From: Dendrobates tinctorius
Lineage: Eukaryota
Reading direction: 5' to 3'
Length of the DNA: 64,000 nucleotides
NCBI RefSeq assembly: GCF_039654945.1
Contig: NW_027362008.1
Location: 4,030,001 to 4,094,000 of the forward strand
The notes beneath the pieces are model-generated. The model was given only the letters and a program-made list of their open reading frames with translations, was not told the origin of the DNA and searched no databases. The translations under genes and the position numbers were made by a program. Shown here one piece after another: positions 1 to 64,000 of this stretch. The stretch's first letter is position 1, and each line of letters opens with the position of its first letter.

Positions 1-2140
1 CTATCCCTCCTAGCTTTGTGTCATCAGCAAATTTAATCAGTTTACCCTCAATTCCTTCATCTAAATCGTTGATAAAGATGTTGAACAATACAGGGCCCAG
101 GACAGAGCCCTGTGGTACCCCACATGAGACATTCTTCCAACTGAATGTGCAGCCATTTACGACCACTCTTTGGGTCCGATCACTAAGCCAGTTATGAATC
201 CACCTAACAGTTGCCTTGTCCATTCCATACTTAGTCATTTTTTCAATAAGGATTGTATGAGAGACTTTGTCAAATGCTTTGCTGAAGTCAAGATATACTA
301 TATCTACAGCATTTCCTTGATCCACCCAATCAGTGATACCGTCATAGAAGGAAATTAAGTTAGTCTGACATGACTTATTAGTTAGAAACCCATGCTGACT
401 CTGTTTAATCACTTCATTCTTATCCAGGTATTGACATACAAGTTGTTTAATAATTTGTTCAAAGATCTTTCCTGGTATAGAAGTCAGACTCACCGGCCTA
501 TAGTTGCCTGGGTCCACCTTCTTCCCCTTTTTGAAGATAGGAACAACATTTGCTCTTCTCCAGTCTTCTGGCACTTCTCCTGTTCTCCAAGAATTTTCAA
601 AGATTATGGAGAGGGGTTCAAAAATTTCTTCTGCTATCTCCTTCAGTACTCTGGGGTGTAATTCATCTGGACCTGGAGACTTGAATTCATTTAGGTTAGC
701 TAACTGTTTCCTCACTATCTTTCTGTTTATAGATATCCTGGATTCTTCTATTCCCTTAATAGGACAGTGAATAACAGTTGATGTTGCATTTCCTTTCTGA
801 GAGAAAGCAGATGCAAAATAGGAATTTAAAAGTTCAGCCTTCTCAACATCCTGTCTTACCATTTCATCATTTTCATCCTGTAAAAATCCTATAGCATCTT
901 TGACTTTTCTTTTACTTTTGACATATCCCCAAAATCCTTTATTATTGCTTTTGACATCTCTTGCAAGCCTCAGTTCATTTTCAGCTTTAGCTAATCTGAT
1001 TTGTGCCCTGCAGGTTCTGCAGACAGCATTATATTCTTCTTTAGATATGCCTCCCTCTTTCCATTTTATAAACATTTTTTCTTCCTTTTAGCATGTGCTT
1101 AAGTTCTGTGTTCATCCATCCTGGTTTCCTTAAATGCTTCCTATTCTTCCCTCTTTTCGGAATTGTTAACAACTGTGCTTTGAGAATTTCATTTTTCAAG
1201 ATTTCCCATCCTTCCTGGACATTTTTGTCTTTAAGGATATCCAGCCATTGGATCCCTCCAATTCTCTTTCTGAATCCCTTAAAATCTGCCTTTCTGAAAT
1301 CTAACCTTGACGTCTGAGTCTTCACAGGTCTTCCACCTCTAGTAATCCAAAATTCTAAAATAGCATGGTCGCTACCTCCTAGGGTCCCAGCCACTTTTAC
1401 CTCCTCAACCATTTCCTCCCTGTTTATAAGGATTAGATCCAAGGTAGCAGTTCCCCTTGTTTTCTCCCTTACCTTTTGGAAGATAAAGTTGTCAGCAAGA
1501 GAGGATAAGAATTTCCTTGACCTGTTAGTTTTGCCTGAGAGAGATTCCCAACAAATGTCTGGATAGTTGAAATCTCCCATGACAACTATGTCATATTTTT
1601 TGGAGAACTTGGCCATCTGATGCATAAAGAGTTCATCTATATCTTTGGCTTGCACAGGCGGCCTGTAGTAAATGCCTACAATGGTGTCCTTTCCATTGTT
1701 CTGTCCTTGTATTCTTACGCAAACAGTTTCCACAGAACTCCCAGTCTCTGAAGCTTCAATCTCTGTGCAGATATACGCGTTTCGAACATACAATGCGACA
1801 CCCCCTACTCGTTTATCAAGTCTGTTTCTTGCAAATAAGTTGTATCCTTCTAGTCTTGTATTCCAATCATGTGTATTGTCCCACCAAGTTTCAGTGATTC
1901 CAATTACATCATATTTCTGTTCCTGTGTTAGTAGTTCCAATTCTCCTTGTTTGTTGCCCATGCTTTGTGCATTAGTATAGAAACATTTTAGTTTGTGATT
2001 GGTTTCTCTTTCTCCAATATTTTTATTAATTAGATTCTTTCGTCTTTGTTCTTCCTTTCCACTTCTAATAGAAGAGTTCTCAATAGCATTTGTCAGGTGT
2101 ATGGCTTTTTCTGGTCTTTTGCTTCCCTTCCCATGTTGTT
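1..2140 (-). mobile_element. CR1 LINE (A-type 5' part), ORF2 APE endonuclease plus part of RT, frameshifted; cut by the window start
   Basis: [23 protein letters not shown] and SDH (APE motifs); [26 protein letters not shown]. Frameshift in the A-run near 1075-1090. The 5' boundary is approximate. Confidence 0.93.
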
Positions 2141-2184
2141 CTTGAGAAATTGAGAATAATATAATAGAAAAAATGTCTTTGTAA

Positions 2185-2564
2185 GGCTGTGTGCCCACAT
2201 TGCGCTTTTTCAGAGTTTCCGTGGTGATTTTAAACAAGTGATTCTGCCGCTGAAATGCTTAAGAAAATCATTCCATGTTATCATAATTGATTCCGCACAT
2301 GTTGTGCTAATGGTGCGTATTTTACCGCTGCGGAATTGCTTAGCGGTAAAAAACACAGCATGTTCATTAATTTTGTGGAATCGCATGCGATTATGCATAC
2401 ATACACTTGTATTGCAAAAGCGCATAGGAAATCGCATGTTAAAACATATGACAAATGCATCAAAATTGCTAAAATCTTCAAAACTGCATGCGTTTTTCCA
2501 GCTAAGGGTGTGCGTTTCTCCTCAGGAATATTCTACTTCAAAACTGCAATGTGGGCACATAGCC
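2185..2564. mobile_element. 380-bp MITE, PIF/Harbinger-like
   Basis: TIRs GGCTGTGTGCCCACATTGC (2185-2203) and GCAATGTGGGCACATAGCC (2546-2564), 18/19 match. Flanked by TAA and TGA (degenerate 3-bp TSD). Internal palindrome ttttaccgct..agcggtaaaa. Confidence 0.78.
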
Positions 2565-2969
2565 TGAAAGTGGCTTTTCTTTCCTCTAGTCTGAGTAGAT
2601 GGCTGTAATTTTTCATTCTGACGTTTGATCCATCATATGATTTTCACTCTGTTCCAGAGTGAAATTGTATTTTCCTCTTTGGTTGTTTTGTAAAAACTCA
2701 ACATCAATTTTTACAATTATGGTTCTTTCATTTGCTCCCTTATATAAATGTATATTTCTCTACTTCTGTACTGTGGCTGCTAAGAAGAATTTACAATATA
2801 CTGCGTTTGTTCTGCGCAATTGAAATACATTCTCGCCTTTATGCCATGTGGAAATCACATTCCTGATTTTAGCCATGTATGTCTTCACTTGTAATTCATT
2901 TACGTTAATTAGATATGTTAATTGTCTTTCACTAGTGTTCAGCATATTAGTGCTTTCTCGAACAATGCC

Positions 2970-3017
2970 TGTTATCATGACTAAGGGTGCTGGGACACCT
3001 GAAACGCGTTGATAACA
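2970..3017 (+). ncRNA. Minimal type-I hammerhead-ribozyme-like motif (Penelope pLTR type, atypical core)
   Basis: Stem I TGTTATC/GATAACA; core ATGACTAA; stem II GGGTG-ctggga-CACCT; GAAA; palindromic CGCG stem III; TT cleavage-site position. AATAAA lies ~50 nt downstream. Confidence 0.62.
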
Positions 3018-4226
3018 CAATCTTATGTACCATTCATGCTGATATTTTATCTATTCACATCTGAGTGAATAAAGAATTTGTGTTTTCACTTCTGGATCAT
3101 GGCTTTTTTGTTACATTAGCCATACCTTTCTTTTCTGGGCAATATAGATGTAAAAGTGTTTTTTAAGTATCAGTTATATTTGTCAATACACTTTTTAAGT
3201 GGAACTTATTAGCATGATTTTATAAGCACTTTTTTGCAAGAGAAATAAAGAAAACAGTAATTTTAACATTTATTTGTAGTTTAAAGTTTGTGTTATCTGA
3301 TTTGCTGAAAAAATAAAGCAGTAACTGCATTCAGTAGGTCAGTACTAATATGGTGCTGGTAAATTTGTATAATCTTAATTGTTTTTTATGTTTTGTACAA
3401 TATACACTTTAAAAAAAACCCATTTTTATACTGTTTTACAATTTTTTGTTAGTGGCGTGGTATGAAGATTTATTTTTGCCTGAAAATCTGTAGCTTTTGT
3501 TGTTAACAGTTTGTTGTACATGCAACTTTTTGATCACTTTTACATTATTTAGGAGGCAAAATGAAAGAAAAACACGTAAATTCTGAATTTGTTTTAATAT
3601 TTTTTTAAACCCCAGTCACTGTTGGGTATAACTGTCATGGTATCTTTATTTGGTGGACGATATCATCACCATATTCTCATAAACTTCACTTATTTATTTT
3701 TCGGTTTATTGTAGGTGACGCTGATTGAGGCTTTGTTTTTGGTTATATATGCCTTTCTAGTTATTATTTATCTCATTGTTTTGCTGGGAAGCAGAAACAA
3801 ACAGCTATGAATTGGAAATAGTTGTTATTTTTATGGAGTTCGTCCAGCAGTATAATTGACATGATTACTTTATTCTGTGTGCTGATATGATTATGTTCAT
3901 ATCTAAGAAAATCACAATACATTTTTTATAGCTGTCACATTGTGAGTCAATGCTTTGTATTTTTCTGACTGCAGATCTGTATGAGGACATGTTTTTGGGT
4001 AACAAACTAGTTATTTTGGTATAGCATCGGGATACATGATTTTTTAATTCAGTTTTTTAGTGAGGTAAGATGAACAAGAATAGCAAGTTTAGCAGTTTCT
4101 CACTTTTCCCCTCATACGGCATTGATCATGCACAATAAATTATAAGATTGTTTTATAACATGGGTCAGATCAGCAAAATTCAAAATCGCTTAACTGTTTG
4201 GATTTTCCCAATTAATTTGATTTTCA

Positions 4227-7200
4227 TAGAATCATAGAATCATAGAATCATAGAATCGTAGAGTTGGAAGGGACCTCCTGGGCCATCTGGTCCAACCCCC
4301 TGCTCAAAGCAGGATTCGCTAAATCATCCCTGTTAGATGTCTGTCCAGCCTCTGTTTGAAGACTTCCATTGAAGGAGAACTCACCACTTCTCGTGGCAGC
4401 CTGTTCCACTCATTGATCACTCTAACTGTCAAAAAGTTTTTTCTAATATCTAATCTGTGTCTCCTCCCATTCAGCTTCATCCCATTGCTTCTAGTCTTTC
4501 CTTGTGCAAATGAGAATAAAGTTGATCCTTCTACAATGTGACAGCCCTTTAGATATTTGTAGACAGCTATTAAGTCTCCTCTCAGTCTTCTCTTTTGCAA
4601 ACTAAACATTCCCAAATCCTGCAACCTTTCCTCATAAGACAGGGTTTGCAGACCGGTCACCATTCTGGTCGCTCTTTTCTGAACTTGCTCCAGTTTGTTG
4701 ATGTCTTTTTTAAAATGTGGTGCCCAAAATTGGACACAATATTCCAGATGAGGTCTGACCAAAGAGGAGTAGAGGGAAATAATTACTTCACGTGATCTAG
4801 ACTGTATGCTTCTGTTAATACATCCTAGAATTGCATTTGCCTTTTTTGCTGCTGCATCACACTGTTGACTCATTTTCAGTCTGTGATCTATTAGTATACC
4901 CAAGTCTTTTTCACATGTGCTGTCACTTAGCCCTATTCCTCCCATTCTATATATGCTTTTTTCATTTTTATTGCCCAGATGTAGTACTTTGCATTTCTCC
5001 CTGTTAAAAACCATTCTGTTAGTTGCTGCCCACTTCTCCAGTTTATTTAAATCTTTTTGAATCCTCTCTCTCTCTTCTCTAGTATTAGCTATCCCTCCTA
5101 GCTTTGTGTCATCAGCAAATTTAATCAGTTTACCCTCAATTCCTTCATCTAAATCGTTGATAAAGATGTTGAACAATACAGGGCCCAGGACAGAGCCCTG
5201 TGGTACCCCACATGAGACATTCTTCCAACTGAATGTGCAGCCATTTACGACCACTCTTTGGGTCCGATCACTAAGCCAGTTATGAATCCACCTAACAGTT
5301 GCCTTGTCCATTCCATACTTAGTCATTTTTTCAATAAGGATTGTATGAGAGACTTTGTCAAATGCTTTGCTGAAGTCAAGATATACTATATCTACAGCAT
5401 TTCCTTGATCCACCCAATCAGTGATACCGTCATAGAAGGAAATTAAGTTAGTCTGACATGACTTATTAGTTAGAAACCCATGCTGACTCTGTTTAATCAC
5501 TTCATTCTTATCCAGGTATTGACATACAAGTTGTTTAATAATTTGTTCAAAGATCTTTCCTGGTATAGAAGTCAGACTCACCGGCCTATAGTTGCCTGGG
5601 TCCACCTTCTTCCCCTTTTTGAAGATAGGAACAACATTTGCTCTTCTCCAGTCTTCTGGCACTTCTCCTGTTCTCCAAGAATTTTCAAAGATTATGGAGA
5701 GGGGTTCAAAAATTTCTTCTGCTATCTCCTTCAGTACTCTGGGGTGTAATTCATCTGGACCTGGAGACTTGAATTCATTTAGGTTAGCTAACTGTTTCCT
5801 CACTATCTTTCTGTTTATAGATATCCTGGATTCTTCTATTCCCTTAATAGGACAGTGAATAACAGTTGATGTTGCATTTCCTTTCTGAGAGAAAGCAGAT
5901 GCAAAATAGGAATTTAAAAGTTCAGCCTTCTCAACATCCTGTCTTACCATTTCATCATTTTCATCCTGTAAAAATCCTATAGCATCTTTGACTTTTCTTT
6001 TACTTTTGACATATCCCCAAAATCCTTTATTATTGCTTTTGACATCTCTTGCAAGCCTCAGTTCATTTTCAGCTTTAGCTAATCTGATTTGTGCCCTGCA
6101 GGTTCTGCAGACAGCATTATATTCTTCTTTAGATATGCCTCCCTCTTTCCATTTTATAAACATTTTTTCTTCCTTTTAGCATGTGCTTAAGTTCTGTGTT
6201 CATCCATCCTGGTTTCCTTAAATGCTTCCTATTCTTCCCTCTTTTCGGAATTGTTAACAACTGTGCTTTGAGAATTTCATTTTTCAAGATTTCCCATCCT
6301 TCCTGGACATTTTTGTCTTTAAGGATATCCAGCCATTGGATCCCTCCAATTCTCTTTCTGAATCCCTTAAAATCTGCCTTTCTGAAATCTAACCTTGACG
6401 TCTGAGTCTTCACAGGTCTTCCACCTCTAGTAATCCAAAATTCTAAAATAGCATGGTCGCTACCTCCTAGGGTCCCAGCCACTTTTACCTCCTCAACCAT
6501 TTCCTCCCTGTTTATAAGGATTAGATCCAAGGTAGCAGTTCCCCTTGTTTTCTCCCTTACCTTTTGGAAGATAAAGTTGTCAGCAAGAGAGGATAAGAAT
6601 TTCCTTGACCTGTTAGTTTTGCCTGAGAGAGATTCCCAACAAATGTCTGGATAGTTGAAATCTCCCATGACAACTATGTCATATTTTTTGGAGAACTTGG
6701 CCATCTGATGCATAAAGAGTTCATCTATATCTTTGGCTTGCACAGGCGGCCTGTAGTAAATGCCTACAATGGTGTCCTTTCCATTGTTCTGTCCTTGTAT
6801 TCTTACGCAAACAGTTTCCACAGAACTCCCAGTCTCTGAAGCTTCAATCTCTGTGCAGATATACGCGTTTCGAACATACAATGCGACACCCCCTCCTCGT
6901 TTATCAAGTCTGTTTCTTGCAAATAAGTTGTATCCTTCTAGTCTTGTATTCCAATCATGTGTATTGTCCCACCAAGTTTCAGTGATTCCAATTACATCAT
7001 ATTTCTGTTCCTGTGTTAGTAGTTCCAATTCTCCTTGTTTGTTGCCCATGCTTTGTGCATTAGTATAGAAACATTTTAGTTTGTGATTGGTTTCTCTTTC
7101 TCCAATATTTTTATTAATTAGATTCTTTCGTCTTTGTTCTTCCTTTCCACTTCTAATAGAAGAGTTCTCAATAGCATTTGTCAGGTGTATGGCTTTTTCT

Positions 7201-7230
7201 GGTCTTTTGCTTCCCTTCCCATGTTGTTCT
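4227..7230 (-). mobile_element. CR1 LINE, chimeric (B-type 3' end, A-type 5' part), ORF2 frameshifted
   Basis: (CATAGAAT)4 on + is the CR1 (ATTCTATG)n 3' tail. ORFs 6129-7325 (EN) and 4319-6163 (RT). The flank is the CR1-B insertion site. Confidence 0.94.
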
Positions 7231-7272
7231 TGAGAAATTGAGAATAATATAATAGAAAAAATGTCTTTGTAA

Positions 7273-7652
7273 GGCTGTGTGCCCACATTGCGCTTTTTCA
7301 GAGTTTCCGTGGTGATTTTAAACAAGTGATTCTGCCGCTGAAATGCTTAAGAAAATCATTCCATGTTATCATAATTGATTCCGCACATGTTGTGCTAATG
7401 GTGCGTATTTTACCGCTGCGGAATTGCTTAGCGGTAAAAAACACAGCATGTTCATTAATTTTGTGGAATCGCATGCGATTATGCATACATACACTTGTAT
7501 TGCAAAAGCGCATAGGAAATCGCATGTTAAAACATATGACAAATGCATCAAAATTGCTAAAATCTTCAAAACTGCATGCGTTTTTCCAGCTAAGGGTGTG
7601 CGTTTCTCCTCAGGAATATTCTACTTCAAAACTGCAATGTGGGCACATAGCC
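7273..7652. mobile_element. Harbinger-like MITE copy
   Basis: Same TIRs as 2185-2564. Confidence 0.78.
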
Positions 7653-8057
7653 TGAAAGTGGCTTTTCTTTCCTCTAGTCTGAGTAGATGGCTGTAATTTT
7701 TCATTCTGACGTTTGATCCATCATATGATTTTCACTCTGTTCCAGAGTGAAATTGTATTTTCCTCTTTGGTTGTTTTGTAAAAACTCAACATCAATTTTT
7801 ACAATTATGGTTCTTTCATTTGCTCCCTTATATAAATGTATATTTCTCTACTTCTGTACTGTGGCTGCTAAGAAGAATTTACAATATACTGCGTTTGTTC
7901 TGCGCAATTGAAATACATTCTCGCCTTTATGCCATGTGGAAATCACATTCCTGATTTTAGCCATGTATGTCTTCACTTGTAATTCATTTACGTTAATTAG
8001 ATATGTTAATTGTCTTTCACTAGTGTTCAGCATATTAGTGCTTTCTCGAACAATGCC

Positions 8058-8105
8058 TGTTATCATGACTAAGGGTGCTGGGACACCTGAAACGCGTTGA
8101 TAACA
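8058..8105 (+). ncRNA. Hammerhead-like motif copy
   Basis: Identical to 2970-3017. Confidence 0.62.
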
Positions 8106-9314
8106 CAATCTTATGTACCATTCATGCTGATATTTTATCTATTCACATCTGAGTGAATAAAGAATTTGTGTTTTCACTTCTGGATCATGGCTTTTTTGTT
8201 ACATTAGCCATACCTTTCTTTTCTGGGCAATATAGATGTAAAAGTGTTTTTTAAGTATCAGTTATATTTGTCAATACACTTTTTAAGTGGAACTTATTAG
8301 CATGATTTTATAAGCACTTTTTTGCAAGAGAAATAAAGAAAACAGTAATTTTAACATTTATTTGTAGTTTAAAGTTTGTGTTATCTGATTTGCTGAAAAA
8401 ATAAAGCAGTAACTGCATTCAGTAGGTCAGTACTAATATGGTGCTGGTAAATTTGTATAATCTTAATTGTTTTTTATGTTTTGTACAATATACACTTTAA
8501 AAAAAACCCATTTTTATACTGTTTTACAATTTTTTGTTAGTGGCGTGGTATGAAGATTTATTTTTGCCTGAAAATCTGTAGCTTTTGTTGTTAACAGTTT
8601 GTTGTACATGCAACTTTTTGATCACTTTTACATTATTTAGGAGGCAAAATGAAAGAAAAACACGTAAATTCTGAATTTGTTTTAATATTTTTTTAAACCC
8701 CAGTCACTGTTGGGTATAACTGTCATGGTATCTTTATTTGGTGGACGATATCATCACCATATTCTCATAAACTTCACTTATTTATTTTTCGGTTTATTGT
8801 AGGTGACGCTGATTGAGGCTTTGTTTTTGGTTATATATGCCTTTCTAGTTATTATTTATCTCATTGTTTTGCTGGGAAGCAGAAACAAACAGCTATGAAT
8901 TGGAAATAGTTGTTATTTTTATGGAGTTCGTCCAGCAGTATAATTGACATGATTACTTTATTCTGTGTGCTGATATGATTATGTTCATATCTAAGAAAAT
9001 CACAATACATTTTTTATAGCTGTCACATTGTGAGTCAATGCTTTGTATTTTTCTGACTGCAGATCTGTATGAGGACATGTTTTTGGGTAACAAACTAGTT
9101 ATTTTGGTATAGCATCGGGATACATGATTTTTTAATTCAGTTTTTTAGTGAGGTAAGATGAACAAGAATAGCAAGTTTAGCAGTTTCTCACTTTTCCCCT
9201 CATACGGCATTGATCATGCACAATAAATGATAAGATTGTTTTATAACATGGGTCAGATCAGCAAAATTCAAAATCGCTTAACTGTTTGGATTTTCCCAAT
9301 TAATTTGATTTTCA

Positions 9315-11608
9315 TAGAATCATAGAATCATAGAATCATAGAATCGTAGAGTTGGAAGGGACCTCCTGGGCCATCTGGTCCAACCCCCTGCTCAAAGCAG
9401 GATTCGCTAAATCATCCCTGTTAGATGTCTGTCCAGCCTCTGTTTGAAGACTTCCATTGAAGGAGAACTCACCACTTCTCGTGGCAGCCTGTTCCACTCA
9501 TTGATCACTCTAACTGTCAAAAAGTTTTTTCTAATATCTAATCTGTGTCTCCTCCCATTCAGCTTCATCCCATTGCTTCTAGTCTTTCCTTGTGCAAATG
9601 AGAATAAAGTTGATCCTTCTACAATGTGACAGCCCTTTAGATATTTGTAGACAGCTATTAAGTCTCCTCTCAGTCTTCTCTTTTGCAAACTAAACATTCC
9701 CAAATCCTGCAACCTTTCCTCATAAGACAGGGTTTGCAGACCGGTCACCATTCTGGTCGCTCTTTTCTGAACTTGCTCCAGTTTGTTGATGTCTTTTTTA
9801 AAATGTGGTGCCCAAAATTGGACACAATATTCCAGATGAGGTCTGACCAAAGAGGAGTAGAGGGAAATAATGACTTCACGTGATCTAGACTGTATGCTTC
9901 TGTTAATACATCCTAGAATTGCATTTGCCTTTTTTGCTGCTGCATCACACTGTTGACTCATATTCAGTCTGTGATCTATTAGTATACCCAAGTCTTTTTC
10001 ACATGTGCTGTCACTTAGCCCTATTCCTCCCATTCTATATATGCTTTTTTCATTTTTATTGCCCAGATGTAGTACTTTGCATTTCTCCCTGTTAAAAACC
10101 ATTCTGTTAGTTGCTGCCCACTTCTCCAGTTTATTTAAATCTTTTTGAATCCTCTCTCTCTCTTCTCTAGTATTAGCTATCCCTCCTAGCTTTGTGTCAT
10201 CAGCAAATTTAATCAGTTTACCCTCAATTCCTTCATCTAAATCATTGATAAAGATGTTGAACAATACAGGGCCCAGGACAGAGCCCTGTGGTACCCCACT
10301 TGAGACATTCTTCCAACTGGATGTGCAGCCATTTACGACCACTCTTTGGGTCCGATCACTAAGCCAGTTATGAATCCACCTAACAGTTGCCTTGTCCATT
10401 CCATACTTAGTCATTTTTTCAATAAGGATTGTATGAGAGACTTTGTCAAATGCTTTGCTGAAGTCAAGATATACTATATCTACAGCATTTCCTTGATCCA
10501 CCCAATCAGTGATACCGTCATAGAAGGAAATTAAATTAGTCTGACATGACTTATTATTTACAAACCCATGCTGACTCTGTTTAATCACTTCATTCTTATC
10601 CAAGTATTGACATACATGTTGTTTAATAATTTGTTCAAAGATCTTTCCTGGTATAGAAGTCAGACTCACCGGCCTATAGTTGCCTGGGTCCACCTTCTTC
10701 CCCTTTTTGAAGATAGGAACAACATTTGCTCTTCTCCAGTCTTCTGGCACTTCTCCTGTTCTCCAAGAATTTTCAAAGATTATGGAGAGGGGTTCAAAAA
10801 TTTCTTCTGCTATCTCCTTCAGTACTCTGGGGTGTAATTCATCTGGACCTGGAGACTTGAATTCATTTAGGTTAGCTAAGTGTTTCCTCACTATCTTTCT
10901 GTTTATAGATATCCTGGATTCTTCTATTCCCTTAATAGGACAGTGAATAACAGTTGATGTTACATTTCCTTTCTGAGAGAAAACAGATGCAAAATAGGAA
11001 TTTAAAAGTTCAGCCTTCTCAACATCCTGTCTTACCATTTCATCATTTTCATCCTGTAAAAATCCTATAGCATCTTTGACTTTTCTTTTACTTTTGACAT
11101 ATCCCCAAAATCCTTTATTATTGCTTTTGACATCTCTTGCAAGTCTCAATTCATTTTCAGCTTTAGCTAATCTGATTTGTGCCCTGCAGGTTCTGCAGAC
11201 AGCATTATATTCTTCTTTAGATATGCCTCCCTCTTTCCATTTTATAAACATTTTTTTCTTCCTTTTTAGCATGTGCTTAAGTTCTGTGTTCATCCATCCT
11301 GGTTTCCTTAAATGCTTCCTATTCTTCCCTCTTTTCGGAATTGTTAACAACTGTGCTTTGAGAATTTCATTTTTCAAGATTTCCCATCCTTCCTGGACAT
11401 TTTTGTCTTTAAGGATATCCAGCCATTGGATCCCTCCAATTCTCTTTCTGAATCCCTTAAAATCTGCCTTTCTGAAATCTAACGTTGACGTCTGAGTCTT
11501 CACAGGTCTTCCGCCTCTAGTTATCCAAAATTCTAAAATAGCATGGTCGCTACCTCCTAGGGTCCCAGCCACTTTTACCTCCTCAACCATTTCCTCCCTG
11601 TTTATAAG
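9315..11608 (-). mobile_element. CR1-B LINE, 5'-truncated, open 727-aa RT-containing frame, TSD GATTTTCA
   Basis: ORF 9407-11590. TSD at 9307-9314 and 11609-11616. 8-bp tail x4. Confidence 0.95.
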
Positions 11609-13256
11609 GATTTTCAGAGAAGTTATTCTCCATGAATTGAGTATCGCTGATTATGTACTGGAATCTCTCCATGCTGATATTTTATCGTCTTTTCAAATCT
11701 GAGTGAACAAAGAATTTGTTTTTTCACTTCATCGTTAAGCTAGGTCATCTCTTTTTTGGATTTTTTTATTCCAAGACATGGCAGTTCTGTGCTCAGAGCT
11801 TCATGATCTATTAACGCTGTGAGATGGATTGTTTTATATGTCTAATGTAACGCAACAAGTATAAAAATGTTCTATAGTGAAGGTCAAAACTGGCTCCAGT
11901 ATGTAACAATAAAAATGAAATAATGTGAAAACTTTTTTCACTATCTCATAAAGCTAAATTTATAAACCTTTCCAAAAATAAAATGAGATTGGCGTACAAA
12001 ATCAGCTCATCAAATAAGGAAATTCTCCCATTACACTAAAAATAAATTTGCAGAAACTGGTACATGACCTGTACCCATAGCGGTGCCATTTACTTGGTGG
12101 AAAGGGATGAAATTAAAAATAAAATCATTTGAGTCAACTAAACATCCAATAATATTTTAAAACAAACCTGTTTTGTGACTAAAAACAGATCTGCTCATCT
12201 CTCATCAGTACATGGGTGGTAGAGGTTAGCAGTGAAACAATAGAAATTTATTTAGATGCATTTACATTGTTACATGATATGAATACAGTTATGTTAGATG
12301 TCTTGTGACTACAGGTAAATGTTCTTTACCCAATTTAATAAAAAAATCTACTTACATCCAAATCTTCATTTCACTTGACCAAATAGTGAGATGTTGATGT
12401 AATTATCCTTTACAGAATCCTCTTGATTATGTCTTCTGCTGACATACTCACACTTTTTAAAGAAATGTTTTTATTCAATATTGGCTCGTTCACCCGTCTT
12501 AATCTAAAGTCACTGGATGCTTCTATAATTAAATGTAAATAAAAAAAAGAAGGGGTTACCAGATATGAAGATGCTATGCTACTGTGAAGGTAACGTGGCA
12601 AATGCATTTCCAGTAGATGTAAAAACAGTAAATTTCTGAAGATCATAAAAAAATAGACATCAATCAGCTATAAAAAGCTAACACATGTATTACATTCTTC
12701 AATATGTTGTACACTTGGACGGGATGGCCATGGGGGTGGCATTCACGCCAAATAAGGATCAACACAATATCTCAGTGCAATTTTGCACATCTTTAATATT
12801 GTATAAAATATAGAAAGCCACTTCTACTAGATGTCTAATAGCATGTAAATGAAGACTGTTATAGCTCCCATTTACATGAATTACACACGTATATACAAGA
12901 TGTATGAAGCATGGAACACCTTACTATATTAATAAATAATACAATTGAGCAATTTGAAGCAAACACTGCACTCAGCAGCTATTAATCAGGTAATCATAGC
13001 AGTGGCCCTAACAATTTCAATACCATGGTCATTGCATATTTTAGAAATTTTGTCTCTTGACTTCATGAAACTATCATGAAATAATACAATGAATAACATT
13101 TCTCTCTTTAGTTTACCTAATTATCAGCACAATGGTGAATAGTATCACAGGGCACCACAGGAAATTTCTATCCCTTTGTGTTGTCCCAAACCAGCATTCT
13201 CCCTGGAGAGATTTATAAATGTCAGTTTATATGTAAATGGAGACAGTAAGTCTTGG

Positions 13257-13475
13257 CCAATGACAATATCCCACTAATTAACAACCCCCTGCTCTTCCCA
13301 GATATAAACTGTTTCCTCCTCTCAGTGACATCTACTTCACTCCAGGTATTATTTGTGGTCAGAACTGGCCTCTGAGGAGCATCAAGCTGTAGACTTGTTG
13401 GTGTACAGGAGGAGTTCAGCACCGACTATCATCTCTTTCAGTAGCAGTAGACATCTTCAATCTCCATCTACAAAG
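13257..13475 (+). promoter_or_regulatory. Putative kinase promoter (CCAAT, TATA) and non-coding exon 1, copy 1
   Basis: CCAAT at 13257, TATAAA at 13303-13308, donor CAAAG|gtgaat at 13475/13476, acceptor ttttattcag|A at 13695/13696 one base before the ATG. The spliced context aagaATGG is a good Kozak. Confidence 0.6.
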
Positions 13476-13696
13476 GTGAATATATGATAAGTATAGCACA
13501 GCATATAGTAGATGGTATTACTGCAGATCCCTGGGGAATTATGCAATGCTGGAACATTATTACAGTGACTGCACACTATTATACAATTGTGCATTTCTAG
13601 TCGCAGTTTACACGAGGTGATTACAGTATGTTATTATGGGTCTCAAAGATGTTTCATGCTTTATTCAATGCCATATCTCATTTCATTTTATTCAGA

Positions 13697-15346
13697 ATGG
13701 CCACCAACATCAAGGAAGCAAGCAAGAACACGGCAAAACACCTTCTTCATCTGATATCAGAAACTTCCAAGAACCTGAAGATGATGGAAGTGACTGACCA
13801 CTTTGAACTTTTGCTAGAACTTGGGACTGGATCTTTTGGAAATGTACACATGGGAAAACACAAACATTCAGGTGAGATGATGATGATGGATGATGACTAT
13901 GAAGATGACTGAGCCATCAGGGTGGTTTTAGATGAATGTGAAAGATGAAATTGAAATCTGCTTGTACCCTGACAAACTGTACTTGTTAACAATCATTAAG
14001 TATCACCCTAGTTGTATCCTATCTACAACGTGTCATTAGTATTCTGCACCACTACCCTCTAGTCTTATGAATGCTCCTGTGTAAAGTGATTGATCAGGTT
14101 GTTTATATGGTTTTAAAAGTGTTATGGAATATGATGAGGATGAACATTAACAATTATAATGTTTATTCAACAGGACAGACCGTGGCAATTAAAATGATGG
14201 CAAAGAAGAAGACTCCAGAAGACAACTTCTTTCTGGAATATTGCATTTCACAAACCCTCAGCATCCATCGGAACATCATATTTACTCACGACATCTTCTT
14301 CCATACCAGTAGGGATTTTGTGTTTGTTCAGGAAGTGGCACCGGCCGGAAATCTCCAGTCCATCCTTGTACCTAAAGTAAGATCTTAAGCTGTTCTCCAC
14401 TTTTACATATTCAAGCATTATTCATACTGCTGAAGAAAAAAATTAGTGGTCTTTATTGTAGATCTGACATCTAACATTACCCTATTTCCTCAGATTTAAT
14501 AAACTCATATTTCTGTAAGTAGCAGTATGGGACCCCCATAATTAGGCAGGTTTAGGTTGTATGAGTATGTGTGAGCTAGTAAAATCCTCTATGTGAGAGA
14601 TATTTAATTTTTAGTGGAAATCTCGCATTATAGAGGATATCTGATTAATAGCAGAGTAGAACTGATGTCTGCAGGAATTATATCTACTAGTAGAAGATAT
14701 CTATAAGTCTTCTGTTCTTTTATATCAGATATGTTTTCCCTTCTGCTGTTCAGCTGTGTAATCTTCTGTGTTGTCTTTTTCTTAGGTCGGCATGCAGGAG
14801 GACATGTTGAAGCGTTGTGTTCCTCAGATCGCCAGTGCTCTGGACTTTATGCATAACAGAGGAATGGTTCATCGGGATATCAAGCCGAATAATATTCTTC
14901 TGATGGATGCAGAATGTCACTGGATAAAGCTGGCAGACTTTGGACTCACCAGGCTCCAGGGCACATTTGTTCCTTTTGTGCCCTGGTATAAACCCTACAC
15001 TGCTCCAGAGCTCTGCTGCCTTAGACCAGGAGAACAGTTGTTGCTACATCCTAGTCTTGATGTCTGGGCTTTTGGTGTAGTCATTTATTATGCTCTTTCT
15101 GGACTCTTTCCTTGGCATGGGGCAAAACGCGGTGATCGAGATTATAAAGAGTTTGCCTGGTGGCAGGTTGGAAGGGATCTGTCAAAAGCTCCAAAAAAGT
15201 GGAAGAAAATTTCAGTGGAGGCCAGAGTAATGTTCTGGGAACTGCTTCAAATAAATGCCTCTAAGAGAGGCTCGGCCATTGACATTCTAAAATTTATGCA
15301 CTTGCCATGGAAAGCCGAGGAATGTTCAGAGACCGAAGCAACCTGA
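13697..15346 (+). CDS. SBK1-like serine/threonine kinase (NKF1/SBK family), copy 1, 312 aa, intact
   Basis: Coding exons 13697-13871, 14174-14376 and 14786-15346. GT-AG introns (CAG|gtgaga..caacag|GA phase 1; AAA|gtaaga..tttcttag|GTC phase 0) give 939 nt in frame. Motifs: LGTGSFG, VAIK, alphaC Glu (FFLEY), HRDIKPNN, DFG, YTAPE, DVWAFG. QEVAPAGNL..PKVGMQED..KRC and FPW..D..Y.EF..WQ match SBK1 as recalled. Confidence 0.92.
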
Positions 15347-15437
15347 TATGTTGAATCTATGACAAACTGCAATATGATATTTGTTTTTTTAATCAATAAT
15401 GTCTACAAAGCAGACTGTGAACTATTGTAAATAGCTC

Positions 15438-15451
15438 AATAAATGAATAAA
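15438..15451 (+). terminator. Tandem AATAAA polyadenylation signals, kinase copy 1
   Basis: AATAAAtgAATAAA ~92 nt after the stop codon. Confidence 0.65.
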
Positions 15452-16467
15452 ACAGACTTGAATCTTACTAAAGTTTGTCTCGAGAAAAACAGAAAAAAAT
15501 ATAGAAGTTACGGGTATACGAACATGGGACACTCCCAAAACATTTTTTAAGTCAGTTTTTTTCATAAAAGTAACAAAACATAAAAAGTGATATAGAAAAG
15601 GAATTGTCATGGTATTGCTATTCACATTCTACATATTTCACATTGACATGCTTTAGCACTACAGAGTGCATCTTTTTTGTTTATTGAAAATGAAGGTAAC
15701 TGCAGCTAGTTGGCTCCTGTTCACATTAGCTTGGAAGTGCCAGTCTTTTTGTCACTAAAAAAATAATACTGGTACTTTATTCCCAAATTTGATAAATATG
15801 CTGAGCCTCCATCTTGCTATTTGCACTGGATATTATGCCCATTGGTTAAGAAAACTCCCTTGGTTATACAGGACTCAAGATTTTTTACAAATACAGGATG
15901 ATTTTGATTGACAAGCATTATTGCAGCTGGTGACAATCCTTGTGCTTTTGCTTTGCACACAATTCCTTTCAATTTGCAGGACCCTGGTATAACCAGGCAG
16001 CTGATACAGCAATGGATTCACCAGTTGCCGTGACTTGTATACTGTATATATTTTTTGGAGAAAGATACTTAATTTGAACAATCCATTTCTATTACATATC
16101 AAATTATTCTTACAATTTAAAGACAATATTCTTATAGTAAGAAGAGATGTGTCTTTTACTTTTTGGAAAGCATGCAGTAAAAAATAAAATCATTATGAGT
16201 CAGCACAAATTCTAATAATTTGAAAACAAAACTCTTGAGTGACTGAATATGATTGCCCTTTGTGCTCAAAAATATTTTACTGCCTGAGTTCCCAATTCAT
16301 AACAGATTCTGGTATAAAATGTCTCAATGTAAAGTCTCACTATCATTCTTGTGGGTGGCCAGGACTTCCAGCATCACCAGACCTCTGACTTCACTGTGCC
16401 TTTGTTGGGAAAAAACTTGGCACTCATAGTAAAATCAGAGGATTTTATATTTGAATTTATTTAACAT

Positions 16468-17491
16468 TGTCGGAGAAGAGATTTCTATTTCTACTTGGGT
16501 AGTTTCTGTCTTATGGGTACCTATGCAATGAAGCATAATGAGAGAGACAGACTGCTCGCTGTGTTTCCAAATCGTCTCTAAGGTTTATTGACAGTGTGAA
16601 CTTTTATAGAACAAGATCAAAAAGAAATGAAGAATACATAAGAATTGGCAAAATAGAAAGGGAGGTTACACAATCGTTGACATAAAAAGGTAGGTTATAC
16701 AATGAGTTGTCAACCACATCCTCGGACACAAGATAAAATTAAATGAAAAATGACAGGAATACAGGGGTGCTTTCCAAAAGTCAATGTGCTCTAAGTTAAT
16801 AGTCATGAGTTCATATTCAAAAGATATTTTTCTAAAAAGATGTTAGAACATTTCACCTCAAAAGGGAAGAGAATGCATGTCCTTCAGATTTTCTGGGAAT
16901 TGTAGGAACTGACCATTAGCCATAGGACTGTGACCACATAGACAGATGATAACTGGATGTCACGACTAGTGACGAGTTCGCTGCCGAGCCAACACCTCCA
17001 CGTCGACGACCACGACGATGTGGGGTGAGCGTCCCAAGTGGGGATGGAATGTGGACCCACTGGACCACAGGGGGGACCCAGGCCTACCCAGACTAGGGAA
17101 GAGTAGCGACCGGGGTCTGTGGCAGCTGAGCATGTGGACGAGGAGGCAGAATGACATGACACCGCACACTTCAGGTATAGACATAAAGTTTACTTGAACA
17201 AGACATGGTACATAAACGAAACAGTTATGCAAAGCTCCCGGTTCCGCACATCAGGGAAGGGTACATGTCTCAGGATAACAGAAGAAAGGCAGGAGGTCAT
17301 TACGGGTTGAGCAGTCCAGGGTTGTCTGGCATGGGTATACTAGGGCGGCCTCTTCCTCAGTCCTCAGGGGTAGCAAAGGGTCACCAGGAGAATATCAGAC
17401 ACCGACCACAAACAGACTTCAGAAAATGGCAGGCATTGTCTGACATTTCAATCACATCCATACACGCAGTACTTCTGTATTCTCCCGCTAC
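16468..17491 (-). mobile_element. Putative ERV-type solo LTR (~1.0 kb)
   Basis: The minus strand begins (G)GTAGCGGGAGAA and ends TTCTCCGACA (imperfect terminal inverted repeat). TATAAAA (16602-16608) is followed by AATAAA (16584-16589) near the 3' end. GC-richer than the flanks. No clean TSD. Confidence 0.5.
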
Positions 17492-17829
17492 CCGTATTTT
17501 ATCAAAAAAGCTCTAATGCCAATGGACAAAAACATAAATCTTATCTATTTATAGAAACTCTTGGTTGGTTCACTATATCCTCGAATTAGTGTCCTATCTG
17601 AGTACCCGGTTGCATACAAAAAAATTGAGCAATTATATTCACATATTGTCTTCACGTGATTTTCCCACTTCATTACAAACTCCCACCCGGTTCCTTCCAT
17701 TAGGTTTTTCCAAGGAGCAACTAACCAGAGAGTTTTATCTTAATCGCTGCTTTGAGCAACAAAAAGGCTGTTTATACACTGAGCACACATCATTTAGTCT
17801 CCATACATCAACAGGGCTGCTTTACAGTA

Positions 17830-18329
17830 GTGCGAAATGAATATGTTGAAGTGTATTTTCCTGGGCCCAACCAGTATGTGGGTACCAAGGTGTAATGGGG
17901 TGCATAGGACTATGCAGCAGGGCAGACATTGCTGTCACTCTGTAAACAAAAGAGTAGGGGAGAACCGTATGAATATGGTGAAGTGTATTTTTTTCCTGGG
18001 CCCATCCAGTATGTGGGTTCCAAGTGTTTAATGGGGTGCATATGACTATGGTATGAATCTCGGAAAAAAATATTTAAAGCTGTGAACTAGGAGTCAGGAA
18101 TGCTTCCAGGGGCGATCCCCATGAATTCCCCATTTCATTTGAGCAGTGTTTAAATCATTTTCAGATGTTTCTAGACCTTAAAATGACCCCCTTGGGGGAT
18201 CACAGCAAAAATGCTCGGGTTTCCCATAGACTTATATTGGGCTCGTTGTTCTGTCCGAGTACCCAAGTATTACAATTTGCTCGACCCGAACAACGAGTGC
18301 CCAAGCATTTTAGTGCTCGCTCATCACTA
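17830..18329. mobile_element. One end of a non-autonomous hAT-like DNA transposon with an internal ~80-bp direct repeat
   Basis: Ends in GCTCGCTCATCACTA, the reverse complement of TAGTGATGAGCGAGC, a TIR type recalled from frog hAT elements. Subterminal ctcg/cgag motifs. Repeat at ~17838-17915 and ~17970-18050. Partner TIR not found. Confidence 0.5.
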
Positions 18330-18345
18330 ATCCCAGTACTTAAAA

Positions 18346-18759
18346 AGCGATACTCAATTCATGGAGAATAACTTCTCTGAAATTCAAATTAATTGGGAAA
18401 ATCCAAACGGTTAAGCGATTTTGAATTTTGCTGATCTGACCCATGTTATAAAACAATCTTATCATATATTGTGCACGATGAATGCCGCATGAAGGGAAAA
18501 GTGAAAAACTGCTAAACTTGCTATTCTTGTTCATCTTACCTCACTAAAAAATTGAATTAAAAAAATCATGTATCCCAACGCTGTACCAAAACAACTAGTT
18601 TTGTACCCAAAAACATGTCCTCATGCAGATCTGCATTCAGAAAAATAAAAAGCAATGACTCTCAATATGACAGCTATAAAAAACATATTGTGATTTTCTT
18701 GGGTATGAAAATAATCATGTCAGCACACAGAATAAAGTGAACAAGTCAATTATACTGCT
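18346..18759 (-). repeat. Right arm of the inverted repeat, unit 1
   Basis: Same sequence as 48335-48748. Confidence 0.9.
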
Positions 18760-19925
18760 TACGTTTGAAAATCCACCAGGCTTCCCTATTTTGTAATGTA
18801 ACCTCCGTATCACCCCCTCTGATGGGTGTGTGTATTTTTTCAATTGCATACACCAGAAGTGTTTTCAGGTCATCTTTATGACATTCAATAAAATGTTTTG
18901 ACACCTGAGATGTGTTCCTTTCCATGTTAATATTCTCTGTGTCATAGATGTGTTCCCCAATTCTTTTCTTCAGCTTGCGTTTTGTGCTTCCAACATGTTT
19001 TAGATGGCAGAAGGTGCACTCCATAATATATACCAAGGTTTTAGTGCTACAATTGATAAAGGTTTTAGTAGCAAAATTCTTGCTTTCACTAGAATCTCCA
19101 AAGCTAGAGCTCTCTTTAGTGTATTTACAGGACTTAGCGCCACACTTATAAAAACCCTTGGTTTTCTGCCAATTTGTGGATTGAATTTGAGACATATTCA
19201 AAAAACTTGGCAAAAGGCTCTGACCTAAAGATGGTGCTCTCCTAGAGTCTATTCTAAATCCTTTCCCTATAATACTATCTATATCTGGATCCTCTTTTAA
19301 TACAGATAAATTATTTTGAATAATTCGTTCAATAGAGGCAAACTGGTTACTACACTGCGAGACCAATGTTACAGGAGTGACTGAATGTTCATGTGTGTTA
19401 CACTTAGGTTTGAATCGCGGTTTTTGAGCCACAATGTTTTCAGCTTTGCTTAAACTCCATTGGGTATAACCCCTTTGGGTCAATCACTGCTTAATGTTAG
19501 AAACTTCCTGTTGATAATCTGTATTTGTGCTACAATTGCATTTAGCTCTTGTCATCTCCCCAACAGGTATACTTTTAATTATATGTTTAGGATGATGGCT
19601 TTTTCCATGGAGTATAGCATTGCCTGCTGTGTTCTTTCTAAATTTTTGTGTTACTACAGGTTTACCTGAAATTCCTTGTAAAATCAAATAAAAAAAATCA
19701 ATGCATGAAATTTTATGGCGGACCACAAATTTTAAATTCAAGGGATTGCAATTAATATAAAAATTAAAATCCTGTATGGCAGATACATCAGAATTCCAGA
19801 TGATAATGATATCATCTATGTATCTGCCTTACCAATAGACACAATCTTTAAATGGATTATTTACAGTATAAATATACAGCTCTTCCCACCAGCTCATTAC
19901 CAAGTGAAATTAGCAAGTGAAGTTG
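18760..19925 (-). mobile_element. Decayed Penelope-like retroelement fragment (RT C-terminal half, Cys-rich linker, GIY-YIG endonuclease)
   Basis: Manual translation upstream of ORF 19484-19741 gives ..LVMSWWEELYIY..CVYW*GRYIDDIIIIW (YIDD at 19811-19822). Downstream are HPKH..KSIPVGE..RA..NCS, RGY, KCG..SC, LVYIMECTFCHLKHVGST...RIGEH, VSKHF and REAWWIFK. In-frame stops are present. Confidence 0.88.
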
Positions 19926-19930
19926 TCAAG

Positions 19931-20270
19931 CGATCCACTATATGACCAAGATGAAAATCTTTCTTTGCAATTGCGGCTTGTTCCCAGTCAACTTACGTGC
20001 ATCGTTATATTTTACTTTTGGTTATGTGTGTTTTTCCATGCGTTATTCATCCTGTTTTGAATGTGAATGTTTTTTCTTTGTCATCTAGGAATATTTAACA
20101 CCATCCACTATATGATTAAGATATAAAGTATTTTTCGCAATTGCGGCTTGTTCCTCGCTAGTTTATGTGGATTGTTATGCAGGAGCATATTGCTATCTGT
20201 GTTTTTTTATGCGATGTAGATCTGGTTTTGAATTAAATTGTTTTCATTTTTGCTTTCACCTAGGTACTTT
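19931..20270. repeat. Degenerate ~170-bp tandem repeat (2 clear units); also at ~36075-36415 and ~49920-50260
   Basis: atccactatatga..aagat..aaa..gcaattgcggcttgttcc at 19933 and 20103. Confidence 0.75.
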
Positions 20271-20382
20271 TACCCTCCTCCGCTGAAATTGTGTTTTTAG
20301 ATCTGTGTCTCTTACTATTACTCTATGACACTCAGTGTATGATAGAGAGAAATGTATTTTTCTTCTTTCTATGATTGTTATT

Positions 20383-23300
20383 GAATCATAGAATCATAGA
20401 ATCATAGAATCATAGAATCGTAGAGTTGGAAGGGACCTCCTGGGCCATCTGGTCCAACCCCCTGCTCAAAGCAGGATTCGCTAAATCATCCCAGTCAGAT
20501 GTCTGTCCAGCCTCTGTTTGAAGACTTCCATTGAAGGAGAACTCACCACTTCTCGTGGCAGCCTGTTCCACTCATTGATCACTCTAACTGTCAAAAAGTT
20601 TTTTCTAATATCTAATCTGTGTCTCTTCCCATTCAGTTTCATCCCATTGCTTCTAGTCTTTCCTTGTGCAAATGAGAATAAAGTTGATCCTTCTACAATG
20701 TGACAGCCCTTTAGATATTTGTAGACAGCTATTAAGTCTCCTCTCAGTCTTCTCTTTTGCAAACTAAACATTCCCAAATCCTGCAACCTTTCCTCATAAG
20801 ACAGGGATTGCAGACCGGTCACCATTCTGGTCGCTCTTTTCTGAACTTGCTCCAGTTTGTTGATGTCTTTTTTAAAATGTGGTGCCCAAAACTGGACACA
20901 ATATTCCAGATGAGGTCTGACCAAAGAGGAGTAGAGGGAAATAATGACTTCACGTGATCTAGACTGTATGCTTCTGTTAATACATCCTAGAATTGCATTT
21001 GCCTTTTTTGCTGCTGCATCACACTGTTGACTCATTTTCAGTCTGTGATCTATTAGTATACCCAAGTCTTTTTCACATGTGCTGTCACTTAGCCCTATTC
21101 CTCCCATTCTATATATGCTTTTTTCATTTTTATTGCCCAGATGTAGTACTTTGCATTTCTCCCTGTTAAAAACCATTCTGTTAGTTGCTGCCCACTTCTC
21201 CAGTTTATTTAAATCTTTTTGAATCCTCTCTCTCTCTTCTCTAGTATTAGCTATCCCTCCTAGCTTTGTGTCATCAGCAAATTTAATCAGTTTACCCTCA
21301 ATTCCTTCATCTAAATCGTTGATAAAGATGTTGAACAATACAGGGCCCAGGACAGAGCCCTGTGGTACCCCACATGAGACATTCTTCCAACTGGATGTGC
21401 AGCCATTTACGACCACTCTTTGGGTCCGATCACTAAGCCAGTTATGAATCCACCTAACAGTTGCCTTGTCCATTCCATACTTAGTCATTTTTTCAATAAG
21501 GATTGTATGAGAGACTTTGTCAAATGCTTTGCTGAAGTCAAGATATACTATATCTACAGCATTTCCTTGATCCACCCAATCAGTGATACCGTCATAGAAG
21601 GAAATTAAGTTAGTCTGACATGACTTATTAGTTAGAAACCCATGCTGACTCTGTTTAATCACTTCATTCTTATCCAGGTATTGACATACAAGTTGTTTAA
21701 TAATTTGTTCAAAGATCTTTCCTGGTATAGAAGTCAGACTCACCGGCCTATAGTTGCCTGGGTCCACCTTCTTCCCCTTTTTGAAGATAGGAACAACATT
21801 TGCTCTTCTCCAGTCTTCTGGCACTTCTCCTGTTCTCCAAGAATTTTCAAAGATTATGGAGAGGGGTTCAAAAATTTCTTCTGCTATCTCCTTCAGTACT
21901 CTGGGGTGTAATTCATCTGGACCTGGAGACTTGAATTCATTTAGGTTAGCTAACTGTTTCCTCACTATCTTTCTGTTTATAGATATCCTGGATTCTTCTA
22001 TTCCCTTAATAGGACAGTGAATAACAGTTGATGTTGCATTTCCTTTCTGAGAGAAAGCAGATGCAAAATAGGAATTTAAAAGTTCAGCCTTCTCAACATC
22101 CTGTCTTACCATTTCATCATTTTCATCCTGTAAAAATCCTATAGCATCTTTGACTTTTCTTTTACTTTTGACATATCCCCAAAATCCTTTATTATTGCTT
22201 TTGACATCTCTTGCAAGCCTCAGTTCATTTTCAGCTTTAGCTAATCTGATTTGTGCCCTGCAGGTTCTGCAGACAGCATTATATTCTTCTTTAGATATGC
22301 CTCCCTCTTTCCATTTTATAAACATTTTTTTCTTCCTTTTAGCATGTGCTTAAGTTCTGTGTTCATCCATCCTGGTTTCCTTAAATGCTTCCTATTCTTC
22401 CCTCTTTTCGGAATTGTTAACAACTGTGCTTTGAGAATTTCATTTTTCAAGATTTCCCATCCTTCCTGGACATTTTTGTCTTTAAGGATATCCAGCCATT
22501 GGATCCCTCCAATTCTCTTTCTGAATCCCTTAAAATCTGCCTTTCTGAAATCTAACCTTGACGTCTGAGTCTTCACAGGTCTTCCACCTCTAGTAATCCA
22601 AAATTCTAAAATAGCATGGTCGCTACCTCCTAGGGTCCCAGCCACTTTTACCTCCTCAACCATTTCCTCCCTGTTTATAAGGATTAGATCCAAGGTAGCA
22701 GTTCCCCTTGTTTTCTCCCTTACCTTTTGGAAGATAAAGTTGTCAGCAAGAGAGGATAAGAATTTCCTTGACCTGTTAGTTTTGCCTGAGAGAGATTCCC
22801 AACAAATGTCTGGATAGTTGAAATCTCCCATGACAACTATGTCATATTTTTTGGAGAACTTGGCCATCTGATGCATAAAGAGTTCATCTATATCTTTGGC
22901 TTGCACAGGCGGCCTGTAGTAAATGCCTACAATGGTGTCCTTTCCATTGTTCTGTCCTTGTATTCTTACGCAAACAGTTTCCACAGAACTCCCAGTCTCT
23001 GAAGCTTCAATCTCTGTGCAGATATACGCGTTTCGAACATACAATGCGACACCCCCTCCTCGTTTATCAAGTCTGTTTCTTGCAAATAAGTTGTATCCTT
23101 CTAGTCTTGTATTCCAATCATGTGTATTGTCCCACCAAGTTTCAGTGATTCCAATTACATCATATTTCTGCTCCTGTGTTAGTAGTTCCAATTCTCCTTG
23201 TTTGTTGCCCATGCTTTGTGCATTAGTATAGAAACATTTTAGTTTGTGATTGGTTTCTCTTTCTCCAATATTTTTATTAATTAGATTCTTTCGTCTTTGT

Positions 23301-23390
23301 TCTTCCTTTCCACTTCTAATAGAAGAGTTCTCAATAGCATTTGTCAGGTGTATGGCTTTTTCTGGTCTTTTGCTTCCCTTCCCATGTTGT
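20383..23390 (-). mobile_element. CR1-A LINE, near-complete ORF2 with a 1-bp frameshift
   Basis: ORFs 22316-23488 (EN) and 20481-22325 (RT). Tail x4. No ORF1 or 5'UTR recognised. Confidence 0.94.
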
Positions 23391-23435
23391 TCTTGAGAAA
23401 TTGAGAATAATATAATAGAAAAAATGTCTTTGTAA

Positions 23436-23815
23436 GGCTGTGTGCCCACATTGCGCTTTTTCAGAGTTTCCGTGGTGATTTTAAACAAGTGATTCTGCCG
23501 CTGAAATGCTTAAGAAAATCATTCCATGTTATCATAATTGATTCCGCACATGTTGTGCTAATGGTGCGTATTTTACCGCTGCGGAATTGCTTAGCGGTAA
23601 AAAACACAGAATGTTCATTAATTTTGTGGAATCGCATGCGATTATGCATACATACACTTGTATTGCAAAAGCGCATAGGAAATCGCATGTTAAAACATAT
23701 GACAAATGCATCAAAATTGCTAAAATCTTCAAAACTGCATGCGTTTTTCCAGCTAAGGGTGTGCGTTTCTCCTCAGGAATATTCTACTTCAAAACTGCAA
23801 TGTGGGCACATAGCC
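23436..23815. mobile_element. Harbinger-like MITE copy
   Basis: Same TIRs. Confidence 0.78.
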
Positions 23816-24220
23816 TGAAAGTGGCTTTTCTATCCTCTAGTCTGAGTAGATGGCTGTAATTTTTCATTCTGACGTTTGATCCATCATATGATTTTCACTC
23901 TGTTCCAGAGTGAAATTGTATTTTCCTCTTTGGTTGTTTTGTAAAAACTCAACATCAATTTTTACAATTATGGTTCTTTCATTTGCTCCCTTATATAAAT
24001 GTATATTTCTCTACTTCTGTACTGTGGCTGCTAAGAAGAATTTACAATATACTGCGTTTGTTCTGCGCAATTGAAATACATTCTCGCCTTTATGCCATGT
24101 GGAAATCACATTCCTGATTTTAGCCATGTATGTCTTCACTTGTAATTCATTTACGTTAATTAGATATGTTAATTGTCTTTCACTAGTGTTCAGCATATTA
24201 GTGCTTTCTCGAACAATGCC

Positions 24221-24268
24221 TGTTATCATGACTAAGGGTGCTGGGACACCTGAAACGCGTTGATAACA
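24221..24268 (+). ncRNA. Hammerhead-like motif copy
   Basis: Identical to 2970-3017. Confidence 0.62.
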
Positions 24269-25477
24269 CAATCTTATGTACCATTCATGCTGATATTTTA
24301 TCTATTCACATCTGAGTGAATAAAGAATTTGTGTTTTCACTTCTGGATCATGGCTTTTTTGTTACATTAGCCATACCTTTCTTTTCTGGGCAATATAGAT
24401 GTAAAAGTGTTTTTTAAGTATCAGTTATATTTGTCAATACACTTTTTAAGTGGAACTTATTAGCATGATTTTATAAGCACTTTTTTGCAAGAGAAATAAA
24501 GAAAACAGTAATTTTAACATTTATTTGTAGTTTAAAGTTTGTGTTATCTGATTTGCTGAAAAAATAAAGCAGTAACTGCATTCAGTAGGTCAGTACTAAT
24601 ATGGTGCTGGTAAATTTGTATAATCTTAATTGTTTTTTATGTTTTGTACAATATACACTTTAAAAAAAACCCATTTTTATACTGTTTTACAATTTTTTGT
24701 TAGTGGCGTGGTATGAAGATTTATTTTTGCCTGAAAATCTGTAGCTTTTGTTGTTAACAGTTTGTTGTACATGCAACTTTTTGATCACTTTTACATTATT
24801 TAGGAGGCAAAATGAAAGAAAAACACGTAAATTCTGAATTTGTTTTAATATTTTTTTAAACCCCAGTCACTGTTGGGTATAACTGTCGTGGTATCTTTAT
24901 TTGGTGGACGATATCATCACCATATTCTCATAAACTTCACTTATTTATTTTTCGGTTTATTGTAGGTGACGCTGATTGAGGCTTTGTTTTTGGTTATATA
25001 TGCCTTTCTAGTTATTATTTATCTCATTGTTTTGCTGGGAAGCAGAAACAAACAGCTATGAATTGGAAATAGTTGTTATTTTTATGGAGTTCGTCCAGCA
25101 GTATAATTGACATGATTACTTTATTCTGTGTGCTGATATGATTATGTTCATATCTAAGAAAATCACAATACATTTTTTATAGCTGTCACATTGTGAGTCA
25201 ATGCTTTGTATTTTTCTGACTGCAGATCTGTATGAGGACATGTTTTTGGGTAACAAACTAGTTATTTTGGTATAGCATCGGGATACATGATTTTTTAATT
25301 CAGTTTTTTAGTGAGGTAAGATGAACAAGAATAGCAAGTTTAGCAGTTTCTCACTTTTCCCCTCATACGGCATTGATCATGCACAATAAATGATAAGATT
25401 GTTTTATAACATGGGTCAGATCAGCAAAATTCAAAATCGCTTAACTGTTTGGATTTTCCCAATTAATTTGATTTTCA

Positions 25478-27771
25478 TAGAATCATAGAATCATAGAATC
25501 ATAGAATCGTAGAGTTGGAAGGGACCTCCTGGGCCATCTGGTCCAACCCCCTGCTCAAAGCAGGATTCGCTAAATCATCCCTGTTAGATGTCTGTCCAGC
25601 CTCTGTTTGAAGACTTCCATTGAAGGAGAACTCCCCACTTCTCGTGGCAGCCTGTTCCACTCATTGATCACTCTAACTGTCAAAAAGTTTTTTCTAATAT
25701 CTAATCTGTGTCTCCTCCCATTCAGCTTCATCCCATTGCTTCTAGTCTTTCCTTGTGCAAATGAGAATAAAGTTGATCCTTCTACAATGTGACAGCCCTT
25801 TAGATATTTGTAGACAGCTATTAAGTCTCCTCTCAGTCTTCTCTTTTGCAAACTAAACATTCCCAAATCCTGCAACCTTTCCTCATAAGACAGGGTTTGC
25901 AGACCGGTCACCATTCTGGTCGCTCTTTTCTGAACTTGCTCCAGTTTGTTGATGTCTTTTTTAAAATGTGGTGCCCAAAATTGGACACAATATTCCAGAT
26001 GAGGTCTGACCAAAGAGGAGTAGAGGGAAATAATTACTTCACGTGATCTAGACTGTATGCTTCTGTTAATACATCCTAGAATTGCATTTGCCTTTTTTGC
26101 TGCTGCATCACACTGTTGACTCATATTCAGTCTGTGATCTATTAGTATACCCAAGTCTTTTTCACATGTGCTGTCACTTAGCCCTATTCCTCCCATTCTA
26201 TATATGCTTTTTTCATTTTTATTGCCCAGATGTAGTACTTTGCATTTCTCCCTGTTAAAAACCATTCTGTTAGTTGCTGCCCACTTCTCCAGTTTATTTA
26301 AATCTTTTTGAATCCTCTCTCTCTCTTCTCTAGTATTAGCTATCCCTCCTAGCTTTGTGTCATCAGCAAATTTAATCAGTTTACCCTCAATTCCTTCATC
26401 TAAATCGTTGATAAAGATGTTGAACAATACAGGGCCCAGGACAGAGCCCTGTGGTACCCCACTTGAGACATTCTTCCAACTGGATGTGCAGCCATTTACG
26501 ACCACTCTTTGGGTCCGATCACTAAGCCAGTTATGAATCCACCTAACAGTTGCCTTGTCCATTCCATACTTAGTCATTTTTTCAATAAGGATTGTATGAG
26601 AGACTTTGTCAAATGCTTTGCTGAAGTCAAGATATACTATATCTACAGCATTTCCTTGATCCACCCAATCAGTGATACCGTCATAGAAGGAAATTAAATT
26701 AGTCTGACATGACTTATTATTTACAAACCCATGCTGACTCTGTTTAATCACTTCATTCTTATCCAAGTATTGACATACATGTTGTTTAATAATTTGTTCA
26801 AAGATCTTTCCTGGTATAGAAGTCAGACTCACCGGCCTATAGTTGCCTGGGTCCACCTTCTTCCCCTTTTTGAAGATAGGAACAACATTTGCTCTTCTCC
26901 AGTCTTCTGGCACTTCTCCTGTTCTCCAAGAATTTTCAAAGATTATGGAGAGGGGTTCAAAAATTTCTTCTGCTATCTCCTTCAGTACTCTGGGGTGTAA
27001 TTCATCTGGACCTGGAGACTTGAATTCATTTAGGTTAGCTAAGTGTTTCCTCACTATCTTTCTGTTTATAGATATCCTGGATTCTTCTATTCCCTTAATA
27101 GGACAGTGAATAACAGTTGATGTTACATTTCCTTTCTGAGAGAAAACAGATGCAAAATAGGAATTTAAAAGTTCAGCCTTCTCAACATCCTGTCTTACCA
27201 TTTCATCATTTTCATCCTGTAAAAATCCTATAGCATCTTTGACTTTTCTTTTACTTTTGACATATCCCCAAAATCCTTTATTATTGCTTTTGACATCTCT
27301 TGCAAGTCTCAATTCATTTTCAGCTTTAGCTAATCTGATTTGTGCCCTGCAGGTTCTGCAGACAGCATTATATTCTTCTTTAGATATGCCTCCCTCTTTC
27401 CATTTTATAAACATTTTTTTCTTCCTTTTTAGCATGTGCTTAAGTTCTGTGTTCATCCATCCTGGTTTCCTTAAATGCTTCCTATTCTTCCCTCTTTTCG
27501 GAATTGTTAACAACTGTGCTTTGAGAATTTCATTTTTCAAGATTTCCCATCCTTCCTGGACATTTTTGTCTTTAAGGATATCCAGCCATTGGATCCCTCC
27601 AATTCTCTTTCTGAATCCCTTAAAATCTGCCTTTCTGAAATCTAACGTTGACGTCTGAGTCTTCACAGGTCTTCCGCCTCTAGTTATCCAAAATTCTAAA
27701 ATAGCATGGTCGCTACCTCCTAGGGTACCAGCCACTTTTACCTCCTCAACCATTTCCTCCCTGTTTATAAG
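25478..27771 (-). mobile_element. CR1-B LINE, 5'-truncated, TSD GATTTTCA
   Basis: ORF 25570-27753. TSD at 25470-25477 and 27772-27779. Confidence 0.95.
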
Positions 27772-29420
27772 GATTTTCAGAGAAGTTATTCTCCATGAAT
27801 TGAGTATCGCTGATTATGTACTGGAATCTCTCCATGCTGATATTTTATCGTCTTTTCAAATCTGAGTGAACAAAGAATTTGTTTTTTCACTTCATCGTTA
27901 AGCTAGGTCATCTCTTTTTTGGATTTTTTTATTCCAAGACATGGCAGTTCTGTGCTCAGAGCTTCATGATCTATTAACGCTGTGAGATGGATTGTTTTAT
28001 ATGTCTAATGTAACGCAACAAGTATAAAAATGTTCTATAGTGAAGGTCAAAACTGGCTCCAGTATGTAACAATAAAAATGAAATAATGTGAAAACTTTTT
28101 TCACTATCTCATAAAGCTAAATTTATAAACCTTTCCAAAAATAAAATGAGATTGGCGTACAAAATCAGCTCATCAAATAAGGAAATTCTCCCATTACACT
28201 AAAAATAAATTTGCAGAAACTGGTACATGACCTGTACCCATAGCGGTGCCATTTACTTGGTGGAAAGGGATGAAATTAAAAATAAAATCATTTGAGTCAA
28301 CTAAACATCCAATAATATTTTAAAACAAACCTGTTTTGTGACTAAAAACAGATCTGCTCATCTCTCGTCGGTACATGGGTGGTAGAGGGTAGCAGTGAAA
28401 CAATAGAAATTTATTTAGATGCATTTACATTGTTACATGATATGAATACAGTTATGTTAGATGTCTTGTGACTACAGGTAAATGTTCTTTACCCAATTTA
28501 ATAAAAAAATCTACTTACATCCAAATCTTCATTTCACTTGACCAAATAGTGAGATGTTGATGTAATTATCCTTTACAGAAACCTCTTGATTATGTCTTCT
28601 GCTGACATACTCACACTTTTTAAAGAAATGTTTTTATTCAATATTGGCTCGTTCACCCGTCTTAATCTAAAGTCACTGGATGCTTCTATAATTAAATGTA
28701 AATAAAAAAAAAGAAGGGGTTACCAGATATGAAGATGCTATGCTACTGTGAAGGTAACGTGGCAAATGCATTTCCAGTAGATGTAAAAACAGTAAATTTC
28801 TGAAGATCATAAAAAAATAGACATCAATCAGCTATAAAAAGCTAACACATGTATTACATTCTTCAATATGTTGTACACTTGGACGGGATGGCCATGGGGG
28901 TGGCATTCACGCCAAATAAGTATCAACACAATATCTCAGTGCAATTTTGCACATCTTTAATATTGTATAAAATATAGAAAGCCACTTCTACTAGATGTCT
29001 AATAGCATGTAAATGAAGACTGTTATAGCTCCCATTTACATGAATTACACACGTATATACAAGATGTATGAAGCATGGAACACCTTACTATATTAATAAA
29101 TAATACAATTGAGCAATTTGAAGCAAACACTGCACTCAGCAGCTATTAATCAGGTAATCATAGCAGTGGCCCTAACAATTTCAATACCATGGTCATTGCA
29201 TATTTTAGAAATTTTGTCTCTTGACTTCATGAAACTATCATGAAATAATACAATGAATAACATTTCTCTCTTTAGTTTACCTAATTATCAGCACAATGGT
29301 GAATAGTATCACAGGGCACCACAGGAAATTTCTATCCCTTTGTGTTGTCCCAAACCAGCATTCTCCCTGGAGAGATTTATAAATGTCAGTTTATATGTAA
29401 ATGGAGACAGTAAGTCTTGG

Positions 29421-29639
29421 CCAATGACAATATCCCACTAATTAACAACCCCCTGCTCTTCCCAGATATAAACTGTTTCCTCCTCTCAGTGACATCTACT
29501 TCACTCCAGGTATTATTTGTGGTCAGAACTGGCCTCTGAGGAGCATCAAGCTGTAGACTTGTTGGTGTACAGGAGGAGTTCAGCACCGACTATCATCTCT
29601 TTCAGTAGCAGTAGACATCTTCAATCTCCATCTACAAAG
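29421..29639 (+). promoter_or_regulatory. Putative kinase promoter and non-coding exon 1, copy 2
   Basis: Copy of 13257-13475. Confidence 0.58.
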
Positions 29640-29860
29640 GTGAATATATGATAAGTATAGCACAGCATATAGTAGATGGTATTACTGCAGATCCCTGGGG
29701 AATTATGCAATGCTGGAACATTATTACAGTGACTGCACACTATTATACAATTGTGCATTTCTAGTCGCAGTTTACACGAGGTGATTACAGTATGTTATTA
29801 TGGGTCTCAAAGATGTTTCATGCTTTATTCAATGCCATATCTCATTTCATTTTATTCAGA

Positions 29861-31510
29861 ATGGCCACCAACATCAAGGAAGCAAGCAAGAACACGGCAA
29901 AACACCTTCTTCATCTGATATCAGAAACTTCCAAGAACCTGAAGATGATGGAAGTGACTGACCACTTTGAACTTTTGCTAGAACTTGGGACTGGATCTTT
30001 TGGAAATGTACACATGGGAAAACACAAACATTCAGGTGAGATGATGATGATGGATGATGACTATGAAGATGACTGAGCCATCAGGGTGGTTTTAGATGAA
30101 TGTGAAAGATGAAATTGAAATCTGCTTGTACCCTGACAAACTGTACTTGTTAACAATCATTAAGTATGACCCTAGTTGTATCCTATCTACAACGTGTCAT
30201 TAGTATTCTGCACCACTACCCTCTAGTCTTATGAATGCTCCTGTGTAAAGTGATTGATCAGGTTGTTTATATGGTTTTAAAAGTGTTATGGAATATGATG
30301 AGGATGAACATTAACAATTATAATGTTTATTCAACAGGACAGACCGTGGCAATTAAAATGATGGCAAAGTAGAAGACTCCAGAAGACAATTTCTTTCTGG
30401 AATATTGCATTTCACAAACCCTCAGCATTCATCGGAACATCATATTTACTCACGACATCTTCTTCCATACCAGTAGGGATTTTGTGTTTGTTCAGGAAGT
30501 GGCACCGGCCGGAAATCTCCAGTCCATCCTTGTACCTAAAGTAAGATCTTAAGCTGTTCTCCACTTTTACATATTCAAGCATTATTCATACTGCTGAAGA
30601 AAAAAATTAGTGGTCTTTATTGTAGATCTGACATCTAACATTACCCTATTTCCTCAGATTTAATAAACTCATATTTCTGTAAGTAGCAGTATGGGACCCC
30701 CATAATTAGGCAGGTTTAGGTTGTATGAGTATGTGTGAGCTAGTAAAATCCTCTATGTGAGAGATATTTAATTTTTAGTGGAAATCTCACATTATAGAGG
30801 ATATCTGATTAATAGCAGAGTAGAACTGATGTCTGCAGGAATTATATCTACTAGTAGAAGATATCTATAAGTCTTCTGTTCTTTTATATCAGATATGTTT
30901 TCCCTTCTGCTGTTCAGCTGTGTAATCTTCTGTGTTGTCTTTTTCTTAGGTCGGCATGCAGGAGGACATGTTGAAGCGTTGTGTTCCTCAGATCGCCAGT
31001 GCTCTGGACTTTATGCATAACAGAGGAATGGTTCATCGGGATATCAAGCCGAATAATATTCTTCTGATGGATGCAGAATGTCACTGGATAAAGCTGGCAG
31101 ACTTTGGACTCACCAGGCTCCAGGGCACATTTGTTCCTTTTGTGCCCTGGTATAAACCCTACACTGCTCCAGAGCTCTGCTGCCTTAGACCAGGAGAACA
31201 GTTGTTGCTACATCCTAGTCTTGATGTCTGGGCTTTTGGTGTAGTCATTTATTATGCTCTTTCTGGACTCTTTCCTTGGCATGGGGCAAAACGCGGTGAT
31301 CGAGATTATAAAGAGTTTGCCTGGTGGCAGGTTGGAAGGGATCTGTCAAAAGCTCCAAAAAAGTGGAAGAAAATTTCAGTGGAGGCCAGAGTAATGTTCT
31401 GGGAACTGCTTCAAATAAATGCCTCTAAGAGAGGCTCGGCCATTGACATTCTAAAATTTATGCACTTGCCATGGAAAGCCGAGGAATGTTCAGAGACCGA
31501 AGCAACCTGA
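29861..31510 (+). pseudogene. SBK1-like kinase copy 2 with premature stop (K70*)
   Basis: Exons 29861-30035, 30338-30540 and 30950-31510. AAG>TAG at 30370-30372 (atg gca aag TAG) truncates the protein just after VAIK. Confidence 0.88.
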
Positions 31511-31601
31511 TATGTTGAATCTATGACAAACTGCAATATGATATTTGTTTTTTTAATCAATAATGTCTACAAAGCAGACTGTGAACTATTGTAAATAGCT
31601 C

Positions 31602-31615
31602 AATAAATGAATAAA
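31602..31615 (+). terminator. Tandem AATAAA signals, kinase copy 2
   Basis: Same as copy 1. Confidence 0.62.
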
Positions 31616-32631
31616 ACAGGCTTGAATCTTACTAAAGTTTGTCTCGAGAAAAACAGAAAAAAATATAGAAGTTACGGGTATACGAACATGGGACACTCCC
31701 AAAACATTTTTTAAGTCAGTTTTTTTCATAAAAGTAACAAAACATAAAAAGTGATATAGAAAAGGAATTGTCATGGTATTGCTATTCACATTCTACATAT
31801 TTCACATTGACATGCTTTAGCACTACAGAGTGCATCTTTTTTGTTTATTGAAAATGAAGGTAACTGCAGCTAGTTGGCTCCTGTTCACATTAGCTTGGAA
31901 GTGCCAGTCTTTTTGTCACTAAAAAAATAATACTGGTACTTTATTCCCAAATTTGATAAATATGCTGAGCCTCCATCTTGCTATTTGCACTGGATATTAT
32001 GCCCATTGGTTAAGAAAACTCCCTTGGTTATACAGGACTCAAGATTTTTTACAAATACAGGATGATTTTGATTGACAAGAATTATTGCAGCTGGTGACAA
32101 TCCTTGTGCTTTTGCTTTGCACACAATTCCTTTCAATTTGCAGGACCCTGGTATAACCAGGCAGCTGATACAGCAATGGATTCACCAGTTGCCGTGACTT
32201 GTATACTGTATATATTTTTTGGAGAAAGATACTTAATTTGAACAATCCATTTCTATTACATATCAAATTATTCTTACAATTTAAAGACAATATTCTTATA
32301 GTAAGAAGAGATGTGTCTTTTACTTTTTGGAAAGCATGCAGTAAAAAATAAAATCATTATGAGTCAGCACAAATTCTAATAATTTGAAAACAAAACTCTT
32401 GAGTGACTGAATATGATTGCCCTTTGTGCTCAAAAATATTTTACTGCCTGAGTTCCCAATTCATAACAGATTCTGGTATAAAATGTCTCAATGTAAAGTC
32501 TCACTATTATTCTTGTGGGTGGCCAGGACTTCCAGCATCACCAGACCTCTGACTTCACTGTGCCTTTGTTGGGAAAAAACTTGGCACTCATAGTAAAATC
32601 AGAGGATTTTATATTTGAATTTATTTAACAT

Positions 32632-33655
32632 TGTCGGAGAAGAGATTTCTATTTCTACTTGGGTAGTTTCTGTCTTATGGGTACCTATGCAATGAAGCAT
32701 AATGAGAGAGACAGACTGCTCGCTGTGTTTCCAAATCGTCTCTAAGGTTTATTGACAGTGTGAACTTTTATAGAACAAGATCAAAAAGAAATGAAGAATA
32801 CATAAGAATTGGCAAAATAGAAAGGGAGGTTACACAATCGTTGACATAAAAAGATAGGTTATACAATGAGTTGTCAACCACATCCTCGGACACAAGATAA
32901 AATTAAATGAAAAATGACAGGAATACAGGGGTGCTTTCCAAAAGTCAATGTGCTCTAAGTTAATAGTCATGAGTTCATATTCAAAAGATATTTTTCTAAA
33001 AAGATGTTAGAACATTTCACCTCAAAAGGGAAGAGAATGCATGTCCTTCAGATTTTCTGGGAATTGTAGGAACTGACCATTAGCCATAGGACTGTGACCA
33101 CATAGACAGATGATAACTGGATGTCACGACTAGTGACGAGTTCGCTGCCGAGCCAACACCTCCACGTCGACGACCACGACGATGTGGGGTGAGCGTCCCA
33201 AGTGGGGATGGAATGTGGACCCACTGGACCACAGGGGGGACCCAGGCCTACCCAGACTAGGGAAGAGTAGCGACCGGGGTCTGTGGCAGCTGAGCATGTG
33301 GACGAGGAGGCAGAATGACATGACACCGCACACTTCAGGTATAGACATAAAGTTTACTTGAACAAGACATGGTACATAAACGAAACAGTTATGCAAGGCT
33401 CCCGGTTCCGCACATCAGGGAAGGGTACATGTCTCAGGATAACAGAAGAAAGGCAGGAGGTCATTACGGGTTGAGCAGTCCAGGGTTGTCTGGCATGGGT
33501 ATACTAGGGCGGCCTCTTCCTCAGTCCTCAGGGGTAGCAAAGGGTCACCAGGAGAATATCAGACACCGACCACAAACAGACTTCAGAAAATGGCAGGCAT
33601 TGTCTGACATTTCAATCACATCCATACACGCAGTACTTCTGTATTCTCCCGCTAC
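32632..33655 (-). mobile_element. Putative solo LTR copy
   Basis: Copy of 16468-17491. Confidence 0.5.
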
Positions 33656-33993
33656 CCGTATTTTATCAAAAAAGCTCTAATGCCAATGGACAAAAACATA
33701 AATCTTATCTATTTATAGAAACTCTTGGTTGGTTCACTATATCCTCTAATTAGTGTCCTATCTGAGTACCCGGTTGCATACAAAAAAATTGAGCAATTAT
33801 ATTCACATATTGTCTTCACGTGATTTTCCCACTTCATTACAAACTCCCACCCGGTTCCTTCCATTAGGTTTTTCCAAGGAGCAACTAACCAGAGAGTTTT
33901 ATCTTAATCGCTGGTTTGAGCAACAAAAAGGCTGTTTATACACTGAGCACACATCATTTAGTCTCCATACATCAACAGAGCTGCTTTACAGTA

Positions 33994-34473
33994 GTACGAA
34001 ATGAATATGTTGAAGTGTATTTTCCTGGGCCCAACCAGTATGTGGGTACCAAGGTGTAATGGGGTGCATAGGACTATGCAGCAGGGCAGACATTGCTGTC
34101 ACTCTGTAAACAAAAGAGTTGGGGAGTACCATATGAATATGGTGAAGTGTATTTTTTTCCTGGGCCCATCCAGTATGTGGGTTCCAAGTGTTTAATGGGG
34201 TGCATATGACTATGGTATGAATCTCGGAAAAAAATATTTAAAGCTGTGAACTAGGAGTCAGGAATGCTTCCAGGGGCGATCCCCATGAATTCCCCATTTC
34301 ATTTTCAGATGTTTCTAGACCTTAAAATGACCCCCTTGGGGGATCACAGCAAAAATACTCGGGTTTCCCATAGACTTATATTGGGCTCGTTGTTCTGTCC
34401 GAGTACCCAAGTATTACAATTTGCTCGACCCGAACAACGAGTGCCCAAGCATTTTAGTGCTCGCTCATCACTA
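33994..34473. mobile_element. hAT-like end, copy 2 (20-bp deletion)
   Basis: Copy of 17830-18329. Confidence 0.5.
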
Positions 34474-34489
34474 ATCCCAGTACTTAAAA

Positions 34490-34903
34490 AGCGATACTCA
34501 ATTCATGGAGAATAACTTCTCTGAAATTCAAATTAATTGGGAAAATCCAAACGGTTAAGCGATTTTGAATTTTGCTGATCTGACCCATGTTATAAAACAA
34601 TCTTATCATATATTGTGCACGATGAATGCCGCATGAAGGGAAAAGTGAAAAACTGCTAAACTTGCTATTCTTGTTCATCTTACCTCACTAAAAAATTGAA
34701 TTAAAAAAATCATGTATCCCAACGCTGTACCAAAACAACTAGTTTTGTACCCAAAAACATGTCCTCATGCAGATCTGCATTCAGAAAAATAAAAAGCAAT
34801 GACTCTCAATATGACAGCTATAAAAAACATATTGTGATTTTCTTGGGTATGAACATAATCATGTCAGCACACAGAATAAAGTGAACAAGTCAATTATACT
34901 GCT
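34490..34903 (-). repeat. Right arm of the inverted repeat, unit 2
   Basis: Same sequence as 48335-48748. Confidence 0.9.
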
Positions 34904-36069
34904 TACGTTTGAAAATCCACCAGGCTTCCCTATTTTGTAATGTAACCTCCGTATCACCCCCTCTGATGGGTGTGTGTATTTTTTCAATTGCATACACCAG
35001 AAGTGTTTTCAGGTCATCTTTATGACATTCAATAAAATGTTTTGACACCTGAGATGTGTTCCTTTCCATGTTAATATTCTCTGTGTCATAGATGTGTTCC
35101 CCAATTCTTTTCTTCAGCTTGCGTTTTGTGCTTCCAACATGTTTTAGATGGCAGAAGGTGCACTCCATAATATATACCAAGGTTTTAGTGCTACAATTGA
35201 TAAAGGTTTTAGTAGCAAAATTCTTGCTTTCACTAGAATCTCCAAAGCTAGAGCTCTCTTTAGTGTATTTACAGGACTTAGCGCCACACTTATAAAAACC
35301 CTTGGTTTTCTGCCAATTTGTGGATTGAATTTGAGACATATTCAAAAAACTTGGCAAAAGGCTCTGACCTAAAGATGGTGCTCTCCTAGAGTCTATTCTA
35401 AATCCTTTCCCTATAATACTATCTATATCTGGATCCTCTTTTAATACAGATAAATTATTTTGAATAATTCGTTCAATAGAGGCAAACTGGTTACTACACT
35501 GCGAGACCAATGTTACAGGAGTGACTGAATGTTCATGTGTGTTACACTGAGGTTTGAATCGCGGTTTTTGAGCCACAATGTTTTCAGCTTTGCTTAAACT
35601 CCATTGGGTATAACCCCTTTGGGTCAATCACTGCTTAATGTTAGAAACTTCCTGTTGATAATCTGTATTTGTGCTACAATTGCATTTAGCTCTCGTCATC
35701 TCCCCAACAGGTATACTTTTAATTGTATGTTTAGGATGATGGCTTTTTCCATGGAGTATAGCATTGCCTGCTGTATTCTTTCTAAATTTTTGTGTTACTA
35801 CATGTTTACCTGAAATTCCTTGTAAAATCAAATAAAAAAAATCAATGCATGAAATTTTATGGCGGACCACAAATTTTAAATTCAAGGGATTGCAATTAAT
35901 ATAAAAATTAAAATCCTGTATGGCAGATACATCAGAATTCCAGATGATAATGATATCATCTATGTATCTGCCTTACCAATAGACACAATCTTTAAATGGA
36001 TTATTTACAGTATAAATATACAGCTCTTCCAACCAGCTCATTACCAAGTGAAATTAGCAAGTGAAGTTG
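34904..36069 (-). mobile_element. Decayed Penelope-like RT/GIY-YIG fragment, copy 2
   Basis: Copy of 18760-19925 (ORFs 34890-35627 and 35628-35885). Confidence 0.87.
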
Positions 36070-36526
36070 TCAAGCGATCCACTATATGACCAAGATGAAA
36101 ATCTTTCTTTGCAATTGCGGCTTGTTCCCAGTCAACTTACGTGCATCGTTATATTTTCCTTTTGGTTATGTGTGTTTTTCCATGCGTTATTCATCCTGTT
36201 TTGAATGTGAATGTTTTTTCTTTGTCATCTAGGAATATTTAACACCATCCACTATATGATTAAGATATAAAGTATTTTTCGCAATTGCGGCTTGTTCCTC
36301 GCTAGTTTATGTGGATTGTTATGCAGGAGCATATTGCTATCTGTGTTTTTTTATGCGATGTAGATCCGGTTTTGAATCAAATTGTTTTCATTTTTGCTTT
36401 CACCTAGGTACTTTTACCCTCCTCTGCTGAAATTGTGTTTTTAGATCTGTGTCTCTTACTATTACTCTATGACACTCAGTGTATGATAGAGAGAAATGTA
36501 TTTTTCTTCTTTCTATGATTGTTATT

Positions 36527-39520
36527 GAATCATAGAATCATAGAATCGTAGAGTTGGAAGGGACCTCCTGGGCCATCTGGTCCAACCCCCTGCTCAAAGC
36601 AGGATTCGCTAAATCATCCCAGTCAGATGTCTGTCCAGCCTCTGTTTGAAGACTTCCATTGAAGGAGAACTCACCACTTCTCGTGGCAGCCTGTTCCACT
36701 CATTGATCACTCTAACTGTCAAAAAGTTTTTTCTAATATCTAATCTGTGTCTCTTCCCATTCAGTTTCATCCCATTGCTTCTAGTCTTTCCTTGTGCAAA
36801 TGAGAATAAAGTTGATCCTTCTACAATGTGACAGCCCTTTAGATATTTGTAGACAGCTATTAAGTCTCCTCTCAGTCTTCTCTTTTGCAAACTAAACATT
36901 CCCAAATCCTGCAACCTTTCCTCATAAGACAGGGTTTGCAGACCGGTCACCATTCTGGTCGCTCTTTTCTGAACTTGCTCCAGTTTGTTGATGTCTTTTT
37001 TAAAATGTGGTGCCCAAAACTGGACACAATATTCCAGATGAGGTCTGACCAAAGAGGAGTAGAGGGAAATAATGACTTCACGTGATCTAGACTGTATGCT
37101 TCTGTTAATACATCCTAGAATTGCATTTGCCTTTTTTGCTGCTGCATCACACTGTTGACTCATTTTCAGTCTGTGATCTATTAGTATACCCAAGTCTTTT
37201 TCACATGTGCTGTCACTTAGCCCTATTCCTCCCATTCTATATATGCTTTTTTCATTTTTATTGCCCAGATGTAGTACTTTGCATTTCTCCCTGTTAAAAA
37301 CCATTCTGTTAGTTGCTGCCCACTTCTCCAGTTTATTTAAATCTTTTTGAATCCTCTCTCTCTCTTCTCTAGTATTAGCTATCCCTCCTAGCTTTGTGTC
37401 ATCAGCAAATTTAATCAGTTTACCCTCAATTCCTTCATCTAAATCGTTGATAAAGATGTTGAACAATACAGGGCCCAGGACAGAGCCCTGTGGTACCCCA
37501 CATGAGACATTCTTCCAACTGGATGTGCAGCCATTTACGACCACTCTTTGGGTCCGATCACTAAGCCAGTTATGAATCCACCTATCAGTTGCCTTGTCCA
37601 TTCCATACTTAGTCATTTTTTCAATAAGGATTGTATGAGAGACTTTGTCAAATGCTTTGCTGAAGTCAAGATATACTATATCTACAGCATTTCCTTGATC
37701 CACCCAATCAGTGATATCATCATAGAAGGAAATTAAGTTAGTCTGACATGACTTATTAGTTAGAAACCCATGCTGACTCTGTTTAATCACTTCATTCTTA
37801 TCCAGGTATTGACATACAAGTTGTTTAATAATTTGTTCAAAGATCTTTCCTGGTATAGAAGTCAGACTCACCGGCCTATAGTTGCCTGGGTCCACCTTCT
37901 TCCCCTTTTTGAAGATAGGAACAACATTTGCTCTTCTCCAGTCTTCTGGCACTTCTCCTGTTCTCCAAGAATTTTCAAAGATTATGGAGAGGGGTTCAAA
38001 AATTTCTTCTGCTATCTCCTTCAGTACTCTGGGGTGTAATTCATCTGGACCTGGAGACTTGAATTCATTTAGGTTAGCTAAGTGTTTCCTCACTATCTTT
38101 CTGTTTATAGATATCCTGGATTCTTCTATTCCCTTAATAGGACAGTGAATAACAGTTGATGTTGCATTTCCTTTCTGAGAGAAAACAGATGCAAAATAGG
38201 AATTTAAAAGTTCAGCCTTCTCAACATCCTGTCTTACCATTTCATCATTTTCATCCTGTAAAAATCCTATAGCATCTTTGACTTTTCTTTTACTTTTGAC
38301 ATATCCCCAAAATCCTTTATTATTGCTTTTGACATCTCTTGCAAGCCTCAGTTCATTTTCAGCTTTAGCTAATCTGATTTGTGCCCTGCAGGTTCTGCAG
38401 ACAGCATTATATTCTTCTTTAGATATGCCTCCCTCTTTCCATTTTATAAACATTTTTTTCTTCCTTTTTAGCATGTGCTTAAGTTCTGTGTTCATCCATC
38501 CTGGTTTCCTTAAATGCTTCCTATTCTTCCCTCTTTTCGGAATTGTTAACAACTGTGCTTTGAGAATTTCATTTTTCAAGATTTCCCATCCTTCCTGGAC
38601 ATTTTTGTCTTTAAGGATATCCAGCCATTGGATCCCTCCAATTCTCTTTCTGAATCCCTTAAAATCTGCCTTTCTGAAATCTAACCTTGACGTCTGAGTC
38701 TCACAGGTCTTCCACCTCTAGTAATCCAAAATTCTAAAATAGCATGGTCGCTACCTCCTAGGGTCCCAGCCACTTTTACCTCCTCAACCATTTCCTCCCT
38801 GTTTATAAGGATTAGATCCAAGGTAGCAGTTCCCCTTGTTTTCTCCCTTACCTTTTGGAAGATAAAGTTGTCAGCAAGAGAGGATAAGAATTTCCTTGAC
38901 CTGTTAGTTTTGCCTGAGAGAGATTCCCAACAAATGTCTGGATAGTTGAAATCTCCCATGACAACTATGTCATATTTTTTGGAGAACTTGGCCATCTGAT
39001 GCATAAAGAGTTCATCTATATCTTCGGCTTGCACAGGCGGCCTGTAGTAAATGCCTACAATGGTGTCCTTTCCATTGTTCTGTCCTTGTATTCTTACCCA
39101 AACAGTTTCCACAGAACTCCCAGTCTCTGAAGCTTCAATCTCTGTGCAGATATACGCGTTTCGAACATACAATGCGACACCCCCTCCTGGTTTATCAAGT
39201 CTGTTTCTTGCAAATAAGTTGTATCCTTCTAGTCTTGTATTCCAATCATGTGTATTGTCCCACCAAGTTTCAGTGATTCCAATTACATCATATTTCTGTT
39301 CCTGTGTTAGTAGTTCCAATTCTCCTTGTTTGTTGCCCATGCTTTGTGCATTAGTATAGAAACATTTTAGTTTGTGATTGGTTTCTCTTTCTCCAATATT
39401 TTTATTAATTAGATTCTTTCGTCTTTGTTCTTCCTTTCCACTTCTAATAGAAGAGTTCTCAATAGCATTTGTCAGGTGTATGGCTTTTTCTGGTCTTTTG
39501 CTTCCCTTCCCATGTTGTTC
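36527..39520 (-). mobile_element. CR1-A LINE (divergent allele), frameshift near 38700
   Basis: ORFs 38681-39616 and 36609-38579. The A-run is intact but there is a 1-bp deletion (gagtc-tcacagg). Tail x2. Confidence 0.94.
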
Positions 39521-39563
39521 TTGAGAAATTGAGAATAATATAATAGAAAAAATGTCTTTGTAA

Positions 39564-39943
39564 GGCTGTATGCCCACATTGCGCTTTTTCAGAGTTTCCG
39601 TGGTGATTTTAAACAAGTGATTCTGCCGCTGAAATGCTTAAGAAAATCATTCCATGTTATCATAATTGATTCCGCACATGTTGTGCTAATGGTGCGTATT
39701 TTACTGCTGCGGAATTGCTTAGCGGTAAAAAACACAGCATGTTCATTAATTTTGTGGAATCGCATGCGATTATGCATACATACACTTGTATTGCAAAAGC
39801 GCATAGGAAATCGCATGTTAAAACATATGACAAATGCATCAAAATTGCTAAAATCTTCAAAACTGCATGCGTTTTTCCAGCTAAGGGTGTGCGTTTCTCC
39901 TCAGGAATATTCTACTTCAAAACTGCAATGTGGGCACATAGCC
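39564..39943. mobile_element. Harbinger-like MITE copy
   Basis: Same TIRs, with one extra change in the left TIR. Confidence 0.78.
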
Positions 39944-40348
39944 TGAAAGTGGCTTTTCTATCCTCTAGTCTGAGTAGATGGCTGTAATTTTTCATTCTGA
40001 CGTTTGATCCATCATATGATTTTCACTCTGTTCCAGAGTGAAATTGTATTTTCCTCTTTGGTTGTTTTGTAAAAACTCAACATCAATTTTTACAATTATG
40101 GTTCTTTCATTTGCTCCCTTATATAAATGTATATTTCTCTACTTCTGTACTGTGGCTGCTAAGAAGAATTTACAATATACTGCGTTTGTTCTGCGCAATT
40201 GAAATACATTCTCGCCTTTATGCCATGTGGAATTCACATTCCTGATTTTAGCCATGTATGTCTTCACTTGTAATTCATTTACGTTAATTAGATATGTTAA
40301 TTGTCTTTCACTAGTGTTCAGCATATTAGTGCTTTCTCGAACAATGCC

Positions 40349-40396
40349 TGTTATCATGACTAAGGGTGCTGGGACACCTGAAACGCGTTGATAACA
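40349..40396 (+). ncRNA. Hammerhead-like motif copy
   Basis: Identical to 2970-3017. Confidence 0.62.
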
Positions 40397-41224
40397 CAAT
40401 CTTATGTACCATTCATGCTGATATTTTATCTATTCACATCTGAGTGAATAAAGAATTTGTGTTTTCACTTCTGGATCATGGCTTTTTTGTTACATTAGCC
40501 ATACCTTTCTTTTTTAGGCAATATAGATGTAAAAGTGTTTTTTAAGTATCAGTTATATTTGTCAATACACTTTTTAAGTGGAACTTATTAGCATGATTTT
40601 ATAAGCACTTTTTTGCAAGAGAAATAAAGAAAACAGTAATTTTAACATTTATTTGTAGTTTAAAGTTTGTGTTATCTGATGTGCTGAAAAAATAAAGCAG
40701 TAACTGCATTCAGTAGGTCAGTACTAATATGGTGCTGGTAAATTTGTATAATCTTAATTGTTTTTTATGTTTTGTACAATATACACTTTAAAAAAAAACC
40801 ATTTTTATACTGTTTTACAATTTTTTGTTAGTGGCGTGGTATGAAGATTTATTTTTGCCTGAAAATCTGTAGCTTTTGTTGTTAACAGTTTGTTGTACAT
40901 GCAACTTTTTGATCACTTTTACATTATTTAGGAGGCAAAATGAAAGAAAAACACGTAAATTCTGAATTTGTTTTAATATTTTTTTAAACCCCAGTCACTG
41001 TTGGGTATAACTGTCATGGTATCTTTATTTGGTGGACGATATCATCACCATATTCTCATAAACTTCACTTATTTATTTTTCGGTTTATTGTAGGTGACGC
41101 TGATTGAGGCTTTGTTTTTGGTTATATATGCCTTTCTAGTTATTATTTATCTCATTGTTTTGCTGGGAAGCAGAAACAAACAGCTATGAATTGGAAATAG
41201 TTGTTATTTTTATAGAGTTCGTCC

Positions 41225-41637
41225 AGCAGTATAATTGACATGATCACTTTATTCTGTGTGCTGATATGATTATGTTCATATCTAAGAAAATCACAATACA
41301 TTTTTTATAGCTGTCACATTGTGAGTCAATGCTTTGTATTTTTCTGACTGCAGATCTGTATGAGGACATGTTTTTGGGTAACAAACTAGTTATTTTGGTA
41401 TAGCATCGGGATACATGATTTTTTAATTCAGTTTTTTAGTGAGGTAAGATGAACAAGAATAGCAAGTTTAGCAGTTTCTCACTTTTCCCCTCATACGGCA
41501 TTGATCATGCACAATAAATGATAAGATTGTTTTATAACATGGGTCAGATCAGCAAAATTCAAAATCGCTTAACTGTTTGGATTTTCCCAATTAATTTGAT
41601 TTTCAGAGAAGTTATTCTCCATGAATTGAGTATCGCT
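41225..41637 (+). repeat. Left arm of a ~413-bp inverted repeat bracketing the kinase cassette (uninterrupted in unit 3)
   Basis: Reverse complement of 48335-48748, roughly 90% identical by eye. In the other units this arm is split by CR1-B (e.g. 8934-9314 + 11617-11648). Confidence 0.9.
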
Positions 41638-43245
41638 GATTATGTACTGGAATCTCTCCATGCTGATATTTTATCGTCTTTTCAAATCTGAGTGAACAAA
41701 GAATTTGTTTTTTCACTTCATCGTTAAGCTAGGTCATCTCTTTTTTGGATTTTTTTATGCCAAGACATGGCAGTTCTGTGCTCAGAGCTTCATGATCTAT
41801 TAACGCTGTGAGATGGATTGTTTTATATGTCTAATGTAACGCAACAAGTATAAAAATGTTCTATAGTGAAGGTCAAAACTGGCTCCAGTATGTAACAATA
41901 AAAATGAAATAATGTGAAAACTTTTTTCACTATCTCATAAAGCTAAATTTATAAACCTTTCCAAAAATAAAATGAGATTGGCGTACAAAATCAGCTCATC
42001 AAATAAGGAAATTCTCCCATTACACTAAAAATAAATTTGCAGAAACTGGTACATGACCTGTACCCATAGCGGTGCCATTTACTTGGTGGAAGGGATGAAA
42101 TTAAAAATAAAATCATTTGAGTCAACTAAACATCCAATAATATTTTAAAACAAACCTGTTTTGTGACTAAAAACAGATCTGCTCATCTCTCATCAGTACA
42201 TGGGTGGTAGAGGTTAGCAGTGAAACAATAGAAATTTATTTAGATGCATTTACATTGTTACATGATATGAATACAGTTATGTTAGATCTCTTGTGACTAT
42301 AGGTAAATGTTCTTTACCCAATTTAATAAAAAAATCTACTTACATCCAAATCTTCATTTCACTTGACCAAATAGTGAGATGTTGATGTAATTATCCTTTA
42401 CAGAAACCTCTTGATTATGTCTTCTGCTGACATACTCACACTTTTTAAAGAAATGTTTTTATTCAATATTGGCTCGTTTACCCGTCTTAATCTAAAGTCA
42501 CTGGATGCTTCTATAATTAAATGTAAATAAAAAAAAAGAAGGGGTTACCAGATATGATGATGCTATGCTACTGTGAAGGTAACGTGGCAAATGCATTTCC
42601 AGTAGATGTAAAAACAGTAAATTTCTGAAGATCATAAAAAAATAAACATCAATCAGCTATAAAAAGCTAACACATGTATTACATTCTTCAATATGTTGTA
42701 CACTTGGATGGGATGGCCATGGGGGTGGCATTCACGCCAAATAAGTATCAACACAATATCTCAGTACAATTTTGCACATCTTTAATATTGTATAAAATAT
42801 AGAAAGCCACTTCTACTAGATGTCTAATAGCATGTAAATGAAGACTGTTATAGCTCCCATTTACATGAATTACACACGTATATACAAGATGTATGAAGCA
42901 TGGAACACCTTACTATATTAATAAATAATACAATTGAGCAATTTGAAGCAAACACTGCACTCAGCAGCTATTAATCAGGTAATCATAGCAGTGGCCCTAA
43001 CAATTTCAATACCATGGTCATTGCATATTTTAGAAATTTTGTCTCTTGACTTCATGAAACTATCATGAAATAATACAATGAATAACATTTCTCTCTTTAG
43101 TTTACCTAATTATCAGCACAATGGTGAATAGTATCACAGGGCACCACAGGAAATTTCTATCCCTTTGTGTTGTCCCAAACCAGCATTCTCCCTGGAGAGA
43201 TTTATAAATGTCAGTTTATATGTAAATGGAGACAGTAAGTCTTGG

Positions 43246-43464
43246 CCAATGACAATATCCCACTAATTAACAACCCCCTGCTCTTCCCAGATATAAACTG
43301 TTTCCTCCTCTCAGTGACATCTACTTCACTCCAGGTATTATTTGTGGTCAGAACTGGCCTCTGAGGAGCATCAAGCTGTAGACTTGTTGGTGTATAGGAG
43401 GAGTTCAGCACCGACTATCATCTCTTTCAGTAGCAGTAGACATCTTCAATCTCCATCTACAAAG
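43246..43464 (+). promoter_or_regulatory. Putative kinase promoter and non-coding exon 1, copy 3
   Basis: Copy of 13257-13475. Confidence 0.58.
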
Positions 43465-43685
43465 GTGAATATATGATAAGTATAGCACAGCATATAGTAG
43501 ATGGTATTACTGCAGATCCCTGGGGAATTATGCAATGCTGGAACATTATTACAGTGACTGCACACTATTATACAATTGTGCATTTCTAGTCGCAGTTTAC
43601 ACGAGGTGATTACAGTATGTTATTATGGGTCTCAAAGATGTTTCATGCTTTATTCAATGCCATATCTCATTTCATTTTATTCAGA

Positions 43686-45335
43686 ATGGCCACCAACATC
43701 AAGGAAGCAAGCAAGAACACGGCAAAACACCTTCTTCATCTGATATCAGAAACTTCCAAGAACCTGAAGATGATGGAAGTGACTGACCACTTTGAACTTT
43801 TGCTAGAACTTGGGACTGGATCTTTTGGAAATGTACACATGGGAAAACACAAACATTCAGGTGAGATGATGATGATGGATGATGACTATGAAGATGACTG
43901 AGCCATCAGGGTGGTTTTAGATGAATGTGAAAGATGAAATTGAAATCTGCTTGTACCCTGACAAACTGTACTTGTTAACAATCATTAAGTATGACCCTAG
44001 TTGTATCCTATCTACAACGTGTCATTAGTATTCTGCACCACTACCCTCTAGTCTTATGAATGCTCCTGTGTAAAGTGATTGATCAGGTTGTTTATATGGT
44101 TTTAAAAGTGTTATGGAATATGATGAGGATGAACATTAACAATTATAATGTTTATTCAACAGGACAGACCGTGGCAATTAAAATGATGGCAAAGAAGAAG
44201 ACTCCAGAAGACAACTTCTTTCTGGAATATTGCATTTCACAAACCCTCAGCATCCATCGGAACATCATATTTACTCACGACATCTTCTTCCATACCAGTA
44301 GGGATTTTGTGTTTGTTCAGGAAGTGGCACCGGCTGGAAATCTCCAGTCCATCCTTGTACCTAAAGTAAGATCTTAAGCTGTTCTCCACTTTTACATATT
44401 CAAGCATTATTCATACTGCTGAAGAAAAAAATTAGTGGTCTTTATTGTAGATCTGACATCTAACATTACCCTATTTCCTCAGATTTAATAAACTCATATT
44501 TCTGTAAGTAGCAGTATGGGACCCCCATAATTAGGCAGGTTTTGGTTGTATGAGTATGTGTGAGCTAGTAACATCCTCTATGTGAGAGATATTTAATTTT
44601 TAGTGGAAATCTCACATTATAGAGGATATCTGATTAATAGCAGAGTAGAACTGATGTCTGCAGGAATTATATCTACTAGTAGAAGATATCTATAAGTCTT
44701 CTGTTCTTTTATATCAGATATGTTTTCCCTTCTGCTGTTCAGCTGTGTAATCTTCTGTGTTGTCTTTTTCTTAGGTCGGCATGCAGGAGGACATGTTGAA
44801 GCGTTGTGTTCCTCAGATCGCCAGTGCTCTGGACTTTATGCATAACAGAGGAATGGTTCATCGGGATATCAAGCCGAATAATATTCTTCTGATGGATGCA
44901 GAATGTCACTGGATAAAGCTGGCAGACTTTGGACTCACCAGGCTCCAGGGCACATTTGTTCCTTTTGTGCCCTGGTATAAACCCTACACTGCTCCAGAGC
45001 TCTGCTGCCTTAGACCAGGAGAACAGTTGTTGCTACATCCTAGTCTTGATGTCTGGGCTTTTGGTGTAGTCATTTATTATGCTCTTTCTGGACTCTTTCC
45101 TTGGCATGGGGCAAAACGCGGTGATCGAGATTATAAAGAGTTTGCCTGGTGGCAGGTTGGAAGGGATCTGTCAAAAGCTCCAAAAAAGTGGAAGAAAATT
45201 TCAGTGGAGGCCAGAGTAATGTTCTGGGAACTGCTTCAAATAAATGCCTCTAAGAGAGGCTCGGCCATTGACATTCTAAAATGTATGCACTTGCCATGGA
45301 AAGCCGAGGAATGTTCAGAGACCGAAGCAACCTGA
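43686..45335 (+). CDS. SBK1-like serine/threonine kinase, copy 3, 312 aa, intact (F296C)
   Basis: Exons 43686-43860, 44163-44365 and 44775-45335. Splice sites are conserved. TTT>TGT at 45282-45284. Confidence 0.92.
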
Positions 45336-45426
45336 TATGTTGAATCTATGACAAACTGCAATATGATATTTGTTTTTTTAATCAATAATGTCTACAAAGC
45401 AGACTGTGAACTATTGTAAATAGCTC

Positions 45427-45440
45427 AATAAATGAATAAA
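45427..45440 (+). terminator. Tandem AATAAA signals, kinase copy 3
   Basis: Same as copy 1. Confidence 0.62.
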
Positions 45441-46456
45441 ACAGACTTGAATCTTACTAAAGTTTGTCTCGAGAAAAACAGAAAAAAATATAGAAGTTAC
45501 GGGTATACGAACATGGGACACTCCCAAAACATTTTTTAAGTCAGTTTTTTTCATAAAAGTAACAAAACATAAAAAGTGATATAGAAAAGGAATTGTCATG
45601 GTATTGCTATTCACATTCTACATATTTCATATTGACATGCTTTAGCACTACAGAGTGCATCTTTTTTGTTTATTGAAAATGAAGGTAACTGCACCTAGTT
45701 GGCTCCTGTTCACATTAGCTTGGAAGTGCCAGTCTTTTTGTCACTAAAAAAATAATACTGGTACTTTATTACCAAATTCGATAAATATGCTGAGCCTCCA
45801 TCTTGCTATTTGCACTGGATATTATGCCCATTGGTTAAGAAAACTCCCTTGGTTATACAGGACTCAAGATTTTTTACAAATACAGGATGATTTTGATTGA
45901 CAAGAATTATTGCAGCTGGTGACAATCCTTGTGCTTTTGCTTTGCACACAATTCCTTTCAATTTGCAGGACCCTGGTATAACCAGGCAGCTGATACAGCA
46001 ATGGATTCACCAGTTGCCGTGACTTGTATACTGTATATATTTTTTGGAGAAAGATACTTAATTTGAACAATCCATTTCTATTACATATCAAATTATTCTT
46101 ACAATTTAAAGACAATATTCTTATAGTAAGAAGAGATGTGTCTTTTACTTTTTGGAAAGCATGCAGTAAAAAATAAAATCATTATGAGTCAGCACAAATT
46201 CTAATAATTTGAAAACAAAACTCTTGAGTGACTGAATATGATTGTGCTTTGTGCTCAAAAATATTTTACTGCCTGAGTTCCCAATTCATAACAGATTCTG
46301 GTATAAAATGTCTCAATGTAAAGTCTCACTATTATTCTTGTGGGTGGCCAGGACTTCCAGCATCACCAGACCTCTGACTTCACTGTGCCTTTGTTGGGAA
46401 AAAACTTGGCACTCATAGTAAAATCAGAGGATTTTATATTTGAATTTATTTAACAT

Positions 46457-47480
46457 TGTCGGAGAAGAGATTTCTATTTCTACTTGGGTAGTTTCTGTCT
46501 TATGGGTACCTATGCAATGAAGCATAATGAGAGAGACAGACTGCTCGCTGTGTTTCCAAATCGTCTCTAAGGTTTATTGACAGTGTGAACTTTTATAGAA
46601 CAAGATCAAAAAGAAATGAAGAATACATAAGAATTGGCAAAATAGAAAGGGAGGTTACACAATCGTTGACATAAAAAGATAGGTTATACAATGAGTTGTC
46701 AACCACATCCTCGGACACAAGATAAAATTAAATGAAAAATGACAGGAATACAGGGGTGCTTTCCAAAAGTCAATGTGCTCTAAGTTAATAGTCATGAGTT
46801 CATATTCAAAAGATATTTTTCTAAAAAGATGTTAGAACATTTCACCTCAAAAGGGAAGAGAATGCATGTCCTTCAGATTTTCTGGGAATTGTAGGAACTG
46901 ACCATTAGCCATAGGACTGTGACCACATAGACAGATGATAACTGGATGTCACGACTAGTGACGAGTTCGCTGCCGAGCCAACACCTCCACGTCGACGACC
47001 ACGACGATGTGGGGTGAGCGTCCCAAGTGGGGATGGAATGTGGACCCACTGGACCACAGGGGGGACCCAGGCCTACCCAGACTAGGGAAGAGTAGCGACC
47101 GGGGTCTGTGGCAGCTGAGCATGTGGACGAGGAGGCAGAATGACATGACACCGCACACTTCAGGTATAGACATAAAGTTTACTTGAACAAGACATGGTAC
47201 ATAAACGAAACAGTTATGCAAGGCTCCCGGTTCCGCACATCAGGGAAGGGTACATGTCTCAGGATAACAGAAGAAAGGCAGGAGGTCATTACGGGTTGAG
47301 CAGTCCAGGGTTGTCTGGCATGGGTATACTAGGGCGGCCTCTTCCTCAGTCCTCAGGGGTAGCAAAGGGTCACCAGGAGAATATCAGACACCGACCACAA
47401 ACAGACTTCAGAAAATGGCAGGCATTGTCTGACATTTCAATCACATCCATACACGCAGTACTTCTGTATTCTCCCGCTAC
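46457..47480 (-). mobile_element. Putative solo LTR copy
   Basis: Copy of 16468-17491. Confidence 0.5.
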
Positions 47481-47818
47481 CCGTATTTTATCAAAAAAGC
47501 TCTAATGCCAATGGACAAAAACATAAATCTTATCTATTTATAGAAACTCTTGGTTGGTTCACTATATCCTCTAATTAGTGTCCTATCTGAGTACCCGGTT
47601 GCATACAAAAAAATTGAGCAATTATATTCACATATTGTCTTCACGTGATTTTCCCACTTCATTACAAACTCCCACCCGGTTCCTTCCATTAGGTTTTTCC
47701 AAGGAGCAACTAACCAGAGAGTTTTATCTTAATCGCTGCTTTGAGCAACAAAAAGGCTGTTTATACACTGAGCACACATCATTTAGTCTCCATACATCAA
47801 CAGAGCTGCTTTACAGTA

Positions 47819-48318
47819 GTACGAAATGAATATGTTGAAGTGTATTTTCCTGGGCCCAACCAGTATGTGGGTACCAAGGTGTAATGGGGTGCATAGGACT
47901 ATGCAGCAGGGCAGACATTGCTGTCACTCTGTAAACAAAAGAGTAGGGGAGAACCGTATGAATATGGTGAAGTGTATTTTTTTCCTGGGCCCATCCAGTA
48001 TGTGGGTTCCAAGTGTGTAATGGGGTGCATATGACTATGGTATGAATCTCGGAAAAAAATATTTAAAGCTGTGAACTAGGAGTCAGGAATGCTTCCAGGG
48101 GCGATCCCCATGAATTCCCCATTTCATTTGAGCAGTGTTTAAATCATTTTCAGATGTTTCTAGACCTTAAAATGACCCCCTTGGGGGATCACAGCAAAAA
48201 TGCTCGGGTTTCCCATAGACTTATATTGGGCTCGTTGTTCTGTCCGAGTACCCAAGTATTACAATTTGCTCGACCCGAACAACGAGTGCCCAAGCATTTT
48301 AGTGCTCGCTCATCACTA
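47819..48318. mobile_element. hAT-like end, copy 3
   Basis: Copy of 17830-18329. Confidence 0.5.
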
Positions 48319-48334
48319 ATCCCAGTACTTAAAA

Positions 48335-48748
48335 AGCGATACTCAATTCATGGAGAATAACTTCTCTGAAATTCAAATTAATTGGGAAAATCCAAACGGT
48401 TAAGCGATTTTGAATTTTGCTGATCTGACCCATGTTATAAAACAATCTTATCATATATTGTGCACGATGAATGCCGCATGAAGGGAAAAGTGAAAAACTG
48501 CTAAACTTGCTATTCTTGTTCATCTTACCTCACTAAAAAATTGAATTAAAAAAATCATGTATCCCAACGCTGTACCAAAACAACTAGTTTTGTACCCAAA
48601 AACATGTCCTCATGCAGATCTGCATTCAGAAAAATAAAAAGCAATGACTCTCAATATGACAGCTATAAAAAACATATTGTGATTTTCTTGGGTATGAACA
48701 TAATCATGTCAGCACACAGAATAAAGTGAACAAGTCAATTATACTGCT
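48335..48748 (-). repeat. Right arm of the ~413-bp inverted repeat, unit 3
   Basis: agcgatactcaattcatggagaataacttctctga...gtcaattatactgct is the reverse complement of 41225-41637. Confidence 0.9.
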
Positions 48749-49914
48749 TACGTTTGAAAATCCACCAGGCTTCCCTATTTTGTAATGTAACCTCCGTATC
48801 ACCCCCTCTGATGGGTGTGTGTATTTTTTCAATTGCATACACCAGAAGTGTTTTCAGGTCATCTTTATGACATTCAATAAAATGTTTTGACACCTGAGAT
48901 GTGTTCCTTTCCATGTTAATATTCTCTGTGTCATAGATGTGTTCCCCAATTCTTTTCTTCAGCTTGCGTTTTGTGCTTCCAACATGTTTTAGATGGCAGA
49001 AGGTGCACTCCATAATATATACCAAGGTTTTAGTGCTACAATTGATAAAGGTTTTAGTAGCAAAATTCTTGCTTTCACTAGAATCTCCAAAGCTAGAGCT
49101 CTCTTTAGTGTATTTACAGGACTTAGCGCCACACTTATAAAAACCCTTGGTTTTCTGCCAATTTGTGGATTGAATTTGAGACATATTCAAAAAACTTGGC
49201 AAAAGGCTCTGACCTAAAGATGGTGCTCTCCTAGAGTCTATTCTAAATCCTTTCCCTATAATACTATCTATATCTGGATCCTCTTTTAATACAGATAAAT
49301 TATTTTGAATAATTCGTTCAATAGAGGCAAACTGGTTACTACACTGCGAGACCAATGTTACAGGAGTGACTGAATGTTCATGTGTGTTACACTTAGGTTT
49401 GAATCGCGGTTTTTGAGCCACAATGTTTTCAGCTTTGCTTAAACTCCATTGGGTATAACCCCTTTGGGTCAATCGCTGCTTAATGTTAGAAACTTCCTGT
49501 TGATAATCTGTATTTGTGCTACAATTGCATTTAGCTCTTGTCATCTCCCCAACAGGTATACTTTTAATTGTATGTTTAGGATGATGGCTTTTTCCATGGA
49601 GTATAGCATTGCCTGCTGTGTTCTTTCTAAATTTTTGTGTTACTACAGGTTTACCTGAAATTCCTTGTAAAATCAAATAAAAAAAATCAATGCATGAAAT
49701 TTTATGGCGGACCACAAATTTTAAATTCAAGGGATTGCAATTAATATAAAAATTAAAATCCTGTATGGCAGATACATCAGAATTCCAGATGATAATGATA
49801 TCATCTATGTATCTGCCTTACCAATAGACACAATCTTTAAATGGATTATTTACAGTATAAATATACAGCTCTTCCCACCAGCTCATTACCAAGTGAAATT
49901 AGCAAGTGAAGTTG
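48749..49914 (-). mobile_element. Decayed Penelope-like RT/GIY-YIG fragment, copy 3 (331-aa open frame)
   Basis: ORF 48735-49730. Has CGA where the other copies have TGA. Confidence 0.88.
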
Positions 49915-50371
49915 TCAAGCGATCCACTATATGACCAAGATGAAAATCTTTCTTTGCAATTGCGGCTTGTTCCCAGTCAACTTACGTGCATCGTTATATT
50001 TTACTTTTGGTTATGTGTGTTTTTCCATGCGTTATTCATCCTGTTTTGAATGTGAATGTTTTTTCTTTGTCATCTAGGAATATTTAACACCATCCACTAT
50101 ATGATTAAGATATAAAGTATTTTTCGCAATTGCGGCTTGTTCCTCGCTAGTTTATGTGGATTGTTATGCAGGAGCATATTGCTATCTGTGTTTTTTTATG
50201 CGATGTAGATCTGGTTTTGAATTAAATTGTTTTCATTTTTGCTTTCACCTAGGTACTTTTACCCTCCTCCGCTGAAATTGTGTTTTTAGATCTGTGTCTC
50301 TGACTATTACTCTATGACACTCAGTGTATGATAGAAAGAAATGTATTTTTCTTCTTTCTATGATTGTTATT

Positions 50372-53300
50372 GAATCATAGAATCATAGAATCATAGAATC
50401 ATAGAATCGTAGAGTTGGAAGGGACCTCCTGGGCCATCTGGTCCAACCCCCTGCTCAAAGCAGGATTCGCTAAATCATCCCAGTCAGATGTCTGTCCAGC
50501 CTCTGTTTGAAGACTTCCATTGAAGGAGAACACACCACTTCTCGTGGCAGCCTGTTCCACTCATTGATCACTCTAACTGTCAAAAAGTTTTTTCTAATAT
50601 CTAATCTGTGTCTCCTCCCATTCAGTTTCATCCCATTGCTTCTAGTCTTTCCTTGTGCAAATGAGAATAAAGTTGATCCTTCTACAATGTGACAGCCCTT
50701 TAGATATTTGTAGACAGCTATTAAGTCTCCTCTCAGTCTTCTCTTTTGCAAACTAAACATTCCCAAATCCTGCAACCTTTCCTCATAAGACAGGGATTGC
50801 AGACCGGTCACCATTCTGGTCGCTCTTTTCTGAACTTGCTCCAGTTTGTTGATGTCTTTTTTAAAATGTGGTGCCCAAAACTGGACACAATATTCCAGAT
50901 GAGGTCTGACCAAAGAGGAGTAGAGGGAAATAATGACTTCACGTGATCTAGACTGTATGCTTCTGTTAATACATCCTAGAATTGCATTTGCCTTTTTTGC
51001 TGCTGCATCACACTGTTGACTCATTTTCAGTCTGTGATCTATTAGTATACCCAAGTCTTTTTCACATGTGCTGTCACTTAGCCCTATTCCTCCCATTCTA
51101 TATATGCTTTTTTCATTTTTATTGCCCAGATGTAGTACTTTGCATTTCTCCCTGTTAAAAACCATTCTGTTAGTTGCTGCCCACTTCTCCAGTTTATTTA
51201 AATCTTTTTGAATCCTCTCTCTCTCTTCTCTAGTATTAGCTATCCCTCCTAGCTTTGTGTCATCAGCAAATTTAATCAGTTTACCCTCAATTCCTTCATC
51301 TAAATCGTTGATAAAGATGTTGAACAATACAGGGCCCAGGACAGAGCCCTGTGGTACCCCACATGAGACATTCTTCCAACTGGATGTGCAGCCATTTACG
51401 ACCACTCTTTGGGTCCGATCACTAAGCCAGTTATGAATCCACCTAACAGTTGCCTTGTCCATTCCATACTTAGTCATTTTTTCAATAAGGATTGTATGAG
51501 AGACTTTGTCAAATGCTTTGCTGAAGTCAAGATATACTATATCTACAGCATTTCCTTGATCCACCCAATCAGTAATACCATCATAGAAGGAAATTAAGTT
51601 AGTCTGACATGACTTATTAGTTACAAACCCATGCTGACTCTGTTTAATCACTTCATTCTTATCCAGGTATTGACATACAAGTTGTTTAATAATTTGTTCA
51701 AAGATCTTTCCTGGTATAGAAGTCAGACTCACCGGCCTATAGTTGCCTGGGTCCACCTTCTTCCCCTTTTTGAAGATAGGAACAACATTTGCTCTTCTCC
51801 AGTCTTCTGGCACTTCTCCTGTTCTCCAAGAATTTTCAAAGATTATGGAGAGGGGTTCAAAAATTTCTTCTGCTATCTCCTTCAGTACTCTGGGGTGTAA
51901 TTCATCTGGACCTGGAGACTTGAATTCATTTAGGTTAGCTAACTGTTTCCTCACTATCTTTCTGTTTATAGATATCCTGGATTCTTCTATTCCCTTAATA
52001 GGACAGTGAATAACAGTTGATGTTGCATTTCCTTTCTGAGAGAAAGCAGATGCAAAATAGGAATTTAAAAGTTCAGCCTTCTCAACATCCTGTCTTACCA
52101 TTTCATCATTTTCATCCTGTAAAAATCCTATAGCATCTTTGACTTTTCTTTTACTTTTGACATATCCCCAAAATCCTTTATTATTGCTTTTGACATCTCT
52201 TGCAAGCCTCAGTTCATTTTCAGCTTTAGCTAATCTGATTTGTGCCCTGCAGGTTCTGCAGACAGCATTATATTCTTCTTTAGATATGCCTCCCTCTTTC
52301 CATTTTATAAACATTTTTTTCTTCCTTTTAGCATGTGCTTAAGTTCTGTGTTCATCCATCCTGGTTTCCTTAAATGCTTCCTATTCTTCCCTCTTTTCGG
52401 AATTGTTAACAACTGTGCTTTGAGAATTTCATTTTTCAAGATTTCCCATCCTTCCTGGACATTTTTGTCTTTAAGGATATCCAGCCATTGGATCCCTCCA
52501 ATTCTCTTTCTGAATCCCTTAAAATCTGCCTTTCTGAAATCTAACCTTGACGTCTGAGTCTTCACAGGTCTTCCACCTCTAGTAATCCAAAATTCTAAAA
52601 TAGCATGGTCGCTACCTCCTAGGGTCCCAGCCACTTTTACCTCCTCAACCATTTCCTCCCTGTTTATAAGGATTAGATCCAAGGTAGCAGTTCCCCTTGT
52701 TTTCTCCCTTACCTTTTGGAAGATAAAGTTGTCAGCAAGAGAGGATAAGAATTTCCTTGACCTGTTAGTTTTGCCTGAGAGAGATTCCCAACAAATGTCT
52801 GGATAGTTGAAATCTCCCATGACAACTATGTCATATTTTTTGGAGAACTTGGCCATCTGATGCATAAAGAGTTCATCTATATCTTTGGCTTGCACAGGCG
52901 GCCTGTAGTAAATGCCTACAATGGTGTCCTTTCCATTGTTCTGTCCTTGTATTCTTACGCAAACAGTTTCCACAGAACTCCCAGTCTCTGAAGCTTCAAT
53001 CCCTGTGCAGATATACGCGTTTCGAACATACAATGCGACACCCCCTCCTCGTTTATCAAGTCTGTTTCTTGCAAATAAGTTGTATCCTTCTAGTCTTGTA
53101 TTCCAATCATGTGTATTGTCCCACCAAGTTTCAGTGATTCCAATTACATCATATTTCTGTTCCTGTGTTAGTAGTTCCAATTCTCCTTGTTTGTTGCCCA
53201 TGCTTTGTGCATTAGTATAGAAACATTTTAGTTTGTGATTGGTTTCTCTTTCTCCAATATTTTTATTAATTAGATTCTTTCGTCTTTGTTCTTCCTTTCC

Positions 53301-53380
53301 ACTTCTAATAGAAGAGTTCTCAATAGCATTTGTCAGGTGTATGGCTTTTTCTGGTCTTTTGCTTCCCTTCCCATGTTGTT
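50372..53380 (-). mobile_element. CR1-A LINE, near-complete ORF2 with a 1-bp frameshift
   Basis: ORFs 52305-53477 and 50470-52314. Tail x4. Confidence 0.94.
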
Positions 53381-53424
53381 CTTGAGAAATTGAGAATAAT
53401 ATAATAGAAAAAATGTCTTTGTAA

Positions 53425-53804
53425 GGCTGTGTGCCCACATTGCGCTTTTTCAGAGTTTCCGTGGTGATTTTAAACAAGTGATTCTGCCGCTGAAATGCTT
53501 AAGAAAATCATTCCATGTTATCATAATTGATTCCGCACATGTTGTGCTAATGGTGCGTATTTTACCGCTGCGGAATTGCTTAGCGGTAAAAAACACAGCA
53601 TGTTCATTAATTTTGTGGAATCGCATGCGATTATGCATACATACACTTGTATTGCAAAAGCGCATAGGAAATCGCATGTTAAAACATATGACAAATGCAT
53701 CAAAATTGCTAAAATCTTCAAAACTGCATGCGTTTTTCCAGCTAAGGGTGTGCGTTTCTCCTCAGGAATATTCTACTTCAAAACTGCAATGTGGGCACAT
53801 AGCC
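53425..53804. mobile_element. Harbinger-like MITE copy
   Basis: Same TIRs. Confidence 0.78.
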
Positions 53805-54209
53805 TGAAAGTGGCTTTTCTATCCTCTAGTCTGAGTAGATGGCTGTAATTTTTCATTCTGACGTTTGATCCATCATATGATTTTCACTCTGTTCCAGAGT
53901 GAAATTGTATTTTCCTCTTTGGTTGTTTTGTAAAAACTCAACATCAATTTTTACAATTATGGTTCTTTCATTTGCTCCCTTATATAAATGTATATTTCTC
54001 TACTTCTGTACTGTGGCTGCTAAGAAGAATTTACAATATACTGCGTTTGTTCTGCGCAATTGAAATACATTCTCGCCTTTATGCCATGTGGAAATCACAT
54101 TCCTGATTTTAGCCATGTATGTCTTCACTTGTAATTCATTTACGTTAATTAGATATGTTAATTGTCTTTCACTAGTGTTCAGCATATTAGTGCTTTCTCG
54201 AACAATGCC

Positions 54210-54257
54210 TGTTATCATGACTAAGGGTGCTGGGACACCTGAAACGCGTTGATAACA
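54210..54257 (+). ncRNA. Hammerhead-like motif copy
   Basis: Identical to 2970-3017. Confidence 0.62.
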
Positions 54258-55466
54258 CAATCTTATGTACCATTCATGCTGATATTTTATCTATTCACAT
54301 CTGAGTGAATAAAGAATTTGTGTTTTCACTTCTGGATCATGGCTTTTTTGTTACATTAGCCATACCTTTCTTTTCTGGGCAATATAGATGTAAAAGTGTT
54401 TTTTAAGTATCAGTTATATTTGTCAATACACTTTTTAAGTGGAACTTATTAGCATGATTTTATAAGCACTTTTTTGCAAGAGAAATAAAGAAAACAGTAA
54501 TTTTAACATTTATTTGTAGTTTAAAGTTTGTGTTATCTGATTTGCTGAAAAAATAAAGCAGTAACTGCATTCAGTAGGTCAGTACTAATATGGTGCTGGT
54601 AAATTTGTATAATCTTAATAGTTTTTTATGTTTTGTACAATATACACTTTAAAAAAAAACCATTTTTATACTGTTTTACAATTTTTTGTTAGTGGCGTGG
54701 TATGAAGATTTATTTTTGCCTGAAAATCTGTAGCTTTTGTTGTTAACAGTTTGTTGTACATGCAACTTTTTGATCACTTTTACATTATTTAGGAGGCAAA
54801 ATGAAAGAAAAACACGTAAATTCTGAATTTGTTTTAATATTTTTTTAAACCCCAGTCACTGTTGGGTATAACTGTCATGGTATCTTTATTTGGTGGACGA
54901 TATCATCACCATATTCTCATAAACTTCACTTATTTATTTTTCGGTTTATTGTAGGTGACGCTGATTGAGGCTTTGTTTTTGGTTATATATGCCTTTCTAG
55001 TTATTATTTATCTCATTGTTTTGCTGGGAAGCAGAAACAAACAGCTATGAATTGGAAATAGTTGTTATTTTTATGGAGTTCGTCCAGCAGTATAATTGAC
55101 ATGATTACTTTATTCTGTGTGCTGATATGATTATGTTCATATCTAAGAAAATCACAATACATTTTTTATAGCTGTCACATTGTGAGTCAATGCTTTGTAT
55201 TTTTCTGACTGCAGATCTGTATGAGGACATGTTTTTGGGTAACAAACTAGTTATTTTGGTATAGCATCGGGATACATGATTTTTTAATTCAGTTTTTTAG
55301 TGAGGTAAGATGAACAAGAATAGCAAGTTTAGCAGTTTCTCACTTTTCCCCTCATACGGCATTGATCATGCACAATAAATGATAAGATTGTTTTATAACA
55401 TGGGTCAGATCAGCAAAATTCAAAATCGCTTAACTGTTTGGATTTTCCCAATTAATTTGATTTTCA

Positions 55467-57752
55467 TAGAATCATAGAATCATAGAATCGTAGAGTTGGA
55501 AGGGACCTCCTGGGCCATCTGGTCCAACCCCCTGCTCAAAGCAGGATTCGCTAAATCATCCCTGTTAGATGTCTGTCCAGCCTCTGTTTGAAGACTTCCA
55601 TTGAAGGAGAACTCACCACTTCTCGTGGCAGCCTGTTCCACTCATTGATCACTCTAACTGTCAAAAAGTTTTTTCTAATATCTAATCTGTGTCTCCTCCC
55701 ATTCAGCTTCATCCCATTGCTTCTAGTCTTTCCTTGTGCAAATGAGAATAAAGTTGATCCTTCTACAATGTGACAGCCCTTTAGATATTTGTAGACAGCT
55801 ATTAAGTCTCCTCTCAGTCTTCTCTTTTGCAAACTAAACATTCCCAAATCCTGCAACCTTTCCTCATAAGACAGGGTTTGCAGACCGGTCACCATTCTGG
55901 TCGCTCTTTTCTGAACTTGCTCCAGTTTGTTGATGTCTTTTTTAAAATGTGGTGCCCAAAATTGGACACAATATTCCAGATGAGGTCTGACCAAAGAGGA
56001 GTAGAGGGAAATAATTACTTCACGTGATCTAGACTGTATGCTTCTGTTAATACATCCTAGAATTGCATTTGCCTTTTTTGCTGCTGCATCACACTGTTGA
56101 CTCATATTCAGTCTGTGATCTATTAGTATACCCAAGTCTTTTTCACATGTGCTGTCACTTAGCCCTATTCCTCCCATTCTATATATGCTTTTTTCATTTA
56201 TATTGCCCAGATGTAGTACTTTGCATTTCTCCCTGTTAAAAACCATTCTGTTAGTTGCTGCCCACTTCTCCAGTTTATTTAAATCTTTTTGAATCCTCTC
56301 TCTCTCTTCTCTAGTATTAGCTATCCCTCCTAGCTTTGTGTCATCAGCAAATTTAATCAGTTTACCCTCAATTCCTTCATCTAAATCGTTGATAAAGATG
56401 TTGAACAATACAGGGCCCAGGACAGAGCCCTGTGGTACCCCACTTGAGACATTCTTCCAACTGGATGTGCAGCCATTTACGACCACTCTTTGGGTCCGAT
56501 CACTAAGCCAGTTATGAATCCACCTAACAGTTGCCTTGTCCATTCCATACTTAGTCATTTTTTCAATAAGGATTGTATGAGAGACTTTGTCAAATGCTTT
56601 GCTGAAGTCAAGATATACTATATCTACAGCATTTCCTTGATCCACCCAATCAGTGATACCGTCATAGAAGGAAATTAAATTAGTCTGACCTGACTTATTA
56701 TTTACAAACCCATGCTGACTCTGTTTAATCACTTCATTCTTATCCAAGTATTGACATACATGTTGTTTAATAATTTGTTCAAAGATCTTTCCTGGTATAG
56801 AAGTCAGACTCACCGGCCTATAGTTGCCTGGGTCCACCTTCTTCCCCTTTTTGAAGATAGGAACAACATTTGCTCTTCTCCAGTCTTCTGGCACTTCTCC
56901 TATTCTCCAAGAATTTTCAAAGATTATGGAGAGGGGTTCAAAAATTTCTTCTGCTATCTCCTTCAGTACTCTGGGGTGTAATTCATCTGGACCTGGAGAC
57001 TTGAATTCATTTAGGTTAGCTAACTGTTTCCTCACTATCTTTCTGTTTATAGATATCCTGGATTCTTCTATTCCCTTAATAGGACAGTGAATAACAGTTG
57101 ATGTTACATTTCCTTTCTGAGAGAAAACAGATGCAAAATAGGAATTTAAAAGTTCAGCCTTCTCAACATCCTGTCTTACCATTTCATCATTTTCATCCTG
57201 TAAAAATCCTATAGCATCTTTGACTTTTCTTTTACTTTTGACATATCCCCAAAATCCTTTATTATTGCTTTTGACATCTCTTGCAAGTCTCAATTCATTT
57301 TCAGCTTTAGATAATCTGATTTGTGCCCTGCAGGTTCTGCAGACAGCATTATATTCTTCTTTAGATATGCCTCCCTCTTTCCATTTTATAAACATTTTTT
57401 TCTTCCTTTTTAGCATGTGCTTAAGTTCTGTGTTCATCCATCCTGGTTTCCTTAAATGCTTCCTATTCTTCCCTCTTTTCGGAATTGTTAACAACTGTGC
57501 TTTGAGAATTTCATTTTTCAAGATTTCCCATCCTTCCTGGACATTTTTGTCTTTAAGGATATCCAGCCATTGGATCCCTCCAATTCTCTTTCTGAATCCC
57601 TTAAAATCTGCCTTTCTGAAATCTAACGTTGACGTCTGAGTCTTCACAGGTCTTCCGCCTCTAGTTATCCAAAATTCTAAAATAGCATGGTCGCTACCTC
57701 CTAGGGTCCCAGCCACTTTTACCTCCTCAACCATTTCCTCCCTGTTTATAAG
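55467..57752 (-). mobile_element. CR1-B LINE, 5'-truncated, TSD GATTTTCA
   Basis: ORF 55551-57734. TSD at 55459-55466 and 57753-57760. Tail x3. Confidence 0.95.
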
Positions 57753-59371
57753 GATTTTCAGAGAAGTTATTCTCCATGAATTGAGTATCGCTGATTATGT
57801 ACTGGAATCTCTCCATGCTGATATTTTATCGTCTTTTCAAATCTGAGTGAACAAAGAATTTGTTTTTTCACTTCATCGTTAAGCTAGGTCATCTCTTTTT
57901 TGGATTTTTTTATTCCAAGACATGGCAGTTCTGTGCTCAGAGCTTCATGATCTATTAACGCTGTGAGATGGATTGTTTTATATGTCTAATGTAACGCAAC
58001 AAGTATAAAAATGTTTTATAGTGAAGGTCAAAACTGGCTCCAGTATGTAACAATAAAGCTCATAAAGCTAAATTTATAAACCTTTCCAAAAATAAAATGA
58101 GATTGGCGTACAAAATCAGCTCATCAAATAAGGAAATTCTCCCATTACACTAAAAATAAATTTGCAGAAACTGGTACATGACCTGTACCCATAGCGGTGC
58201 CATTTACTTGGTGGAAAGGGATGAAATTAAAAATAAAATCATTTGAGTCAACTAAACATCCAATAATATTTTAAAACAAACCTGTTTTGTGACTAAAAAC
58301 AGATCTGCTCATCTCTCATCAGTACATGGGTGGTAGAGGTTAGCAGTGAAACAATAGAAATTTATTTAGATGCATTTACATTGTTACATGATATGAATAC
58401 AGTTATGTTAGATGTCTTGTGACTACAGGTAAATGTTCTTTACCCAATTTAATAAAAAAATCTACTTACATCCAAATCTTCATTTCACTTGACCAAATAG
58501 TGAGATGTTGATGTAATTATCCTTTACAGAAACCTCTTGATTATGTCTTCTGCTGACATACTCACACTTTTTAAAGACATGTTTTTATTCAATATTGGCT
58601 CGTTCACCCGTCTTAATCTAAAGTCACTGGATGCTTCTATAATTAAATGTAAATAAAAAAAAAGAAGGGGTTACCAGATATGAAGATGCTATGCTACTGT
58701 GAAAGTAACGTGGCAAATGCATTTCCAGTAGATGTAAAAACAGTAAATTTCTGAAGATCATAAAAAAATAGACATCAATCAGCTATAAAAAGCTAACACA
58801 TGTATTACATTCTTCAATATGTTGTACACTTGGACGGGATGGCCATGGGGGTGGCATTCACGCCAAATAAGTATCAACACAATATCTCAGTGCAATTTTG
58901 CACATCTTTAATATTGTATAAAATATAGAAAGCCACTTCTACTAGATGTCTAATAGCATGTAAATGAAGACTGTTATAGCTCCCATTTACATGAATTACA
59001 CACGTATATACAAGATGTATGAAGCATGGAACACCTTACTATATTAATAAATAATACAATTGAGCAATTTGAAGCAAACACTGCACTCAGCAGCTATTAA
59101 TCAGGTAATCATAGCAGTGGCCCTAACAATTTCAATACCATGGTCATTGCATATTTTAGAAATTTTGTCTCTTGACTTCATGAAACTATCATGAAATAAT
59201 ACAATGAATAACATTTCTCTCTTTAGTTTACCTAATTATCAGCACAATGGTGAATAGTATCACAGGGCACCACAGGAAATTTCTATCCCTTTGTGTTGTC
59301 CCAAACCAGCATTCTCCCTGGAGAGATTTATAAATGTCAGTTTATATGTAAATGGAGACAGTAAGTCTTGG

Positions 59372-59590
59372 CCAATGACAATATCCCACTAATTAACAAC
59401 CCCCTGCTCTTCCCAGATATAAACTGTTTCCTCCTCTCAGTGACATCTACTTCACTCCAGGTATTATTTGTGGTCAGAACTGGCCTCTGAGGAGCATCAA
59501 GCTGTAGACTTGTTGGTGTACAGGAGGAGTTCAGCACCGACTATCATCTCTTTCAGTAGCAGTAGACATCTTCAATCTCCATCTACAAAG
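59372..59590 (+). promoter_or_regulatory. Putative kinase promoter and non-coding exon 1, copy 4
   Basis: Copy of 13257-13475. Confidence 0.58.
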
Positions 59591-59811
59591 GTGAATATAT
59601 GATAAGTATAGCACAGCATATAGTAGATGGTATTACTGCAGATCCCTGGGGAATTATGCAATGCTGGAACATTATTACAGTGACTGCACACTATTATACA
59701 ATTGTGCATTTCTAGTCGCAGTTTACACAAGGTGATTACAGTATGTTATTATGGGTCTCAAAGATGTTTCATGCTTTATTCAATGCCATATCTCATTTCA
59801 TTTTATTCAGA

Positions 59812-61460
59812 ATGGCCACCAACATCAAGGAAGCAAGCAAGAACACGGCAAAACACCTTCTTCATCTGATATCAGAAACTTCCAAGAACCTGAAGATGAT
59901 GGAAGTGACTGACCACTTTGAACTTTTGCTAGAACTTGGGACTGGATCTTTTGGAAATGTACACATGGGAAAACACAAACATTCAGGTGAGATGATGATG
60001 ATGGATGATGACTATGAAGATGACTGAGCCATCAGGGTGGTTTTAGATGAATGTGAAAGATGAAATTGAAATCTGCTTGTACCCTGACAAACTGTACTTG
60101 TTAACAATCATTAAGTATGACCCTAGTTGTATCCTATCTACAACGTGTCATTAGTATTCTGCACCACTACCCTCTAGTCTTATGAATGCTCCTGTGTAAA
60201 GTGATTGATCAGGTTGTTTATATGGTTTTAAAAGTGTTATGGAATATGATGAGGATGAACATTAACAATTATAATGTTTATTCAACAGGACAGACCGTGG
60301 CAATTAAAATGATGGCAAAGAAGAAGACTCCAGAAGACAATTTCTTTCTGGAATATTGCATTTCACAAACCCTCAGCATTCATCGGAACATCATATTTAC
60401 TCACGACATCTTCTTCCATACCAGTAGGGATTTTGTGTTTGTTCAGGAAGTGGCACCGGCCGGAAATCTCCAGTCCATCCTTGTACCTAAAGTAAGATCT
60501 TAAGCTGTTCTCCACTTTTACATATTCAAGCATTATTCATACTGCTGAAGAAAAAAATTAGTGGTCTTTATTGTAGATCTGACATCTAACATTACCCTAT
60601 TTCCTCAGATTTAATAAACTCATATTTCTGTAAGTAGCAGTATGGGAACCCATAATTAGGCAGGTTTAGGTTGTATGAGTATGTGTGAGCTAGTAACATC
60701 CTCTATGTGAGAGATATTTAATTTTTAGTGGAAATCTCACATTATAGAGGATATCTGATTAATAGCAGAGTAGAACTGATGTCTGCAGGAATTATATCTA
60801 CTAGTAGAAGATATCTATAAGTCTTCTGTTCTTTTATATCAGATATGTTTTCCCTTCTGCTGTTCAGCTGTGTAATCTTCTGTGTTGTCTTTTTCTTAGG
60901 TCGGCATGCAGGAGGACATGTTGAAGCGTTGTGTTCCTCAGATCGCCAGTGCTCTGGACTTTATGCATAACAGAGGAATGGTTCATCGGGATATCAAGCC
61001 GAATAATATTCTTCTGATGGATGCAGAATGTCACTGGATAAAGCTGGCAGACTTTGGACTCACCAGGCTCCAGGGCACATTTGTTCCTTTTGTGCCCTGG
61101 TATAAACCCTACACTGCTCCAGAGCTCTGCTGCCTTAGACCAGGAGAACAGTTGTTGCTACATCCTAGTCTTGATGTCTGGGCTTTTGGTGTAGTCATTT
61201 ATTATGCTCTTTCTGGACTCTTTCCTTGGCATGGGGCAAAACGCGGTGATCGAGATTATAAAGAGTTTGCCTGGTGGCAGGTTGGAAGGGATCTGTCAAA
61301 AGCTCCAAAAAAGTGGAAGAAAATTTCAGTGGAGGCCAGAGTAATGTTCTGGGAACTGCTTCAAATAAATGCCTCTAAGAGAGGCTCGGCCATTGACATT
61401 CTAAAATTTATGCACTTGCCATGGAAAGCCGAGGAATGTTCAGAGACCGAAGCAACCTGA
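59812..61460 (+). CDS. SBK1-like serine/threonine kinase, copy 4, 312 aa, intact
   Basis: Exons 59812-59986, 60289-60491 and 60900-61460. The protein is identical to copy 1. Confidence 0.92.
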
Positions 61461-61551
61461 TATTTTGAATCTATGACAAACTGCAATATGATATTTGTTT
61501 TTTTAATCAATAATGTCTACAAAGCAGACTGTGAACTATTGTAAATAGCTC

Positions 61552-61565
61552 AATAAATGAATAAA
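61552..61565 (+). terminator. Tandem AATAAA signals, kinase copy 4
   Basis: Same as copy 1. Confidence 0.62.
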
Positions 61566-62581
61566 ACAGACTTGAATCTTACTAAAGTTTATCTCGAGAA
61601 AAACAGAAAAAAATATAGAAGTTACGGGTATACGAACATGGGACACTCCCAAAACATTTTTTAAGTCAGTTTTTTTCATAAAAGTAACAAAACATAAAAA
61701 GTGATATAGAAAAGGAATTGTCATGGTATTGCTATTCACATTCTACATATTTCACATTGACATGCTTTAGCACTACAGAGTGCATCTTTTTTGTTTATTG
61801 AAAATGAAGGTAACTGCAGCTAGTTGGCTCCTGTTCACATTAGCTTGGAAGTGCCAGTCTTTTTGTCACTAAAAAAATAATACTGGTACTTTATTCCCAA
61901 ATTTGATAAATATGCTGAGCCTCCATCTTGCTATTTGCACTGGATATTATGCCCATTGGTTAAGAAAACTCCCTTGGTTATACAGGACTCAAGATTTTTT
62001 ACAAATACAGGATGATTTTGATTGACAAGAATTATTGCAGCTGGTGACAATCCTTGTGCTTTTGCTTTGCACACAATTCCTTTCAATTTGCAGGACCCTG
62101 GTATAACCAGGCAGCTGATACAGCAATGGATTCACCAGTTGCCGTGACTTGTATACTGTATATATTTTTTGGAGAAAGATACTTAATTTGAACAATCCAT
62201 TTCTATTACATATCAAATTATTCTTACAATTTAAAGACAATATTCTTATAGTAAGAAGAGATGTGTCTTTTACTTTTTGGAAAGCATGCAGTAAAAAATA
62301 AAATCATTATGAGTCAGCACAAATTCTAATAATTTGAAAACAAAACTCTTGAGTGACTGAATATGATTGCCCTTTGTGCTCAAAAATATTTTACTGCCTG
62401 AGTTCCCAATTCATAACAGATTCTGGTATAAAATGTCTCAATGTAAAGTCTCACTATCATTCTTGTGGGTGGCCAGGACTTCCAGCATCACCAGACCTCT
62501 GACTTCACTGTGCCTTTGTTGGGAAAAAACTTGGCACTCATAGTAAAATCAGAGGATTTTATATTTGAATTTATTTAACAT

Positions 62582-63605
62582 TGTCGGAGAAGAGATTTCT
62601 ATTTCTACTTGGGTAGTTTCTGTCTTATGGGTACCCATGCAATGAAGCATAATGAGAGAGACAGACTGCTCGCTGTGTTTCCAAATCGTCTCTAAGGTTT
62701 ATTGACAGTGTGAACTTTTATAGAACAAGATCAAAAAGAAATGAAGAATACATAAGAATTGGCAAAATAGAAAGGGAGGTTACACAATCGTTGACATAAA
62801 AAGATAGGTTATACAATGAGTTGTCAACCACATCCTCGGACACAAGATAAAATTAAATGAAAAATGACAGGAATACAGGGGTGCTTTCCAAAAGTCAATG
62901 TGCTCTAAGTTAATAGTCATGAGTTCATATTCAAAAGATATTTTTCTAAAAAGATGTTAGAACATTTCACCTCAAAAGGGAAGAGAATGCATGTCCTTCA
63001 GATTTTCTGGGAATTGTAGGAACTGACCATTAGCCATAGGACTGTGACCACATAGACAGATGATAACTGGATGTCACGACTAGTGACGAGTTCGCTGCCG
63101 AGCCAACACCTCCACGTCGACGACCACGACGATGTGGGGTGAGCGTCCCAAGTGGGGATGGAATGTGGACCCACTGAACCACAGGGGGGACCCAGGCCTA
63201 CCCAGACTAGGGAAGAGTAGCAACCGGGGTCTGTGGCAGCTGAGCATGTGGACGAGGAGGCAGAATGACATGACACCGCACACTTCAGGTATAGACATAA
63301 AGTTTACTTGAACAAGACATGGTACATAAACGAAACAGTTATGCAAGGCTCCCGGTTCCGCACATCAGGGAAGGGTACATGTCTCAGGATAACAGAAGAA
63401 AGGCAGGAGGTCATTACGGGTTGAGCAGTCCAGGGTTGTCTGGCATGGGTATACTAGGGCGGCCTCTTCCTCAGTCCTCAGGGGTAGCAAAGGGTCACCA
63501 GGAGAATATCAGACACCGACCACAAACAGACTTCAGAAAATGGCAGGCATTGTCTGACATTTCAATCACATCCATACACGCAGTACTTCTGTATTCTCCC
63601 GCTAC
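62582..63605 (-). mobile_element. Putative solo LTR copy
   Basis: Copy of 16468-17491. Confidence 0.5.
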
Positions 63606-64000
63606 CCGTATTTTATCAAAAAAGCTCTAATGCCAATGGACAAAAACATAAATCTTATCTATTTATAGAAACTCTTGGTTGGTTCACTATATCCTCTAAT
63701 TAGTGTCCTATCTGAGTACCCGGTTGCATACAAAAAAATTGAGCAATTATATTCACATATTGTCTTCACGTGATTTTCCCACTTCATTACAAACTCCCAC
63801 CCGGTTCCTTCCATTAGGTTTTTCCAAGGAGCAACTAACCAGAGAGTTTTATCTTAATCGCTGCTTTGAGCAACAAAAAGGCTGTTTATACACTGAGCAC
63901 ACATCATTTAGTCTCCATACATCAACAGAGCTGCTTTACAGTAGTACGAAATGAATATGTTGAAGTGTATTTTCCTGGGCCCAACCAGTATGTGGGTACC

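What the first reader, a model, noticed from the sequence alone, without database searches (positions are those of the whole stretch)
13257..61565. Young tandem gene-amplification array of a divergent SBK1-like kinase
Seen: four near-identical copies of a compact 312-aa kinase gene, each with promoter-like elements, intact splice sites and polyA signals, in 14-16 kb units that continue past both window ends. Known: canonical SBK1 is a conserved gene with a longer C-terminal tail. This protein is essentially a bare catalytic domain and is strongly diverged from SBK1. Inference: a lineage-specific SBK-like paralog family under active birth-and-death or dosage amplification. That pattern is typical of germline/ampliconic, immune or genetic-conflict genes. 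The function is unknown from sequence alone.
Basis: partly seen in the sequence, partly recalled or inferred. Interest (0 to 1): 0.8.

Follow-up and report, generated by a model that had tools for sequence, protein, structure and literature searches.

The report
Young tandem array of frog SBK-like kinase genes
The dyeing poison frog carries about twenty head-to-tail, almost identical copies of a small active-looking protein kinase gene; the array is real and recent, but the gene family exists across amphibians, is already annotated, and its function remains unknown.

Summary
The window is Dendrobates tinctorius scaffold JAYMGB010000340.1:4030001-4094000. It holds four head-to-tail units (16,164 / 13,825 / 16,126 bp, 99.2-99.7% identical). 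Each unit carries a three-coding-exon, 312-aa kinase gene plus CR1-type LINE copies.

The array is far larger than the window: about 300 kb (3.98-4.28 Mb), at least 18 units and 17 RefSeq "SBK1-like" proteins. Thirteen core copies differ by 0.1-0.5%; the copies at the edges are older (0.7-9%).

It has a stop at codon 70 (TAG, 30370-30372).

The protein is not the SBK1 orthologue. It belongs to a separate, fast-evolving SBK-family clade found in frogs and the axolotl. Paralogues cluster by species, and multicopy loci also occur in Ranitomeya, Phyllobates and Pelobates, so the family is not Dendrobates-specific.

All catalytic motifs are kept. dN/dS is 0.2-0.4 between genera, and synonymous sites outnumber non-synonymous ones even among the young copies (7 vs 4). 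The copies are therefore constrained and probably functional.

No RNA evidence could be obtained, so tissue and function remain open. The scan noted the same array in neighbouring windows (s1-362249, s1-389154). Verdict: a real, tidy, moderately interesting example of a known kind.

The parts
13257..15451 (+). Kinase gene copy 1 (scaffold position 4043697). Putative 5' non-coding exon about 13257-13476; CDS exons 13697-13871, 14174-14376, 14786-15346; AATAAA at 15438-15443 and 15446-15451. Encodes P0001 (312 aa).
   Evidence: Pfam Pkinase on exon 3, 97.1 bits
29861..31510 (+). Kinase gene copy 2. CDS exons 29861-30035, 30338-30540, 30950-31510. Disrupted by a premature stop, TAG at 30370-30372 (K70*).
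43686..45335 (+). Kinase gene copy 3. CDS exons 43686-43860, 44163-44365, 44775-45335. Encodes variant P0044 (F296C).
59812..61460 (+). Kinase gene copy 4. CDS exons 59812-59986, 60289-60491, 60900-61460. Encodes P0001 with two synonymous differences from copy 1.
1..11612 (-). CR1-type LINE block (endonuclease + reverse transcriptase ORFs) arranged as a 5,088-bp tandem sub-repeat. It belongs to the 21,250-bp unit that begins before the window.
20386..27775 (-). LINE block of the unit that starts at copy 1, about 1.45 sub-repeat copies. ORFs 20481-22325 (RT), 22316-23488 (endonuclease) and 25570-27753 (5'-truncated copy).
36524..41610 (-). LINE block of the short 13,825-bp unit: a single sub-repeat copy, lacking the 2.3-kb second LINE piece.
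50375..57756 (-). LINE block of the unit that starts at copy 3, about 1.45 sub-repeat copies.
48735..49730 (-). Unclassified ORF repeated once per unit (also 18746-19483 and 34890-35627). No Pfam family; a Penelope-like origin is only a suspicion.
41225..41653 (.). Left arm of a ~430-bp inverted repeat that brackets the kinase cassette. Right arm is 48319-48748; the arms are 88-94% complementary.
48319..48748 (.). Right arm of the same inverted repeat, abutting the end of the unclassified ORF.

Best explanation
This is a genuine, recently expanded tandem gene array. A ~16-kb unit consists of one compact SBK-family serine/threonine kinase gene, CR1-type LINE copies and other repeats. It has been multiplied head-to-tail to at least 18 units over ~300 kb of D. 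tinctorius scaffold JAYMGB010000340.1.

The likely engine is unequal crossing-over between misaligned units. The 5,088-bp LINE sub-repeat inside each unit adds or removes pieces, which would explain unit lengths of 11,075, 16,16x and 21,250 bp. The same process keeps the central copies nearly identical, while the copies at the two edges escape homogenisation and diverge.

The gene belongs to an old, amphibian-wide, fast-evolving branch of the SBK family that is multicopy in many species. The D. tinctorius core is the latest round of turnover, not the birth of a new family.

The encoded 312-aa protein is predicted to be an active kinase without regulatory tails. Most copies are kept under purifying selection, so the array most probably serves high dosage of one kinase. 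I infer expression in a restricted tissue or stage, with the germline as the first guess.

Shown: the array, its age structure, intact catalytic motifs, selective constraint and phylogenetic placement. Inferred: the unequal-crossover mechanism, dosage as the selected trait, and the tissue.
For: Array and its extent:
- Self-BLAST of the window.
- Nine loci encode exactly P0001 and eight variant proteins lie on the same scaffold, spanning 3,980,114-4,279,480.
- The window's position was verified by identity to L003 and L009.

Age structure:
- Thirteen core copies differ by 1-5 substitutions per kb.
- Edge copies differ by 7-9, ~30, ~34 and ~87 substitutions per kb.

Unit-length variants differ by exactly 5,088 bp, the LINE sub-repeat.

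The LINE copies are present in every D. tinctorius unit, including the edge units, but absent within 10 kb of the orthologues in Ranitomeya and Phyllobates. The present units therefore descend from one LINE-bearing ancestral unit that arose after those genera split.

Kinase integrity:
- Pfam Pkinase, 97 bits.
- Invariant G43/G45/G48, K65, E80, H155-R156-D157, N162, D177-F178-G179, P200-E201 and R287.

Selective constraint:
- dN/dS is 0.22-0.25 against Ranitomeya and 0.36-0.39 against Phyllobates.
- Core copies show 7 synonymous vs 4 non-synonymous variable sites, binomial P = 0.003-0.015 against neutrality. All 17 copies show 19 vs 28, P = 0.002.

Phylogeny:
- The array clade has SH-aLRT 98 and canonical SBK1 has SH-aLRT 100 as a separate clade.
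- Paralogues cluster by species.

Multicopy loci in other frogs: accession runs and loci.
Against: - No transcript evidence. The only runs available were contigs from relatives at 90-95% likeness or of uncertain type, and none showed a splice joint.
- Copy number rests on a single HiFi assembly. Read depth could not be measured, so the exact number of core copies may be wrong.
- One of the four window copies is a nonsense pseudogene, and another array member is an N-terminally truncated model, so not all copies contribute.
- The constraint seen among core copies could partly reflect older variation shuffled by gene conversion.
- The trees are quick-search trees with SH-aLRT only; the careful run did not finish.
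- A 52.6-kb stretch (4,199,073-4,251,693) has no protein model on record and was not examined.
Confidence: 0.78

Rival explanations
1. Assembly artefact: a single-copy or few-copy locus was wrongly expanded, or haplotypes were stacked, by the assembler.
For: Units are 99.2-99.9% identical. They are about as long as the HiFi reads used for this species' published assembly: libraries were sheared to ~19 kb and assembled with hifiasm (PMC11152451). Copy number was not checked by depth.
Against: Units carry private and shared substitutions and five different unit lengths. There is an orderly gradient from young core to old edges. Copies differ by a nonsense mutation and by amino-acid variants. A DNA-like run of another sample laid 389 contigs at 90-99% likeness on 2.5 kb, which suggests many variants. 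Related frogs assembled independently also have multicopy loci.
Confidence: 0.06
2. Passive segmental amplification without function. The TE-rich unit was multiplied by LINE-mediated recombination, the kinase gene is only a passenger, and most copies are silent and on the way to decay.
For: Each unit is more than 60% repeats, with LINE sub-repeats that clearly recombine. One nonsense copy and one truncated copy exist. No RNA evidence was found. In the 2.65-kb gene-region alignment of 11 copies, variable sites are nearly as frequent in coding sequence (7 in 939 nt) as in introns (7 in 711 nt).
Against: There is an excess of synonymous over non-synonymous variable sites in the core and in the whole array. 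dN/dS is 0.15-0.35 between edge and core copies, although one pair shows 1 synonymous vs 7 non-synonymous differences. Sixteen of the 18 known copies keep the full 312-aa frame with all catalytic residues.
Confidence: 0.15
3. An ancient array maintained by concerted evolution alone. The locus has held many copies since early anurans, and the near-identity in D. tinctorius reflects continual gene conversion, not recent gain of copies.
For: Paralogues cluster by species or genus across the whole anuran tree, in Pelobates, Ranitomeya species, Ambystoma and ranids. Identical proteins lie 155 kb apart in Pelobates. The loci sit 6-10 Mb from a chromosome end in Pelobates, Ranitomeya and Aquarana, which is compatible with one old locus.
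Against: Homogeneity covers the entire 16-kb unit, including LINE insertions that are absent near the Ranitomeya and Phyllobates genes. That fits duplication of whole units better than short-tract conversion. Phyllobates units are 8.2 kb apart and are built differently. Ranids keep at least three older sublineages shared between genera. Orthology of the loci was not tested with flanking genes.
Confidence: 0.3

Closest known systems
Canonical vertebrate SBK1 (SH3-domain-binding kinase 1)
   Same: Same kinase family. About 41% identity to frog SBK1 over the catalytic domain. Catalytic motifs are shared, and the automatic RefSeq name is 'SBK1-like'.
   Different: It forms a separate clade. It has no C-terminal tail (312 vs 392/415 aa). 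Frog SBK1 is almost invariant across frogs (branch lengths about 0.01), whereas the array family has branch lengths of 0.1-0.4. The array family is multicopy. The P+1 loop reads PWY, SWC or SRF instead of SGT.
SBK2 / SBK3 (short, heart- and muscle-enriched SBK paralogues of amniotes; PMC12217965, PMC7438927)
   Same: Short proteins that are little more than a kinase domain. In the 101-row tree the array clade is sister to the clade holding bird SBK3, with SH-aLRT 95.
   Different: Frogs (Hyla, Dendropsophus) have a separate gene inside that SBK3-like clade, so the array family is an additional lineage. The sister relation fell to SH-aLRT 83 in the smaller tree. Nothing is known about array-gene expression.
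Ampliconic or tandemly amplified gene families (for example sex-chromosome ampliconic genes of mammals; named from general knowledge)
   Same: Many head-to-tail units more than 99% identical, intact ORFs in most copies, TE-rich spacers, unit-length variants from unequal exchange, and decayed copies among intact ones.
   Different: No evidence here of sex linkage, palindromes or germline expression. Gene-wide dN/dS is well below 1.
SBK1-like multicopy loci of other frogs (RefSeq models in Ranitomeya, Phyllobates, Pelobates, Aquarana, Rana, Lithobates)
   Same: Same clade and same three-exon structure. Proteins are 307-324 aa. Several to many near-identical copies sit on one chromosome.
   Different: Unit content differs. 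The CR1 LINE copies and the 16-kb unit are specific to D. tinctorius. Phyllobates copies lie 8.2 kb apart.

Membership tests
Eukaryotic protein kinase superfamily (Pfam PF00069) | Kinase domain profile match above the curated threshold | tested here: met
   Exon 3 alone scores 97.1 bits against a cut-off of 31.7. Exon 2 matches profile positions 25-89.
Eukaryotic protein kinase superfamily (Pfam PF00069) | Catalytic residues: Gly-rich loop, VAIK Lys, alpha-C Glu, HRD, DFG, APE | tested here: met
   G43/G45/G48, K65, E80, H155-R156-D157, N162, D177-F178-G179 and P200-E201 are invariant in a 16-sequence alignment.
SBK (SH3-binding kinase, NKF1) family | Closest relatives by sequence are SBK1/2/3, and it groups with them in a tree | tested here: met
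   All named hits down to 35% identity are SBK1, SBK2 or SBK3, with E-values of 1e-62 to 1e-86. The trees contain only SBK-family clades, and no outgroup kinase was included.
Canonical SBK1 orthologue | Falls inside the SBK1 clade | tested here: not met
   The SBK1 clade (which includes Ranitomeya, Phyllobates and Anomaloglossus SBK1) has SH-aLRT 100 and excludes the array protein. The array clade has SH-aLRT 98.
Canonical SBK1 orthologue | Long C-terminal tail after the kinase domain | tested here: not met
   The protein ends about 12 residues after the conserved PWK motif, whereas frog SBK1 continues for about 90 more residues.
Canonical SBK1 orthologue | Single copy and slowly evolving | tested here: not met
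   At least 18 copies. It is 88% identical to the Ranitomeya protein, whereas SBK1 of Ranitomeya, Phyllobates and Anomaloglossus has zero branch length.
Ampliconic / tandemly amplified gene array | Many head-to-tail units at more than 99% identity | tested here: met
Ampliconic / tandemly amplified gene array | Most copies keep an intact reading frame under constraint | tested here: met
   Sixteen of the 18 known copies keep the full 312-aa frame; one is a nonsense copy and one is a 275-aa truncated model. Synonymous variable sites are in excess.
Ampliconic / tandemly amplified gene array | Restricted (typically germline) expression | not testable with these tools
   No RNA run of this species was usable.
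Ampliconic / tandemly amplified gene array | Copy-number variation between individuals or sexes | not tested
   Only contigs were available, with no depth information.
Concertedly evolving multigene family | Paralogues within a species are more alike than orthologues between species | tested here: met
   Species-specific clusters in D. tinctorius, the two Ranitomeya species, Phyllobates, Pelobates and Ambystoma. Within-array dS is at most 0.06, against 0.20-0.24 between genera.
Concertedly evolving multigene family | Same orthologous locus in the compared species | tested here: inconclusive
   The loci lie 6-10 Mb from a chromosome end in Pelobates, Ranitomeya and Aquarana, but flanking genes were not compared.

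The most novel reading that the evidence does not exclude
A catalytically intact protein kinase has been kept for the whole history of frogs (and perhaps of all amphibians) as a tandem array near a chromosome end that is repeatedly turned over and homogenised. Meanwhile its substrate-binding P+1 loop, the usual Gly-Thr, changes freely between lineages: PWY in poison frogs, SWC in toads, SRF/SRV/SFV elsewhere. That pattern would suit a dosage-dependent kinase locked in an arms race or germline conflict, with specificity evolving at a few sites under a gene-wide background of constraint.
Probability: 0.2. Interest if true: 0.65.

Novelty: new member of a known kind. Interest (0 to 1): 0.4.

Why it matters
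Tandem arrays of near-identical, still-constrained enzyme genes are uncommon in vertebrate autosomes. They usually mark strong dosage demand or genetic conflict.

This example gives a clean, datable case in a giant, TE-rich frog genome. It shows LINE-mediated unequal exchange building and resizing a gene array. It also points to an unstudied amphibian branch of the SBK kinases that evolves an order of magnitude faster than SBK1, judged by tree branch lengths.

The weight is limited. The genes are already annotated in RefSeq, the mechanism is familiar, and nothing is known about expression or substrate.

Tried and rejected
- RNA evidence. The look-up of sequencing runs listed no run on record as RNA that holds the stretch. 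The laid contigs were relatives at 90-95% likeness covering only exon 2 and exon 3, or a DNA-like run. No splice joints were seen and depth was unusable. Nothing can be said about expression or copy number from reads.
- Rfam at gathering thresholds found nothing in the window, so it gives no support for the hammerhead-like fold that other notes report in the units.
- Pfam on the repeated 245/331-aa minus-strand ORF gave no family, even at E-value 5. My impression of a Penelope-type GIY-YIG motif is therefore unverified.
- The careful IQ-TREE search did not finish within the time limit, so the quick tree with SH-aLRT support was used. No AU tests were run.
- Literature. Nothing was found on amphibian SBK1-like arrays, and one search was mis-specified and useless. 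The D. tinctorius genome paper does not mention kinases or tandem genes.
- Logan-derived short proteins P0010, P0012 and P0015 begin inside exon 3, so they cannot show splicing.
Exons were searched by reference. Full-length work used the database protein P0001, which equals the three exon translations.
- dN/dS and variable-site classes were computed exon by exon. The one codon split between exons 1 and 2 was left out.
- Structure prediction, complex prediction and the large representative search were not used, because family assignment was already clear.


Full report
**What is in the window**

The window has no gaps. Self-BLAST shows a tandem repeat whose units are 16,164, 13,825 and 16,126 bp long and 99.2-99.7% identical. 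The repeat runs off both ends of the window.

On the plus strand each unit carries the same three coding exons:
- Copy 1: 13697-13871, 14174-14376, 14786-15346.
- Copy 2: 29861-30035, 30338-30540, 30950-31510.
- Copy 3: 43686-43860, 44163-44365, 44775-45335.
- Copy 4: 59812-59986, 60289-60491, 60900-61460.

The exon lengths of 175, 203 and 561 nt give 312 codons. Donors are GT and acceptors are AG. Two AATAAA signals follow the stop by about 95 nt.

On the minus strand each unit carries CR1-type LINE sequence, with endonuclease and reverse-transcriptase ORFs (Pfam). This LINE sequence is itself a 5,088-bp tandem sub-repeat. Each unit also holds an unclassified 245-331-aa ORF. A ~430-bp inverted repeat brackets the kinase cassette.

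**Identity of the sequence**

A word search with exon 3 by reference returned a 312-aa RefSeq protein of Dendrobates tinctorius, "serine/threonine-protein kinase SBK1-like" (P0001), at 100% identity. The translations of exons 1, 2 and 3 of copy 1 equal residues 1-58, 60-126 and 127-312 of P0001, and the split codon reads GGA = G59.

I did not build or submit a joined spliced model. Exons were searched by reference, and full-length searches used the database entry P0001.

Loci L003 and L009 are identical to the window where they overlap. This places the window at JAYMGB010000340.1:4030001-4094000 of GCA_039654945.1.

**The whole array**

Nine genes on that 7.24-Mb scaffold encode exactly P0001, and eight further protein variants lie on the same scaffold (accessions XP_073418306-323).

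Their start positions are:
- 3,980,114 (P0045)
- about 3,990,863 (P0041, a 275-aa model)
- 4,011,372 and 4,022,447
- 4,043,697 (window copy 1)
- 4,059,861 (copy 2)
- 4,073,686 (copy 3 = P0044)
- 4,089,812 (copy 4)
- 4,105,975 (P0040)
- 4,117,051 (P0043)
- 4,133,213; 4,150,589; 4,166,745; 4,182,909; 4,199,073
- 4,251,693 (P0042)
- 4,265,486 (P0039)
- 4,279,480 (P0046)

The array therefore spans about 300 kb and at least 18 units. A 52.6-kb stretch between 4,199,073 and 4,251,693 has no recorded protein and was not examined.

Unit-like sequence continues beyond both edge genes. Unit lengths of 11,075, 16,16x and 21,250 bp differ by exactly one 5,088-bp LINE sub-repeat. Units of 13,825 and 17,376 bp also occur.

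**Age structure**

I compared a 6-kb gene-bearing segment across units. The 13 central copies differ by only 1-5 substitutions per kb. The copy at 4,265,486 differs from them by 7-9 per kb. The copies at 4,251,693 and 3,980,114 differ by about 30-35 per kb. The outermost copy, at 4,279,480, differs by about 87 per kb.

For scale, the same gene region is 84-90% identical between D. tinctorius and Ranitomeya or Phyllobates. The core copies are therefore roughly one thirtieth to one hundredth as diverged as the genera.

The LINE copies are present in all D. tinctorius units, including the edge units. They are absent within 10 kb of the orthologues in Ranitomeya and Phyllobates. All present units therefore descend from one LINE-bearing unit that arose after those lineages split.

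A young homogeneous core, older edges and unit-length steps equal to an internal repeat are what unequal crossing-over between misaligned units produces. That mechanism is inferred, not observed.

**Are the copies intact and constrained?**

Not all are. Window copy 2 has AAG>TAG at 30370-30372 (K70*), just after the VAIK lysine. P0041 is a model that starts inside intron 1. It lacks the glycine-rich loop and has a one-residue deletion.

The other 16 known copies keep the full 312-aa frame. Across 16 family members the alignment shows these residues as invariant: the Gly-loop glycines, K65, E80, the HRD and DFG motifs, N162, P200-E201 of the APE motif, and R287. The protein is therefore predicted to be catalytically active.

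Nei-Gojobori estimates were summed exon by exon, leaving out the split codon:
- dN/dS is 0.22-0.25 against two Ranitomeya species (dS 0.235).
- dN/dS is 0.36-0.39 against Phyllobates (dS 0.20).
- dN/dS is 0.15-0.35 between edge and core copies. One noisy exception shows 1 synonymous and 7 non-synonymous differences.

Among the 13 core copies there are 7 synonymous and 4 non-synonymous variable sites, although about 79% of sites are non-synonymous. The binomial P is 0.003, or 0.015 with a 72% expectation. Over all 17 copies with DNA the counts are 19 and 28, P = 0.002.

The copies are therefore under purifying selection, moderately relaxed for a kinase. There is no gene-wide sign of positive selection.

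**Phylogenetic placement**

A full-length search with P0001 found 851 relatives. The closest are "SBK1-like" proteins of 307-448 aa from all major frog lineages: dendrobatids at 81-88% identity, and bufonids, hylids, ranids, Pelobates, Ascaphus and Bombina at 50-75%. Ambystoma follows at 47%. Canonical SBK1, SBK3 and SBK2 lie at 35-45%.

I built two trees, of 101 and 49 proteins (quick search, SH-aLRT only). Their main results are:
- The frog and Ambystoma array-type proteins form one clade, with SH-aLRT 98.
- Canonical SBK1 forms another clade, with SH-aLRT 100. It includes Ranitomeya, Phyllobates and Anomaloglossus SBK1, and its branch lengths are about 0.01.
- An SBK3-like clade contains separate Hyla and Dendropsophus genes, so the array family is not the frog SBK3 either.
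- Relations among the major clades are weakly supported.
- Within the array clade the tree follows frog phylogeny, and paralogues cluster by species or genus.

Other species are multicopy too:
- Runs of consecutive accessions occur in Ranitomeya variabilis, R. imitator, Pelobates fuscus, Aquarana catesbeiana, Rana temporaria and Lithobates pipiens.
- Two genes lie 8.2 kb apart in Phyllobates.
- Identical proteins lie 155 kb apart in Pelobates.

The family is thus old and amphibian-wide, with recurrent within-species amplification or homogenisation. Only the present D. tinctorius expansion is lineage-specific.

**Function**

No direct evidence could be obtained. No run on record as RNA holds the stretch. 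The laid contigs were from relatives or were DNA-like, and they showed no splice joints. Searches of the open literature found nothing on these amphibian genes, and the genome paper does not discuss them.

My best inference has three parts:
- The protein is an active, unregulated SBK-type Ser/Thr kinase.
- Gene number is kept high for dosage.
- It is expressed in a restricted tissue or stage, with the germline as the first guess, by analogy with other near-identical arrays.

I give the tissue guess no more than about one chance in three.

One feature may bear on substrate choice. The Gly-Thr that precedes the P+1 loop in SBK1 (VSGTIPYTAPE) is replaced throughout the array clade, and the replacement varies between lineages: PWY, SWC, SRI, SRF, SWI, SFV, SRV, SCI.

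**Comparison with what is known, and verdict**

The genes are already annotated by RefSeq, and the mechanism, tandem amplification by unequal exchange in TE-rich DNA, is familiar. I could not find a family-level description in the literature of three points:
- a separate amphibian SBK clade;
- about 20-30 times faster protein change than SBK1, judged by branch lengths;
- multicopy status in many frogs, with species-wise clustering.

I rate the finding a new member of a known kind, with interest 0.4. Its interpretation is partly supported. The same array was also noted by the scan in the neighbouring windows (s1-362249, s1-389154).

Noticed in passing
window 30370-30372: Copy 2 of the kinase gene carries a premature TAG (K70*) in exon 2. 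No RefSeq protein in the cluster corresponds to this copy.
   Followed up: yes
window 14936-15010 (residues about 186-201 of P0001): The Gly-Thr before the P+1 loop of SBK1 (SGTIPYTAPE) is PWYKPYTAPE here. It differs in almost every frog lineage of the array clade (SWC, SRI, SRF, SWI, SFV, SRV, SCI), while the flanking DFG and APE motifs are invariant.
   Followed up: partly
window 1-11612, 20386-27775, 36524-41610, 50375-57756 (minus strand): CR1-type LINE copies with long open endonuclease and RT ORFs (up to 727 aa) form a 5,088-bp sub-repeat inside each unit. Array unit lengths of 11,075, 16,16x and 21,250 bp differ by exactly this amount. The 13,825-bp unit lacks only the 2.3-kb second LINE piece.
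   Followed up: partly
window 41225-41653 and 48319-48748: Inverted repeat of about 430 bp (88-94% complementary) brackets the kinase cassette. The right arm abuts the end of an unclassified 331-aa ORF that has no Pfam match.
   Followed up: partly
alignment A1 (P0048 Bufo, P0070 Ascaphus, P0073 Ambystoma): Longer members of the array clade share a conserved C-terminal end (…PSL(S/T)(I/V/L)GAE(V/L)E(I/L)T). The 312-aa dendrobatid proteins lack it, so the 'bare domain' form may be a secondary loss or an alternative 3' exon.
   Followed up: no
L011, L012, L017-L019 (Ranitomeya, Pelobates, Aquarana loci): The SBK1-like loci lie 6-10 Mb from a chromosome end in three chromosome-scale frog assemblies: 8.9 and 10.0 Mb of 1.17-1.25 Gb, 6.2-6.3 Mb of 388 Mb, and 982 of 992 Mb.
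   Followed up: no
cluster members P0163, P0168, P0174, P0178 (ranid RefSeq models): Proteins of 628-737 aa named 'ribosomal protein S6 kinase alpha-like' cluster at 90% identity with SBK1-like proteins. They are probably two adjacent array genes fused by automatic annotation.
   Followed up: no
whole window: Rfam at gathering thresholds finds no RNA family, so the hammerhead-like folds noted by other readers in these units do not reach any curated hammerhead model's threshold.
   Followed up: partly
window 13353-13487 and P0047 (Anomaloglossus, 393 aa): The RefSeq model of Anomaloglossus reads the homologue of the putative 5' non-coding exon as coding sequence (…LLVYRRSS…GHLQSLSV-MATHI). This is indirect support that the upstream exon is transcribed and spliced to the ATG exon.
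   Followed up: no
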